Assembly: GCA_937896265.1 (NCBI GenBank)
Contig: CALBMD010000224.1
Location: 1 to 32,261, forward strand
Length of the DNA: 32,261 nt
Origin: an uncultured Pseudomonadota bacterium
Lineage (GTDB): Bacteria > Bdellovibrionota_B > Oligoflexia > Oligoflexales > Bog-1112
Direction of reading: 5' to 3'
Shown here: positions 1 to 32,261 of the stretch, piece by piece
Layout: every line of letters begins with the position of its first letter
Numbering within the stretch: the stretch's first letter is position 1
The notes under the pieces: generated by a model
Seen by the model: the letters and a program-made list of their open reading frames with translations, nothing else
Told to the model about the DNA's origin: nothing
Database searches by the model: none
Made by a program: the position numbers and the translations under genes

Positions 1-1323
1 ATTGAAGAAGCTAATCTCTTGGGTAAGACCGCCGCTAACCTAGTTCGAGAAAAAAGAAACCTCGAAGGGAAAATTTTCGACATCAGCGAAAAGATTAAAG
101 CAGCAGCAAAAGGACATGATAAAATTTTAGACTTTGATTTCCTTTCTTTTGTGGAAAAATTAGCCTCAATAGCAATACCAACAAGGTTTTTAAACAAGAC
201 TAGAAAAGAGCGTCTCGTTTACAGATCTTCCCTGCCAAGCCATAGTAGCCACCTAGCTGCAAAAGTTGCTAACGGCGGTTCTAAAGTACATACTCACAGC
301 GAGACTTTTTCAGATACCCCAGGGCAAAGTATTGGGTACCTAGGGGGTGCGCAAAAGCCCTCCCAATTCCTGATTCTTAATCCTGAAGCTAAACCTGAAT
401 CTAACCCTCTCTCTCTACCAACAAACACTTCCCTCAAGATCAATCAAGAGTTTGAGAGTGAGAGAGATCTAGACAGATTGGTTTTTGAGGGAATATTTTC
501 CAGATTCGCGGCGCTGCCGCATACCTGCAAGGTGAACGATTGCTCAAAATCAAACTTCTTGCGTGAATTTTATCGTAGGCAAAACCAAGGGAAAACCAGC
601 TTAGAGCTGCTTTTAACCACGCTTGCGTTCTGGGAAAATGATTATTACAGCCAGCAAACAAGCGATGGCCAAGCGCATTCTTTGGGCCGATTGTTCGTCG
701 ATTTGGCGGGTATTGTAGCTGCAAAGAAACGAATTATTTTGAAAAATCTGGATAAAAATCCTAACAAAATTGCGGCAATTCATGAGTTTTGCGAAGTGCG
801 ATGTTTTGATGTTTTTGAATTTTCTAGCTGGCTGTGGCAGGAAAAAGCACCACAGCGTGAAGATATCCAGAAATTTCTTGATGAGAGAGCTTGCAAGCAA
901 GATTCAGCCAATGACAATTCTTGGGAAGCTTACCTGCGCAACGAGCAATCCCAAGTAATTCCAATACCAGAGCAGAAAATTGCAGGTAGCGGACAAAAAG
1001 ATCAGGAAAGCATTGAGGAAGAAAGCGCATATGAAAGCATTGAAGAGGATCAGGAAGACCCATTGCAATTAGGCGCAATCCGTTTAGCGCCATCCTTGCC
1101 AAGATGTGATGAACTAAAAACGAAAGAAGAGCTGCGAGCAGAGATTCACAACGATAAAAGCATTAGGGCCATCCTAATGAAAATACAGCTAATCTGCGTC
1201 AAACGCAGCATTGAGAGCAAGGATGATGGTTGGATCAGCCGTTACAAGAATGAAATCGAGCCTGGAATTAAAAACTACCAAGATGCTATGACGGCTTATG
1301 CGGATCTTACTAGCGGGAGTTGA
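1..1323 (+). CDS. hypothetical protein, 5' end probably off-window
   Basis: Frame 1 is open from base 1, with no stop before the listed TTG at 19, to TGA at 1321-1323. The C-terminal third is acidic (EEESAYESIEEDQED). No family recognised by eye. Confidence 0.55.
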   Translation: MEEANLLGKTAANLVREKRNLEGKIFDISEKIKAAAKGHDKILDFDFLSFVEKLASIAIPTRFLNKTRKERLVYRSSLPSHSSHLAAKVANGGSKVHTHSETFSDTPGQSIGYLGGAQKPSQFLILNPEAKPESNPLSLPTNTSLKINQEFESERDLDRLVFEGIFSRFAALPHTCKVNDCSKSNFLREFYRRQNQGKTSLELLLTTLAFWENDYYSQQTSDGQAHSLGRLFVDLAGIVAAKKRIILKNLDKNPNKIAAIHEFCEVRCFDVFEFSSWLWQEKAPQREDIQKFLDERACKQDSANDNSWEAYLRNEQSQVIPIPEQKIAGSGQKDQESIEEESAYESIEEDQEDPLQLGAIRLAPSLPRCDELKTKEELRAEIHNDKSIRAILMKIQLICVKRSIESKDDGWISRYKNEIEPGIKNYQDAMTAYADLTSGS

Positions 1324-1438
1324 GATGTTTTCTAGCTTGAGAAATCGTCGACGTCCTAGGCTCAACAGGAAAGCTATGTAGGGTTTGGTACGGGTTAGAA
1401 AGAAGGTCCCCGCAGGAAATATAATACAGAATACGAAT

Positions 1439-1470
1439 GACATACAAACAGCCAAACACGTTTGTATGTC
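1439..1470 (+). terminator. perfect 11-bp stem / 10-nt loop hairpin, possible terminator or RNA element
   Basis: GACATACAAAC (1439-1449), loop AGCCAAACAC, GTTTGTATGTC (1460-1470). Only a weak T-run (ACTTTAATT) follows. Confidence 0.3.
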
Positions 1471-1588
1471 ACTTTAATTAGCTAAATTAGCTAGTTAAAG
1501 GTGAAAATACAAATATACAAATACATTCCTCCCCTGGGAAAAGAAGAAAGAAAAGAAGAAGAGAAAATATTTTAAGAGGTTTTCGGTC

Positions 1589-1975
1589 ATGGTGGTTTGT
1601 ATTTTGTATGTGATGATTGCAGCCTCGTTAAGGCTCCGAGGTAGCTCCGCAAACAACGCGGCCTCTCAGAAGTTTTCAAACGCCTTTCAGGCTCTCAGAA
1701 GCGGTTTGTTAACACTTTGGTGTCGTTTTGGATCAAAATCGATCACAGACGATTATAGGCGTTTTAATACCATTGTTCACCGAAAAGAGAAGACCGCCTC
1801 AAAAACTTTGTGGGCTGCTGTTGTCTTTGCCGCAACTGTTGCTCTTGCTATGCGTCTTACCATAATCAAAAATCGCCTCAAAAGCTGGTTTTCTACTGTT
1901 GTCGCAAAAGGTCAGAGAAATGTGCACTTGCTCTGTCACGATAACCCCACCCTAAGGAGAGCATCATACAATTAG
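1589..1975 (+). CDS. doubtful hypothetical ORF
   Basis: It is the only ORF of 60 aa or more in this stretch, but the composition is odd (rich in R, C, W) and there are no recognisable motifs. It may be non-coding. Confidence 0.2.
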   Translation: MVVCILYVMIAASLRLRGSSANNAASQKFSNAFQALRSGLLTLWCRFGSKSITDDYRRFNTIVHRKEKTASKTLWAAVVFAATVALAMRLTIIKNRLKSWFSTVVAKGQRNVHLLCHDNPTLRRASYN

Positions 1976-1986
1976 CTCAGGAATTA

Positions 1987-2208
1987 TTGCCAGGCCAAGC
2001 ACTTGCCAACAAAGTCCTTGATGAGGCGAGAAAGCGAAGCATTGTTGTAAACAAGCTCTTGATAGCGGCTAGCATCCAGCAAACGCTGTTCTATGATTGG
2101 GTGCGAGGGTACGGTGCACCCAACGAAATTAACATCGTCAGGCTTAACGCTTGCCTAGCCTTTCTCGCGGAGGAGCCTGCCCATGCGCTTGCAAACGACA
2201 AGGATTAG
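1987..2208 (+). CDS. small hypothetical protein, possibly HTH DNA-binding
   Basis: TTG start 4 nt after AGGAA (1979-1983). The 73-aa product has helix-rich, regulator-like sequence. It is the first of a chain of overlapping + strand ORFs leading into the SLT gene. Confidence 0.35.
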   Translation: MPGQALANKVLDEARKRSIVVNKLLIAASIQQTLFYDWVRGYGAPNEINIVRLNACLAFLAEEPAHALANDKD

Positions 2209-2443
2209 GGGTGGCTTATGGCGTAACCCAGAGCAAGAGCACCAAAGGATTGTGGAGAGGCTACGCAGTGCTCGCAGCCAAATCCAAAAGCCTCCGCCAG
2301 TGGCAAAGCCTCCTAGAACAATCAAATTTACAAGACCTATAGTCACTGTTGACCAAGAGTATCTAAGGGTTTTAGGACGCCTTAGACAGTCTGACCGAGA
2401 TGCAATCAAAAAGAAAAAACCAGGGAGACCCTATGAGCTTTGA
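2183..2443 (+). CDS. hypothetical basic protein
   Basis: 86-aa ORF that overlaps both neighbours in operon-like fashion. Rich in Pro, Lys and Arg. A competing frame at 2151-2342 cannot be excluded. Confidence 0.3.
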   Translation: MRLQTTRIRGGLWRNPEQEHQRIVERLRSARSQIQKPPPVAKPPRTIKFTRPIVTVDQEYLRVLGRLRQSDRDAIKKKKPGRPYEL

Positions 2444-2489
2444 GGATGTCCAGTTTTCAGGAAGCCATCTAAGAAAAGGAGGTGGAATT

Positions 2490-2966
2490 ATGCAAGTTGG
2501 ACAAAGAGATAAGCTCCTAACCCTGGTGAGAGATACCGCAAAAAAGTTTGAAATTGAACCGGAAATGTTAGATGCCATTGTAACCAAGGAGTCGACCTAT
2601 GACCCTTATGCAATGCAATATGAGCCTGATTTCATCTGGCTATCAACCCCGAGTAAGTTCGCAGCCGCCAATAAAACATCAGTCGAATTCGAAACAGAAC
2701 TGCAAAAGACTTCCTTAGGCCTATGCCAAATCATGGGCGGCACTGCCCGCGACGCAGGTCATAAAGGCCACCTAGTTCGGTTATTCGAGCCAAAGGCAAA
2801 TCTTACTATTTCGTGTCAGCATATAAGAAGGCTGCAAAAGCGCTATTCAAAACTAGAGGATATTATTTCTGCTTATAATGCTGGTTCTGTAAGGATGAAG
2901 GATAACCAATACAGCAATCAGGATTATGTCGATAGCGTTTTGGATTGGATGAGGAAGCTAAGATAA
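2490..2966 (+). CDS. lytic transglycosylase (SLT domain), candidate endolysin
   Basis: ATG at 2490 follows a strong AAGGAGG (2477-2483). The motif AIVTKESTYDPYAMQ carries the catalytic-Glu context, followed by GLCQIMG and AYNAG, as is typical of SLT/lysozyme-like proteins. The ORF is also open from 2400, and ATG 2433 is an alternative start. Confidence 0.8.
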   Translation: MQVGQRDKLLTLVRDTAKKFEIEPEMLDAIVTKESTYDPYAMQYEPDFIWLSTPSKFAAANKTSVEFETELQKTSLGLCQIMGGTARDAGHKGHLVRLFEPKANLTISCQHIRRLQKRYSKLEDIISAYNAGSVRMKDNQYSNQDYVDSVLDWMRKLR

Positions 2967-3029
2967 AGATCTTTATCTAATCCTAATTGGTCTGGGGACA
3001 GATCATTACTCAATTTAAAAGAGGAAAAT

Positions 3030-3335
3030 ATGGGAACTAATTATTATATAAGGCAATATTGTCAGCACTGCGGGGAGACATGGGTGACCAAGGAGCGCCA
3101 TGTTGGAAAGCAGTCTGCTGGCTGGAAATTTAATTTTAACTCCACGGAGATTAAGTCTTACGAAGACTGGGTGAAGTTCCTCCGCGAACATGAAAAATAT
3201 TTTACTAACGAGTACGGTGAGAAGATAAATGTAGATGACTTCTTGAAAGGAATAGAGGTCAATAAGAACGGGCATCATGAACTAGGAGAAGAGGTGCAGA
3301 ATGGTTGCCGGTTTCATGACGGTGATTTTTCATAG
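3030..3335 (+). CDS. hypothetical phage protein with N-terminal CxxC
   Basis: ATG follows AAGAGGAAAA. The 101-aa product has protein-like composition (MGTNYYIRQYCQHCG...HVGKQSAGWKF). Confidence 0.6.
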   Translation: MGTNYYIRQYCQHCGETWVTKERHVGKQSAGWKFNFNSTEIKSYEDWVKFLREHEKYFTNEYGEKINVDDFLKGIEVNKNGHHELGEEVQNGCRFHDGDFS

Positions 3336-3408
3336 TTCGGTCAAGGCGATCCTAGAGGCAGATAGGGCGTGGTGCAACTTAGTTTCAATAGAGGCAGGGG
3401 CGAGGAGC

Positions 3409-3681
3409 TTACTTTGCCACCTGCTTCTTTGAAAGGTTGTGTTGATCAATCAGAGTCATTACAGCCATCTTGATTACCGCTTGTCTGCCTGTTCCTAGCT
3501 CAGCAACAAATTCGTCGAGCCGATTAAGCATAGGAATGGGGAAGTCAACGTTGACCCTTTGAGATTCAATAAGCGGGGCTTTTCGGACCGGCTTGCTAAA
3601 GTATTGAGATACTTCCTCGCCACGGTCTGCCATGTTAGCTATTGTTTCGGCGTCGATGCTTTTTTTAGATGTTGTCTTCAT
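3409..3681 (-). CDS. brnA: BrnA-type antitoxin (RHH/CopG-like C-terminus)
   Basis: It overlaps the 3' end of the upstream DUF497 toxin gene by 17 nt. The C-terminal VNVDFPIPMLNRLDEFVAELGTGRQAVIKMAV is a ribbon-helix-helix pattern. Confidence 0.8.
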   Translation of the reverse strand: MKTTSKKSIDAETIANMADRGEEVSQYFSKPVRKAPLIESQRVNVDFPIPMLNRLDEFVAELGTGRQAVIKMAVMTLIDQHNLSKKQVAK

Positions 3682-3943
3682 ATTGTTTCCTTTCTCCAGG
3701 TGTTGATCTCCATAATGTCACAAAATGATAATATTCCCCGGTGTCATCTTCTCTTGGTTCATACACCAAAGAAATGAGTTTGTTACCAACGTAACCAATT
3801 ACCAAAAACTGATCCGGATCATCATTCTTCTGAAACTCCACATAATAATGTGAAAAGATAACCTGAGCTTCTTCAAAAGAGCACTTTCTATGCTTGTTCG
3901 CTTTTAGTTCTTTGCTCTTCTTTGGGTCCCAGGTAAAGCGCAC
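3665..3943 (-). CDS. brnT: BrnT-type (DUF497) ribonuclease toxin
   Basis: GTG start follows AGAGGGAA. The N-terminal FTWDPKKSKELKANKHRKCSFEEAQVIF matches the BrnT signature F-WD..K...N..KH.vsFeEA. It ends with a WRSTPGERKQY-like motif. Confidence 0.85.
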   Translation of the reverse strand: MRFTWDPKKSKELKANKHRKCSFEEAQVIFSHYYVEFQKNDDPDQFLVIGYVGNKLISLVYEPREDDTGEYYHFVTLWRSTPGERKQYEDNI

Positions 3944-3963
3944 GGTTATTCCCTCTATATAGC

Positions 3964-3980
3964 GGTATAACCATTATACC
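3964..3980. promoter_or_regulatory. dyad operator candidate upstream of brnTA
   Basis: GGTATAA-CCA-TTATACC is a perfect 7-bp inverted repeat lying 21 bp upstream of the brnT start. Confidence 0.4.
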
Positions 3981-4138
3981 TTTTTGCTTCGGTTAATTGC
4001 AAAAGAAAGTTGAGTGGAAATGTATAATCTATTGTTATCTAATATATTTTTTGATTTTATCCCTACTTCGCTTACATCCCCGCCATAAATGGCGAGGTTT
4101 TGCGCGAAGGGGATAAAGGTAGCCTAAAAACCCTTCCG

Positions 4139-4174
4139 ATTTAGAATTAGCTTTCTGACCCCACACTATATAGA
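4139..4174 (+). promoter_or_regulatory. conserved 36-bp promoter-like element, copy A
   Basis: ATTTAGAATTA-N12-CACACTATATAGA lies 23 bp upstream of the methyltransferase ATG. The same architecture occurs at 5572 and 9078. Confidence 0.5.
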
Positions 4175-4196
4175 TCAGAGAGTTGGGAGGGAAGCT

Positions 4197-4961
4197 ATGA
4201 ACTACAAAGTTAAATTTGGCGATATCTGGAAGCTGGGAAATCATCGACTGCTATGTGGTGATAGCACCGAACCAGCAATGATGGAACGCTTCCTGATCGG
4301 TCAGAATCCCGCCCTATGCGTGACTGATCCGCCTTATGGAGTTAACTACAAAGCCAGAGTAAGCAAACCGGCACTGTATGACCTGAAAGTCAAAAATGAC
4401 CATGTGGTGAGCTGGGGCGATGCGTTTAGGCTGTCTAAAGCTCCTGTGCTCTATGCTTGGTTTGGCTTTAAGGGCTTCGATATCGTTAGCCGTGCTATCA
4501 ATGATGCGGGCTATGACGTCAGGCAAATGCTCATTTGGGTCAAAAATCACTTTTCTCTACAGCGCTTCTTCTACCATCTTCAGCACGAACAATGCCTTTT
4601 GGCAGTCAGGCACGACGTCAAACAGGCCACTACCTGGACCGGAGACCGCAAGCAAAGATCTGTGTGGTTTGTTAATGGAGTGCGCCCAGGTCAGCGTATC
4701 CACCCGGCAGAGAAGCCAACAGGGGTCTATACCATCCCGATCATTAACCACACAAGAGAAGGCGATATCGTTGTCGACCTCTTTGCTGGTTCTGGCGTCT
4801 TATTTGAGGCCTGCGAGGCATTGCAGAGAGTCGGCCTAGGTATAGAGCTTTGTCCTGATGTTTGTTTTCGAATTATTGGGAGAATGGAACGTCTAGGGCT
4901 TGAGGTCTCAAAAGAGATTAACATTCTTGACGAATTAGAAACGGTTTTAGCCTGTTCATAG
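4197..4961 (+). CDS. DNA methyltransferase (N6/N4 type, DPPY ... FAGSG order), no partner restriction enzyme seen
   Basis: RBS GGGAGGGAAG. Motifs are GNHRLLCGDS, VTDPPYGV (motif IV) and the C-terminal VVDLFAGSGV (motif I), as in the N6_N4_Mtase family common in phages. Confidence 0.9.
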   Translation: MNYKVKFGDIWKLGNHRLLCGDSTEPAMMERFLIGQNPALCVTDPPYGVNYKARVSKPALYDLKVKNDHVVSWGDAFRLSKAPVLYAWFGFKGFDIVSRAINDAGYDVRQMLIWVKNHFSLQRFFYHLQHEQCLLAVRHDVKQATTWTGDRKQRSVWFVNGVRPGQRIHPAEKPTGVYTIPIINHTREGDIVVDLFAGSGVLFEACEALQRVGLGIELCPDVCFRIIGRMERLGLEVSKEINILDELETVLACS

Positions 4962-4974
4962 GAGAAAGTCAGCT

Positions 4975-5553
4975 ATGGGAATCGAATTCGACCTACGTGA
5001 CGTGCAAAAGTTCATTGAGTCCATCGACAAAGAAAACCAAAAGGCTATGCGATCTGCTGCTAATCGCAGCATTAACGCTATGCACAAAGAAGCGTGGAAG
5101 ATTGCGAAGGAGCGCTACAGCAAGCTGCCAAAGACCGAAGATCGAGATAAGAACGAGGCGTTTAACAGCCGTGTGACCAAGAGCGTTGATAGATCTGACC
5201 CAACGAGCTACAAGACGAAGTTAAAAGCAACTAAGGAGCCTTACAACGCGATCCATTCGGTTGTTGGCTCACGTTATCCAAGAGATCAGAAAGGCATTCC
5301 GGTTAAGCGAAGAGCACCAATCTATGTGAGGATAGCAGGAGAGAAGACGAAAGTTGGGAAAGCACAGTTTATCGGTAAGCCGAAAGCTACCGCTAGCAAA
5401 GACGTGACTCTGTTGCTTGCAAGAACTGAGGAAGGGCAGAAGAAAGAAACCTACAGCTCGCTCTATGATGTACTTTCCTTTCCAGAGAATGAAAAAAGAA
5501 TTGAAGCGGTCTTTAATAAGGTTGTGGATGAAGTTTACGGAAAAATGAAATAG
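4975..5553 (+). CDS. phage protein, possibly lambda gpZ-like tail completion protein
   Basis: The 192-aa basic protein has an N-terminal AMRSAANRSINAMHKEA segment and a basic central region that recall lambda gpZ / HK97 gp10-like proteins. The similarity was judged by eye only. Confidence 0.45.
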   Translation: MGIEFDLRDVQKFIESIDKENQKAMRSAANRSINAMHKEAWKIAKERYSKLPKTEDRDKNEAFNSRVTKSVDRSDPTSYKTKLKATKEPYNAIHSVVGSRYPRDQKGIPVKRRAPIYVRIAGEKTKVGKAQFIGKPKATASKDVTLLLARTEEGQKKETYSSLYDVLSFPENEKRIEAVFNKVVDEVYGKMK

Positions 5554-5571
5554 GCGTCATTACTGGGATTT

Positions 5572-5607
5572 ATTTAGAATTATACTTTTATTTCTACACT
5601 ATATAAA
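5572..5607 (+). promoter_or_regulatory. conserved 36-bp promoter-like element, copy B
   Basis: ATTTAGAATTA-N12-TACACTATATAAA lies at the start of the 310-bp gap preceding terS. Confidence 0.5.
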
Positions 5608-5623
5608 TTGGATTTAGTTGAGG

Positions 5624-5697
5624 AAACTCAATGAAAGCAAGATAAAATAATTATGGAATTTTTGAAATTGAAATCATTAAAACTCAATGAAATCAAG
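5624..5697 (+). repeat. two 18-bp direct repeats (candidate terminase-binding sites)
   Basis: AAACTCAATGAAAGCAAG (5624-5641) and AAACTCAATGAAATCAAG (5680-5697) match at 17 of 18 positions with a 56-bp period. Confidence 0.6.
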
Positions 5698-5794
5698 GGA
5701 AATACAGCGATGATCTCATAAAACCATTGTTTTTACTTGAAATTTACGCATAAAACTCTGCGGGTCCTTCCTGCCACGGTAGAATATCGGGTGC

Positions 5795-5806
5795 TCGGCG
5801 CGCCGA
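5795..5806. other. GC-rich perfect palindrome, candidate cosN core
   Basis: TCGGCGCGCCGA sits in a local GC-rich island within AT-rich DNA, 65 bp upstream of terS. Confidence 0.3.
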
Positions 5807-5870
5807 CTCTGCGAATATTTGTGGGGCTCTTAGCTCCACCAGTAGTCTATAAAAAAGAAAGGGTGTGAAT

Positions 5871-6353
5871 ATGTTGCAAACATTGAGTGAAACACAAAAG
5901 GCCTCTCTAGCACAACTGGAAAAACTGACTCAAATATCATTCAAGACTCTAGTGAAAAGATTAGCAGATGTCGAGCCAATTGAAGTTACTGCTCGTGAAA
6001 AATATTATCCACTCGGTGAAGCTCTTCGTGTCGTCTACAAACCTTCGCTTTTGGATCTCAACAAAGAACGCGCCCGTCTCGCCAAGTACCAAGGCGACAA
6101 GGTTAAGCTCGAAGTGCAAGAGATGAAAGGGATGCTCATCGATTCAGAAAAATGGCTCGCAGACTATTCGCAAAAAATAACTGGTTTCAAGGATAAAATG
6201 CTTGCTCTGCCGCTGAAACTTGCCGGTGAGGTTAGCATCTGTTCCGATGTCGAAGAAAACAGGATGCGCCTTACCTCCGCTGTCTATGAGGCACTAAACG
6301 ATCTAGCTTTTGCTCAAAAGGGTAATTATGAGGCACAAAAAGATAACCGCTAA
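5871..6353 (+). CDS. terminase small subunit (Nu1-like)
   Basis: ATG lies 7 nt after AGAAAGGG. It has an N-terminal HTH-like segment and a LDLNKERARLAKYQGDKVKLEVQEMKG coiled segment typical of small terminases. It sits immediately upstream of, and overlapping, terL. Confidence 0.75.
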   Translation: MLQTLSETQKASLAQLEKLTQISFKTLVKRLADVEPIEVTAREKYYPLGEALRVVYKPSLLDLNKERARLAKYQGDKVKLEVQEMKGMLIDSEKWLADYSQKITGFKDKMLALPLKLAGEVSICSDVEENRMRLTSAVYEALNDLAFAQKGNYEAQKDNR

Positions 6354-8136
6354 GCAAACGGTAGACGAGCTTTTTGCTATGTTCTTAGCTCCGCCACCAA
6401 GGCTATCGGTCAGTTCTTTTGCAGAAAAGGAACGTTACGCCTCTGTTGAAACATCGGCCTCATCTGGGCGATGGAAGAACATGCCATATCAGATAGCCAT
6501 GCAGGATAGCTACAAAGAGCCGAAGATTAAAACGGCTGTTTTCATGACAGCGACGCAAATTGGTAAAACCGAGATCATAAAGAACATAATAGCCTATTCC
6601 ATGGTCTATGATACAGGCAGCACGACTTTTATGTTGCCATCTGAGGCAGTCGCTAAGGATTACTCGAAAGCCCAACTTGGTCCTCTTATCCGCGACACTA
6701 AAATCCTGAGGGACAAAATCCCGTCGTCCCGCAAGGATGGCAATAATATTCTAAACAAGTCCTGGGTTGGTGGATACTTAAGGCTGGTCGGATCGCAAAC
6801 CGCGGATAAGCTTTCCTCGTTCCCGTCGCCAAGAATTTTCATCGATGAGTTAGACCGATGCACCCGATTAGTGCGTAATTCCGCTGGTATTGTTGAAGGA
6901 TCTCCTATCGATCTCTTTTTAGAGCGTTCTAAAAACTGGTCTAATCGTTTTGCTCTTTTCACCTCGACGCCAACCGTGGAAGGCGTATCACCCATAGAAA
7001 ATTGGTGGCTAAAATCGGATCAGCGCCTCCCTTTGGTGCCTTGTATCCATTGCGGATTTTACCAATTTCTAGAGTGGGAGCAGTTCACCTGGAAGGGGAA
7101 AGGTGACCCTAACACCACGCCAGACCGGGAATCATTTTGCTTTGAATGCAAAAGTTGTCACGAAACCTTTGACGACAAGAGCCGTAACAAATGGTTGCCG
7201 CTGCTGCGATGGGAGAAGCAAAGGCCTGAGGTTCAAGACATCGCGGGATTTCACATCAACGCTTTCTATTCGCCCTGGTCCTCGTGGATCGAGCTGTTCC
7301 AAAAACATCTCGACGCAGGGTCTAACCATGTCAAGCAAATGGTCTTTTGGAACACGACCCTAGGCAAACCATTTGCCATGAATTCTATCAAAACGCCAGA
7401 CTGGCAGAAGCTCTATGACCGCAAGCATAGCTACCAACGCTATACGATACCTGCCAAAGTGCGTATCCTCCTTGCTGCTGTTGATGTTCAGTTTGACCGC
7501 CTAGAGGTCTCTGTTATTGGCTTCTACAAGGCCCAAAGCTTTGTCATCACTCACGAGGTGATTCTAGGCAACACCTCAACTACTGATTCAGAGTGTTGGG
7601 GAGAGCTGGACGCGCTTTTGGGCCGTGATTGGGAACGTGAAGATGGTATGAAAATGGAAATTCACCGTGCTGCTATTGACGCCCATTACCAAACCAGCAC
7701 AGTTGCTCAATATGCTCGGGCTCGCAAAAAGATTGTCCCAGTTACTGGTATAGACAACTGGAAAACGGAGCTTTTGCCATCTCGGCCAATGAATTTGAAG
7801 CTAAATGGCAAGTCTCAGACCTCCGGCAAGCGCCGCTGGCCCATTGGTGTGTCGCTATTTAAGCTCGATCTCTATAACCGTTTGAAGCTAGAGCCAAACC
7901 AGGACGGCACTTTTCCGGCGGAATATATCCATTTCCCCGAAGGTCTGGGTGAAGAGTACTACAAGCAGCTCACCGGTGAGGTTTGTAAGCTAGAGCAAGA
8001 TATGCGTGGCAAGCCTAAAATGGTCTGGGAAAAGCAGCATGAAGCTGTTGAAGCTCTAGACTGCTTTGTCTACTGTTTGGCGCTAGTCAAGATCTGTGGC
8101 CTTCATCTGTGGAGCGAAGAGCGCTGGGCTGCCTAG
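6328..8136 (+). CDS. terminase large subunit, lambda GpA family
   Basis: FAEKERYAS...SSGRWKNMPYQIAMQDS...TATQIGKTE (Walker A-like) ...IFIDELDR (Walker B) matches the GpA pattern. The ORF is open from 6310, and ATG 6328 was chosen as the start. Confidence 0.92.
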   Translation: MRHKKITAKQTVDELFAMFLAPPPRLSVSSFAEKERYASVETSASSGRWKNMPYQIAMQDSYKEPKIKTAVFMTATQIGKTEIIKNIIAYSMVYDTGSTTFMLPSEAVAKDYSKAQLGPLIRDTKILRDKIPSSRKDGNNILNKSWVGGYLRLVGSQTADKLSSFPSPRIFIDELDRCTRLVRNSAGIVEGSPIDLFLERSKNWSNRFALFTSTPTVEGVSPIENWWLKSDQRLPLVPCIHCGFYQFLEWEQFTWKGKGDPNTTPDRESFCFECKSCHETFDDKSRNKWLPLLRWEKQRPEVQDIAGFHINAFYSPWSSWIELFQKHLDAGSNHVKQMVFWNTTLGKPFAMNSIKTPDWQKLYDRKHSYQRYTIPAKVRILLAAVDVQFDRLEVSVIGFYKAQSFVITHEVILGNTSTTDSECWGELDALLGRDWEREDGMKMEIHRAAIDAHYQTSTVAQYARARKKIVPVTGIDNWKTELLPSRPMNLKLNGKSQTSGKRRWPIGVSLFKLDLYNRLKLEPNQDGTFPAEYIHFPEGLGEEYYKQLTGEVCKLEQDMRGKPKMVWEKQHEAVEALDCFVYCLALVKICGLHLWSEERWAA

Positions 8137-8293
8137 GCGGCGACAATTGGGATTTTACCCAATCTATTTCATTTGAATCTTCTGGGGGAGCTATGTTTAC
8201 GCCTTCATATTCAGGATTTGAAAGCTTATCTCGAAACTTTTTCAGCGTTTTTTCATCAGGAAAATCTGGTTCTTTTTTTTCTTCTAATTTCAT
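8087..8293 (-). CDS. possible small acidic protein downstream of higA
   Basis: The 68-aa ORF starts 36 nt after the higA stop, and its 3' end overlaps the terL 3' end antisense by 50 nt. No family recognised. Confidence 0.2.
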   Translation of the reverse strand: MKLEEKKEPDFPDEKTLKKFRDKLSNPEYEGVNIAPPEDSNEIDWVKSQLSPPRQPSALRSTDEGHRS

Positions 8294-8328
8294 TTCTCTA
8301 CCTTTGAGCACTGGAGCAGCGAAACGGG

Positions 8329-8664
8329 TTAGCTGGCTCGAATAACTTTGATATCACGATAGAGAGTCAAGCATTGTTCTTTTGATTTGTCCATGGCTTC
8401 TAATAGCCTTGAGGCAGCTCCCGATGGCTGTGACAAACCCTGCTCCCAAGACTGGATTGTTTTTGAACTTACGCCAAGTAATTCAGCAAACAAAGGTTGA
8501 CTTAGCCCGATTGCTTTCCGTATCCGCGCTACATCCTCTGGTGAATAATCTATTGTTGGTTTTATTTCCCATTTTGTAATTTTTACATTTGTTTTTTTTC
8601 CTTTGGAAAAATCTTTGACTTCTTCCAAACTCTGCATAAGCAAATCGAAATTTTTCTTATCCAT
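8329..8664 (-). CDS. higA: HigA-2-like HTH (XRE) antitoxin
   Basis: The C-terminal IRKAIGLSQPLFAELLGVSSKTIQSWEQGLSQPSGAASRLLEAM matches the HigA-2/MqsA-like HTH pattern. It overlaps the upstream toxin gene by 8 nt. Confidence 0.85.
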   Translation of the reverse strand: MDKKNFDLLMQSLEEVKDFSKGKKTNVKITKWEIKPTIDYSPEDVARIRKAIGLSQPLFAELLGVSSKTIQSWEQGLSQPSGAASRLLEAMDKSKEQCLTLYRDIKVIRAS

Positions 8665-8995
8665 TTAAATCCTCCTCAATGCTTTTGAGCATTTTTGCTA
8701 CTCTACTCTTTTGTTCTGGTAACAAATCTTCAGATTCATTCTTCACTATGAGAAAAATGAAGAAAATTTTGTCCGCTTTTGCGAAATCCTTATAAAAGAC
8801 TCTGGCTCCGCCTCGTTTACCTCGGCCTGAAGCAGGAACTCTGATTTTTCTTAGCCCGTGGGTCCCTTTAATTACAACGCCAGCATCGGGGGATGCTAGA
8901 AGAGTTCTCTGTAAAGTTCTTAGGTCTTCTTCGCTTAGCTTGGCTTCAGTCCATAACTGCCTGAAAATACTGGTTTCGATGAACTCTCGTATCAT
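8657..8995 (-). CDS. higB: HigB-2-like (RelE superfamily) toxin
   Basis: GTHGLRKIRVPASGRGKRGGARVFY...FFIFLIVKNESEDL closely follows the Vibrio HigB-2-type signature GTGGLRKIRV...GKGKRGG.R.IYY. The operon is toxin-first. Confidence 0.85.
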   Translation of the reverse strand: MIREFIETSIFRQLWTEAKLSEEDLRTLQRTLLASPDAGVVIKGTHGLRKIRVPASGRGKRGGARVFYKDFAKADKIFFIFLIVKNESEDLLPEQKSRVAKMLKSIEEDLNG

Positions 8996-9027
8996 AGACG
9001 ATCTCCTAAAGTCCTAAATAATAGTAG

Positions 9028-9042
9028 TCCTAAAATTTAGGA
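9028..9042. promoter_or_regulatory. dyad operator candidate upstream of higBA
   Basis: TCCTAAA-A-TTTAGGA is a perfect inverted repeat. Extra TCCTAAA half-sites occur at 9004-9010 and 9012-9018. Confidence 0.45.
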
Positions 9043-9077
9043 TAGTCAAGAGATATCCGTCGAATCGTTGCTCAATT

Positions 9078-9113
9078 ATTTAGAATTATACTTTCACACT
9101 CACACTATATAGA
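9078..9113 (+). promoter_or_regulatory. conserved 36-bp promoter-like element, copy C
   Basis: ATTTAGAATTA-N12-CACACTATATAGA lies 40 bp upstream of the gpW-like ATG. Confidence 0.5.
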
Positions 9114-9153
9114 AACGAATTAGAAAGTGATTTTCACCCGGAGCTTGCTGGAA

Positions 9154-9354
9154 ATGCCTTCGATCGAAAAACAATTAAAGACGCTAAAAGCAGCATATGC
9201 CTCCGGGGTAAATCGCGTTCGTTTTGGTGACCAAGAGATCACCTATAAGACAGAAGAAGAAATGCGACGCATCATAGAAAGGCTGGAAAGACAGCTAAAT
9301 GGCGCGCATAAGATCAAGTTTGTTACGCCACGATTTTCAAAAGGTTTAGATTGA
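9154..9354 (+). CDS. head-tail joining protein, lambda gpW-like
   Basis: The 66-aa product reads LKTLKAAYASGVNRVRFGDQEITYKTEEEMRRIIERLERQL, which fits the gpW pattern. It sits between terL and the portal as in lambda. The ORF is open from GTG 9127. Confidence 0.7.
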   Translation: MPSIEKQLKTLKAAYASGVNRVRFGDQEITYKTEEEMRRIIERLERQLNGAHKIKFVTPRFSKGLD

Positions 9355-10751
9355 GCTTCATTGACTCTGCCATTGAAAGGATTTCACCTGCTTTCGCTTT
9401 ACGGCGCGAGATAGCTAGACGCAAGCTATTTGCTGTAAGAGCTTTCGAGGGGGCATCTCTTTCGCCAAGGATGGATAGATGGGGTCTTGCCTCCTATAAG
9501 GATACCTATAAAGACCGCAAATATCTTAGGCAGCGGGCTAGATATCTCGTTGATAACAACCCTTATGCCGCAAGAGCCTTAGCAACTTTGTCCTCTTATA
9601 CGATCGGCAAGGGAATTATCCCGCATATTGATGATAGCGCAAAAGCTATATCAATATTTGAGCGTAGCCTAAAGCATTGGGCTGATAGCGAAGCTTGCGA
9701 CGTCGAAGGCTACACTAATCTCTATGGCCTTCAAGCACTCATTGTGAAAAATCTCATTGTCGACGGCGAGGTTTTCGTCCAGCGGGTGTTCGACAAATCG
9801 GCAATCATTCCTATTAAGCTGCGTCTTATTGAGGCCAGCAAGCTTGACGAGACTAAAAGCACCAATGATGGGAAAATCCAGCACGGTATTGAATACGCTG
9901 GCAATGGCCAGATAGCAGCCTACTGGTTTGCCAGCGACGAAGCGCAAGAAAGTAAAAGAGTCGATGCCGATGATATAGCTCATGTCTTTCGCAAGGATCG
10001 CGCTGGCCAGAGCCGTGGTGTGAGCTGGTTTGCTCCGATTCTTACCCGCCTCAAAGACTTCGACGATTTCGAAGATGCAGAGCTGTTACGGCAAAAACTA
10101 TCGGCTTCGATTGTCGGGGTTTTCCGCGACCTCGAAGCGCAAGGCGATGATTTTGGTGAGAAGTCCTCAATACCTAAAGAAATTAAGCCTGGTTCGATTT
10201 TCGAGGCTCCTGCTGGCCAAACTATCGAATTTTTTGCCCCACCTGCACCAGCGGGAAGCAGTGCCTATATTACTCACATCAAAATGACGTTGGCGATTGG
10301 CCTTGGCATCCCTTATATGCTGCTGGCTGGCGACTATAGCAATTCCAATTTCTCTTCTTCGCGCCTATCGATGCTTAACTTCTATAAATACATAGATCAG
10401 ATCCAGTCATTAGTGTTGATCCCTACATTTTGTAACCCGGTGGCGCGCTGGTTTGAAGAGGCCTGCTCTTTAAAAATGCAGGCACCACCTCTAAAAATGG
10501 CTTGGACGCCGCCCAAGAAGGACCTCACAGACCCGATTAAAGAAATCGAAGCGATGCGACGCACCGTCGAGGCTGGCTTTTGCGCTCATCAAGACGTGAT
10601 CCGAGAATTGGGTGAAGACCCAGAAGACGTCTATCAGCGCATCGATACGTCTAACAAATTGATCGATCAAAAAGGATTTTCGTTCTCAACAGATTATCGC
10701 AACAAGAAGGAATTCCAAGGTGAAAATAAGATCACTCAGTCGCGAAGCTAG
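9351..10751 (+). CDS. portal protein, lambda (gpB) family
   Basis: RARYLVDNNPYAARALATLSSYTIGKGIIP and GVSWFAPIL are characteristic of Phage_portal_2. The TTG start overlaps the gpW stop. Confidence 0.9.
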   Translation: MSFIDSAIERISPAFALRREIARRKLFAVRAFEGASLSPRMDRWGLASYKDTYKDRKYLRQRARYLVDNNPYAARALATLSSYTIGKGIIPHIDDSAKAISIFERSLKHWADSEACDVEGYTNLYGLQALIVKNLIVDGEVFVQRVFDKSAIIPIKLRLIEASKLDETKSTNDGKIQHGIEYAGNGQIAAYWFASDEAQESKRVDADDIAHVFRKDRAGQSRGVSWFAPILTRLKDFDDFEDAELLRQKLSASIVGVFRDLEAQGDDFGEKSSIPKEIKPGSIFEAPAGQTIEFFAPPAPAGSSAYITHIKMTLAIGLGIPYMLLAGDYSNSNFSSSRLSMLNFYKYIDQIQSLVLIPTFCNPVARWFEEACSLKMQAPPLKMAWTPPKKDLTDPIKEIEAMRRTVEAGFCAHQDVIRELGEDPEDVYQRIDTSNKLIDQKGFSFSTDYRNKKEFQGENKITQSRS

Positions 10752-12531
10752 TTTTTTGCCACAAAGCATTGACCGCGAGCGCCGCACAGTGGAAGTGGTT
10801 TGGTCGACTGGGGCAAGGGTCTTGCGGTCTGATTTCATGTCAGGTCCCCATTATGAGGAGCTGTCGCTTGACCCTAAGCATGTTGATCTAAGGCGCTTTA
10901 ACTCAGGGGCGCCGGTGGTTGACAATCATAAAACCTGGAGCCTGAAAGACCAGATTGGTGTCGTAGAAAGGGCCTGGATTGATGGGAAAGAGGCGAAAGC
11001 TTTGATTCGCTTCTCCAAGAGAGCCGATGTCCAACCTATCTTTGATGATATTGCTGATGGTGTCTTTCGCAACATTTCAATTGGCTATCGTGTCCTCAAG
11101 GCTGATGAAAGCACTCGCCAAGGGGACAAGATCAAGACCATTACAGCCACCAAGTGGGAGCCATATGAGCTTTCTCTTGTTCTCATTAATGCCGACGCCA
11201 AAGCTCAAGTAAGGAGTAACAAAGTGGAACCAGAATTAGAAGAAAACACCAGCATTGGAATCCCAGAAAACAACCAAGATGTGAAGGAGAAGGAAAAGCT
11301 CAGATGTCGAAGCATCATTGATTTGACGCGCAAATTTTCCATGGAGCAATCCTTCGCTGATACCCTCATTGACAAGGATAAAAGTCTCGATGAAGCTAGG
11401 GAAATAATTCTCGAAGCGCTATCGAATCGTAGCATTGCCCAAGAGATTCGTACTACTTCAATCGAACTGGGACAAGATGAGAGAGACTTCAAACGCTCTG
11501 GCATTGCCAATGCCCTGTTAAATCGAGCTAATCCGGTAAACAAACTCGATGATAATGGTCGCCGATACCGATCCTATTCCTTGCTGGATGTAGCAAAGGA
11601 ATGTGTGGGTGCAAGTTCTAACACTCTCACAAAAGATAGACTAGTTAGTCGCGCCTTTCATAGCACCTCCGACTTTCCCGAGATTCTTGGTAACGCTGCT
11701 CAGCAAAGCCTTATGGCTTCTTATGAGCGCCTGATGCAAAAGCAAAACTTTTGGCCACTAGCTAGAATTAAAAGTGCTCCAGACTTTAGGCCGATGCGAC
11801 GTGTGCGCATCGGTGAGATGCCTTCATTAGCTGAACTCCCTGAAGGAGCAGAATACTCCCATGGCACTCTAGGTGAAAGCGCTGAGGAATACCGGATTTC
11901 TACTTGGGGTAGATCCATCGGTATTACCCGCCAAATGGTTATTAATGACGATCTAGGAGCACTTGATACCTTGAGCAATTGGGGTGGCGCTATTTCGCGG
12001 CTTGAGAGCTTCCTTTTTTGGTCCATCTTTAACGATAACCCAAAAATGGCCGATGGCATTCCTCTATTCGACAAAAAACACGGTAATAAAGCAGAGAATC
12101 CAGTTGAACTCAGCGTTGAGGCACTAGCTGCCGCTAGAATCGCCATGGGCCGTCAGCAAGGGATAGATAAGGGAGAAGGCGATTTTCTCGATCTAAAGCC
12201 AGAATTTTTGATCGTTCCTTTAGAGCTTCAGATGAAAGCTGAGCAACTTTTGAGTCGAGAGGTGCTGCCACTTGATCCGAGCAAGGTAAACCCCTTCAAA
12301 GACGCTTTTACGCCAATTGTAACGAGCAGGATCAAAGATCCTAAGGCTTGGTTCCTCTCAACTTCTAATGAGCAAGGAGTCGACCTTATCGAAATGGCTT
12401 ATTTGGATGGACAACGTGCGCCGTTTATAGAGTGGGAAACCGACTTTAAAACTGACTCGCTGGTGGTTAAAGCGCGCATGGATATCGCAGCTAAAGCCAT
12501 TGATTACCGTGGATTTTACAAAGGAGCTTAA
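10720..12531 (+). CDS. prohead protease / scaffold-like linker / major capsid protein fusion
   Basis: The N-terminal ~170 aa look like an HK97-type prohead serine protease (VVDNHK..., NISIGYRV). A Glu/Lys-rich linker follows. The C-terminal ~330 aa look like a capsid protein ending in DYRGFYKGA. It is a single 603-aa ORF with no internal stop. Confidence 0.8.
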   Translation: MKIRSLSREASFLPQSIDRERRTVEVVWSTGARVLRSDFMSGPHYEELSLDPKHVDLRRFNSGAPVVDNHKTWSLKDQIGVVERAWIDGKEAKALIRFSKRADVQPIFDDIADGVFRNISIGYRVLKADESTRQGDKIKTITATKWEPYELSLVLINADAKAQVRSNKVEPELEENTSIGIPENNQDVKEKEKLRCRSIIDLTRKFSMEQSFADTLIDKDKSLDEAREIILEALSNRSIAQEIRTTSIELGQDERDFKRSGIANALLNRANPVNKLDDNGRRYRSYSLLDVAKECVGASSNTLTKDRLVSRAFHSTSDFPEILGNAAQQSLMASYERLMQKQNFWPLARIKSAPDFRPMRRVRIGEMPSLAELPEGAEYSHGTLGESAEEYRISTWGRSIGITRQMVINDDLGALDTLSNWGGAISRLESFLFWSIFNDNPKMADGIPLFDKKHGNKAENPVELSVEALAAARIAMGRQQGIDKGEGDFLDLKPEFLIVPLELQMKAEQLLSREVLPLDPSKVNPFKDAFTPIVTSRIKDPKAWFLSTSNEQGVDLIEMAYLDGQRAPFIEWETDFKTDSLVVKARMDIAAKAIDYRGFYKGA

Positions 12532-12532
12532 C

Positions 12533-12844
12533 TTGAAAAACTTTTTGCAAAATGGCGATCTCATCACGTGCGATGCACCCAGTGACGTGAAATCAGGCGA
12601 TATTGTAGTGATTGGACAAATGGCCTGTGTGGCGGTTACTGATGCCCAAGATCAAAGCGTCACCCTATCGACAACCGGTGTTTTTAGCCTGCCCAAGGTC
12701 AAAAAAGAAGTCTTCACGCCTGGGCAAAGGGTCTATACCAAAGATGGTCTAGTAACTGGCGAGCCAAAGGATGCTGTTGATCTGGGATTCGCTTTAAAAG
12801 CCTGTAGCCAAAAAAGCGAAGGCTGGGAGGTACTACTACGATGA
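12533..12844 (+). CDS. DUF2190-like head protein (decoration/cement candidate)
   Basis: TTG lies 7 nt after AAGGAG (12521-12526). The sequence GDIVVIGQMACVAVTD...GVFSLPK fits DUF2190 proteins, which commonly follow capsid genes. The ORF is open from 12500. Confidence 0.6.
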   Translation: MKNFLQNGDLITCDAPSDVKSGDIVVIGQMACVAVTDAQDQSVTLSTTGVFSLPKVKKEVFTPGQRVYTKDGLVTGEPKDAVDLGFALKACSQKSEGWEVLLR

Positions 12845-13161
12845 TTCCCATATTAGCCATCAGTGCTGCTTTTGCTTCTATCAAGATGTTGCTAGGTGTG
12901 GTTGCCACCTTCTACCTTGTCGACAAGCAGCTTAAAACCCGTGTCCTCTTTGAGACTAATCCGACGACGGTGGATGCTCAAAGTGGCCTGCAGGTAATTT
13001 CAAACCAGTGTCGTTTGACTACAAAGGCCTGTAAGGACACCAAAGCAATTTGTGTAGGTACGAAGGTTACTATCAAGAAGAAGAGCTATTCGATTAAGAG
13101 CGTGTTTTTGGACGAAAGTAGAAGGGTGGTGGTCTGTGACCTCGCAAAGACGAAAGATTAG
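12841..13161 (+). CDS. hypothetical head-tail connector region protein
   Basis: The ATGA overlap with the preceding gene suggests translational coupling. The function call rests on position only. Confidence 0.4.
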   Translation: MIPILAISAAFASIKMLLGVVATFYLVDKQLKTRVLFETNPTTVDAQSGLQVISNQCRLTTKACKDTKAICVGTKVTIKKKSYSIKSVFLDESRRVVVCDLAKTKD

Positions 13162-13597
13162 ACAATATGCGCAGCAAGCTTGCGCATGGATTTTCAGTGA
13201 TATTCGTTTTGGAGCAAGGGGCAAAAGCAACGTCTCTGCACCATGCCTGATCATCTCAACGCCAAAAGAAACACGTATTTTGAAGGGTCAAAGTCCCAAG
13301 ATTTATGAGGTTGAGACCACGCTTAGCTGCGAGATTTTGGCCTGGGAGAAAGAGAATATCCTAGACGAGCTAGATGCTTTAGGTGACCTAGTGGAAGGTG
13401 TCATATTAAAAGATCGCTTTTTTTCTGGTATTTCTTGCGACGTTAATTTGATTTCTACCTATAGCGAAGCGAATGCAACAGATGAAAACAATTTCGGTTC
13501 GCTACTCTTAATGTTTGAAGTCAAAAGCCATATGGAGATTGCCGAAGAGCTGCCAAATTACTACCAAATGGGAGGGCTCAGCATTGGTAAGCTTTAA
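13136..13597 (+). CDS. hypothetical protein (tail completion/terminator candidate by position)
   Basis: 153-aa ORF with a GTG start, located between the head genes and the sheath gene. No motif recognised. Confidence 0.4.
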   Translation: MTSQRRKIRQYAQQACAWIFSDIRFGARGKSNVSAPCLIISTPKETRILKGQSPKIYEVETTLSCEILAWEKENILDELDALGDLVEGVILKDRFFSGISCDVNLISTYSEANATDENNFGSLLLMFEVKSHMEIAEELPNYYQMGGLSIGKL

Positions 13598-14810
13598 TCA
13601 AAAAATAGAAAATGCTTTGTCACCATTTAACTATATTGAATTCTCGAATGCAGAGGCATTTGAAGGACTTTCGACGCAGCCGCAAAGGCTGCTTTTAATT
13701 GATCTTGCTGAGCCGTCGCAGCCTATTGCACAAATTAGCGAGGCAGCAAATCAAACCAGCACAATGGCACAGTCTGAGACTGTAAAAAAGAAAGCGAAGC
13801 AAGTAGAGATAGCAACAGCAGGCGACTTAGTAAGCCAACCGACCGAAGATGAGCAGCCGAAAAAAAAGCCTCTAATACCTTTAGAGAAAAACAAAGTTAT
13901 AGCAGGTATGGAGGCGGCCAAATACGAGCTAACCAAGCGCCTAGAGGAGGCCTTGGCAGCAGTAAAGGAAGTGAGCCAAGGCATAGAGATCTATCTCTTG
14001 CTGATGGATGGCAAAGAGAAAATAGCTGATTTTCTCCCTGAAACCCAATACACCCAAATTGCTTTGTTGGTCGACGATGAGGATTTAATCAAAGATCTAC
14101 GAACCATCTTAGAGAAGAGATGGGGCCAAGAGGTCCAACTAGATGGGCATCTATTCCTAGCTTCATCTGCTGATCATAGCGCATTAAAGAAGCAGTCTAC
14201 CAAGATGTTGGATTTAAATGTTTCATTAATCCCTTGTCCAGTAGCAGACAAAAGTCACATTTGGGCTGCTACTTTTGCTGCAACGAATACCGTTTATGCC
14301 GTTACCCCGTCACGGCCCTATCAAACGTTAAAGGTTAAAGGCATCTCATACGTTGGCCAAGGACCCAACTTAGAGCAACGCAATGATCTTCTAAAATCAG
14401 GTGTAAGTACCTGGAAAGTCAGTGGCGATTCGATCCATATCGACCGCCTTGTTACTACCTATAGCAAAGACGCAAGCTACCGAGACTTAAACACCAAGCA
14501 GACTCTAAGCTACATCCGCTACGACTTTAACCGCTCTATTGCAGCGATGTTCCCGCGGCACATGTTAGCCAAAGACAACTATGCCTACCAAGGGCCAGTT
14601 ATTACGCCGACAGTAGCAAAAGCCTTTGCTATCTCTCGCTATCGGAAGTGGCAAGCAAATAATTTGGTTCAAGATCCGGACGGCTCTTTTGCCAAAAAAG
14701 TAAGAGTTGAAGTGGACGAAAAGCAAGGCGACAAGCTCAATTTCTACTTGCCCGTGCACGTCATGGGACAGTGGGTCATTACGCAAACACAAATAGCTTT
14801 TAGGATCTGA
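13584..14810 (+). CDS. contractile tail sheath protein (Mu gpL-like)
   Basis: The conserved C-terminal part reads SRPYQTLKVKGI...NDLLKSGVSTW...IDRLVTTY...LSYIRYDF. Its position is immediately before the tube gene. TTG 13584 lies 8 nt after GGGAGGG, and the alternative ATG 13515 would overlap the upstream gene by 83 nt. Confidence 0.85.
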   Translation: MVSFNQKIENALSPFNYIEFSNAEAFEGLSTQPQRLLLIDLAEPSQPIAQISEAANQTSTMAQSETVKKKAKQVEIATAGDLVSQPTEDEQPKKKPLIPLEKNKVIAGMEAAKYELTKRLEEALAAVKEVSQGIEIYLLLMDGKEKIADFLPETQYTQIALLVDDEDLIKDLRTILEKRWGQEVQLDGHLFLASSADHSALKKQSTKMLDLNVSLIPCPVADKSHIWAATFAATNTVYAVTPSRPYQTLKVKGISYVGQGPNLEQRNDLLKSGVSTWKVSGDSIHIDRLVTTYSKDASYRDLNTKQTLSYIRYDFNRSIAAMFPRHMLAKDNYAYQGPVITPTVAKAFAISRYRKWQANNLVQDPDGSFAKKVRVEVDEKQGDKLNFYLPVHVMGQWVITQTQIAFRI

Positions 14811-14811
14811 T

Positions 14812-15177
14812 ATGGGACGCATTGGCGGCATCGTCTATCTACGCAAAGACGGAAAACTAATCACTCTAGGGGATGGCGACCTGAGCTTCAATCTCGGAGG
14901 TATTAAGAGAGAAGCCGTGCTTTCTAGCTCTGGGGTTGCAGGATTCTCTGGCAAATTTCAGGTGCCTTTTATCGAAGGCGAGATGCTGCATACCAAAGAT
15001 TTGGACATCAAAGAGATGCTGGACACCGAAGATGCAACCATTTCGGCAGAACTTTACAACGGCAAAACATTTATTTTACATGAGGCTTTTTTCGTCGGTG
15101 AAGGGGATGTCTCTTCCGACGGTAAATTTAAATTTCGCTTTGAAAGTGCTAAAGAAGGAGAACTAATCGATGCTTAA
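14812..15177 (+). CDS. tail tube protein (Mu gpM-like)
   Basis: The 121-aa product reads GGIVYLRKDGKLITLGDGDLSFNLGGIKREAV...AELYNGKTFILHEAF, which fits the Mu-type tube family pattern. Confidence 0.85.
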   Translation: MGRIGGIVYLRKDGKLITLGDGDLSFNLGGIKREAVLSSSGVAGFSGKFQVPFIEGEMLHTKDLDIKEMLDTEDATISAELYNGKTFILHEAFFVGEGDVSSDGKFKFRFESAKEGELIDA

Positions 15178-15433
15178 ACCTTACATGGAAGACAACATCT
15201 TGCACCTGTCAAAGACCTACAAATTTGGCAGCTCTGAAATAAGCCAACTAACTTTTGGTGAATTAACGGCAGCAGAAATGGGAGAAATCACGATTAACGG
15301 TGCCACAAAATTCAAAGAATTTTTTCCCATCATCTCAAAATTAACCGGAGTGACACCCAGCTTCGTGACCAAACTCAGTCGGCAAGACATCATGCTGGCC
15401 GTGGAGCATGTTGGTTTTTTGTTAGCCGAGTGA
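15170..15433 (+). CDS. tail assembly chaperone (G/E-like, short form)
   Basis: The 87-aa acidic protein lies between the tube and tape measure genes and carries a slippery heptamer near its 3' end. Confidence 0.8.
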   Translation: MLKPYMEDNILHLSKTYKFGSSEISQLTFGELTAAEMGEITINGATKFKEFFPIISKLTGVTPSFVTKLSRQDIMLAVEHVGFLLAE

Positions 15434-15579
15434 AGGTTGATGTTAAGGAAGCGCATGAAATTCTTCTCTACTTCACTCATTTTCAGCCTTCAGAGATGAT
15501 GCGAATGACGGAAAAAGAAATGCTGTATTGGGTGGAGCGTGTTGGAAAAGCATACAAGAACTATAGGCCAAAACAATGA
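15170..15579 (+). CDS. tail assembly chaperone, -1 frameshift-extended form (GT/E+E'-like)
   Basis: The -1 frame is open from 15421 to TGA at 15577-15579 (52 further codons: VSRVKVDVKEAHE...YRPKQ) and has no start or RBS of its own. Its TGA overlaps the tape measure ATG at 15576. Confidence 0.65.
15415..15421 (+). promoter_or_regulatory. -1 programmed frameshift slippery heptamer T_TTT_TTG
   Basis: In the zero frame GGT TTT TTG, the heptamer T TTT TTG fits X_XXY_YYZ. Confidence 0.65.
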
Positions 15580-17513
15580 GTAAAGGAAAAAACTATGCGA
15601 AGAAGATTGCTTTTGAGGCTATCTTTAAGGACAAAACGGGTGGTTTGGCGAAGCTACAAAGCTTTTTTCAAAACATACACAAAGCTACGGAAAAAACTAG
15701 CCAAAGCTTAGATAAGGTACAAAAGCGCCTTAGTTCGCTTAATTTTAATGGTCTAAGAACCTTCCAGAAACGCAGCGAACAAGTGGCAAAGAAGGTCGCC
15801 AGTATGTCCGACTCCTTTATGCTGCCTTCCCTTGCTGGCACAGCGACGTCAATTTTCGCTATGGCTTCACCGGCGCATTTAGAACGCGAAATATACAAAC
15901 TTGCTGAGCTTGGTCGATCTTTTGATAAGTTCGGCAACAAAGTTCGGCTAACCAGTACAGACCTAGCGGAGCTTGTTACCGAGATCCGGCGTATTGGGGC
16001 AGAAACGCAATTTTCTAACCCAGAAGCAGCAATGGCCATGAACCGCGCCGCCTCGCAAGGTTGGAACGATCGTGACACCTTAATGGCAGCCACAGCACCT
16101 ATTACCTATTTTACTGGCGCATCCAGGTTAAAAAGTCCAGGGTTTCAGCTTGAAGGGTCTGCAGAGATGTTGACCAGTCTAATCAATGCTTTCCACCTGC
16201 CTAAAAGCTCTATTGGTGACGTTGCTGACAAGCTGGCCTATGCCATTTCGAATTCAGGGCAAACCAGTGAAGAGCTAAATGACGCATTGATTAAAGTTGG
16301 ATCGCTGGCCAAGGATATGAACCTACCTTTTGAGGACGCTATTGCTATTACGATGCAACTTGCTGATATTGGCGTTAAAGACGCTATTGCCGGGACAGCG
16401 CTATCCGGCTTTATGTCGAGAATGTCGAGTTTACCACCAGAAGGGCTTGAAGTAGCGCATGCTAGGTTTTCACCTAGCGAACGCCGGGATGTGATAGATG
16501 AGACTGGCAAATTTAAAGCAGGCGGCCTGCAGCGACTATTTCAGCTGATGGGCGAAAAGCACCTAACTGTCGGCGAAAAGATGAAGATCATGGGCGTCGA
16601 GTCTGGGCGCTCTTTGATCGGGTTAACCGGCGTAATGAAAGGCCTTAAAGATGTGGTGGAGGCGCTCAAGGAGAAATCACACGGTCTAGCTAAAGTCCTA
16701 AACGATGTGCAAGTCCAAGGGTTATTAGGCCAACTGGATCTTTTGGGTTCGGCTATCGATGAAACAGCCACTAAGATTGGTTTTGACGGTGGCGTTTTGG
16801 GCTCTGTCACGAGCGTTATTACCAGAATAAAAGAGGCTGTTGAAGGACTAAACCAGCATCTAACTCCTGAAACGGCAGCTAATCTTGGAGCCTTTCTTAA
16901 GGATCTTGGGATTTTTTGCGCAACGATGTTAGGGCTAAAGCTCGCCTATGTTTCTGTAGTTTTCATCGGCTTATCCTCTAAAATTGGCTTGTTGGTAGCT
17001 GCTGGCCTGGTTTTCAGCAAGTTTGTTTATGACAACTTCGAAAACCTAAAAACAATTTTCCAACCGATAATTGATTTCATATCTGGCTTGTACAATTTTG
17101 TTTTTAGAGGGGAGATCCCAGGAATATCGGAATGGCTAGCCCAATCGATCTTTGACCATCAGCCAACGCTCGGCCCCGATGAAGAATTTGGCGCAAAAAG
17201 CGTGCGCTATTGGAACAAATGGTTTGATTCGCTAGGATCATTAAACAATTGGAACATTCCATTTTTTGGAATTGGCGAGCAAGCTTCCGAATCTGCATTA
17301 GAAAAAGATTTCTTTACGGAAATGCAGTGCAAAGAACCTAAAGACATCTATTCTTTTTTTAAGTCTCTTAACCAAGAATCAAAAAAAGAATCTAAGGTCA
17401 AAGTCGAACTAAGCTTTAAAGACCTACCACGTTCGACCAAATTTAAGGTTGAAAATCCTGACCGCATACGACTTGAAACCTACACAGGATGGGCCATGGA
17501 GGGCATTGGATGA
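15576..17513 (+). CDS. tail tape measure protein
   Basis: The 645-aa helical protein has a conserved TMP core (ETQFS...AASQGW...) and a C-terminal hydrophobic segment. Its position follows the chaperone pair. Confidence 0.9.
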   Translation: MSKGKNYAKKIAFEAIFKDKTGGLAKLQSFFQNIHKATEKTSQSLDKVQKRLSSLNFNGLRTFQKRSEQVAKKVASMSDSFMLPSLAGTATSIFAMASPAHLEREIYKLAELGRSFDKFGNKVRLTSTDLAELVTEIRRIGAETQFSNPEAAMAMNRAASQGWNDRDTLMAATAPITYFTGASRLKSPGFQLEGSAEMLTSLINAFHLPKSSIGDVADKLAYAISNSGQTSEELNDALIKVGSLAKDMNLPFEDAIAITMQLADIGVKDAIAGTALSGFMSRMSSLPPEGLEVAHARFSPSERRDVIDETGKFKAGGLQRLFQLMGEKHLTVGEKMKIMGVESGRSLIGLTGVMKGLKDVVEALKEKSHGLAKVLNDVQVQGLLGQLDLLGSAIDETATKIGFDGGVLGSVTSVITRIKEAVEGLNQHLTPETAANLGAFLKDLGIFCATMLGLKLAYVSVVFIGLSSKIGLLVAAGLVFSKFVYDNFENLKTIFQPIIDFISGLYNFVFRGEIPGISEWLAQSIFDHQPTLGPDEEFGAKSVRYWNKWFDSLGSLNNWNIPFFGIGEQASESALEKDFFTEMQCKEPKDIYSFFKSLNQESKKESKVKVELSFKDLPRSTKFKVENPDRIRLETYTGWAMEGIG

Positions 17514-18580
17514 TCAAGAGCCCCATCACTTCTGCTAAAGCATCATTTCGCGGTGTGCCTTTTTTCGTCTCGGATGCGTCGGAGAAAACCCTGTGGCGAC
17601 ATGCGTCTTATGAATTCATCAACGACCACGAACCGGAAGTCAGACGCTATGCCAAGGCCCCTATGGAGATCCGGATTGATGGCTATCTTGTTGGCAAAGA
17701 TGCCATTTTCATGAAGGATCTGCTTTCGAAAGCCTGTGATAAAGATGAGCCTGGCCGCTTAATTCATCCGCTTTATGGCTACAAAAATGCCCTTTGTGTC
17801 GAGAAAGAATTCGAGACCACAGGCGTCAACTCCTTCTCCTTCAGCCTAATTTTTAAAGAAGTCCTGGATAAAGACGGTAGCCTTCTCTCTAAAGTCATTT
17901 CGTCAATCGAAGCTGTCAACGATACCCTAACCGATTATGCCTTGATGGCCACTGAAGCTTTGTCTTTCATTCCGGCAACAGTTTATGCCATAGATCGAGC
18001 CATGAGGGCCGTGCTTGCCATCGAGAATGCTTTGCATACGGCTGCCAATATAACCATGTATAAAGAGGTGCTAAATTTTCTTAATATCGGTGGACCGAAA
18101 CCAGCAGCGCTCTCTTCTATCATTGTTAACGAGGTGAAAAACCCAACTCTCCTTGTCGAAAGGCTACACAACGCTGCCAAGGCGGTTAATCAAGCTCCTA
18201 ATCGAGTTGCAGTTTCTTGCCTAGCCTCGCTATTACCACAACTTAAAGACTGCGCCAAAGACGCTAAAAACGAGCCGCTCCCGAACCCTGAGATTCTTAT
18301 TTTCGAAGCAATAGCGTTTTTTACAATCGCCGAGGCCAGCAAGGGTGATCTTGGTCACGATTTTGTTCCCGCTATCGAGCAGCTGATGGAGCAGACAACC
18401 AACACGATGGCTTTCTCGTTTCTTTGGGGCTTGAAAAACCGAAGCCAGAAAAAGACAAAAACCGTCGAGCGTTTCGCTTATGGTAACGAACCAAGTCTCG
18501 TCGCCTCCTATCAACGGTTTAACTCAATCGACAAAGCGGAGGAGCTAGCTCATGCAGCCGGTCAACCGTTTAGAGTTTAA
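17510..18580 (+). CDS. DNA circulation protein (Mu gp43/N-like)
   Basis: The N-terminal ASFRGVPFFV...ASYEF..DHEPEV fits the DNA_circ_N motif. The start forms an ATGA overlap with the TMP stop, and GGAGGG lies upstream. The ORF is open from 17489. Confidence 0.85.
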   Translation: MIKSPITSAKASFRGVPFFVSDASEKTLWRHASYEFINDHEPEVRRYAKAPMEIRIDGYLVGKDAIFMKDLLSKACDKDEPGRLIHPLYGYKNALCVEKEFETTGVNSFSFSLIFKEVLDKDGSLLSKVISSIEAVNDTLTDYALMATEALSFIPATVYAIDRAMRAVLAIENALHTAANITMYKEVLNFLNIGGPKPAALSSIIVNEVKNPTLLVERLHNAAKAVNQAPNRVAVSCLASLLPQLKDCAKDAKNEPLPNPEILIFEAIAFFTIAEASKGDLGHDFVPAIEQLMEQTTNTMAFSFLWGLKNRSQKKTKTVERFAYGNEPSLVASYQRFNSIDKAEELAHAAGQPFRV

Positions 18581-19700
18581 AATCGCCGGTCAGTCGGTAC
18601 CTTTAATCTCACTGCGCTACGAGGTCCACCTGGATTCACCTTGTGGCTCCTTTAACGCCAAGATTTTTAATGAACAGCCTTTTGAAGAAACCAGCTTGCT
18701 GCTCAATAAGTCCTATCTGACAGGCCCTAAAGCCAAGGATGCAACAGATCCTCTATTTCGGGCTTACAACCCCAGCGCTCTCGTTGGCAAGAAGGCAACG
18801 ATCATGATCGACGGCAAAAAGATCAACGCCATCATCGAGGCAATCGACTTCTCGCCTATGGAAGCGGTGGAGATTGCTGGACGTGACCAGCTATCCCTGA
18901 TCGTTGATAGTTCGGCAAATCCCAGGGAATACCAGGGCAAACAGGATCTACTTAACATCGCACAAGATCTTTGCGCCGCTGTGGACGTAGGTGTCTCAAC
19001 CTCCATACTGCAAAACCTACCAGTTGAAAATTTTACTGTTAGCCCAGGTGATACTATTTTCCAATCTCTCGAACAGGCCGCAGCAAATCATCACGTTTTC
19101 TTTGCCTCAGATGATGGCTTGATACTTAGGATTATCGAGAAAAAAGAGACTAACATTGTGCTCGACAGCCAGTCACCTGTCACGAATCTACGGCTCAAAT
19201 ACGATGTTTCCGAGCGTTTTGGTACCTATGTGATGAGGTCAACTAGCCCACAAAAGACCACGCAAAAATCATGGCTTTTCGACGGCGTGACCAAAGGAAC
19301 AAGCGCTAGCAAGGAACTTGTTTTTGACGACGAGATCAACTCAAAGAAGTTAAAGATCATTACCTTGGCAAATCTACCCAAGAGCAACGACGAAAAGCGT
19401 CGCCTGGAGTGGGAAATGACCATTCGCAAGATGAAGTCTTTTACCTTGGAAATAACCCTTGCCGGAATATCATTTTTCGAAATTGGCACAGTGATTACCG
19501 TCGATTTACCGCTAGCAAGCGGCACTTTTTTAGTCAAATCATTGAGCTTTGCCATCGATGGCGACAGTGAAAACTTCTCTGAAACAACAACCTTATTTTT
19601 AATCTCGGAGCATATCGGTCATGTTAACAAAGCAAATAAAACGCCTATTCGAAAGCCTAAACCAAAGGATAAATCAAGTGGTCGGGCATGGCTTGGTTGA
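18552..19700 (+). CDS. baseplate hub protein (Mu gp44 / P2 gpD-like)
   Basis: Size (382 aa) and position fit. The sequence includes GKKATIMIDGKKI...IAGRD. Confidence 0.8.
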   Translation: MQPVNRLEFKIAGQSVPLISLRYEVHLDSPCGSFNAKIFNEQPFEETSLLLNKSYLTGPKAKDATDPLFRAYNPSALVGKKATIMIDGKKINAIIEAIDFSPMEAVEIAGRDQLSLIVDSSANPREYQGKQDLLNIAQDLCAAVDVGVSTSILQNLPVENFTVSPGDTIFQSLEQAAANHHVFFASDDGLILRIIEKKETNIVLDSQSPVTNLRLKYDVSERFGTYVMRSTSPQKTTQKSWLFDGVTKGTSASKELVFDDEINSKKLKIITLANLPKSNDEKRRLEWEMTIRKMKSFTLEITLAGISFFEIGTVITVDLPLASGTFLVKSLSFAIDGDSENFSETTTLFLISEHIGHVNKANKTPIRKPKPKDKSSGRAWLG

Positions 19701-20127
19701 TAAAGTCGATGGTGTAACTATGCAAGCGACATTTAGCAGCGGCGAATCTAAACGAGAGTTGCTCCACATCCAACACTATGGCTTTAAGTCTATCACCCCT
19801 AAAGGTAGCGCTTTTCTTAGCGTCGGCAATGGCGAGAGACGTGATCCGGTAGTTATTGCCACCAAAGCCAAAGATGAACCCGACCTAAAAGAGGGTGAAT
19901 CAGCGATTTTTTCCAAAGATGCCATCATCAAGGCTAGTGGTAGTAAGGTCCACATCGGCAACAAATCCTCGGACATTGGTGGAATAATTGATGAGCTAAT
20001 TGAAGCGCTCTTGGAGCTATCAACCTCACTCAGTGTACCAAATGGTGGTCAAGTAATAAGCGCCCCGGACAAAATAACAAAAATTAGGAGCATCCAAGCA
20101 AAGTGGCAACAACTCACAAAAGCCTAG
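19621..20127 (+). CDS. baseplate spike/assembly protein (Mu gp45 / gpV-like)
   Basis: LLHIQHYGFKSITPKGSAFLSVGNGERRDPVVIA...KEGESAIFSKD matches the gp45 family pattern (QpYGf.S.P..Ga ... GE.alY). Confidence 0.85.
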   Translation: MLTKQIKRLFESLNQRINQVVGHGLVDKVDGVTMQATFSSGESKRELLHIQHYGFKSITPKGSAFLSVGNGERRDPVVIATKAKDEPDLKEGESAIFSKDAIIKASGSKVHIGNKSSDIGGIIDELIEALLELSTSLSVPNGGQVISAPDKITKIRSIQAKWQQLTKA

Positions 20128-20426
20128 TAGATATGAGCAACTTAGAGAGCGCCATAGCCCTAAGTGTCCAGTCGCATCGTCGCGAGCAGGGCAAAAATGG
20201 CTATTGGTTTGATGCTATTAGTGGCGATACTTTTGGTTCTTCTCTTTGGACTTTAAGACAGAAGGCCCTTGGACTAGATGCCGCAGCAATTGCTGCAGAG
20301 TATGTCAGAGAAGCATTGCAACATCTTCCGCAAAGCAAGAGCCTTGATGTCGAAGTGCACCAAGATGGTGAAATTCTTTTTTGCATCATAAATGGCGATC
20401 AAAAGGAGATACGATTTGAGCTATAA
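20103..20426 (+). CDS. baseplate protein (Mu gp46 / gpW-like)
   Basis: ~100-aa protein in the gp46 position. The start is uncertain (GTG 20103 or ATG 20133). Confidence 0.7.
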   Translation: MATTHKSLVDMSNLESAIALSVQSHRREQGKNGYWFDAISGDTFGSSLWTLRQKALGLDAAAIAAEYVREALQHLPQSKSLDVEVHQDGEILFCIINGDQKEIRFEL

Positions 20427-21450
20427 CAGACCAGGCTTCAAAGAAATCAATCAGCGAGTTAAAGAAAACCTAGAGACTGTTGATCTTCCCTACTCTTTTC
20501 GCGGGCTACTGGCTAACTCCGTATCTGGTCTGTCGTATATGCTACACGGCCACATTGACTATCTGGCTGCCAATATGCTTCCCGATACCGCTAAGGGGTC
20601 GCTGCTTGACCGCTGGGCCGAAATCGTCAAGGAACCAAGAAAAAAGGCCCAGAGAACCAAAGCAACTTTCGAAATTCAATCAACCTCTGAGAAGAAAGGC
20701 TATCCAGTACCCAAGCTTTGGCTGATCGATGGCCATGAATTTGCTGTAAGGCAGGAGATCATTTGCAACGGCGAAACGCAAACAGTCGAAATCATTTCCA
20801 AAGAGGAAGGTGACCTTAAAATAGCCGAAGAGGCTCAACCTCTATGCGCCATAACAACGCCTTGGCTCACAATCTCAAAGATTGGGAAAGGAAAGATATT
20901 CCAAGGTGATAACCGTGAGAGCGAAGAAGCGCTAAGATCTAGAGTGCTTTTCGCAATCGCCAATCCTCCCCAAGGCGGCGCACCCGCTGACTATATCCGC
21001 TGGGCCAAAGCCATCCCAAGCATTAAGCAAGCGTGGGTCAGGCCAAGCTACCTTATGGGTGAACCGGGCAAAGTCGGTGTCACCTTTCTAAATGGCGAAG
21101 GCTGCCAAACGCCGGATCTCATTAGCGAGCTGGAGGATGCTTTGAAGATACTAGCTCCAGACCATGCTGAGGTCCATATCCTCCCGCTTAAGCCAAAAGA
21201 GGTCAAAATATCTTTTACCGTCGATCCTGCGGAGCTAAAACCGCTAGTAGAAGCTGAGGTCAAACGTCTCTGTACAGAGGTAGCTCCTAAAAACTTCCTC
21301 GATGCCGATGGTCAAAAGACCAGTGGCAAGCTGGCGTTAAGCAGTCTATGGGCCATCGGTGAACGTTTAGGGGCGAAAAGCTTTGTAGTCAAAAGTCCGA
21401 CTGCCGACATAGAAACCGCTGATCTGGAGGTTCTCTGCTATGTCCCATGA
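20392..21450 (+). CDS. baseplate J-like protein (Mu gp47)
   Basis: The 352-aa product reads ESEEALRSRVLFAIANPPQGGAPADYIRWA, the classic Baseplate_J motif. An alternative TTG start at 20416 lies 7 nt after AGGAG. Confidence 0.9.
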   Translation: MAIKRRYDLSYNRPGFKEINQRVKENLETVDLPYSFRGLLANSVSGLSYMLHGHIDYLAANMLPDTAKGSLLDRWAEIVKEPRKKAQRTKATFEIQSTSEKKGYPVPKLWLIDGHEFAVRQEIICNGETQTVEIISKEEGDLKIAEEAQPLCAITTPWLTISKIGKGKIFQGDNRESEEALRSRVLFAIANPPQGGAPADYIRWAKAIPSIKQAWVRPSYLMGEPGKVGVTFLNGEGCQTPDLISELEDALKILAPDHAEVHILPLKPKEVKISFTVDPAELKPLVEAEVKRLCTEVAPKNFLDADGQKTSGKLALSSLWAIGERLGAKSFVVKSPTADIETADLEVLCYVP

Positions 21451-21934
21451 TTTAATGCGAGAGACGCTCATCAAGCTCTTTCCTCCAGGGTCGCAAGATA
21501 GCCTAGCCGAAGATCCGAAGGCAATGGCCTTGCTTGATGCTATTGCAAAAGAGTTTGCCGCAGTCTTTGATTTAGCAACCACCGTATTTTCACCACCGCT
21601 TGACCGTCAAAGCCATTTCTTCAGTAGTTGGCAGAAGCTATGCAAAAACCCCGATCCGGTGGCTGCCTTGCAAGCAAAAGGGCATAAAGCCATGGCGCTA
21701 GGACAAGAGTGGTTAGTGAGCAACACCAAGGCGCATTTTCAAAGTATTGTTGGTGCCAACATCGAAATCAAGACAGGCAAAAACACCATTGAATTTATTG
21801 GCCTCAAGAACAAAAAGACGAGTTTACCAAACACCCCATGGGGAAAAGTAGAACGAGACGAGGCGCTAATTAGTCTTATCGAAAAGACTAAACATGCTCA
21901 TGTCACAGCAAAATACAAGGAAAACCATGCATAG
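21440..21934 (+). CDS. tail protein (Mu gp48 / DUF2313-like)
   Basis: The N-terminal LIKLFPPGS motif and the position after baseplate J support the call. Confidence 0.75.
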   Translation: MSHDLMRETLIKLFPPGSQDSLAEDPKAMALLDAIAKEFAAVFDLATTVFSPPLDRQSHFFSSWQKLCKNPDPVAALQAKGHKAMALGQEWLVSNTKAHFQSIVGANIEIKTGKNTIEFIGLKNKKTSLPNTPWGKVERDEALISLIEKTKHAHVTAKYKENHA

Positions 21935-22454
21935 AATAGATGCGACAGGTCACGTAGATAGTCGATTTCGTGATGGCGACAACGAAGGTGCCGAAGTCAT
22001 ACCACCAACAATCCCTGATGCAGCTTGGCTTAATGCCGTTCAAGAGGAGATTGCTTCCATCATTGAAGGGGCAGGTTTGGAATTGGATAAAGCTCAAAGC
22101 AACCAACTTGCCCAAGCATGTAGACTAAAGATTAAAAAAACTATTGAACCAATTCTTGGAGCTATTGATCATCTGAGAAATGATTTATCCTTGCTGGAAA
22201 GAAGGATAAATGACCTTTCAAGGCAACCAGGACCGCAAGGACCAGCTGGCCAAAAAGGTGAGAGAGGGCTTACTGGTCCTAGCTGCATAGCAGAAGTGAG
22301 TCCAAAACTTGACAAATTAGCCCGCGGGGTGCTGTTTGCAATAGCAAATGGTGGTGATAGCTTTTCAGCACAACGCCTGGAATACGGCTTAAAATATATC
22401 ACACATAACGATTTACCACCTATGAGCTCAAAAAATTTTTGGCAAGGCGGATAA
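21927..22454 (+). CDS. short tail fibre protein with collagen-like Gly-X-Y repeat
   Basis: The conserved fibre N-terminus reads HRIDATG...FRDGD...TIPDAAWLNAVQEEIASIIEGAGL. Six G-X-Y triplets (GPQGPAGQKGERGLTGPS) lie at 22230-22283. ATG 21927 follows AAGGAAAA. Confidence 0.75.
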   Translation: MHRIDATGHVDSRFRDGDNEGAEVIPPTIPDAAWLNAVQEEIASIIEGAGLELDKAQSNQLAQACRLKIKKTIEPILGAIDHLRNDLSLLERRINDLSRQPGPQGPAGQKGERGLTGPSCIAEVSPKLDKLARGVLFAIANGGDSFSAQRLEYGLKYITHNDLPPMSSKNFWQGG

Positions 22455-22615
22455 GATTAAACCTCCAAGCAGCACTAGGGTTCAGTCCAATACCAAAGTA
22501 ATGACATGGATTGATATTTCATTTCAATAAATAGCCTTTCACGAATCCACCATCTCCTGTTCCTTACGATTTGAAAAATCAACAAGTCGTATTCCTAGTC
22601 GTTAAGGCCTCAATA

Positions 22616-22655
22616 TGGCTATTTATGCCCAACGCGCCAAAAAGGTCAATTCATC
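22616..22655. repeat. left terminal inverted repeat
   Basis: TGGCTATTTATGCCCAACGCGCCAAAAAGGTCAATTCATC. It contains the last codons and the stop of tnpR. Confidence 0.9.
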
Positions 22656-23293
22656 TCGCCGCAAGACGCTAGGTTGGATGTTGCTACAATAACTGGTTTT
22701 TCTGACATTTCAGAAACTTTTCTCTTTTCCATATGATAGAAGAAAGTGCGCCGCCCGATACCCAAGGATTTGCAAATTTCATTTGCAGTTTTTTTAGTAT
22801 TTTCATATAGCACTTCTGCTTGCTCGAGTTTGCTTGCTGAGACTTTCGGGCGTCCGCCTGTTTTCCCTCGAGCTTTAGCGGCATTTTTGCCATCTTTTAT
22901 GCGTTCTTGCTTTAGCTCTCGCTCCATCTGGGAGATGGCACCCATCATCGATAAGAAAAATCGGCCTGTGGCGTTTTTTGTGCCGATATCTTCACGCAAA
23001 GATACAATATCGACCCCTTGAGCTTCAAATGTTTGTGAGAGCTGGAGAAGGTGAGCCAGAGACCGACTCATTCGGCTAAGCTCAGCCACTACGATGGTGT
23101 CGCCGGGACGGATAAATTCCAAAAGTTTGGTCCACCCTGGTCGGTCAGATTTTATTCCGCTAATTTTATCTTTGAATATTTTCATGCAACCGGCTCTTTC
23201 AAGAAGGTCTATCTGGCTATCAAGATTTTGATCTCGAGAACTAACACGAGCGTATCCGATCTTTTGGTGACCGAAGGTATCTTCTCTCTTCAT
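22646..23293 (-). CDS. tnpR: serine recombinase / resolvase
   Basis: IGYARVSSRDQNLDSQ carries the catalytic Ser motif. Other matches are GDTIVVAELSRMSRS and a C-terminal HTH (TANEICKSLGIGRRTFFY). A ~30-aa C-terminal extension is present. Confidence 0.9.
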   Translation of the reverse strand: MKREDTFGHQKIGYARVSSRDQNLDSQIDLLERAGCMKIFKDKISGIKSDRPGWTKLLEFIRPGDTIVVAELSRMSRSLAHLLQLSQTFEAQGVDIVSLREDIGTKNATGRFFLSMMGAISQMERELKQERIKDGKNAAKARGKTGGRPKVSASKLEQAEVLYENTKKTANEICKSLGIGRRTFFYHMEKRKVSEMSEKPVIVATSNLASCGEMN

Positions 23294-23439
23294 CGAGCAA
23301 AAACCTCTAAAAGTTCGACTTTACGCACTTTGATTTATGCACTAATATTTGCACTCTTAAAAGTATTGTAAGTCCGTTTGTAAAATTGACAAAGCACTAA
23401 GTGCAAATAGCTATACTTTTTGCACCATCGAAAGCCCAG
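23294..23439. promoter_or_regulatory. candidate res site and divergent promoters
   Basis: The 146-bp tnpR-tnpA gap holds six YGCAC(T) motifs (23324, 23338, 23350, 23394, inverted at 23400, and 23421), including the dyad GCACTAAGTGC. Confidence 0.4.
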
Positions 23440-26400
23440 CATATGAGTTCCGATTCCCGTCGACTGCAAATTTTGACTAACGGAGAAATTGATGATCTCT
23501 ATGCTTTACCAAGTTTTACAGACGAAGATAGGCTTTTATATTTCGATTTAAGTGCAGTGGAGAAAGAGGCTGTTGATGCTACCTATACTATATCAGTGGG
23601 AGCTCACCTGATTCTACAACTAGGATATTTCAAAGCTAAGAGACAAGTTTTTCGGTATAAGCAAGAAAGTGTTCTTGACGATCTACGCTATATCATCGAG
23701 CTTTATTTTCCTGGAACTGATTTGGCAGATCTCAAGATCCCTTCCAAACCAGTTCGTCTTGAGCAAAAAAAAGCAGTCCCTAAAATTTTTGATTATCGAC
23801 TTTGCGATACTAAAATTCAGCTTGAGTTGGAACAGAAGGCACAAAGGCTTGCAATGCTTTCAACTCAGCCAAGCTATATTCTTCGTGAGGCAATGCAATA
23901 TCTTGCACACCAACGTATAGTCGCGCCAAGCTATCGTTTTATGCAGGAGATGATTGGTCGGGTGATGGCCGCTGAACGCAGGAGAATTACCCAATTGCTT
24001 GGGAAGGCTTTGACGACGGCGCATGAAAAACAACTCGATGAACTTTTAAAGGCCGATGAAGGCATGTATCGGATCACCGCATTCAAGCATGAAGCTATGG
24101 ATTTTAGCTATAAAGAACTGAGATCTGAAGTGGAGCGTCGCAAATTCTTTCAACCACTGTACGAGTTTTCCCAGCAATTTCTTGAAACATCAGGAATTTC
24201 AAGTGAAAGTGTCAAATACTACGCGTCTCTGGTCAAATTCTATACTGTCTTTAAGCTACAGCGTATGGCTATATCCACGACACGTCTATATCTTATATGC
24301 TTTGCCTATCATCGCTTTCGTCAGATCAATGATAGTCTGATCGACGCTTTTATCCATTGGGTAGATAAATACGAAAACCAAGCCAAAATAGCTGCAGAAG
24401 CAGCTATGCACAATGCACTTGCGGATGCCTCTGAAAACCTTAAGGCAGCTGGTCAAGTTCTCAATTTATTCGTTGATCTTTCAATACCAAGTGACGCTTC
24501 CTTTACTATGGTAAAGGAAAAAGCATTCTCTATGCTTGATCCGGAACGATTTTCACAGGTATCGGACTATATGCGTAATATTGCTTTTGATAAGGAGGCT
24601 TTCGTTTGGTCTTATTGGACAAAGCTATCACTGACTTTCAAAAGGAATCTACGACAATTATTTACCGACTTGTCCTTTGCTGGCCGTGTGGAAGATGCAC
24701 CGTTATTAGAGGCTGTCACATTCTTGCAAAATATTCTTAGGCAAGGAAAGTCGCTAAGACAGGTTGATCCGTCTACATTCCCGATTGCATTGATTCCAAA
24801 AAATTTGCAGCGGCACCTATTTGTCACGATAGAAGATGAAAAAGACAAGAAGCTGGTCGTTGATCGATACGAGTTCTTAGTTTATCGGTGCCTACGCAAA
24901 GCGCTAGAATCTGGCGATGTATTTGTCGGAGGAAGCACTGAGTATCGGCGTTTTGAAGACGACTTGATTAGCGATATTCGCTGGCAAAACAAGGATTTCA
25001 TTTTGAATGATATTGGTTCACCTGTTTTGCTGACACCAATCCGAGAAACTCTGAATGATTTTCAAATTTCTCTTGAAAAAAAGATAACGGCTGTTAATCA
25101 ACGTATTGCCAATGGACTCAACAAACATATCAAGATCATAGGCTCTGACGATAAACGTCGATGGAAGCTAATCCACCCAAGCACTGAAGAGCCCGTCAGT
25201 CATCAATTTTATGATCAACTGCCTGGAATTTCTCTCCCAGATCTCTTATGGTTTGTCGCAAAAAACACCGGATTTTTTAGCTCCTTCACTCATGTTTTAG
25301 ACCGATATGTCAAGCAAAATGCTGAGCCTCACGAAATTCTTGCCTGTATTGTTGCCATGGGTACCAATATGGGATTATCAAAAATGGCCGAAGTTTCCGG
25401 CCTGACTTCTTCATCGTTGATAACTACGACACGTAATTACGTGAGACTAGAAACACTACACGAAGCTAACAATGCAATTAGCAATGCCATCGCGGCTCTC
25501 CCGCTATTCAAGCTCTTCAATATTCATGACTCAATCCATTCTAGTAGTGATGGCCAGCGAATGGAAACACAAATAAATACAATCAATTCTCGCTATTCAC
25601 CAAAATATTTTGGATTGCATAAAGGCGTCAGCAGCTATACGTTAATAGCCAATCATGTGCCTATTAACGCTAAGATTATTGGGACTCACGAACACGAGAG
25701 TCACTATGTTTTCGATTTACTTTACAATAATACCTCGGATATCAAACCAGAACGCCATTCTACGGATACGCATGGGACCAACCAAGTAAATTTCTGGATT
25801 TTGCACACGTTTGGCTACGATTTTGCTCCGAGATATCGTGATCTGCACAAGAAAATGAGCTCTCTTGTTGGTTTTAAGCACCCAAGCCAATATGACTCCC
25901 TAATTAAGCCTTCTCGAAAGGCAAACCTAGAATTGATTGAAAGCGAATGGCCGAATATTCAACGAATCATGGCATCTTTGGCACAAAAAGATGTGACACA
26001 GGCCACGATAGTTCGAAAGCTAAGCAGCTATAGCAGACAAAACAAAACGATGAAAGCCCTTTGGGAGCTAGAAAATATATGTCGCACCCTATATATTCTT
26101 GACTTTATCGACGACGTAGAACTACGACAGAACGTGCAAAAGGCGCTCAACCGAGGTGAAGCTTATCACCGATTCCGGCGCGCAATTGCTTATGTAAATG
26201 GTGGAAAATTTCACGTTAAAACCTAAGCTGAGCAACAGATATGGAACGAATGCTCCCGACTAATTGCCAACTCAGTGATCTATTACAACACCTTGCTACT
26301 TTCTCGAGTACATAAGCAAAAAGAAGACGCAGGCAACCACGAAGCAATGTCTGTCATTCAAGGAATGTCACCTGTCGCTTGGCAACACGTCAATCTTTTT

Positions 26401-26487
26401 GGGTCATTCGAATTCAATCCAAATGTACCTAAAGTGGATATCGAAGCTTTAGTTGCCATTTTCGCGGACAAGATCTTTTTAGGATAG
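23440..26487 (+). pseudogene. tnpA: Tn3-family transposase interrupted by one in-frame TAA
   Basis: The N-terminus MSSDSRRLQILTNGEIDDLYALPSFTDEDRLLYF is typical. An in-frame TAA at 26224-26226 is followed in the same frame by AEQQIWNECSRLIANSVIYYNT...SPVAWQHVNLFGSFEF, the conserved Tn3 TnpA C-terminus. Confidence 0.85.
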
Positions 26488-26516
26488 ATTTATGAAGAGT
26501 GCCGTTTGGACGGTGG

Positions 26517-26556
26517 GATGAATTGACCTTTTTGGCGCGTTGGGCATAAATAGCCA
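26517..26556. repeat. right terminal inverted repeat
   Basis: Exact reverse complement of 22616-22655. Confidence 0.9.
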
Positions 26557-26808
26557 ATTTCAGACAAATCTTTTTAACGCCAGATCGGATAAATAGCTTG
26601 GACAAGAAGGGTTTTAGCCAAGATGACGGTTTTTGTACGTAATCCTTACCGCTCCCCAAACCCTCATCTTTGCTGTTTCTAGAATTTAGATGCGTATGCC
26701 CTGCCTGCTAACCCCCCCCCACTTCGGATTTTACGCTGTCGCAACGTGTTGATTTTATTTGATATAATTTTTAGCAAAAACTGGGGTTTTTTGGTCATGT
26801 TTTCCCCC

Positions 26809-26862
26809 TTGACAAGTACGCTAAATAACGTACTATTTAAAAAGTACTTTAATTAACGTACT
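26809..26862 (+). promoter_or_regulatory. promoter and GTAC-dyad operator of the RelE/XRE toxin-antitoxin operon
   Basis: TTGACA (26809-26814), 16 nt, then TACTAT. The dyad AGTACG-N8-CGTACT (26815-26834) is followed by AGTACT and a second AACGTACT. An extended -10 TGATATAAT at 26760-26768 is a second candidate promoter. Confidence 0.5.
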
Positions 26863-26875
26863 AGGGGGCCGATGC

Positions 26876-27157
26876 ATGCTTTATGTGGTGAAGGTTTCGA
26901 AACAAGCAGAAAAGGAGCTTAGAAAACTTCCACGCCACATAATAGAAGCGCTTATGTTATGGGTCCATGATGTAGAAACTTCAGGGCTCGAAATTGTCCG
27001 AAAGATTCCGGGCTACCATGATGAGCCTCTAAAAGGGGATCGAAAAGGCCAAAGATCAATAAAACTCAATCGTTCCTATAGAGCGATATATGTTGTTAAT
27101 AGTGATGGCACTATTGATTTTGTTGAGGTTAAGGAAGTTAACAAGCACAAGTATTAA
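26876..27157 (+). CDS. RelE/ParE-superfamily toxin
   Basis: The 93-aa product reads KQAEKELRKLP...GYHDEPLKGDRKGQRSIKLNRSYRAIYVV...VNKHKY, the RelE-type signature. The RBS is AGGGGG. Confidence 0.85.
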   Translation: MLYVVKVSKQAEKELRKLPRHIIEALMLWVHDVETSGLEIVRKIPGYHDEPLKGDRKGQRSIKLNRSYRAIYVVNSDGTIDFVEVKEVNKHKY

Positions 27158-27171
27158 AGGGAGAAGCTGAC

Positions 27172-27486
27172 ATGAAAAAATCTGACGCTATGCAGCTGCT
27201 TGAAAATATAGCTGGTGAAGAGTTTACATTTGCAACGATGATGCGCGTTCTTCGCCAAAGAAAGGAAATGACCCAAGAACAGTTCGGTAAACTTTTAGGT
27301 GTCCAAAAAGCCTATATTTGCGATATTGAACGCGGTAGACGTAATATCACTATCGACCAGGCAATCAAGTTCGCAGCTAAATTGGAAGATGTGGTATCCA
27401 TGAAACAGTTCATAGAAATGGCTGTCAGCTATCAACTCAAGAAGAATGGGCTGGACTATGATGCTGTTTTGGTAGCGAACGGGTAG
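27172..27486 (+). CDS. XRE-family HTH antitoxin
   Basis: MTQEQFGKLLGVQKAYICDIERGRRNITIDQAIKFAAKL is a canonical XRE HTH. It lies 14 nt downstream of the toxin gene. Confidence 0.8.
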   Translation: MKKSDAMQLLENIAGEEFTFATMMRVLRQRKEMTQEQFGKLLGVQKAYICDIERGRRNITIDQAIKFAAKLEDVVSMKQFIEMAVSYQLKKNGLDYDAVLVANG

Positions 27487-27700
27487 CCTACAAGAGTTAA
27501 TACATAGAGCGATTAAGACTTCGACAGATCAATTTTTTGTAGAAGTGTCAGGTTAAAGTCTAAAACCTTCGAGAAAACGTAAGATACCCCTTACATAAAG
27601 CTTTTAGCTACGTTGTATAGAGTAAACATTAGCTTTAGAACCGCGTTCTTTCTTAATAAGACCTTTGGATACTAGGAGAGGAGGTTATAATATGTAAAAA

Positions 27701-27973
27701 CTACCCTAGGGTTTTCATTGCAATTTTCTCTATTATCCTGGATCGAGAAAGTCTATGTTTACCAGCCGCCTGTTCAATAAGTTCAATTACATTTGGATCT
27801 AATGTAAAGGTCATTGCTACACGTCGCGGCCTTTTTTCGGCCTCTTGAAACCAATCAGAAGTATCCAGTTCATCTTTACTTATAGGCGAGCTACTCACTT
27901 GGGCATCTGGTGGATCAACAAAATCGTCAAACACCTCAACTCTTGTCGGTACAGGTTTCTTTTGCTTTGACAT
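27701..27973 (-). CDS. ribbon-helix-helix centromere-binding protein (ParG-like)
   Basis: The 90-aa protein lies directly downstream of parA (parA stop 27974, its own start 27973). It has an acidic, disordered N-terminus and a C-terminal RHH (VAMTFTLDPNVIELIEQAAGKHRLSRSRIIEKIA). Confidence 0.7.
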   Translation of the reverse strand: MSKQKKPVPTRVEVFDDFVDPPDAQVSSSPISKDELDTSDWFQEAEKRPRRVAMTFTLDPNVIELIEQAAGKHRLSRSRIIEKIAMKTLG

Positions 27974-28747
27974 TTATATATTCTCCATAATGTGAGTAGC
28001 AAATCTCATGTAGGTCTTAGCAACGATCGAAGATGGGAAAGCTTCTCCAAGCGCTTGGTTCTGTCGCTGAGCTTCGAGAACTTTCACAGAGTGTGGAATA
28101 ATCCAATCTCTTAAAAACAATTCTTCCTTCTTCATATTATTTAAGGCTTCTTTAACAACCTTGGCATTTGCCTTTTCATACCCTGTAAGCAAGACACCTA
28201 TCTCTTTCAGAGAGTTGTTCGCCCTTTCTTTAACTCGATCAGCGAATATACGGGCATTGCTAACACCTATTTCCGAATACTCCGACAGGTCCGTCACAAG
28301 CAGGTAGTGCGTCGAAGCAATCAATGCGTTGCGGGTTTCTATACCCAGTACAGGGGGAGTGTCTATCACGATAAAATCAAAGAAACCACCCGTCCTATCC
28401 ACTGCTCTTTTAAGAATGCGGTCCCTATCTATTGAGGCCGATAGTTCCTGTTCTAAGGTTGTTAACCGTCGATCCGCTGGCACCAATATTAAATTACCCC
28501 AATTTCCGCTTGGCTTGACCACGACTTTTTTAACAGGTATGTCGCCTTCGCTCTTAAAAAGATCGTAAGAGCTACTCTTGTGGTCTGCCCGGCCGGTTAG
28601 GTGGATTGTTGAACTAGCCTGCTTGTCTATATCAATCAGAAGAACCTTGTAGTTCTTCGCAAGATAGTAAGCCAACTGAATAACACTCGTAGTTTTACCA
28701 CAGCCACCCTTTTCATTTAGTACAGTTATCACCCGCGTATTTGGCAT
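27974..28747 (-). CDS. parA: ParA partition ATPase (small, type Ib-like)
   Basis: It has the deviant Walker A NEKGGCGKTT and Walker B FIVIDTPP. At 257 aa it lacks an N-terminal HTH. Confidence 0.92.
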   Translation of the reverse strand: MPNTRVITVLNEKGGCGKTTSVIQLAYYLAKNYKVLLIDIDKQASSTIHLTGRADHKSSSYDLFKSEGDIPVKKVVVKPSGNWGNLILVPADRRLTTLEQELSASIDRDRILKRAVDRTGGFFDFIVIDTPPVLGIETRNALIASTHYLLVTDLSEYSEIGVSNARIFADRVKERANNSLKEIGVLLTGYEKANAKVVKEALNNMKKEELFLRDWIIPHSVKVLEAQRQNQALGEAFPSSIVAKTYMRFATHIMENI

Positions 28748-28968
28748 ACATACTCCTGATCGTCAAGCTACGCTTAATTGTACTCTGGAACCATTTATTT
28801 TTGCAATTAATCGCCGACAGGTTCAAAATATCATGCATTATGATATGATGATTGTATCATGTACATAACATGACACTTTACTTTATGGTACACAAGGACT
28901 TAAAATATAATCAATTTCCCATTTAACTTGAAGTTGCCAACAAATCATATATTTTGTGGAGCTAATAT
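28748..28968. promoter_or_regulatory. divergent promoter region / candidate partition site
   Basis: AT-rich gap between parA and the KfrA-like gene. It contains the dyad TATCAT-GCATT-ATGATA (28829-28845) and ATG(N)GTACA motifs at 28859 and 28885. Confidence 0.35.
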
Positions 28969-30327
28969 ATGCGTACTGGACCTGTAACGTACCAAGACGT
29001 ACGAGAGATATGCGATAAGATTAAGTGTACAAAAAAAAATATTACAACACGCAGGATACGAGAAGAACTACAACGCGGATCTTTAAGCACTATCAGCAAG
29101 CATTTAAAAGCTTGGCAAGCTACACGTACAAATGTGTACGAAATCAAAAAGATACACCGTGACACAGACGTTTTGAATGGCGATGTACGATCGTACACAA
29201 CCACCAAGAAACAACCACCTAGTCATACCAACATGACCGGCACCAATGTACACGATATAAAAGAAGCCAATCTTAGCGTACACACTAAACAACACCCTGT
29301 ACATCCACAAACTGGCGACCAAAAGGCCATGGCTGACATGGTACAAGAGGTTGGAAACCTGGCGGCGACATTTACGGAAGCTACAAAGCAATCTGAAGCC
29401 GTCCAAGCTAATCTTGCCGAAAAATCACAGGCTGCTGCCATTTCAGAAGTCAAAGCTGCGAACCAAAAGGCCCTTACCGACATGGCGGAGGAGATTAGAA
29501 ATCTAGTGGCAGCATTTACGGAAGCTACAGAGCAATCTGACGCTGACCAAGCTAATCAGGGCAAAAAGATACAGGCCGCTATATCCGAAGTTAAATCGGA
29601 TGTACAAGAATCTATATGTACACTAGCGAACGAGGTTGCAAAGCTAGCAACACTCAAGGCTCCTGATGAACAAACCGCCAGTAAGAAGGTAGATATCGCT
29701 CCCGAACACTTTGCTTGGCAGGATTTCTCGCTTCTTATCACAAGCCCCTCAGCCTTTTTTCTCTCCGTCGCCGTCTTAGCCATAACTGGCCTTCTAGTGT
29801 TTTTCCAAACCTCCGCCTATATTACGGGCGGCCTTGGCAGTGCCTCACTACCCATCGCCGCCGTTTGCGAGCTTAGCTTAGTTGCTCTTACTATCTTTTT
29901 TTCAGCCAAAATGCAGAAAAAAACCGCCGCCTTCTTGTTTCTTGCTGTATTCGGCTATGTCTTAGCCACCATGAGCTATGATCTTGCCTCAACATCGATC
30001 CAAGAGGTCACGACAGCGACTACAAATAATAAGCAGACTGCCTCAATTGAAACCCAGATAGAAACCTATATCGAAGCGTTTCAAACCGCGACAAAAAAGC
30101 AGGAAAATGGCAATATGGCTAAATGGTCCTCGAAAATAGATGATGCCAAAAAAGAACTTACCAACTTGCAGACAACGGCAAAAAGCAGCGATACGGCACG
30201 ACTAATTGAAGCAAAATGCTCGGGGATGATCGTACTTAGAGCGTTGCTCATGTTGCTCAACGCTTTCTTTGTACATGCACTCATCGGGATTTTTAAGAGA
30301 AACAACGAACAAGTCATTGCAATATAG
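28969..30327 (+). CDS. KfrA-N-like DNA-binding protein with repeat-containing helical middle region and C-terminal transmembrane segments
   Basis: The N-terminus VTYQDVREICDKI...TTRRIREELQRGSLSTISKHLKAW fits the KfrA_N pattern. The middle holds two ~47-aa repeats. The C-terminus has four hydrophobic helices (e.g. AFFLSVAVLAITGLLVFF, LPIAAVCELSLVALTIFF, AAFLFLAVFGYVLATM, VLRALLMLLNAFFVHALIGIF). Confidence 0.7.
   Translation: MRTGPVTYQDVREICDKIKCTKKNITTRRIREELQRGSLSTISKHLKAWQATRTNVYEIKKIHRDTDVLNGDVRSYTTTKKQPPSHTNMTGTNVHDIKEANLSVHTKQHPVHPQTGDQKAMADMVQEVGNLAATFTEATKQSEAVQANLAEKSQAAAISEVKAANQKALTDMAEEIRNLVAAFTEATEQSDADQANQGKKIQAAISEVKSDVQESICTLANEVAKLATLKAPDEQTASKKVDIAPEHFAWQDFSLLITSPSAFFLSVAVLAITGLLVFFQTSAYITGGLGSASLPIAAVCELSLVALTIFFSAKMQKKTAAFLFLAVFGYVLATMSYDLASTSIQEVTTATTNNKQTASIETQIETYIEAFQTATKKQENGNMAKWSSKIDDAKKELTNLQTTAKSSDTARLIEAKCSGMIVLRALLMLLNAFFVHALIGIFKRNNEQVIAI
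29325..29600 (+). repeat. tandem duplication of ~141-144 bp (two copies) inside the KfrA-like ORF
   Basis: CATTTACGGAAGCTACA recurs at 29369 and 29513. The protein repeats are KAMADMVQEVGNLAATFTEATKQSEAVQANL... and KALTDMAEEIRNLVAAFTEATEQSDADQANQ... Confidence 0.7.
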
Positions 30328-30358
30328 TCTAAACTACTCAACTTGGGGGGGGATTTTG

Positions 30359-32110
30359 ATGACGACTTTAGGTGCAGTAAACCTTGCAGAGAAGATTTTA
30401 ACGCGTACCAAAGAGAAAGAAATTAGGTACCATGAAGCCAACCCTACAAAACCACCAATTGAATACAAACCTTTTCCCACTGTCGAAACAGCAGAACTGC
30501 CTGAAGGCAACCATCAATTACAAGCAATAGAGCCATGTGCCGCCTGTACAGATAAGTTTTTGATGGCAGAAGGACAGGAAGGCACCATCATTGCAACGAC
30601 CTGTACTGTCTGCGTACCATTTAACAGCAACTCATGGGCGGTTGATGCAAAAATTCATGCAATAGGAGCCGCAGAAGTACCTAATAGGTATTTCAAAGCT
30701 CTGACTAGAGAAAACATTCGCCCTGAAATCTTAGAGGTAGCTGAGTCACTAATTTCTCAACAAAACAAAAACCCATTCCTTTTTTTCCACGGCGGTATCG
30801 GAACTGGTAAAACCCATTCTGCAGCACATATAATGCTAAACTATCTACAAAAGACGAATCTCTCTTGTTTTTATATCCCAGTATATGAATATCTAGAATT
30901 GAATCGTAACCGTAGCGCGTACGGTTTTGAGCACGGAAAACTAAGATCAAATACACAACATGCTTTTAAGCATGTAAGAGATCGATCAAAAAATGTTGAT
31001 TTACTGATACTCGATGAACTTGGGCAAGAAGTTCTTACCACAGATCAGCAAAAATCAGTGTTTGATTTGTTAGACTCAAGATATAGGTCAAACAAGCCAA
31101 CAATCTTGATCTCTAATCATTGTGAAAACAAGGCGATTAGTTTAGATGGTAAGATTCTATCTGAGCTCATTGGATCAAGGATTGCATCGAGAATTAAGTC
31201 CGCAAAGCTTGTGTACTTTAGCGGCGAAGATTATAGAGTAACAAAAGAACATAGCGAAGTTATTACTGAAGAAGAGGCTGAGAAATTTAAAATGAATGAG
31301 AAGATACTTACGCATAGCGATGACGAACACCAGATTATGACTTGGGTCACCAGAATATCTGCTTTTAAAACGGTTTCCACCCAAGAAAGGAAAGATCTAA
31401 CTTATATCTATAATGGAGAGGAGAGAGATTCTGATCGACGCGAGCCTTCTATTTATGAAGATATTTGGGTAAAGGGTGACAGCTTAATAATTCACGGCCC
31501 AATTTGTGACCAAGAAGATGAAAAGCTCTACTGTTGGTTGGTCAAGGAGCTAACAAATCAACATACTAAAGGACACCTAGGGCTAACGATAAATCTTAGT
31601 TTTCGCTATATTCTTCAAGGTCTTGGCTTATCAAGCAGCAGCGGCGAAAACATCAAAAGAGTACGTAGGCAACTTGATCGATTAAACAGGATGTCTCTTT
31701 CTTTTTCCAATGCAAAAGGACACAAATGGTCTGGCCCCTTAATAACAGATCTTGAGCAATTTGGTCAAAGCTCAGACCAAAAATTGAAAATAAGCTTTAG
31801 TCGATGCATGATCCCCTTTTACAGACTTAATGCCTACACAACGTTTGATAGAATAACAGCTAGAAAACTAAAAGGCGATAGTGCAACATTGTACTTTTTT
31901 TATATATCTCACTCAGAATCTAGACCTATTACATTAAATCACTTCAAAGGACTTTTAGCCCTTAGCGACGAAATAGATCATAAAGAAACGATGAGACGTG
32001 CCAAAAAAATGTTAGATAATTTGATAAAAGCAAGCGTACTAGACCCAAAAGAATCTTTTATTAAAGGTGGTAAAATCTTTACTCAATTACTATGCCCCAT
32101 GCCTCAATAA
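30359..32110 (+). CDS. DnaC/IstB-like AAA+ ATPase fused to a RepA/TrfA-like initiator domain
   Basis: Motifs are CAAC...CTVC near the N-terminus, Walker A FFHGGIGTGKTH, Walker B LLILDELGQE and ILISNH. The C-terminal ~270 aa (SSSGENIKRVRRQLDRLNRMSLSF...ATLYFFYISH...) resemble plasmid RepA/TrfA initiators. ATG 30359 lies 6 nt after a G8 tract, and the ORF is open from 30269. Confidence 0.7.
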   Translation: MTTLGAVNLAEKILTRTKEKEIRYHEANPTKPPIEYKPFPTVETAELPEGNHQLQAIEPCAACTDKFLMAEGQEGTIIATTCTVCVPFNSNSWAVDAKIHAIGAAEVPNRYFKALTRENIRPEILEVAESLISQQNKNPFLFFHGGIGTGKTHSAAHIMLNYLQKTNLSCFYIPVYEYLELNRNRSAYGFEHGKLRSNTQHAFKHVRDRSKNVDLLILDELGQEVLTTDQQKSVFDLLDSRYRSNKPTILISNHCENKAISLDGKILSELIGSRIASRIKSAKLVYFSGEDYRVTKEHSEVITEEEAEKFKMNEKILTHSDDEHQIMTWVTRISAFKTVSTQERKDLTYIYNGEERDSDRREPSIYEDIWVKGDSLIIHGPICDQEDEKLYCWLVKELTNQHTKGHLGLTINLSFRYILQGLGLSSSSGENIKRVRRQLDRLNRMSLSFSNAKGHKWSGPLITDLEQFGQSSDQKLKISFSRCMIPFYRLNAYTTFDRITARKLKGDSATLYFFYISHSESRPITLNHFKGLLALSDEIDHKETMRRAKKMLDNLIKASVLDPKESFIKGGKIFTQLLCPMPQ

Positions 32111-32212
32111 ACAGGTTTTGTTTTCCCCTCTCCCAACAGCAACAAAGGTATGACCCGATGACATGGTGAACACTTTTGTCCGACGACATGGTTTACACTC
32201 CCTCCTTGAGGA

Positions 32213-32250
32213 GGGGTCTTATGCCGTGGACCGAAAGGACGAAGATGAAA
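32213..32250 (+). repeat. candidate Tn3-family terminal repeat at the window edge
   Basis: GGGGTCTTATGCCGTGGACCGAAAGGACGAAGATGAAA starts with the canonical GGGG. It shares TTATGCC at the same offset (positions 7-13) with the 22617 repeat. No partner copy is seen in the window. Confidence 0.25.
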
Positions 32251-32261
32251 GAAAGGGTATT

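Follow-up and report, generated by a model that had tools for sequence, protein, structure and literature searches.

The window analysed here, the whole of a 32,261-bp contig, probably represents a temperate myovirus of an uncultured bacterium that is kept as a low-copy plasmid, i.e. a phage-plasmid; judged from sequence, the probability of this reading is roughly 0.7. The phage-plasmid lifestyle is already known, and published criteria for it are matched by the features of the window (PMC7969092). A complete late-gene set (lysin, TerS/TerL, gpW, portal, protease-capsid, decoration protein, contractile tail and Mu-type baseplate) is accompanied by a plasmid maintenance block consisting of RHH-ParA, a KfrA-like protein, Rep and iteron-like repeats, and the two are linked alike in a distant relative. 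We infer that the element is extrachromosomal. A sequence-only reading of the same DNA had proposed either a phage-plasmid or a prophage on a larger plasmid; this is supported, and relatives favour the former. Searches with Pfam, PHROGs and NCBIfam HMMs, together with fold searches, upheld its ParA, KfrA, Rep and structural calls.

The contig is contained in full in the window; the element itself is incomplete. Another assembly (L011) reaches 1154 bp past the left end of the window with sequence that is absent from it, and since this flank (L011 1–1154) is unrelated to the right end, a stretch of the element is missing. The contig has no terminal overlap, which weighs against the phage-plasmid reading. 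The full element is larger than 33.4 kb, of which the window holds about 32 kb, including most of the phage. As the sequence-only reading had stated, the window yielded neither a tRNA nor an att feature, and no tyrosine integrase or Mu A/B transposase was found among its ORFs (HMM searches accounted for all those of at least 150 aa). The missing stretch could hold an integrase. A lysogeny repressor or switch and early or lytic-replication genes were likewise not found in the window, which weighs against the phage-plasmid reading.

The left end of the window (nt 1–1323, plus strand) encodes the C-terminal 440 of 484 aa of a protein of unknown function, the full ORF being supplied by L011, which places the start codon 132 nt beyond the left end of the window. 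It has no match in Pfam, PHROG or NCBIfam and no homologue in the closest relative (JBAMKY010016642.1, see below). Three small plus-strand genes (128, 73 and 86 aa; nt 1589–2443), taken from gene calls on L011, L012 and L013, lie 5' of the lysin and may be part of a lysis cassette. None has a family match in Pfam or PHROG; the 128-aa gene was called in all three of these other assemblies, and the 73-aa product shares 44% identity with that of a small gene just 5' of the lysin in the relative. The lysin is an SLT-domain lytic transglycosylase (nt 2433–2966, plus strand; PF01464, 4.6e-15), a probable endolysin, and the product starting at nt 2433 is recorded in three other assemblies. A minus-strand pair follows (nt 3409–3943), consisting of a BrnT toxin (nt 3665–3943; PF04365, 1.8e-6, under the curated cut-off) and a BrnA antitoxin (nt 3409–3681; NF047399, 1.5e-13), and then, on the plus strand, an orphan N6/N4 DNA methyltransferase (nt 4197–4961; PF01555, 6.3e-16) and, 5' of TerS, a conserved 192-aa protein of unknown function (nt 4975–5553) without a family match in Pfam, PHROG or NCBIfam.

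The packaging and head genes had been described as lambda-type, and HMMs agree for GpA, gpW and the portal; the Nu1-like assignment of TerS did not hold, as no Nu1 model matched. A noncoding block about 90 nt upstream of TerS (nt 5762–5830), conserved in alignment between the window and the relative, is a candidate cos region, so designated because terminases of the GpA type are cos enzymes. TerS (nt 5865–6353, plus strand) matches phrog_57 (8.5e-14) and, weakly, DUF1441. TerL (nt 6310–8136, plus strand) is of the GpA type, with ATPase and nuclease domains (PF05876, about 1e-55 to 7e-55; PF20454, about 1e-66 to 3e-66), and is 74% identical to P0001. The morphogenesis block, previously read as uninterrupted on the plus strand (nt 5871–22454), is broken between TerL and gpW by an inserted minus-strand pair (nt 8329–8995) of a RelE-family toxin (nt 8657–8995; PF06296) and an HTH/MqsA-like antitoxin (nt 8329–8664; PF01381/PF15731). 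In the relative this slot carries BrnTA, and in L018 no toxin-antitoxin pair. Then follow, all on the plus strand, a gpW-type head-tail joining protein (nt 9127–9354; NF047331, 6e-17, 61 bits vs a cut-off of 33; phrog_2545), a lambda-family portal (nt 9351–10751; PF05136, 1.5e-81) and a fusion of prohead protease and major capsid protein (MCP; nt 10720–12531; phrog_4523, 3e-188; PF25209, Phage_capsid_4, 7e-44). The capsid is this fusion and not lambda C/E. [quoted passage not shown]

The Mu-type contractile tail of the sequence-only reading (sheath, tube, chaperone, tape measure and gp43–48 homologues) was confirmed by HMMs. On the plus strand at nt 13515–17513 are the sheath (nt 13515–14810; PF04984/PF17482), tube (nt 14812–15177; PF10618), chaperone (nt 15170–15433; PF10109) and tape measure (nt 15576–17513; PF10145). 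Six proteins form a plus-strand baseplate of the Mu gp43–gp48 type (nt 17489–21934): DNA_circ_N (Mu gp43), a gp44-like hub, the Gp45 spike, GP46 and Baseplate_J span nt 17489–21450, and a gp48-like wedge lies at nt 21440–21934 (PF07157, PF22255, PF06890, PF07409, PF04865; phrog_184, phrog_203). The last tail gene (nt 21894–22454, plus strand) encodes a short fibre of 186 aa with a conserved N-terminus followed by a collagen-like run, and aligns only with the first 70–90 positions of fibre PHROGs (profiles of 322–1018 positions). Such a short fibre may mean that the element is defective, and weighs against the phage-plasmid reading.

Between the tail and the par block sits a 3.9 kb Tn3-family transposon (nt 22616–26554), recognised by its inverted repeats (IRs), PF00239, PF01526 and DUF4158, which was absent from the sequence-only reading. 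Its IRs (nt 22609–22661 and 26511–26563) are roughly 40 nt and perfect. Like other members of the family it has divergent tnpR (serine resolvase, nt 22646–23293, minus strand; PF00239) and tnpA (DDE transposase, nt 23401–26487, plus strand; PF01526, DDE_Tnp_Tn3, with DUF4158) and terminal IRs of this length, and its tnpA has about 68% nucleotide identity to plasmid tnpA genes of Shewanella, Vibrio and Acinetobacter. Unlike them, it lacks passenger genes, its IR tips are not the usual GGGG, its target duplication is imperfect, and its tnpA contains an in-frame TAA (nt 26224–26226), through which blastn alignments to intact tnpA genes continue. A clean 5-bp target duplication was not seen at the transposon; if the IR tips are taken as GGCT..., the flanks are AATAT and AATTT, matching at 4 of 5 positions, which is compatible with a simple old insertion. 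The slot separating par from the tail fibre holds variable cargo, and it is here that the transposon, whose transposase is now nonsense-mutated, inserted.

Beyond the transposon, a direct repeat search found operator-like 27-nt repeats (nt 26809–26863), next to a plus-strand ParE/HigB-like toxin (nt 26876–27157; PF05016/PF05015) and HTH antitoxin (nt 27172–27486; PF01381). This is the last of the three toxin-antitoxin pairs that had been described as fitting plasmid-style maintenance; all three are present, and two of the three are exchangeable inserts in the phage late region, not plasmid backbone. The partition operon (nt 27701–28747, minus strand) encodes ParA (nt 27974–28747; AAA_31, 1e-36; CbiA; phrog_164, 5e-44) and a small RHH protein (nt 27701–27973), the latter weak at 18 bits (RHH_1, 0.0028) and under the cut-off. 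ParA without an N-terminal HTH, together with a small RHH protein, is a type Ib layout, and the arrangement is common to the window, L004 and L005. A KfrA_N DNA-binding protein (nt 28969–30327, plus strand; PF11740, 3e-10) follows; 144 nt of its gene are duplicated internally, and its C-terminal region is hydrophobic. HMM and fold searches bear out the claimed linkage of ParA/RHH, KfrA-like and Rep genes to virion genes.

Rep (nt 30359–32110, plus strand) carries four Cys at its N-terminus, then an AAA+ domain resembling DnaC/DnaI and, at the C-terminus, an initiator domain of the WH1-WH2 type. The AAA+ part matches PF01695/PF00308 and phrog_50 (5e-28), of DnaC/IstB/DnaI type, and, in the PDB, DnaC (6qel, 1e-7) and DnaI (4m4w); Walker A, Walker B, sensor and Arg residues are invariant in the family and the four Cys are conserved. 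In the C-terminal half, Rep3_N was found in five of nine family members and RPA in eight of the nine; the Rep of the window itself falls under the Rep3_N cut-off (19.3 vs 22.4 bits). Foldseek with an AF2 model of this half, of moderate quality (pLDDT 63, TM 0.27–0.35), gave RctB domains 2–3 as best match (E 6e-7), then RepE54, a Rep-iteron complex and TrfA, so that the C-terminus looks like a RepE/RctB/TrfA-like double winged helix. The Rep3_N score under the cut-off and the quality of this model both weigh against the phage-plasmid reading. The protein looks unusual in that a helicase-loader module is combined with an origin-binding module of plasmid type; no full-length match was found among PLSDB plasmids or deposited phages, where the AAA+ part alone aligns (at most 44% of the protein). 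Starting 45 nt after rep, two iteron-like direct repeats, CCGAyGACATGGTkwACACT, lie 25 nt apart (nt 32155–32199, plus strand; two copies observed vs 0.01 expected by chance). The iteron core, CCCGATGA, is found again in the relative, 14 nt after rep and at the contig end, and in L005 an array of 22-bp iterons takes the same place, followed by AT-rich DNA, with an assembly gap within the array. The window shows no AT-rich unwinding element and no more than two iterons, which weighs against the phage-plasmid reading.

Relatives provide the best support for that reading. The closest is an uncharacterised metagenomic contig of 38,832 bp (JBAMKY010016642.1, GCA_048222815.1), which was rebuilt completely. 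It shares the order TerS to gp48, then cargo, RHH-ParA (minus strand), KfrA_N and Rep (plus strand), and a toxin-antitoxin cassette in the TerL–gpW slot. Identities are 74% for TerL, 71% for tube, 60–66% for KfrA, 56% for MCP, 51% for sheath and 48% for Rep; Rep and KfrA thus diverge within the range of the structural proteins (36–74%). ParA is only 28% identical, which weighs against the phage-plasmid reading. Unlike the window, the relative has an early region (HTH_31 repressor, PDDEXK proteins, DUF5906 primase-helicase), an M15 peptidase as lysin instead of SLT, and, as cargo, patatin and PDDEXK_2 in place of Tn3 and HigBA-like genes; the 48-nt promoter-like repeat and the transposon are both missing from it. 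One of its ends lies 35 nt after rep, at the iteron, and the other in a GATC- and AT-rich segment, which suggests a circle broken by assembly at the origin or iteron array. That virion genes are linked to par, kfrA and rep is a conserved trait and no accident of one contig.

A chromosomally integrated, possibly defective prophage, with integrase and att sites in the unassembled part, Rep and iterons acting only as the phage's origin of replication, much like lambda O/P, and ParA as an accessory, is as a joint reading quite unlikely. The incomplete contig with its unrelated left flank and the lack of a repressor or early region in the window would fit it, as would the DnaC-like loader beside an initiator, a common phage replication module (e.g. 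BcepMigl, mEpX1). Against this, the 38.8-kb relative holds a whole phage with par, kfrA and rep and has no integrase family match on record, its ends lie at the origin and not in host genes, the ParA/RHH operon, KfrA and a WH1-WH2 initiator of the iteron type are hallmarks of plasmids, and the same backbone accompanies a different head type in L005. Very unlikely, in our view, is a prophage on or fused to a larger plasmid, e.g. by a Tn3-mediated cointegrate, with par, kfrA and rep belonging to the plasmid. The transposon does sit precisely at the boundary from tail fibre to TA/par block and lacks a clean 5-bp duplication, the total size of the element is not fixed by the contig, and the plasmid and phage blocks differ somewhat in composition (G+C 41% vs 46%; tetranucleotide similarity modest, r = 0.55–0.64, which also weighs against the phage-plasmid reading). 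The relative, however, has the same linkage of tail to par/kfrA/rep and the same G+C split (46%/42%) without a transposon, so the linkage is older than the Tn3 insertion; it totals only 38.8 kb, and the 4/5 flank match fits a simple old insertion. That L005, a permafrost viral contig, pairs the same ParA/Rep/iteron backbone with a lambda-E-type head also favours a phage-plasmid over a prophage on a larger plasmid.

It is unlikely, too, that the window is a decaying phage-plasmid remnant which replicates as a plasmid and no longer makes infectious virions. The truncated match of the fibre to the N-terminus of fibre families, the nonsense codon in tnpA as a sign of accumulated mutations, the absence of visible regulators, and low coverage with fragmented assemblies point that way; yet none of the roughly 20 morphogenesis ORFs is disrupted and all are collinear with relatives, the fibre of the relative is also short (275 aa), and missing genes might lie off the contig.

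For the preferred phage-plasmid, the following scheme can be proposed. The RepE-like WH1-WH2 half of Rep would bind the iterons just 3' of rep, and the DnaI/DnaC-like zinc and AAA+ half would recruit the DnaB helicase of the host and load it at a neighbouring AT-rich element, which is visible in relatives and would lie outside the assembled sequence of the window. ParA and the RHH protein would segregate plasmid copies, and the toxin-antitoxin cassettes may punish loss of the element or serve as inserts guarding the host against other phages. Upon induction, the late operons would be transcribed and GpA terminase would cut at the putative cos site that precedes TerS.

The iteron initiators RepE (F), pi, TrfA and RctB recruit DnaB either via DnaA/DnaC or by contacting it directly. 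Rep resembles these initiators in the tandem winged helices predicted for its C-terminal 200 or so residues and in the direct repeats adjoining the gene, but none of them has an AAA+ module, and sequence similarity is marginal. The AAA+ motifs are those of the DnaC/IstB clade, and the four N-terminal Cys recall the zinc-binding, helicase-interacting domain of DnaI. Rep would unite origin binding (lambda O) with helicase loading (lambda P), differing from DnaC/DnaI/IstB and lambda O/P in that loader and origin-binding protein are a single polypeptide.

Among known phages, Proteobacteria phage MWH-Nonnen-W8red 2 of Silvanigrella aquatica (CP017837.1, an unannotated record labelled partial genome) shares the GpA TerL, lambda-family portal, protease-MCP and Mu-type sheath, tube, gp43, gp45 and gp47, with homologues at 27–44% identity, and a ParA-like gene (35% over 150 aa). 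Homologues of Rep and KfrA are absent, and a larger serine recombinase, about 438 aa long, is present. P1, likened here by features alone (see also PMC7969092), is also a temperate, contractile-tailed phage that lives as a low-copy plasmid without needing an integrase, with an iteron-binding Rep, ParA-type partition and a toxin-antitoxin addiction module; it differs in its size (about 94 kb), headful (pac) packaging, type Ia ParA/ParB, separate lytic replicon, and a RepA without an AAA+ domain.

We favour the reading that the element in the window is a phage-plasmid, at a probability of roughly 0.7; it would exist extrachromosomally and would probably be able to form virions. A ParA-Rep-iteron backbone is linked to virion genes in three independent elements: the window, its closest relative (contig JBAMKY010016642.1) and a permafrost viral contig (L005). 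HMM searches of the window identified, downstream of the fibre, a ParE/HigB-like toxin and its HTH antitoxin; these are followed by a minus-strand RHH-ParA operon and by the genes for a KfrA_N protein and Rep. The partition and KfrA-like genes of the sequence-only reading are thereby upheld, ParA (1e-36) having the small RHH gene downstream in its operon, and the KfrA_N protein being encoded at nt 28969–30327. The KfrA_N gene contains an internal tandem duplication of 144 nt (nt 29309–29580, 76% identity), and the C-terminal region of its product, with many hydrophobic segments, has 60% identity to that of the closest relative. A hydrophobic C-terminal region conserved to this degree is unusual among KfrA-like proteins.

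The nearest TerL (74% identical) is found on the closest relative, a metagenomic contig of which all 38,832 bp were rebuilt from three overlapping pieces. Between the 192-aa pre-TerS gene and gp48, both included, window and relative are collinear (36–74% identity); beyond gp48 the relative carries cargo (patatin, PDDEXK_2), RHH-ParA on the minus strand, KfrA_N (60–66%) and Rep (48%). Its maintenance backbone has diverged about as far as its structural genes, which points to long co-inheritance and not to recent fusion. The contig ends 35 nt past rep, within a CCCGATGA motif that also begins the first iteron of the window, and its other end starts with GATC sites and an AT-rich run; to judge by these termini, it would fit a circle broken at the iterons. 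Its early region carries an HTH_31 repressor-like gene, PDDEXK proteins and a DUF5906 primase-helicase, and no integrase family is on record for its genes. L005 (QGNH01001896.1), which is among the permafrost viral populations of PMC6786970, has ParA (31%), a small gene at the RHH position (no family match), a 369-aa gene and Rep (49%). The KfrA_N gene is confirmed in two of the three backbone elements, and the 369-aa gene, weakly similar, occupies that position in L005. The rep gene of L005 is followed by an array of 22-bp iterons (CAATCACGrGAGGTTTCATCCC) that is interrupted by a scaffold gap, then by AT-rich DNA and by genes for a lambda-E-type capsid and a gpD-like decoration protein. A further relative, L018, has a TerL 52% identical to that of the window and the same order of morphogenesis genes.

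The Rep protein (nt 30359–32110, + strand) belongs to a family of which ten members align over their full length, at 40–51% identity to the window protein. The family alignment shows an invariant four-Cys cluster near the N-terminus (C60, C63, C82, C84), followed by an AAA+ domain with an invariant Walker A motif (GxGKT, G145–T152), Walker B motif (DE, D219/E220), ISNH sensor (sensor I, N253) and two arginines (R274/R278). This domain is closest to DnaC, IstB and DnaI (PDB 6qel, DnaC, 1e-7; phrog_50, 5e-28), and the DnaI chain 4m4w aligns with Rep from residue 21. Over the C-terminal 284 residues, five of nine family members match Pfam Rep3_N (best 1.8e-6) and eight of nine match RPA; the window protein itself matches Rep3_N at 0.0015 (19.3 bits), under the cut-off of 22.4. 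An AlphaFold model computed with the family alignment as input was of moderate quality, with a pLDDT of 63 overall and of 70–88 across most of residues 80–280. When it was compared with the PDB by Foldseek, the first 27 matches were all replication initiator proteins (probabilities 0.90–1.00), mostly iteron initiators, the best being RctB domains 2–3 (6e-7), RepE54, a Rep-iteron-DUE complex, TrfA and a WH1 domain. TM-scores against these initiators were low (0.27–0.35), as is expected for two hinged domains. The C-terminal half is thus predicted by the model to have a tandem winged-helix (WH1-WH2) initiator fold. Two 20-nt iteron-like direct repeats lie 25 nt apart, 45 nt 3' of the rep stop codon (0.01 expected by chance), and the contig ends 62 nt past them; full iteron arrays with AT-rich DNA are seen in relatives only, the complete pattern in L005. 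With this predicted fold and two adjacent iteron-like repeats, the gene earlier called Rep-type would encode a plasmid-type initiator next to its candidate origin.

Searching 1.84 billion cluster representatives with a profile gave 46 proteins at E <= 1e-30. Both halves of Rep are covered in about 30 of them; the winged-helix half was also found alone or after other N-termini. Among PLSDB plasmids and deposited phages nothing matched beyond the AAA+ part, and no relevant account of a DnaC-Rep fusion came up in a literature search, although such a fusion may still be published. The AAA+ half would bind and load the replicative helicase; the alternative is origin melting in the manner of DnaA/Orc. 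We tentatively propose, at somewhat less than even odds, that Rep is initiator and helicase loader in one polypeptide (a DnaI-like zinc N-terminus, a DnaC-clade AAA+ domain and a RepE/RctB-like WH1-WH2 iteron binder) and defines an undescribed replicon class, and that with ParA/RHH and a membrane-anchored KfrA-like protein it forms a portable maintenance backbone of environmental phage-plasmids with differing virion modules.

The other half of the phage-plasmid reading concerns the virion. HMM searches bear out almost all of the genes named from sequence, and the window (G+C about 44%) has a full set of virion, packaging and lysis genes, collinear with three relatives, in which the short fibre is the sole doubtful item. 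All lie on the + strand: an SLT lysin (nt 2433–2966; HMM), an N6/N4 methyltransferase (nt 4197–4961; HMM), TerS (nt 5865–6353; phrog_57), a GpA-type TerL (nt 6310–8136; HMM), a gpW-type joining protein (nt 9127–9354; NF047331, above cut-off), a lambda-family portal (nt 9351–10751; HMM) and a protease-major-capsid fusion (nt 10720–12531; phrog_4523, 3e-188). Gene order places a cement protein and two connector-like genes 3' of the latter; sheath, tube, chaperone and tape measure genes come next, then DNA_circ_N, gp44-like, Gp45, GP46, Baseplate_J and gp48-like wedge genes (all by HMM), and lastly a 186-aa fibre (nt 21894–22454) that matches fibre families over its N-terminal 70–90 positions only. 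Every ORF of at least 150 aa in the window was assigned. The tail had been called Mu-type, correctly, as sheath, tube, chaperone, tape measure and the gp43–gp48 baseplate are in Mu order. The lambda-type label for the head stands for TerL, gpW and portal and fails for the rest: TerS has no Nu1-family match by HMM (it matches phrog_57 and DUF1441 only), and the capsid is a protease-MCP fusion, unlike the separate C protease and E capsid protein of lambda. Nor is the + strand late block uninterrupted, as had been stated, since a RelE/HTH pair on the minus strand breaks it at nt 8329–8995. Capsid identity to cultured or deposited phages is at most 36%. In the fibre, the conserved N-terminus leads into a collagen-like GPQGPAGQKGERGLTGP run, after which comes a short tail; no separate receptor-binding protein was seen between the fibre gene and the start of a transposon about 160 nt downstream.

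The contents of the slot between TerL and gpW, filled by RelE/HTH in the window, differ among relatives: the closest relative has BrnT/BrnA (nt 11792–12302 of that contig), and L018 has two small + strand ORFs (nt 6903–7282) without a toxin-antitoxin pair. A promoter-like element, ATTTAGAATTA..TTT-N7-9-ACACTATATA, occurs on the + strand of the window in three copies (nt 4139–4172, 5572–5605 and 9078–9111; chance expectation 0) and is not present in the relatives. Each copy is immediately 5' of a + strand operon start (methyltransferase, TerS and gpW), and two of the three come right after a toxin-antitoxin cassette on the minus strand; the element may serve as a late promoter or as an activator site, re-starting transcription past inserted cassettes. 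About 90 nt 5' of TerS, a noncoding block (approximately nt 5762–5830; GGGTCCTTCC..CACGG..GATC..CGCC..TTCGAATATT) is conserved with the 38.8-kb relative, in which the neighbouring TerS is only 43% identical, and is a candidate cos site. Direct repeats AAACTCAATGAAAkCAAG at nt 5624–5646 and 5680–5702 may be TerS binding sites.

The Rep of the window is recorded on a contig of exactly 32,261 bp; the window is therefore the entire contig, and it is not the whole element. DNA identical to it was found in ENA ERZ650265, and also in the Logan assemblies for SRR6231146 and SRR6231133. The ERZ650265 contig NODE_4029 (L011) overlaps nt 1–4019 of the window at 100% identity and runs 1154 bp further left, through the region where the first ORF begins (484 aa at full length), a noncoding stretch and the 3' end of another gene. 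This extension does not match the right end of the window, so that the contig has two open ends and the element exceeds 33.4 kb; no contig extending the right end was obtained. That the window by itself is a closed circle was ruled out, because terminal overlap is absent and L011 continues into other sequence, so that in-frame read-through over a hypothetical end-to-start junction is meaningless. The noncoding stretch (582 nt; L011 nt 441–1022, 132–714 nt left of window position 1) is just 5' of the 484-aa ORF, has 53–55% G+C against a background of about 44%, and has, as RNA, a more stable fold than shuffled sequences (z = -3.85; 0/100 shuffles as good). An Rfam search of the window and L011 matched no family. 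The last 55 nt of L011 (nt 5174–5228) are GC-rich and unrelated to the window from nt 4020 onward; a structural variant was rejected, and they are most likely a chimeric contig end, being GC-rich and equal in length to the SPAdes k-mer (k=55). No match to the window was returned by megablast against plasmids and phages, by TerL peptide scans of genome and viral contig collections, by exact 40-mer scans of genome, viral and metagenome collections, or by exact-protein look-ups of ParA, KfrA and the lysin started at nt 2490.

A Tn3-family transposon, overlooked in the sequence-only reading, lies between the fibre and the partition genes. A 53-nt inverted repeat (IR), of which 40 nt are perfect, bounds nt 22609–26563, and the segment has the transposase, resolvase and terminal IRs of that family: HMM searches found within it a serine resolvase and, divergent from this, a DUF4158 + DDE_Tnp_Tn3 transposase. 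An in-frame TAA (nt 26224–26226) leaves tnpA with 941 aa and an in-frame tail of 87 codons. The 70 codons next to the TAA are still recognised as the end of the DDE domain, and intact Tn3-family tnpA genes align by blastn (about 68% identity) across the TAA without a break, so that tnpA is a pseudogene through one nonsense codon. The transposon has no passenger genes. Tn3-family IRs usually have GGGG tips, from which these differ; if the tips are GGCT, the flanks read AATAT and AATTT, and other choices give no match for a 5-bp target duplication. The slot that this copy occupies is variable, being filled by patatin and PDDEXK_2 genes in the closest relative, and the copy itself is most plausibly a simple insertion that took place long ago. 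A Gin/Cin-type fibre invertase was ruled out for the resolvase, which is tnpR, as it sits within the IRs and is divergent from tnpA.

Assemblies often break or gap just 3' of rep, as in the Logan contig of the window DNA, the closest relative and L005, and such breaks would fit a repeated iteron array at a real origin. As the earlier reading had it, the window ORFs of at least 150 aa include no tyrosine integrase and no Mu A/B (rve/Mu) transposase, and a tRNA search of the window was negative; no att site was found there either. Conserved linkage, breaks after rep and absence of an integrase agree with the genomic criteria for phage-plasmids (PMC7969092). That the element is an integrated prophage, with its integrase beyond the contig, is improbable; the contig does have two open ends, and the closest relative, collinear over its late genes, is likewise without a recorded integrase. 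No lysogeny repressor was found in the window either, where antitoxins are the only HTH proteins.

A prophage residing on, or fused to, a larger plasmid is in our view slightly less probable again. Fusion through a Tn3 cointegrate would place the transposon at a junction of unrelated phage and plasmid DNA, and it does separate tail from par-rep genes; this was discarded as the main reading, since the relative has no transposon and shows the same tail-par-rep linkage. Of the competing explanations, a defective remnant is given the most weight, though it too is unlikely; it would leave the phage-plasmid reading intact, and has the doubtful fibre on one side and the otherwise full virion gene set on the other.

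The lifestyle is already known and the gene families mostly so; the window lineage is new to plasmid and phage databases, and the fused loader-initiator Rep is the sole feature that a specialist might not expect. Phage-plasmids are known mainly from cultured enterobacteria, Vibrio, Acinetobacter and Bacillus, and plasmid replicases are the part of them hardest to recognise. The window element and its relatives, among them a metagenomic contig and a permafrost soil viral contig, widen the class to uncultured environmental bacteria and combine one maintenance backbone with two head types. Should Rep work as proposed, it would offer a compact, testable model for helicase recruitment by an iteron initiator without a separate loader, and a useful marker for finding more phage-plasmids in metagenomes.

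The layout of Rep, AAA+ then winged helix, recalls Orc1/Cdc6. Likeness to Mu-like phages is confined to the tail. The HTH_31 repressor-like gene of the closest relative sits in a region that the window lacks. The same combination of head and tail as in the window is seen in the Silvanigrella aquatica phage CP017837.1, a separate record that looks extrachromosomal. A ParA-like gene and a gene for a serine recombinase (about 438 aa) are also present in it (nt 14890–15834 and 21958–23274), and this phage may itself be a phage-plasmid.

Follow-up and report, generated by a model that had tools for sequence, protein, structure and literature searches.

The window, by which we mean the whole 32,261-nt stretch of DNA analysed here, contains ParA, KfrA-like and DnaA-like genes and therefore looks like a phage-plasmid; its source is probably an uncultivated wastewater phage of this kind. 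Three blocks of + strand genes are each preceded by one copy (c1-c3) of a short repeated element (Table 1). The block behind c1 carries a DNA methylase gene and the gene for a 192-aa protein, which is probably structural and is kept before cos/terS in all of the relatives described below, with homologues in L005, L089, L091, L092, L093, L007 and L008. The block behind c2 comprises the two terminase genes, preceded by a cos-like block. Behind c3 lies a 13-kb head/tail block, in which the gene for a gpW-like adaptor is followed by those for a lambda-type portal, a protease-capsid fusion, a cement protein, sheath, tube, tape measure and Mu-type baseplate; no internal gap and no extra copy of the element was found inside it. 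Two antisense toxin-antitoxin (TA) cassettes, which the initial annotation had proposed, are indeed present. One pairs a BrnT-type toxin with a partner and is homologous to the BrnTA pair of L094, while the other pairs a RelE-like toxin with an HTH antitoxin. The promoter scan placed a sigma-70-like promoter at 4002 to 3973 for the first cassette and another at 9049 to 9021 for the second. The window also encodes a 101-aa CxxC protein (3030-3335) that has no homologue in L005.

Table 1. Coordinates of the repeated element and of the neighbouring features in the window
Feature	Position	Strand	Evidence and remarks
73-aa XRE/Cro-type HTH protein, candidate regulator (speculative)	1987..2208	+	AlphaFold, Foldseek, L005 homologue
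BrnT-type TA cassette	3409..3943	-	Toxin 3665-3943, partner 3409-3681; divergent from c1
Element copy c1	4139..4174	+	Exact match; 22 nt before methylase ATG (4197)
N6/N4 DNA methylase	4197-4961	+	Pfam N6_N4_Mtase, E = 6e-16; block behind c1 (4197..5553)
192-aa protein	4975-5553	+	Weak PHROG match to neck/tail-completion protein; block behind c1
Element copy c2	5570..5611	+	42-nt unit, limits are metagenome breakpoints; 36-bp core 5572-5607
terS	5865-6353	+	PHROG terS; block behind c2 (5865..8136)
gpA-type terL	6310-8136	+	Pfam GpA_ATPase and GpA_nuclease; block behind c2
Terminator-like hairpin	8146-8163		3' of terL; terminator scan
RelE-like TA cassette	8329..8995	-	Toxin 8657-8995, HTH antitoxin 8329-8664; divergent from c3
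Element copy c3	9078..9113	+	Exact match; 40 nt before gpW-like ATG (9154)
Block behind c3	9154..22454	+	ORF list, domain/PHROG matches; gpW-like adaptor to Mu-type baseplate

A pattern search of the whole window with ATTTAGAATTA-N12-YACACTATATARA returned three matches without mismatch, all on the + strand. No further match appeared even when three mismatches were allowed, none was found in 100 dinucleotide-preserving shuffles, and neither half-element recurs elsewhere in the window above chance. The 36-bp element reported initially is thus confirmed. Its conservation, given there as 11 + 13 positions, is real but somewhat wider: TT directly precedes c2 and c3, CTTT occupies element positions 14-17 in all three copies, and a repeat search stretches the family to 48 nt. 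An inverted-repeat scan of all copies found only a CTATAT/ATATAG mini-palindrome and, in c2, an inverted repeat formed by the two ends (9/10 match); no dyad-symmetric site was present, including in the upstream half.

The copies stand at the heads of + strand gene blocks, as had been claimed, with the methylase, cos/terS and gpW/portal starts 3' of them. All three lie within the non-coding 6% of the window that is at most 300 nt upstream of a + strand gene, and the probability of this placement and orientation arising by chance is roughly 3e-5. c1 sits in the divergent intergenic region that it shares with the BrnT-type cassette. c2 lies 19 nt past the stop codon of the 192-aa gene, about 190 nt before the cos-like block and 257 nt before terS.

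Other contigs from the source metagenome share homology with the window that is limited to the 42-nt element and diverges from its edges. For c1, a 502-nt contig of run X1 shares only 4141-4229 and has a different upstream flank. For c2, 5570-5611 stands alone as a 42-nt unitig in run X2, with two alternative flanks on either side. For c3, homology to two more X1 contigs is confined to 9075-9159 in one and 9080-9128 in the other, and one of them carries a 2-nt deletion in the spacer; the identical spacing initially noted therefore holds within the window but not across this co-occurring variant. The unit flanked by these breakpoints is about the size of a core promoter. As the contigs share only the 42 nt and diverge at its edges, the element is a portable unit and a mosaic joint, and, being common to several genomes, it would also serve as a joint for recombination between modules. 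The only runs found to contain the sequence were two DNA metagenomes; no RNA run with it was found.

Relatives were identified through the large terminase (TerL). The nearest isolate TerL is only 34% identical, and TerL relatives in IMG/VR and JGI metagenomes reach at most 35-44% identity. No DNA match was found among 50,697 phage records, the motif is absent from IMG/VR, and the exact motif has four matches in 596 Gbp of bacterial genomes, which are single, unrelated and at about chance level. Each of the relatives has its own repeated element at the same junctions, namely between terL and gpW, ahead of the gene lying 5' of cos/terS and, for L005, also in front of a replication block. L005 carries three copies of about 45 nt (d1-d3), L091 three of 23 nt, L092 three of 32 nt and L093 two of about 70 nt; the more distant L012, L016 and L031 likewise have repeated elements of unrelated sequence at these junctions. 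The closest relatives share the sub-boxes TTATTTAG and YACAC(C)TAT, which recur in L005, L094 and L008 at differing spacings of 22, 32 or 41-43 nt, while L091 keeps the downstream part only. In L005 the boxes lie farther apart, the downstream box being shifted by 10 nt relative to the window. Start codons follow the end of the conserved part by anything from 17 to 126 nt, whereas ATTTAG precedes the start codon by 57, 58 and 60 nt at c1, d1 and d2, and by 76 and 77 nt at c3 and d3.

With a canonical sigma-70 promoter defined as a -35 TTGACA and a -10 TATAAT 17 ± 1 bp apart with at least 9 of 12 positions matching, the promoter scan reported none on the + strand at the elements. The best + strand fit is TTTAGA-16-YACACT, at 7-8/12; fits of this quality arise once per about 141 nt, so it is no better than background. 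The -10 candidates are YACACT (3-4/6) and TATATA, and TTTAGA (4/6) lies 16 nt upstream of the former. The earlier statement that no good sigma-70 pair can be fitted holds only approximately: the + strand offers this weak pair, and the minus strand of c2 has a TTTATA-17-TATAAT match (10/12). Good promoters of the sigma-70 type are present at the neighbouring TA cassettes but not at the elements, which fits dependence on an extra factor and positive control of the lytic operons.

The proposal that ACTATATA is the -10 region, with the upstream half as an activator site, is not secure. In L005 the equivalent downstream box lies very close to strong Shine-Dalgarno sequences, and a -10 at TATAGT/TACTTA there would leave the ribosome site untranscribed. 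Judging from the sequence, the YACACT core, 4-5 nt farther upstream, is the better -10 candidate. The upstream box cannot be a -35 in every relative, given the box spacings of 22, 32 and 41-43 nt and the c3 variant that is 2 nt shorter.

We give about an even chance to the reading that the three copies are phage-specific promoters that need a phage factor. Each copy would form the core of a phage-specific promoter type spanning roughly -37 to +5, and three rightward transcription units would start there: the methylase and 192-aa protein genes, cos/terS/terL, and gpW through the tail genes. In this geometry, YACACT would act as a poor -10, TTTAGA would sit at the -35 position across a 16-nt spacer, and transcription would begin about 7 nt past YACACT, at the conserved purines that end the element. 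Because the hexamers are weak and AATTAnnCTTT is conserved though unread by sigma-70, host RNA polymerase would be expected to need a phage protein. This protein would recognise the AATTAnnCTTT positions, and the operons would be silent before the lytic programme. Each related phage would have swapped the specificity part for its own sequence, presumably read by its own factor.

Several observations are consistent with such a promoter. The copies are repeated, co-oriented, intergenic and directly upstream of genes, and the relatives' versions occupy the same junctions. The terminator-like hairpin after terL and the convergent TA cassette between terL and gpW call for a new start at c3, and the spread of 17-126 nt before the start codon agrees with promoters whose leaders differ in length rather than with a signal for translation. 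The uniform distance from ATTTAG to the start codon, on the other hand, fits better if the upstream rather than the downstream box fixes the start site. The initial annotation had called the element an activator-dependent late promoter analogous to those of phage Mu. Its promoter-like character is upheld by the intergenic, co-oriented placement and the parallels in relatives, but the late and Mu C-like parts are not supported. Assignment to a late class is doubtful, since one L005 copy heads a replication-type block with a DUF5906 primase/helicase-type gene, and the element class is thus not strictly late.

As stated in the initial annotation, an activator was not identified in the window: neither an activator nor a sigma factor was found there, and the sole conserved DNA-binding candidate is the 73-aa XRE-type HTH protein. 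Its AlphaFold model (pLDDT 84) has four helices, with Foldseek matches to C.BclI, C.AhdI, HipB and P22 C2 at probabilities of 0.9-0.99. A homologue 44% identical occupies the same place in L005, and only four relatives were found among 1.8 billion representative proteins. Behind this gene come, in order, one for an 86-aa basic protein (2183-2443) with KKKKPGRPYEL at its C-terminus and one for an SLT-domain endolysin. The earlier suggestion that this product regulates the element is plausible as regards its class and its conservation in L005, but nothing links it to the element, and XRE-type proteins usually bind symmetric sites whereas the element is asymmetric.

An elaboration that we regard as quite improbable would make the element a modular bipartite signal, in which the TTATTTAG and YACAC-TAT boxes are lineage-wide and a lineage-specific insert sets which factor is obeyed. 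Going by the box spacings of 22, 32 and 41-43 nt, the insert would then measure about one, two or three turns of the helix, and the factor could represent a new small-activator family; the 73-aa XRE-like protein, together with its KKKKxGRPYE partner, is a possible candidate. The element would double as a recombination joint at which co-infecting relatives swap gene modules and morons.

It is unlikely that the elements are asymmetric operators for a prophage or plasmid repressor that overlap each lytic promoter and exert negative control. Dispersed asymmetric sites are known from the C1 operators of phage-plasmid P1 and the stoperators of mycobacteriophage L5. The window resembles a phage-plasmid, the sites are asymmetric and stand in one orientation at operon heads, and the early-type replication block of L005 is easier to explain by an operator common to lytic promoters than by an activator site restricted to late ones. 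A repressed promoter should, however, be a good one once released, and neither the elements nor their immediate surroundings contain a good -35/-10 pair; moreover, no repressor gene was seen in the window, and 36-42 bp at each of three sites is a lot for a single operator. We consider it slightly less probable that the upstream box is itself the -10 (TAGAAT; TAGGGT/TAGTGT in L005) and the remainder a conserved initial transcribed region, whose downstream box (TACACT/TATATA), similar to a -10, could be a sigma-dependent pause, an antiterminator loading site or another leader signal. Pausing and antiterminator loading of this sort occur at lambdoid Q-dependent late promoters. TAGAAT matches the -10 consensus at 5/6 positions, and the spacing from ATTTAG to the start codon barely changes, although the position of the downstream box differs by 10 nt in L005 compared with the window. 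If transcription began near position 16, the strong Shine-Dalgarno sequences of d1 and d2 would also lie comfortably within the mRNA. Read-through of the post-terL terminator and antisense cassettes would be useful. Yet no -35 or TG extension is conserved 5' of the box, L094 (TAGAGC) and L008 (TAGCAA) are without the essential final T, and L091 retains just the downstream part; the scanned ORFs gave no Q, N or NusG-like match, and there is no conserved hairpin.

Ordinary weak constitutive sigma-70 promoters (TTTAGA-16-YACACT), alike through duplication or recombination and served by no dedicated factor, would explain why the hexamers coincide with the conserved blocks, why the least conserved positions fall in the spacer and why the conserved unit covers about -37 to +5. 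They would not account for the conservation of positions 8-17 (AATTAnnCTTT), which sigma-70 does not read, or for L005, where the boxes are 10 nt farther apart and no sigma-70 fit is left; constitutive terminase and head expression from a resident phage-plasmid would presumably also be harmful, and we judge this account decidedly improbable. Homology between contigs that starts or stops exactly at the element (4141, 5570/5611, 9075, 9080/9128), the 9/10 inverted repeat of the c2 ends and the various morons adjoining the element in relatives could also mark mainly a recombination joint, a tiny portable cassette at which co-infecting relatives exchange modules and which contributes little, if anything, to regulation. 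This is very unlikely, since orientation and position just 5' of start codons are constant, and distant relatives, with unrelated sequences in the equivalent places, indicate a function read one way; shared regulatory sequences are, in any case, expected to turn into joints. Hardly credible is a leftward promoter for the antisense TA cassettes (TTTATA/TCTATA-17-TATAAT on the minus strand): the c2 match is good and both c1 and c3 have a minus-strand cassette on their left, but to the left of c2 there is no minus-strand gene, GCTAAT stands at the -10 in c1, both cassettes have closer and better promoters of their own, and the L091 and L092 elements have no minus-strand genes nearby.

A number of further candidates were rejected. 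No conserved RNA structure was found: the predicted folds differ among the leaders of c1-c3 and d1-d3 and are mostly not significant (z-scores -2.3 to +1.1), the window contains no Rfam family, and long-range pairing of the boxes is too weak and was not predicted. The 192-aa gene does not encode a RinA/ArpU/Alt-like activator: it has no HTH or sigma match, and beside its weak PHROG match its N-terminus resembles HK97 gp10-type structural proteins. Compared by eye, none of the sigma-54, sigma-32, ECF, T4 gp55 or SPO1 late promoters fits both the window and L005 copies. An archaeal TATA box disagrees with the strong Shine-Dalgarno sites and bacterial-type genes, and a centromere (parS) or terminase-binding site with the constant position just 5' of start codons in relatives where no partition genes are seen.

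If the phage-specific promoter reading is correct, it would reveal the regulatory grammar of deep-branching, uncultivated lambda-head/Mu-tail phages and phage-plasmids, offering a means to delimit the operons of this phage group and a handle for finding the regulator. It would also provide a concrete case of regulatory sequences acting as mosaic joints beside toxin-antitoxin morons.

Mu C-dependent late promoters have a recognisable -10, no typical -35 and a requirement for a phage protein, and the C protein recognises a 16-bp site of imperfect dyad symmetry centred at -43.5 (PMC2582627). Like them, the element is a multi-copy phage promoter candidate: theirs head lysis/packaging, head, tail and DNA-modification operons, and here one copy precedes a DNA-modification gene. 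The tail and baseplate genes in the window are Mu-type as well, whereas its head and packaging genes are lambda-type. The Mu C analogy itself fails, as the element has no dyad, its L005 version also heads replication genes, and the 46 ORFs scanned in the window, which is part of a genome, gave no Pfam match to the Mor/C family and no Ogr or Q family protein. In P2, 186 and P4, four late operon promoters share a conserved upstream element without a good -35 and are served by the zinc-finger activators Ogr, B and Delta; the P2 element is a TGT-N12-ACA dyad near -55. This dyad is absent from c1-c3, and the scanned ORFs gave no Ogr_Delta Pfam match. Lambdoid antitermination pairs an N or Q protein gene with either a leader hairpin (boxB) that is conserved or a Q-binding element and its pause site; it is likewise not apparent, with no shared hairpin and no Q/N family Pfam match in the scanned ORFs. 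The Lpa-dependent late promoters of P1 have a -10, no -35 and a 9-bp inverted repeat near -22, and P1 C1 operators are asymmetric 17-bp sites scattered across the genome. P1 resembles our case as a phage-plasmid with many operon-head signals, but the inverted-repeat scan found no P1-type repeat between the boxes of any copy, no Lpa or C1 homologue was detected, and the element has no sequence similarity to P1 signals.

Promoters of single-subunit RNA polymerases (SP6/K11/T7) are contiguous and about 23 bp long. The element shares with them its asymmetry, high conservation, multiple copies and co-orientation with genes, and we take its ACACTATA string and ATTTAG start to resemble the SP6 promoter. 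Its two strings, however, are split by a 12-nt variable spacer (17 nt or more apart, and 22-31 nt in relatives), and a gene for a phage RNA polymerase is absent from the window and from 21.8 kb of L005, the portions of the genomes covered. In restriction-modification systems, C proteins act as small activators of the XRE type at promoters whose -35 region is poor; the 73-aa candidate resembles C.BclI, C.AhdI and C.Kpn2I in fold, and c1 precedes a methylase gene. C-boxes are paired palindromes beside the C gene, whereas the sites here lack symmetry and lie a long way from the HTH gene, and for two of the three elements there is no connection with modification genes. Set against these systems, the element is most likely a known kind of device, a phage's own regulated promoter, in a new sequence version: ordinary in kind and new in sequence, it leaves the general understanding of phage late control unchanged.

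The element ATTTAGAATTA-N12-YACACTATATARA matched exactly (0 mismatches) at three sites, c1, c2 and c3, all on the + strand. No fourth match was found in the window with up to 3 mismatches allowed, and none in 100 dinucleotide-preserving shuffles, bearing out the three identically spaced + strand copies reported in the initial annotation. Single halves of the element did not recur above chance in the window. CTTT at element positions 14-17 is common to all three copies, the preceding TT plus TATAC is common to c2 and c3 only, and a repeat search lengthened the family to 48 nt. Non-coding sequence makes up about 10% of the window, and the portion of it lying no more than 300 nt upstream of a + strand gene makes up 6% of the window; each copy falls in this 6%, in the sense orientation (rough probability 3e-5). 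The c1 and c3 intergenic regions are shared with divergent antisense toxin-antitoxin (TA) cassettes (BrnT type; RelE/HTH), and a terminator-like hairpin lies 3' of terL. The upstream and downstream boxes of the element form a weak inverted repeat, which at c2 (ATTTATTTAG/CTATATAAAT, window 5568-5608) matches at 9/10.

The phage itself, from a wastewater metagenome, combines lambda-type packaging and head genes (terS, gpA-type terL, gpW-like adaptor, lambda-family portal, protease-capsid fusion, cement protein) with a Mu-type contractile tail (sheath, tube, tape measure, DNA_circ_N, gp44/45/46/baseplate J). In the left part, two small genes precede an SLT endolysin. Plasmid-type functions in the right part suggest a phage-plasmid lifestyle, and the phage is probably a phage-plasmid. 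A Tn3-family unit directly follows the Mu-type baseplate genes, in the place expected for tail-fibre genes, so that the phage may be defective. The 192-aa protein encoded before cos is kept in all relatives and looks structural. The 101-aa protein matches PHROG 12436, of unknown function (E = 4e-11), with no homologue in L005, the contig of the relative with the closest TerL. Several ATACAAA repeats lie in the control-region-like stretch, and a 128-aa ORF called at 1589-1975 looks doubtful; the equivalent place in L005 (7328-7685) holds ACTGTGAC iterons.

Features of the window and of contigs from its relatives
Feature	Position	Strand	Remarks
c1	4139-4174	+	22 nt upstream of N6/N4 methylase ATG
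c2	5572-5607	+	19 nt past stop of conserved 192-aa gene; about 190 nt before cos-like block
c3	9078-9113	+	40 nt upstream of gpW-like ATG (9154)
Control-region-like stretch	1390-1620		
Sigma-70-like promoter	1396-1425		within control-region-like stretch
Perfect 12-bp inverted repeat	1438-1471		TGACATACAAAC/GTTTGTATGTCA
14-bp palindrome	1472-1500		
101-aa protein	3030-3335		CxxC near N-terminus, CxxH near C-terminus
Cos-like block	5762-5815		GGGTCCTTCC ... TTCGAATATT; between c2 and terS
terL/gpW junction, window	8137-9153		
Tn3-family unit	22646-26487		resolvase on - strand
Tn3-family transposase, split	23401-26226 and 26275-26487		
Plasmid-type functions	26876-32110		ParE/HTH pair, ParA with RHH partner, KfrA-like, DnaA/IstB-like ATPase
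ParA	27974-28747	-	
128-nt tandem repeat	29309-29580		inside KfrA-like gene
Box pairs of the element copies, L005	4075-4120, 8692-8736, 12419-12465		
terL/gpW junction, L005	11792-12495		
terL/gpW junction, L008	6496-7422		
terL/gpW junction, L089	3504-4596		
terL/gpW junction, L092	3745-4397		
terL/gpW junction, L094	1905-2626		

No DNA relatives of the window were found among 50,697 phage records, and the closest isolate TerL proteins (Wolbachia phage WO, Roseobacter phages) share 34% identity. A protein search yielded uncultivated relatives with 45-74% TerL identity, and their contigs (L-numbers) formed the comparison set. Every such relative carries its own repeated element, co-oriented, intergenic and at equivalent junctions. 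L005 (TerL 74%) has three copies, d1 to d3, of TTATTTAG(G/T)GTTTnTTTCGTCrTGGATrC..., one each before a block with a DUF5906 primase/helicase-type gene, before the counterpart of the 192-aa gene and before gpW; 125 nt upstream of the first is a fourth, partial copy. In L005 the two boxes change together: two copies read TAGG...CCTA and the third reads TAGT...ACTA. L091 carries CATGGGACACTATCCTAGTTG three times, L092 carries ACTTTATGCCCAGCCTGGGCACAAGTCTCTGA three times (~200, ~3770, ~4295), and L093 has a ~70-nt element twice, while the farther relatives L012/L017, L016 and L031 show the same arrangement with unrelated sequences. Start codons lie 17-126 nt past the point where the conserved part ends. 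The cos-like block also precedes terS in L005 (~9433), L007 (~4505), L089 (~1086), L093 (~9379), L095 (~669) and L179 (~1105). The terL/gpW junction is a hotspot of inserted cassettes (RelE/HTH, BrnTA, HicB-type, Fic, opposite-orientation BrnTA, an unknown 143-aa gene), and a copy of the phage's own element adjoins gpW in every locus read through to gpW (the L089 and L094 contigs end first).

The window, L005 and L094 have two sub-boxes in common, which L008 shows less clearly: TTATTTAG upstream and [T/C]ACAC(C)TAT downstream; L091 retains ACACTAT only. The window spaces the two boxes by 22 nt, L005 by 32 nt, L094 by 41 nt and L008 by 43 nt, in steps that approximate helical turns. The inter-box sequence differs by lineage and is nearly invariant among the L005 copies. 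ATTTAG lies at similar distances from the start codon at c1 (about 58 nt), d1 (about 57 nt) and d2 (60 nt), and again at c3 (76 nt) and d3 (77 nt).

We also compared the window region with contigs of X1 and X2, its two source runs, both of them DNA metagenomes. The contigs reveal additional genomes, or additional regions of this one, that share only the element. In X2, 5570-5611 stands as its own 42-nt unitig, at higher depth, and on either side two alternative flanks adjoin it. One X1 contig shares 9075-9159, with different upstream sequence and a spacer 2 nt shorter (9099-9100; N10 vs N12); a second shares 9080-9128 only, and a third shares 4141-4229 with compensating -1/+1 spacer indels (4155, 4161). 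None of the alternative flanks is present in the window or any relative locus compared. Since the element alone is shared and its flanks diverge, it is a discrete unit of ~42 nt and a mosaic joint. The c1 and c3 variants suggest that fixed box spacing may not be essential.

The likeliest reading, to which we give about even odds, is that the elements are phage-specific, factor-dependent promoters starting three rightward units, in which the conserved unit would correspond to roughly -37 to +5. Among the alternatives, a dispersed repressor operator is the foremost, though still unlikely. A promoter with its -10 in the upstream box, the remainder being a conserved initial transcribed region, is rather unlikely. 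In L005 the downstream box lies 11-26 nt from strong Shine-Dalgarno/ATG pairs, and with a -10 at TATAGT/TACTTA the transcript would not include the ribosome site; should the downstream box hold a -10 in the first place, the YACAC core is thus the likelier position. Plain weak sigma-70 promoters seem less probable again: the + strand fit TTTAGA-16-YACACT scores 7-8/12, no better than background, and is gone in L005. That the element is merely a recombination joint, as the shared unit with diverging flanks might suggest, is very improbable beside its sense orientation and equivalent junctions in every relative. Least plausible is a leftward TA promoter; a minus-strand fit exists at c2 and c3, yet neither c2 nor the relatives have a gene that it could drive, and both TA cassettes have their own good sigma-70-type promoter, closer than the element.

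The L092 element contains a 15-bp palindrome, TGCCCAG-C/G-CTGGGCA, whose arms are kept while the central base varies among copies, and which might bind a dimer or fold into a hairpin; the window element, in contrast, is asymmetric. For the 1987-2208 product, named as a candidate regulator in the initial annotation, a confident model (pLDDT 84) predicts a four-helix XRE/Cro-type domain resembling R-M controller proteins, HipB and the P22 C2 N-terminal domain. The product had no Pfam, PHROG or PDB sequence match and only 4 relatives in 1.8 billion representative proteins. Its L005 homologue (44% identity) occupies an equivalent place, and in both genomes the gene next to it encodes a small basic protein (window 2183-2443, 86 aa) with the C-terminal sequence KKKKxGRPYE(L/V), after which comes the endolysin. 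No other non-structural protein is common to the window and the part of L005 that was sequenced, which makes the 1987-2208 product, 73 aa long, a reasonable candidate regulator of the element by position only. An XRE dimer would be expected to bind a symmetric site.

A shared RNA signal was considered and rejected; the leaders of the copies have no common fold and match no Rfam family. No RNA-seq runs containing the element sequence were found, and the 4 exact motif matches across 596 Gbp of genomes appear fortuitous.

Dyad symmetry such as that of Mu C (PMC2582627), P2 Ogr or P1 promoters is absent from the element. Mor/C, Ogr, Q, sigma and RNA polymerase had no match among the 46 window ORFs scanned. 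The earlier interpretation as an activator-dependent late promoter analogous to those of Mu C holds in kind, with its details tentative, but neither as a specifically late class, given the L005 copy before the primase/helicase-type block, nor as a member of the Mu C family. The element is a new sequence within a familiar class, and its import is modest.

Follow-up and report, generated by a model that had tools for sequence, protein, structure and literature searches.

A GTACA box array within the gene of a KfrA_N-headed putative membrane protein as the probable target of its DNA-binding head in a phage-plasmid

Results

In the tailed phage-plasmid analyzed here, which originates from a wastewater metagenome, an array of short GTACA boxes is probably the cognate target of the KfrA_N head of the protein encoded at 28969-30327, and most of the boxes are situated within the gene of this very protein. 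The DNA analyzed, hereafter the window, is a stretch of 32,261 nucleotides; a look-up for RNA sequencing runs of its source returned none. The array most likely comprises about 14 (T/C)GTACA boxes and three degenerate GTAC sites. It belongs to a module in which a parG-like/parA operon diverges from the KfrA_N-transmembrane (TM) gene, followed by a gene for a DnaC-like/Rep fusion:

27701..27973, minus strand: ParG-like small ribbon-helix-helix (RHH) protein of 90 aa, encoded second in the divergent par operon
27974..28747, minus strand: ParA-type partition ATPase, 257 aa (Pfam AAA_31 1e-36, CbiA 1e-17; PHROG ParA-like 5e-44)
28969..30327, plus strand: KfrA_N-TM gene, 452 aa, with a KfrA_N three-helix head (aa 1-50), a disordered linker (aa 57-143), a coiled coil with a 48-aa tandem repeat (aa 118-228) and four TM-like helices (aa 252-340 and 412-444)
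30359..32110, plus strand: DnaC/IstB-like AAA+ protein with a C-terminal Rep-like fusion (Pfam IstB_IS21, Bac_DnaA; PHROG DnaC-like helicase loader 5e-28)
32155..32199, plus strand: two 20-nt direct repeats CCGAYGACATGGTKWACACT, 25 bp apart, 45 nt past the rep stop codon

The RHH assignment of the ParG-like protein is weak, since its Pfam RHH_1 match (E 0.0028, 18 bits) falls under the cut-off of 20.5; the protein also matches a PHROG 'transcriptional repressor' (E 7e-4). For the Rep fusion, the mechanical open reading frame begins with a TTG at 30269, and the ATG at 30359 corresponds to M31, which is invariant in the homolog alignment. A faint Rep3_N match is present on its homolog in locus L003. 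The gene starts 32 nt past the stop codon of the kfrA-like gene and is therefore probably co-transcribed with it.

The head of the 28969-30327 protein matches Pfam KfrA_N (PF11740) at residues 7-56, scoring 41.3 bits in hmmscan (E 3e-10), where the gathering cut-off is 26.1. The AlphaFold2 model, with a whole-model pTM of 0.26, shows pLDDT values of 82-95 for residues 1-50 and below 50 for residues 57-143. A predicted helix of about 110 residues (118-228) follows, and the gene contains a 144-bp tandem repeat (29309-29436/29453-29580). The C-terminal 200 residues constitute a conserved domain with four TM-like helices, assigned from hydropathy; its insertion into the membrane is predicted from hydropathy and the low-confidence model. 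Since this four-TM domain stands in place of an all-soluble coiled-coil tail, the protein is a KfrA_N fusion rather than a canonical KfrA. A PDB sequence search and a Foldseek search of the model against the PDB yielded nothing meaningful (best Foldseek E 0.6).

A direct count in the window revealed 17 GTAC tetramers within 28780-29621, 12 of which fall in the 372 bp of 28973-29344, identical to the numbers in the first-pass annotation. They are positioned at 28780, 28861, 28888, 28973, 28989, 28999, 29027, 29126, 29136, 29185, 29193, 29248, 29278, 29299, 29341, 29602, and 29618. The annotation had put the frequency elsewhere at one per few hundred base pairs; the tetramer is indeed scarcer outside the cluster, but the estimate was slightly generous, the density there being 1.43 per kb, or one in roughly 700 bp. 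The 45 GTAC sites in the rest of the window are near the shuffle expectation, with neither avoidance nor enrichment. The Poisson probability of 12 sites in 372 bp is 1.9e-12, or about 1.6e-10 after correction for scanning the window. Codon-preserving nulls, which had been proposed along with the cluster, were run 5000 times each on the first 126 codons of the gene, with 12 GTAC sites as the target:

Synonymous codons permuted over the whole ORF: mean 3.8 GTAC (maximum 10), 12 reached in 0/5000
Resampling by window codon usage: mean 2.5 GTAC, 12 reached in 0/5000
Codon-order shuffle: mean 2.8 GTAC, 12 reached in 0/5000
Pool of the same 126 codons only, inheriting their bias: mean 6.5 GTAC, 12 reached in 4/5000

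These results bear on whether the cluster is a by-product of coding, arising from the repeated peptides TNVYEIK and TNVHDIK or from local amino-acid or codon bias. The two heptapeptides are present as annotated, at residues 54-60 and 92-98; two boxes lie within them, and several boxes encode Val-His, Val-Gln, or Val-Tyr. Apart from the null models, this explanation is opposed by the use of all three frames among the 12 sites of 28973-29344 (six in frame 0, three in frame 1, and three in frame 2) and by three of the 17 sites that fall in non-coding DNA ahead of the ORF; two of these three are clear GTACA boxes, and the remaining 14 sites are in the gene. Furthermore, GTACA is enriched in the non-alignable linkers and the non-coding upstream regions of seven relatives. 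A coding by-product is accordingly given almost no credence: the GTAC cluster is real, and its enrichment exceeds what coding explains.

The informative motif is GTACA on either strand, found at 14 of the 17 sites and preceded by T or C, while flanks further out are uninformative. The boxes have a 5-6 bp core, occur in both orientations, and are irregularly spaced by 8 to 261 bp; Tandem Repeats Finder reported nothing in the region. They are distributed as follows, together with a separate set of boxes nearer parA, none of these features being assigned a strand:

28830..28860: five ATCAT/ATGAT boxes in 31 bp (28830, 28840, 28845, 28848, and 28856), between the divergent promoters and distinct from GTACA
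28860..28892: promoter-proximal boxes, TGTACA (28860-28865) and GGTACA (28887-28892)
28973..29031: boxes at the 5' end of the gene, where the head is encoded, comprising degenerate CGTACT (+4), CGTACC (+20), and CGTACG (+30), and full TGTACA (+57..+62, 29026-29031)
29126..29345: main in-gene cluster of eight boxes, CGTACA 29125, TGTACG 29135, TGTACG 29184, CGTACA 29192, TGTACA 29247, CGTACA 29277, TGTACA 29298, and GGTACA 29340, encoding residues 53-125, the disordered linker right behind the head
29601-29606 and 29617-29622: distal pair of TGTACA palindromes in the coiled-coil-coding part

The TGTACA at 28860-28865 lies about 10 nt past the -10-like TATGAT of a plus-strand promoter-like site (28822-28849) and also forms the -35 hexamer of a minus-strand promoter-like site (28865-28837) that faces parA. 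The GGTACA at 28887-28892 is located in the spacer of another plus-strand promoter-like site (28877-28906). The main cluster holds two inverted pairs with centre spacings of 10 and 8 bp, both of which had been described as perfect palindromes. Direct reading bears this out for the 14-nt TGTACGATCGTACA (29184-29197); in CGTACA-AATG-TGTACG (29125-29140), the inverted arms are perfect but the 4-nt spacer is asymmetric. The direct ACGTAC repeats annotated at 28988 and 28998 are both present. An NtcA-like GTA-N8-TAC element at 29126/29136 was considered and rejected, as it is the trivial outcome of two GTAC tetramers 10 bp apart. The protein segment encoded by the in-gene cluster has pLDDT values below 50, and a constraint at the DNA level would be cheap for the protein there. 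The distal pair likely belongs to the array, with less certainty, and a counterpart at the same position was not found in the relatives. A 6-bp palindrome is short for a dimeric helix-turn-helix (HTH) protein, and the candidate recognition unit is a single box or a pair of boxes 8-14 bp apart.

Relatives were found by an exhaustive search of representative proteins, and their contigs were retrieved by exact protein-sequence look-up, giving 13 loci from a four-TM family of roughly 50 representative clusters. Eight are of type A, carrying the KfrA_N head (the window, L003, L005, L006, L007, L008, L011, and L012), and five are of type B, in which the same four-TM domain follows a different, basic N-terminus (L001, L013, L015, L016, and L017). 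Plasmid and phage collections, searched at the DNA level for close and remote matches and also at the protein level, yielded no relative of the module, only DnaC-like loaders at 26-31% identity. Queries for related loci in collections of genomes, viruses, and metagenomes returned none, whether they started from the whole protein, from the Rep, or from the N-terminal or family alignment, and a word-indexed protein search with a 61-aa head alignment gave zero candidates.

GTACA is the top-enriched 5-mer in the region from -300 to +450 around the gene start in all eight type A loci (p 6e-11 to 1e-24), whose proteins all carry KfrA_N and, in the relatives, are 21-57% identical to that of the window. 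The same region contains zero or one GTACA in each of the five type B loci. The box word is thus shown to co-vary strictly with the N-terminal domain type across these sequences (8/8 versus 0/5; Fisher p about 8e-4 by hand, with lineages that are phylogenetically non-independent). Since the eight positive loci share the head by descent, the co-variation represents a few independent events rather than 13. Three of the type B loci have arrays of another word, TTAAGAC/AAGACG, in the same layout. L013 combines GTCTTAAGAC palindromes upstream with four TAAGAC half-sites at +116..+170; in L016, nine AGACG half-sites lie at +51..+307 and a tenth at -225, and some of the ten form AGACGTCT palindromes; and L017 contains TTAAGAC(G) about ten times. 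Judging from these sequences, head and box word have been swapped together at least once. A clear box array was not seen in L001 and L015, so the in-gene array is not universal in the wider family.

The position of the array is also maintained. A cluster is present at about +160 to +405 in all eight type A loci, after the head-coding part and before the TM-coding part, although the linkers are unalignable; its onset lies 0-25 codons from the end of the head-coding part in every lineage. The TM-coding part is nearly box-free. In the seven relatives, boxes are found 22-56 nt ahead of the start codon, right behind a -10-like element. The window sites at +4, +20, and +30 are without the A or T extension, and since L003, L008, and L011 have full GTACA there, these copies represent weakened, positionally conserved boxes. 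The in-gene boxes exceed synonymous-codon shuffles in six of the eight type A loci, the exceptions being L005 and L012. Within the head, identity is 45-68% in all pairs, with G37, S38, L39, T41, I42, S43, K47, and W49 invariant. The view in the first-pass annotation that the cluster is an array of binding sites in which coding and DNA-level constraints overlap is supported by the codon-preserving nulls and by this conservation. A second GTAC cluster occurs at 30232-30680, with eight sites of which only three are of the GTACA type; it was kept out of the array, as L003 and L006 lack it and the box-less L001 shares part of it.

KfrA_N is the only candidate that tracks the boxes; the ParG-like protein, ParA, the Rep, and the downstream gene do not. 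This observation is relevant to the proposal that the array is an operator or, as also suggested at first annotation, a centromere for the ParG-like RHH protein, which is encoded in the divergent, type Ib-like par operon. The first boxes of the array lie in the intergenic region near parA, where one of them doubles as the -35-like hexamer facing parA, and a divergent parA with a small ORF is the constant neighbor of the KfrA_N-TM gene in the related loci. RHH centromere-binding proteins read arrays of very short boxes, as exemplified by ParG of TP228, which binds tetramer boxes. However, the small proteins beside ParA in the GTACA loci are not one family. BLAST divides them into at least three mutually unrelated groups, with L003/L007 separate from L008/L011/L012 and the window protein unrelated to any other, while that of the GTACA-less L001 groups with those of L003 and L005. 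ParA is mostly 22-32% identical among the loci. In addition, most of the boxes lie 200-600 bp inside the adjacent gene, beyond its promoter, and compact arrays of other words are found nearer parA, namely the ATCAT/ATGAT cluster of the window and five GTMATAC copies in L005. ATCAT/ATGAT occurs at 2.9 per kb across the window, which predicts about 0.09 in 31 bp against the five observed, and these boxes would be better candidates for the operator or centromere of the ParG-like protein. A ParG centromere is consequently a quite improbable identity for the GTACA array.

The array had also been proposed to serve as iterons for the Rep fusion. An origin embedded in the upstream gene in the manner of phage lambda would account for its position directly upstream of rep in the same probable operon, and the order of genes, in which the linker-coding part of a DNA-binding protein gene is followed by a helicase-loader-like gene, resembles lambda O-P. 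The G+C content of the neighborhood reaches its minimum at 28800-29100 (0.33-0.35). When compared with a lambda-type origin, the linker-coding position matches, the iteron type does not, and the low-G+C stretch lies upstream of the main cluster rather than beside it. The boxes, at 5-6 bp, in both orientations and unevenly spaced, are unlike tandem iterons of 17-22 bp, and no DnaA-box-like site was found within the module. The related loci point the same way: the Rep of L001 is 62% identical overall to that of the window, yet L001 is without GTACA; the closest C-terminal pair, L001 and L003 (71% identical), differs in box presence; and the array is present in L005, L008, and L011 without such a Rep beside the gene. 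The CCGAYGACATGGTKWACACT pair just past rep, of which two copies are visible before the window ends at 32261, is a better candidate for the Rep iterons. A role of the GTACA boxes as iterons or origin is thus quite improbable.

A further possibility, that the GTAC sites serve as methylation targets and are read by their methylation state, modified either by the orphan methylase of the element or by a host enzyme, is highly improbable. Among 4-bp restriction-modification words GTAC is a classic, an N6/N4 DNA methylase is encoded in the window (4197-4961; Pfam N6_N4_Mtase 6e-16), and the GATC clusters at oriC and P1 oriR are precedents for such reading. The conserved word nevertheless exceeds GTAC, as the following A and the preceding T or C are kept; the 45 remaining sites in the window show neither avoidance nor enrichment of the tetramer; and the array follows the type of N-terminal domain, with type B loci using another word in the same arrangement. 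Binding to the boxes could nonetheless be modulated by methylation.

Discussion

Recognition of the boxes by the KfrA_N head corresponds to the last of the identities offered in the first-pass annotation, autoregulatory sites for the KfrA-like protein, for which the distribution of arrays between the KfrA_N loci and those with another head argues. KfrA proteins are widespread plasmid-maintenance factors that bind a few repeats at their own promoters and contact the partition machinery. The HTH of KfrA from the IncU plasmid RA3 was mapped to residues 29-52 (PMC7783346). That protein, like KfrA of the IncP-1 plasmids RK2/R751, shares with the present one a KfrA_N HTH head that occupies the same N-terminal residues and precedes a long α-helical part. 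RA3 KfrA binds five 9-nt TGTATTGTA repeats over its own promoter, of which at least two adjacent copies are needed and four are required for full repression; operator binding is necessary for plasmid stability, and the protein interacts with IncC/KorB (PMC7783346). Its operator, OK, is an array of short, TGTA-rich repeats in both orientations over the own promoter, comparable to the present array, in which boxes coincide with promoter-like hexamers; the gene is likewise located beside a parA-type partition operon. In contrast, the RA3 operator has five repeats in about 50 bp, as compared with about 14-17 (T)GTACA boxes over 840 bp here, most of them inside the coding sequence of the protein itself. 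The tail of RA3 KfrA is purely a soluble coiled coil, whereas a conserved domain of four TM-like helices occupies this position in the present protein. RA3 is moreover a conjugative broad-host-range plasmid, while the element here is a tailed phage-plasmid from which kfrB/kfrC and KorA/KorB are absent. The system would be a variant of the KfrA operator theme, belonging to a rare branch in which a KfrA_N head is fused to a membrane domain and the boxes have spread into the coding sequence.

Two roles are likely and, like the binding itself, are inferred: the protein would repress its own kfrA-rep operon, and it would nucleate a nucleoprotein complex tethered to the membrane. From the divergent parA/kfrA promoter region, the array extends through the head- and linker-coding parts. 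Dimers or oligomers of the protein, joined by the coiled coil, would sit on the boxes at the transcription start, repressing the kfrA-like/rep operon. Repression may extend to the parA promoter, in which one of the boxes doubles as the -35-like hexamer. The many in-gene boxes would raise local occupancy and support a large nucleoprotein complex, comparable to those that KfrA of RA3 and of R751 forms on repeated operators; both KfrA proteins polymerize into filaments on their cognate sites (PMC7821693). Since the protein ends in four predicted TM helices, such a complex would keep the phage-plasmid at the cytoplasmic membrane, beside its partition and replication genes.

The location of the boxes inside the gene also raises the notion, which we consider unlikely, of action in cis, with the protein serving as a self-loading membrane anchor for an extrachromosomal prophage. 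In coupled transcription-translation, the folded head would leave the ribosome while tethered beside its boxes and would capture those on the very copy that encodes it. The four TM helices would then insert co-translationally, and each copy of the phage-plasmid would become attached to the membrane by its own product. The type B relatives, with their basic N-terminus and TTAAGAC boxes, would represent a second, independently specified version. Such a system would be a modern instance of the membrane-attachment idea of Jacob, Brenner, and Cuzin.

Several other systems share individual features with the one proposed here, in which the KfrA_N head reads GTACA. The lambda origin lies in gene O and consists of four 18-19 bp iterons and an A+T-rich unwinding region; O is a soluble initiator, and P is the helicase loader. 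The likeness lies in sites for an N-terminal DNA-binding domain within its own linker-coding part, followed by a gene of the helicase-loader type. The boxes described here, however, are 5-6 bp long and scattered, the array is also found in relatives without the loader/Rep, and the protein carries KfrA_N and is predicted to be membrane-anchored. Cis sites for a segregation or transfer protein inside its own coding sequence are also known from parS, a single 16-bp site within spo0J/parB, and from the clt repeats within Streptomyces traB. These involve other protein families (ParB and FtsK-like TraB) and other types of site, and parS is not an array.

The YefM-YoeB operator mediates autorepression through paired TGTACA cores, which are spaced by about a helical turn and located shortly before the start codon (PMC1802561). 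Its hexamer core is identical, but its reader is a Phd/YefM antitoxin of a different fold, and its two boxes are neither intragenic nor part of an array. A YefM-type antitoxin as the reader of TGTACA was rejected here: the three toxin-antitoxin pairs of the window are HigB/HTH, RelE/HTH, and BrnT-like, no Phd/YefM gene was found in the window, and it is KfrA_N that the boxes follow. For tethering, p16.7 of phage phi29 is a functional precedent, being a membrane-anchored DNA-binding protein that organizes phage DNA replication at the membrane. This phage protein likewise unites membrane anchor, coiled coil, and DNA-binding domain. It differs in its N-terminal anchor, and hence opposite topology, its non-sequence-specific binding, the lack of a box array, and its unrelated sequence.

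If binding is confirmed, the module would offer a clean natural system in which to ask whether plasmids and plasmid-prophages sit at the membrane, and to test whether sites inside their own genes make DNA-binding proteins cis-acting. For annotation, the present loci indicate that position alone cannot assign the par-proximal repeats of such modules to ParG or Rep. With binding confirmed, they would also exemplify a disordered protein linker shaped by a DNA motif, with Val-His, Val-Gln, and Cys-Thr dipeptides as the footprint that GTACA leaves in the translated linkers.

Maintenance module and the KfrA-like protein

The window, which derives from a wastewater metagenome, is a tailed phage-plasmid with terminase, lambda-type portal, capsid, sheath, tape measure and baseplate genes. 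It also encodes a Tn3-family transposase and resolvase, three toxin–antitoxin pairs, an orphan N6/N4 methylase and a maintenance module, to which nothing similar was found in plasmid and phage collections. The resolvase and the 941-aa Tn3-family-like transposase ORF (22646-26226) separate the baseplate/tail genes from the maintenance module, indicating a transposon inserted into the phage-plasmid.

Features of the window
3409-3943: BrnT-like toxin–antitoxin pair
8329-8995: RelE / HTH antitoxin pair
27701-27973, minus strand: ParG-like gene, RHH match under the Pfam cut-off
27974-28747, minus strand: parA, maintenance module
Between parA and the 452-aa ORF: divergent intergenic region, 221 bp
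28969-30327, plus strand: 452-aa KfrA-like ORF, maintenance module
30359 (probable start), 32 nt past the KfrA-like ORF: DnaC-like AAA+ / Rep-like fusion

Domains of the KfrA-like protein
aa 7-56: KfrA_N head, 41.3 bits; three helices, AF2 pLDDT 82-95
aa 57-143: disordered linker, pLDDT <50
aa 118-228: long helix with 48-aa tandem repeat (AF2 model; 144-bp DNA repeat)
aa 252-340 and 412-444: four hydrophobic TM-like helices (hydropathy)

With a membrane domain in place of the soluble tail, the KfrA-like protein is a KfrA_N fusion and not a canonical KfrA. The two 48-residue coiled-coil repeats arise from a 144-bp tandem duplication (29309-29580, 76% identical). A similar 162-bp duplication occurs in the related locus L001, whose two GTAC sites (+405 and +567 from the gene start) lie inside the copies.

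GTAC enrichment beyond coding constraints

The window contains 62 GTAC tetramers, 17 of which fall in 28780-29621 and 12 of these in 28973-29344, in agreement with the dense cluster described in the first-pass annotation. The density outside 28780-29621 is 1.43 per kb, and 12 sites in 372 bp have a Poisson p of 1.9e-12 (~1.6e-10 corrected for the window scan). Among infrequent tetramers across the window, GTAC alone attains such a local count. The possibility that codon-preserving shuffles would reproduce this density was not borne out in three null models, in each of which 0/5000 replicates reached 12 sites in the first 126 codons: synonymous codons permuted within the ORF (mean 3.8, maximum 10), codons resampled from window usage (mean 2.5) and codon-order shuffling (mean 2.8). 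When the pool was limited to the same 126 codons, which carries the bias along, 12 sites were attained in 4/5000. The in-gene sites occupy all three reading frames, and three of the 17 are non-coding, upstream of the ORF. The codon-preserving and synonymous-codon nulls exclude a coding artefact.

GTACA is present on one or both strands at 14/17 sites, mostly preceded by T or C, and the outer flanks of the 17 window sites hold no sequence information beyond (T/C)GTACA. The main cluster (29126-29345) comprises the codons for residues 53-125, in the unconstrained linker immediately past the head. The earlier description of the palindromes, the heptapeptide pair and the direct ACGTAC repeat holds, except that the spacer of the 29125-29140 palindrome is itself asymmetric.

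Co-variation of the boxes with the N-terminal head

Close homologues of the KfrA-like protein are very few. All first-round relative contigs (L001-L005) carry a divergent parA and a small ORF. L003/L004, another phage-plasmid, encodes a protein 60% identical to that of the window and carries ten GTACA boxes between -44 and +405. L005, a distant relative alignable only in the head and membrane domain and with no adjacent Rep, has six TGTACA boxes between -123 and -27 and a further three between +243 and +271. The L001/L002 protein is 67% identical to the window protein over its C-terminal three quarters, its N-terminus is replaced, and there is no GTACA box before +405. In pairwise comparison of the window, L001, L003 and L005 proteins, the head alone follows box presence.

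An exhaustive search delimited a family of ~50 representative clusters that is defined by the 4-TM domain and has one of two N-termini: KfrA_N (type A) and a short basic motif, PDxxLTxEQxRRRERNxRY (type B). The latter matches no Pfam or NCBIfam family and is reminiscent of a bZIP basic region. Five type A loci (L006, L007, L008, L011, L012) and four type B loci (L013, L015, L016, L017) were added, and all 5-mers were ranked for enrichment between -300 and +450 relative to the gene start, with no motif assumed beforehand. GTACA was the top 5-mer in 8/8 type A loci (p from 6e-11 to 1e-24), with 13-23 occurrences per region vs 1-26 in the remainder of each source, counted strand-wise so that a palindromic TGTACA box gives two. 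The five type B loci each have 0-1.

The layout is likewise conserved in type A. Upstream of the start codon, at a distance of 22-56 nt, there are one to six boxes, mostly directly past a -10-like element, a few follow at +4 to +58, and the cluster starts 0-25 codons from the end of the head-coding segment; the membrane-domain-coding part is nearly free of boxes. The degenerate +4, +20 and +30 sites of the window correspond to full boxes in L003, L008 and L011. Synonymous-codon shuffles were exceeded in 6/8 type A loci (0-3 of 3000). Because the linkers are not alignable between lineages, the boxes must have been maintained through sequence turnover.

Arrays of their own, with the layout seen in type A, occur in three of the five type B loci; L001 and L015 have no clear array.

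Type B TTAAGAC / AAGACG(TCT) arrays, from upstream into the gene's own linker-coding part
L013:4317-4706: three GTCTTAAGAC palindromes upstream, four TAAGAC half-sites at +116 to +170
L016:5051-5315: ten AGACG half-sites, some as AGACGTCT palindromes; nine at +51 to +307, one at -225
L017:50-590: ~ten TTAAGAC(G) boxes, -200 to +330; TCTTAA 10 vs 0, p 3e-14

This box swap alongside the head swap is the strongest argument that the N-terminal domain encoded by the same gene reads the array and that the in-gene position is selected. The array is enriched beyond coding, has a conserved word and layout, and co-varies with head type. The earlier general proposal of a binding-site array is upheld at the sequence level by this enrichment and by conservation in relatives, and the boxes are, with good support, probably binding sites of the KfrA_N head. 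Of the three readers first proposed (ParG-like, Rep and KfrA-like proteins), only the last stands, as neither of the others co-varies with the boxes. Pairwise identity among the KfrA_N heads is 45-68% throughout, and the block GSL-TIS---K-W is invariant.

A ParG centromere is not supported. The ParG-like proteins belong to no fewer than three unrelated groups, the protein of the window being unrelated to those of the first-round relatives, and ParA proteins are mostly 22-32% identical; the nearest ParA pair (L001/L005, 37%) comprises one locus with boxes and one without. Moreover, the window has a separate cluster of five ATCAT/ATGAT boxes within 31 bp (28830-28860), between the divergent promoters, which may serve the ParG-like protein as operator or centromere. 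A comparable array of another word, GTMATAC x5, flanks the TGTACA boxes of L005 on the side towards parA. L006:430-531 and L007:1700-1898 have in common a GTTACACGTGTAAC palindrome and TGTTGCAC repeats upstream of their TGTACA boxes, which other regulators presumably bind, possibly the ParG-like proteins of these loci.

Rep iterons or a replication origin are not supported either, being contradicted by the co-variation and by box anatomy. Box presence differs between the nearest Rep C-termini (L001/L003, 71%), and the gene downstream of the KfrA_N-TM gene encodes Rep fusion, DsbA or Cdd1, depending on the locus. The module contains no DnaA boxes, and two 20-nt direct repeats (CCGATGACATGGTGAACACT / CCGACGACATGGTTTACACT; 32155-32199), 25 bp apart, lie directly past rep, 45 nt from its stop codon. 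Only 62 nt of the window remain beyond them, and related contigs likewise break at or just past rep, which fits a repeat-rich origin there.

A cluster of methylation targets would accord with the orphan N6/N4 methylase encoded in the phage part (4197-4961; Pfam N6_N4_Mtase 6e-16), but is unlikely, as conservation extends beyond GTAC and the word follows head type. If the methylase target included GTAC, box occupancy could be modulated. YefM-type antitoxins read paired TGTACA cores (PMC1802561); as a reader here this type was rejected, none being encoded in the window.

Comparison with known KfrA systems and a possible mechanism

RA3 KfrA targets a 9-nt repeat, TGTATTGTA, which occurs five times, in both orientations, in an array that overlaps the promoter of kfrA itself; two or more neighbouring repeats are needed, and this binding is required for plasmid stability (PMC7783346). 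Its HTH spans residues 29-52 and its partners are IncC/KorB (PMC7783346). KfrA of R751 and RA3 polymerises on cognate sites (PMC7821693). The present element may work in a similar manner, although it uses another box word, its array is threefold larger and mostly within coding sequence, and its protein has a membrane domain instead of the soluble tail. For sites inside a gene, the nearest precedents are the lambda ori in gene O, parS in spo0J and clt in traB. Within an incomplete journal coverage, no published description of a membrane-anchored KfrA_N protein or of intragenic KfrA boxes was found. The GTACA array appears to be a novel variation on the operators known for KfrA, with an intragenic layout that is both conserved and unusual.

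By analogy and from box position, the KfrA-like protein could plausibly autorepress the kfrA-like/rep operon, with parA possibly co-regulated. More tentatively, its architecture raises the possibility that a multi-box complex might anchor the phage-plasmid at the membrane. It is a speculative and rather improbable idea that the nascent head would capture the boxes, whose in-gene position would so make the protein act in cis.

Other GTAC clusters

In the region 26810-26865, GTAC recurs four times at intervals of exactly 14 bp (26816, 26830, 26844, 26858), inside or just past a TTGACA -35-like hexamer and immediately upstream of a HigB/ParE-like toxin gene (26876) with its HTH antitoxin at 27172. 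These sites read (A/C)GTACT, not GTACA, and are probably the operator of this toxin–antitoxin pair, unrelated to the KfrA boxes. A weaker cluster of eight sites in 449 bp (30232-30680, p about 2e-7) extends from the kfrA-like 3' end to the rep 5' end. It is mostly GTACC, with GTACA-type sequence in only 3/8 sites, and is partly common to the box-less L001 but not to L003 or L006.

Follow-up and report, generated by a model that had tools for sequence, protein, structure and literature searches.

The rep gene (30359..32110 on the forward strand, stop included) encodes a fusion protein that features a zinc-ribbon-like element, a DnaC-type AAA+ ATPase, and a Rep WH1-WH2 module, and its product is probably a phage-plasmid replication initiator in which a single polypeptide both recognises the origin and recruits the helicase. 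The gene lies in the window, which is the whole 32,261-nucleotide stretch of DNA that was analysed. The jobs of initiator and helicase loader are normally carried out by separate proteins. In iteron plasmids the origin is recognised by Rep, and helicase delivery depends on host DnaA and DnaC acting with the plasmid Rep, or on special Rep-DnaB contacts as for TrfA-44. This division of initiation between plasmid and host limits host range.

The ORF listing of the window places the gene in a single open frame at 30269..32110. The start codon, ATG 30359, is preceded by a GGGGGGG run, and the protein length is given as 583 aa because all nine full-length relatives have their Met1 at this position in the alignment. 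The sequence-only reading had described a 583-aa ORF from this ATG, and the motifs that it listed were all located: CAAC at aa 60-63, CTVC at 82-85, GGIGTGKTH at 145-153, LLILDELGQE at 215-224, LISNH at 250-254, RRQLDRLNRMS at 436-446, GDSATLYFFYISHS at 506-519, and LDNLIKASVL at 552-561. An identical 583-aa protein is encoded in an independent Logan assembly (L004, SRR6231146), and the frame is neither a chance ORF nor a product of misassembly.

The N-terminal half is, judged by its sequence and modelled fold, a DnaC/IstB-type AAA+ domain whose catalytic residues appear intact. The AAA+ ATPase (aa ~100-296, 30656..31246, forward strand) falls in the DnaC/DnaI/IstB/DnaA initiator-loader group. 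Alignment to E. coli DnaC assigns K151 to Walker A, D219/E220 to Walker B, and N253 to sensor I, and it pairs R274/R278 with DnaC R216/R220 in the RxxxR arginine region; these residues are invariant in 10 sequences. The earlier proposal of a DnaC/IstB-type core is borne out by a Pfam IstB_IS21 score of 33.4 bits, above the cut-off of 24.1, by a match to PHROG 50 'DnaC-like helicase loader' (E 5e-28), and by Foldseek, in which the best match is Aquifex DnaC 3ecc (TM 0.75, E 1.5e-7), with IstB, E. coli DnaC, DnaI, and DnaA ranked after it. A prediction from the 10-sequence alignment places a helical insertion at aa 175-212, with two helices (175-185 and 190-212) flanked by strands 170-174 and 215-219. 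The curated NCBIfam cut-offs are missed widely (DnaC 32.2 vs 357, DnaI 25.3 vs 228, IstB 34.9 vs 200, PRK08116 68.3 vs 189), and the window protein is therefore no orthologue of any characterised loader. Sequence-level searches with Pfam and NCBIfam gave no match to DnaI_N or to the DnaC N-terminal helicase-binding domain. The ATPase is preceded by a Cys4 zinc-ribbon-like element (C60/C63/C82/C85; aa 60-85, 30536..30613, forward strand), which is modelled as a beta-hairpin, may bind metal, and takes the form CxxC...CxC in the relatives. DnaI also has a Cys4 element N-terminal to its ATPase, the same arrangement as in the window protein.

The AAA+ domain is followed by a short acidic linker (aa 297-318, 31247..31312, forward strand), and homology in the Rep module begins at ~aa 315-320. 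Residues 297-374 are unmodelled in the 10-sequence AF2 model; a reading of this stretch as a long disordered linker was rejected since the 69-sequence model folds it confidently and TrfA-like homology starts at ~aa 320.

The C-terminal half, as modelled, is the WH1-WH2 fold of iteron initiators. The module (aa ~319-583, 31313..32107, forward strand) consists of an N-terminal subdomain, WH1 (~385-490), and WH2 (~498-575). Its AF2 model from 69 sequences has a pLDDT of 95.1 and a pTM of 0.92. Iteron initiators account for every one of the best 36 PDB fold matches of this model, at E values of 1.7e-7 to 2e-5; they comprise RctB domains 2-3, RepE54, and a Rep-DUE complex. RctB domains 2-3 match at E 1.7e-7 over 302 columns with a TM of 0.53, and RepE54-iteron complexes match with a TM of ~0.6. 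A search of the C-terminal profile against PDB sequences gave nothing meaningful, and the matches come from fold comparison alone. Remote sequence comparison further indicates homology of this half to Rep_3/TrfA/RPA/RepC-type proteins: standalone proteins of ~300 aa, 35 of 53 of them Pfam TrfA, match in hhalign with 99.9% probability. Pfam Rep3_N is passed by 4 of the 6-7 relatives scanned (25.4-29.2 vs 22.4) over the equivalent of aa 388-507. The domain HMMs that had been proposed as a check thus give a divided result, in which IstB_IS21 is passed and relatives pass Rep3_N, but the window protein itself is under every Pfam initiator threshold, with no Rep3_N match at E<=5 and no match to the TrfA HMM (PF07042), to which it is linked only via the remote standalone homologues. 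The sequence-only reading had staked its C-terminal plasmid-initiator domain on an initiator-like fold or HMM hit; the fold is present in the structure model, and the domain assignment is upheld by the fold matches and the remote homology.

A small family that lacks annotation conserves the Rep-loader fusion. Nine relatives, 532-588 aa long, share 42-49% identity with the window protein over 88-100% of the length (E 1e-119 to 1e-175), and both modules are present in 42 of 160 retrieved proteins. A survey for the same fusion had been suggested earlier, together with the possibility that resequencing would split the ORF; the 42 two-module proteins and the identical ORF in the independent assembly answer both points and rule out a frameshift or an artefactual fusion of two genes. 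In other retrieved proteins the Rep module is joined to DnaB-like helicases or to Toprim-helicases (primase-helicases), so that what precedes the Rep module is in every case either a helicase or an ATPase of the helicase-loader type. Searches of PLSDB plasmids and GenBank phages by tblastn matched the AAA+ half alone, with no record that covers 80% of the protein. A scan of IMG/VR gave no relative, a scan of JGI metagenomes gave two loci only, and the GTDB genomes gave one MAG; BFVD gave the hit A0A8S5V5R6 (584 aa). A Rep-loader fusion was not found in the literature that was searched, although one may already have been described elsewhere.

The sequence-only reading placed the origin either at an upstream GTAC array or at downstream repeats, and the related loci favour the downstream position. 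Tandem 22-bp iterons start within ~130 bp past the rep stop in seven related loci that represent six independent elements (L002/L003, L008, L009, L010, and L012, with L006 beginning an array), and an AT-rich stretch follows the iterons wherever the sequence goes on. Locus L005 represents the L002/L003 element again, but its array has collapsed to a single copy. In the window, a pair of 20-nt direct repeats with a spacing of 25 bp lies 45 bp past the rep stop (32155..32199, forward strand); they are candidate first iterons of an origin that would continue beyond the contig end. The copies are CCGATGACATGGTGAACACT at 32155-32174 and CCGACGACATGGTTTACACT at 32180-32199, and two matches are found where 0.01 are expected. 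The earlier coordinates for these repeats, 32147-32188, were slightly off. The repeats have a spacing of 25 bp vs 22 in the relatives and only a loose sequence likeness to the relatives' iterons. Only 62 bp of contig remain beyond the second repeat, so that no array or AT-rich element is visible downstream in the window. No iterons upstream of or within rep were found in the window. The two repeats are read as iterons by their position, and they could instead belong to something else, for example the end of a mobile element. A full array beyond the contig end would consist of CCGAYGACATGGT-type repeats.

The window element is probably a phage-plasmid, as read from a contig truncated at both ends. 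Genes for terminase, portal, capsid, sheath, tape measure, and baseplate are found together with ParA, KfrA, and Rep, and this assignment follows because a myovirus-like genome carries a ParA/KfrA module. Neither a helicase gene nor an integrase appeared among the ~20 larger ORFs scanned in the window. The sole recombinase sits within a Tn3-type transposon, and a megablast search of this Tn3-like element against plasmids gave no match. A block of ParA, a small partner, a kfrA-like gene, and rep is common to the window, L001, and L002/L003; L009 has ParA with other neighbours that differ.

The mechanism suggested by these features is that of a single-polypeptide initiator-loader. The C-terminal WH1-WH2 module would bind the direct repeats that start just downstream of the gene, and this binding would line up several N-terminal modules beside an AT-rich unwinding element. 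These modules, each comprising the zinc-ribbon-like element and the DnaC-type AAA+ domain, would oligomerise with ATP, engage both single-stranded DNA and the DnaB of the host, and then load this helicase. The AAA+ domain could also melt DNA or control oligomerisation instead of loading a helicase.

The latter role underlies a different reading, in which the protein is an Orc1/DnaA-like initiator whose AAA+ domain is an engine for ATP-dependent oligomerisation and origin melting (cf. DnaA domain III and Orc1/Cdc6), with host factors delivering the helicase. The AAA+ module also matches DnaA, both by Pfam (Bac_DnaA, 27.5 bits vs a cut-off of 23) and by Foldseek (DnaA structures at E ~2e-7), the full-length model is colinear with archaeal Orc1 (2v1u, 454 columns) and ORC subunits, and a recognisable helicase-binding N-terminal domain is lacking. 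The nearest matches in sequence and structure are nevertheless loaders (PHROG 50, PRK08116, DnaC 3ecc, and 6qel), the sister proteins swap this module for helicases and not for other melting devices, and melting and loading are compatible with each other, all of which makes an initiator that only melts unlikely. The window protein lacks the combination that would place it among Orc1/Cdc6 proteins, namely an Orc-type AAA+ domain and a single C-terminal winged helix with Orc as the closest match: in Foldseek, Orc1 2v1u ranks 41st (E 1.8e-4, rmsd 16.8) and DnaC, IstB, and DnaA rank first, and by sequence Cdc6 gives E 0.006 over 57 residues. The resemblance to Orc1 and DnaA reflects domain shuffling or convergence and not membership. 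A more far-reaching form of the preferred initiator-loader reading is advanced tentatively. It treats the protein as a bacterial counterpart of Orc1/Cdc6, in which one chain would read repeats by its winged helices, assemble with ATP into an AAA+ oligomer, melt the origin, and load the host helicase, which would free the replicon from host DnaA/DnaC, and in which the Rep module would act as a transferable unit for origin targeting, joined successively during evolution to loaders, helicases, and primase-helicases.

The protein could also be a fused analogue of lambda O and P that replicates the phage in its lytic phase, after induction, with the prophage kept by another replicon or by integration functions encoded beyond the contig. 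The element is a tailed-phage genome that is open at both ends, and the AAA+ half is nearest to phage DnaC-like loaders. Such a role is improbable given that rep belongs to a conserved block with ParA, the small partner, and the kfrA-like gene, which points to plasmid maintenance in the window, L001, and L002/L003, that iteron control is typical of low-copy plasmid maintenance, and that no integrase was found among the ~20 larger ORFs scanned and the lone recombinase is part of a transposon; one protein may, moreover, serve both phases. The top Pfam match is named IstB_IS21 and the window contains transposons, which could suggest an IstB-like transposition helper with a DNA-targeting domain, or two genes artefactually fused by a sequencing error. 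Both are highly improbable. An IstA-type transposase adjoins the gene in none of the loci examined, and the C-terminal module has the fold of an initiator and lies next to iterons; the independent intact ORF and the 42 two-module proteins stand against an artefact, and both readings were rejected.

The window protein shares parts with several known systems. The WH1-WH2 fold is common to the Rep_3/RepE-RepA-pi initiators, TrfA (RK2), RPA, RepC (IncQ), and RctB domains 2-3. The SLxRL and LAxWLYxFYxSH motifs of TrfA-like proteins match RQLxRLxRM and GDSxxxYxFYxSH of the rep family, and, as in iteron plasmids, the rep relatives have tandem iterons, here of 22 bp, beside the gene with an AT-rich stretch after them. 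Iteron initiators are ~250-400 aa, have no ATPase, and rely on host DnaA/DnaC or on direct DnaB contacts (PMC4980987). The window protein differs in that a loader-type AAA+ domain is added covalently at its N-terminus. With DnaC, DnaI, phage DnaC-like loaders, and IstB it has in common the motifs of Walker A/B, sensor I, and the arginines, and its model predicts a helical insertion between beta2 and beta3, as in loaders; these loaders, at ~180-310 aa, lack a module for sequence-specific double-strand DNA binding such as is predicted in the window protein. Archaeal Orc1/Cdc6 and DnaA follow the same logic of an initiator-clade AAA+ domain and then a C-terminal domain that reads origin repeats, which is a winged helix in Orc1/Cdc6. 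In the window protein, by contrast, the AAA+ domain is nearer to DnaC, and the DNA-binding part is the double winged helix of a plasmid Rep, not a single Orc winged helix or DnaA domain IV. P4 alpha combines a primase, a helicase, and an origin-binding domain, N15 RepA is a primase-helicase, and lambda O and P are a separate origin binder and loader. In architecture these systems resemble the window protein in that a domain for origin binding is linked to, or cooperates with, the enzyme that supplies helicase activity, and sister proteins carry Toprim and a DnaB-like helicase on the same Rep module. The window protein differs in that its enzyme is a loader-type AAA+ domain and not a helicase or primase, and in that its candidate origin lies after the gene and not inside it.

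A covalent Rep-loader would, if true, be a compact and possibly host-independent initiation device, and it would provide a test bed for how arrays of DNA-bound initiators place their AAA+ loader modules at the site of unwinding. Archaeal and eukaryotic initiators have the same order of AAA+ domain and then winged helix, which recurs here in bacteria, and the occurrence of one Rep module on loaders, helicases, and primase-helicases offers a clean natural domain-swap set for comparison. The family marks a replicon type, carried by phage-plasmids from soil and freshwater, that is not annotated and would escape the typing schemes now in use for plasmids and phages.

The region upstream of rep contains the partition genes and the GTAC array. 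A kfrA-type gene (28969..30327, forward strand) ends 31 bp before rep and encodes a KfrA_N DNA-binding domain, a repeat region, and ~4 hydrophobic segments. The same place in L001 and L002 is occupied by a 362-369-aa DNA-binding protein with hydrophobic segments, of which only that of L001 has KfrA_N. A ParA-type partition ATPase (27974..28747, reverse strand) is divergent from kfrA-rep. The GTAC(A) cluster (28700..29350) comprises 16 sites vs 0.95 expected, in several reading frames, and is located in and beside the parA-kfrA control region and inside kfrA, a position that it shares with the cluster in L001. The array that the sequence-only reading had offered as an origin is thus real, but such an array is not what the relatives' rep genes adjoin; as the relatives' iterons are always downstream of rep, a Rep-binding origin at the GTAC array was rejected, and the cluster is more likely a candidate centromere or operator than a set of Rep iterons. 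The 90-aa ParA partner (27701..27973, reverse strand) has a weak match to phrog_18157 (E 7e-4), and its equivalent in L001 has a faint CopG_antitoxin match, from which it is possibly a ribbon-helix-helix centromere-binding protein or repressor.

The rep gene at 30359..32110 on the forward strand encodes a 583-aa protein in which a Cys4 element and a DnaC-type AAA+ module precede a WH1-WH2 Rep module. Each module is of a known kind, and what is new is their joining. The ORF listing gives a single open frame, 30269..32110, at this place in the window. Its start codon, ATG 30359, is preceded by a G-run and matches Met1 in the alignment of all full-length relatives, which sets the product at 583 aa. 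The motifs quoted in the sequence-only reading are all present in this ORF where it had placed them, and its claim of one ORF rather than two genes holds: the identical protein is encoded by L004, an independent Logan assembly (run SRR6231146), and identity to the window protein is 42-49% across essentially the full length of nine relatives (532-588 aa), in whose alignment the mean column identity is 59% and the two halves are joined without a break. The rep ORF is genuine, and two genes joined by error are ruled out.

The N-terminal half exceeds the cut-offs of two Pfam families over residues about 128-295, IstB_IS21 (33.4 bits, cut-off 24.1) and Bac_DnaA (27.5 bits, cut-off 23), and matches PHROG 50, 'DnaC-like helicase loader', with an E of 5e-28. 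The top NCBIfam models are PRK08116, PRK06835, DnaA, DnaC, and DnaI, all far under their curated cut-offs. Ranked by sequence against the PDB, E. coli DnaC is the best match, followed by Aquifex DnaC, IstB, DnaI, and DnaA, and the alignment to DnaC pairs GTGKTH with GTGKNH, LLILDELG with LLVIDEIG, ISN with LTN, and GSRIASRI with GERVMDRM. The full-length AF2 model is confident at 63-296, and a Foldseek search with it places Aquifex DnaC first (TM 0.75), then IstB, E. coli DnaC, DnaI, and DnaA. Residues K151, D219, E220, N253, R274, and R278 are invariant across the family alignment. Because of these HMM, PDB, and fold matches and the invariant residues, the N-terminal half is assigned to the AAA+ proteins of the initiator/loader group and is predicted to be catalytically intact. 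Phage and bacterial DnaC-like loaders are its nearest group, but it is not orthologous to any named loader. The Cys4 element, C60, C63, C82, and C85, precedes the ATPase; it reads CxxC...CxC in relatives and forms a beta-hairpin in the AF2 model.

The C-terminal half of the window protein alone finds no match in Pfam with the threshold relaxed to E 5, and a family profile of this half found nothing among PDB sequences. The Pfam Rep3_N (WH1) cut-off of 22.4 is exceeded by 4 of the 6 relatives' C-terminal halves scanned (25.4-29.2 bits), over the equivalent of window residues 388-507, with weaker matches to RPA. Searched exhaustively with HMMER, 1.84 billion representatives yielded 154 proteins that match the C-terminal profile. 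The weaker matches of 250-330 aa (n = 53) carry the Pfam labels TrfA (35), RPA (32), Rep3_N (21), and RepC (14); this set was picked by similarity, and the labels are independent of that choice. Profile-profile comparison of the C-terminal family with this set gave a probability of 99.9% over 231 columns. Residues 296-583, modelled on a 69-sequence alignment (pLDDT 95.1, pTM 0.92), have iteron initiators exclusively as their 36 best PDB fold matches, including RctB domains 2-3 (E 1.7e-7, 302 columns), many RepE54-iteron complexes such as 1rep (TM about 0.6), and a Rep-DUE ssDNA complex. The initiator-type domain proposed from sequence is thus borne out by Rep3_N in relatives, by the TrfA-like homologues, and by the fold matches of the model, and the RRQLDRLNRM and ...LYFFYISHS stretches spotted by eye line up with two signatures found in the TrfA-like set, SLxRL and WLYxFYxSH. 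Homology to this set starts at about residue 320, so that the modules are joined by a short acidic linker of about 20 residues.

When the N-terminal profile was run over the 160 retrieved proteins in a local hmmsearch, 42 of them showed a DnaC-like module directly ahead of the Rep module. Most of the 42 are representatives of 50%-identity clusters, and in some of them identity to the window's Rep module is as low as 20-28%, which argues that the AAA+-Rep fusion is, judged by sequence divergence, old and diversified. The same Rep module also stands behind other N-terminal enzymes, with strong matches (E from 1e-82 to 1e-106): Toprim and AAA_25/DnaB_C in P0015 and P0018 (about 900 aa), and a DnaB-like helicase alone in P0017, P0019, and P0159. 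The N-terminal partner is always a helicase or a helicase-loader-type ATPase, and no other indirect argument speaks as strongly for the N-terminal half as the source of helicase activity at the origin. Searches of plasmid and GenBank phage databases found no record of the AAA+-Rep fusion, none of four cluster representatives looked up is named, and literature searches found no paper on such a fusion. The best viral structural match to the Rep module (E 2.3e-8, 331 columns) is A0A8S5V5R6 in BFVD, a 584-aa uncharacterized protein of the gut phage 'Myoviridae sp. ctrEx11', which from its length may be a member of the fusion family.

Homology and context suggest a mechanism, each step of which we infer from them, in which WH1-WH2 would bind iterons downstream of rep and thereby gather several AAA+ modules beside the unwinding element. 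With ATP, these modules would oligomerise like DnaC and DnaA, and the oligomer would bind both host DnaB and the melted strand, loading the helicase. In the chief alternative reading, the task of the AAA+ part is melting or regulation instead of helicase loading, an Orc/DnaA-like role; the two roles are compatible. A loader covalently attached to the initiator would solve the same problem in another way.

In relatives, tandem 22-bp repeats start within about 130 bp downstream of the rep stop codon. The L008 locus features five perfect and two degenerate copies of CCCTAATCGGGAGGTTTCRTCC, followed by an AT-rich stretch. The L002/L003 unit is CAATCACGGGAGGTTTCATCCC; an assembly gap lies inside this array, L003 terminates within it, and in L005, the same element with the same flanks, it is collapsed to one copy. 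At least three copies of CTAATCGGGAACTATCATGTTC are present in L010, at least five of CCAGATCGAGCACTTTCATGTT in L012, and at least five of TTTTCGGGGCATAACGTGTTCC in L009, where rep is a helicase-Rep fusion. The L006 contig breaks off where such a repeat starts and the L001 contig ends 35 bp past the rep stop codon; repeated contig breaks after rep are the expected effect of a tandem array on short-read assemblies. The window has two 20-nt repeats, 25 bp apart, 45 bp past the rep stop; the L004 contig ends within the second, and the window continues 62 bp further. With moderate confidence, these repeats are candidate first iterons of a truncated array. The sequence-only reading had offered the downstream repeats as one possible origin, and the relatives' arrays at the same position favour this; however, the window spacing is 25 bp, not 22, and no AT-rich element is visible before the contig end.

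A perfect hairpin, CCCTCC-TTGA-GGAGGG, follows the second repeat (window 32200-32261), and after it an ORF starting MPWTERTKMKERV... runs off the contig end. Either an insertion sequence or the next gene may begin with this ORF; in the former case, the origin region of the window could be interrupted. In L002 (about 11030-11041) and L005 (about 11664-11672), TCATCCACA directly follows the iterons, with an AT-rich stretch next; it agrees at 8 of 9 positions with the E. coli DnaA-box consensus, TTATCCACA. At the other end of the window, a frame open from base 1 (1-1323, at least 434 aa) has an acidic C-terminal part and matches nothing in Pfam or PHROG; should the element prove circular, this frame would sit just past the origin.

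The other origin proposed earlier, a GTAC array upstream of rep, is a real array. GTAC is depleted across the window (62 sites, 122 expected from composition), but 16 GTAC(A) sites fall in 28700-29350 where 0.95 are expected (p about 1e-14). They occupy several reading frames of kfrA and the parA-kfrA intergenic region, and in L001, the nearest relative, a comparable cluster (8838-9287) occupies the equivalent position. The cluster is a DNA-level signal, and because it adjoins the divergent parA and kfrA promoters, a candidate centromere or operator is suggested rather than a Rep-binding origin. Alternatively, the cluster may be connected with the methyltransferase that the element encodes or with avoidance of restriction. 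Two 27-nt direct repeats at 26809-26863 hold four GTAC sites at an exact 14-bp spacing just upstream of a RelE/HigB-like toxin gene (26876-27157) and an HTH antitoxin gene (27172-27486), and are probably the operator of this pair. About four hydrophobic segments resembling membrane spans (261-279, 289-307, 319-337, and 423-441) lie in the KfrA_N protein (28969-30327, upstream of rep), whose gene contains a 128-nt direct repeat (29309-29436 and 29453-29580). The L001 and L002 counterparts feature an N-terminal DNA-binding region and hydrophobic segments, and the protein may serve the replicon as a DNA-binding partner anchored in the membrane.

The maintenance block of the window consists of a small protein and ParA on the minus strand, then KfrA and Rep on the plus strand. 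The window also encodes small and large terminase subunits, a lambda-type portal, a protease-capsid fusion, a tail sheath, a tape measure, a Mu-like baseplate, a short tail-fibre ORF, a Tn3-family transposon, the RelE/HigA-like pair, and a DNA methyltransferase. The scan of the larger ORFs turned up neither a helicase nor an integrase gene. The same ParA/kfrA-like/Rep block adjoins phage genes in L001 and L002/L003, and ParA and Rep adjoin phage tail genes in L009. The Stordalen Mire viral population contigs (PMC6786970) include L002. The window terminase has a best identity of just 34% among GenBank phages. Phage-plasmid of an uncultivated host is the description that suits the element best, and the sole genome-bin link is to a bog 'Deltaproteobacteria' MAG. 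This MAG, 'Deltaproteobacteria bacterium bog_1112', contains L005-L008 (PLEQ01000277, 368, 421, and 269) with a distinct rep-family member on each contig, which could reflect co-residence of several phage-plasmids or a shared composition that led to common binning.

One 603-aa ORF at 10720-12531 joins the head-maturation protease and the major capsid protein and matches phrog_4523, 'major head and protease protein', with an E of 3e-188. The Tn3-family transposon (22609-26563) is bounded by 53-nt terminal inverted repeats that are 91% complementary, encodes a serine recombinase/resolvase (22646-23293, minus strand) and a 941-aa Tn3 transposase (23401-26226), and has no near match in PLSDB. The short tail-fibre ORF (21894-22454, 186 aa) directly precedes it, and from this position the transposon may have truncated the fibre gene.
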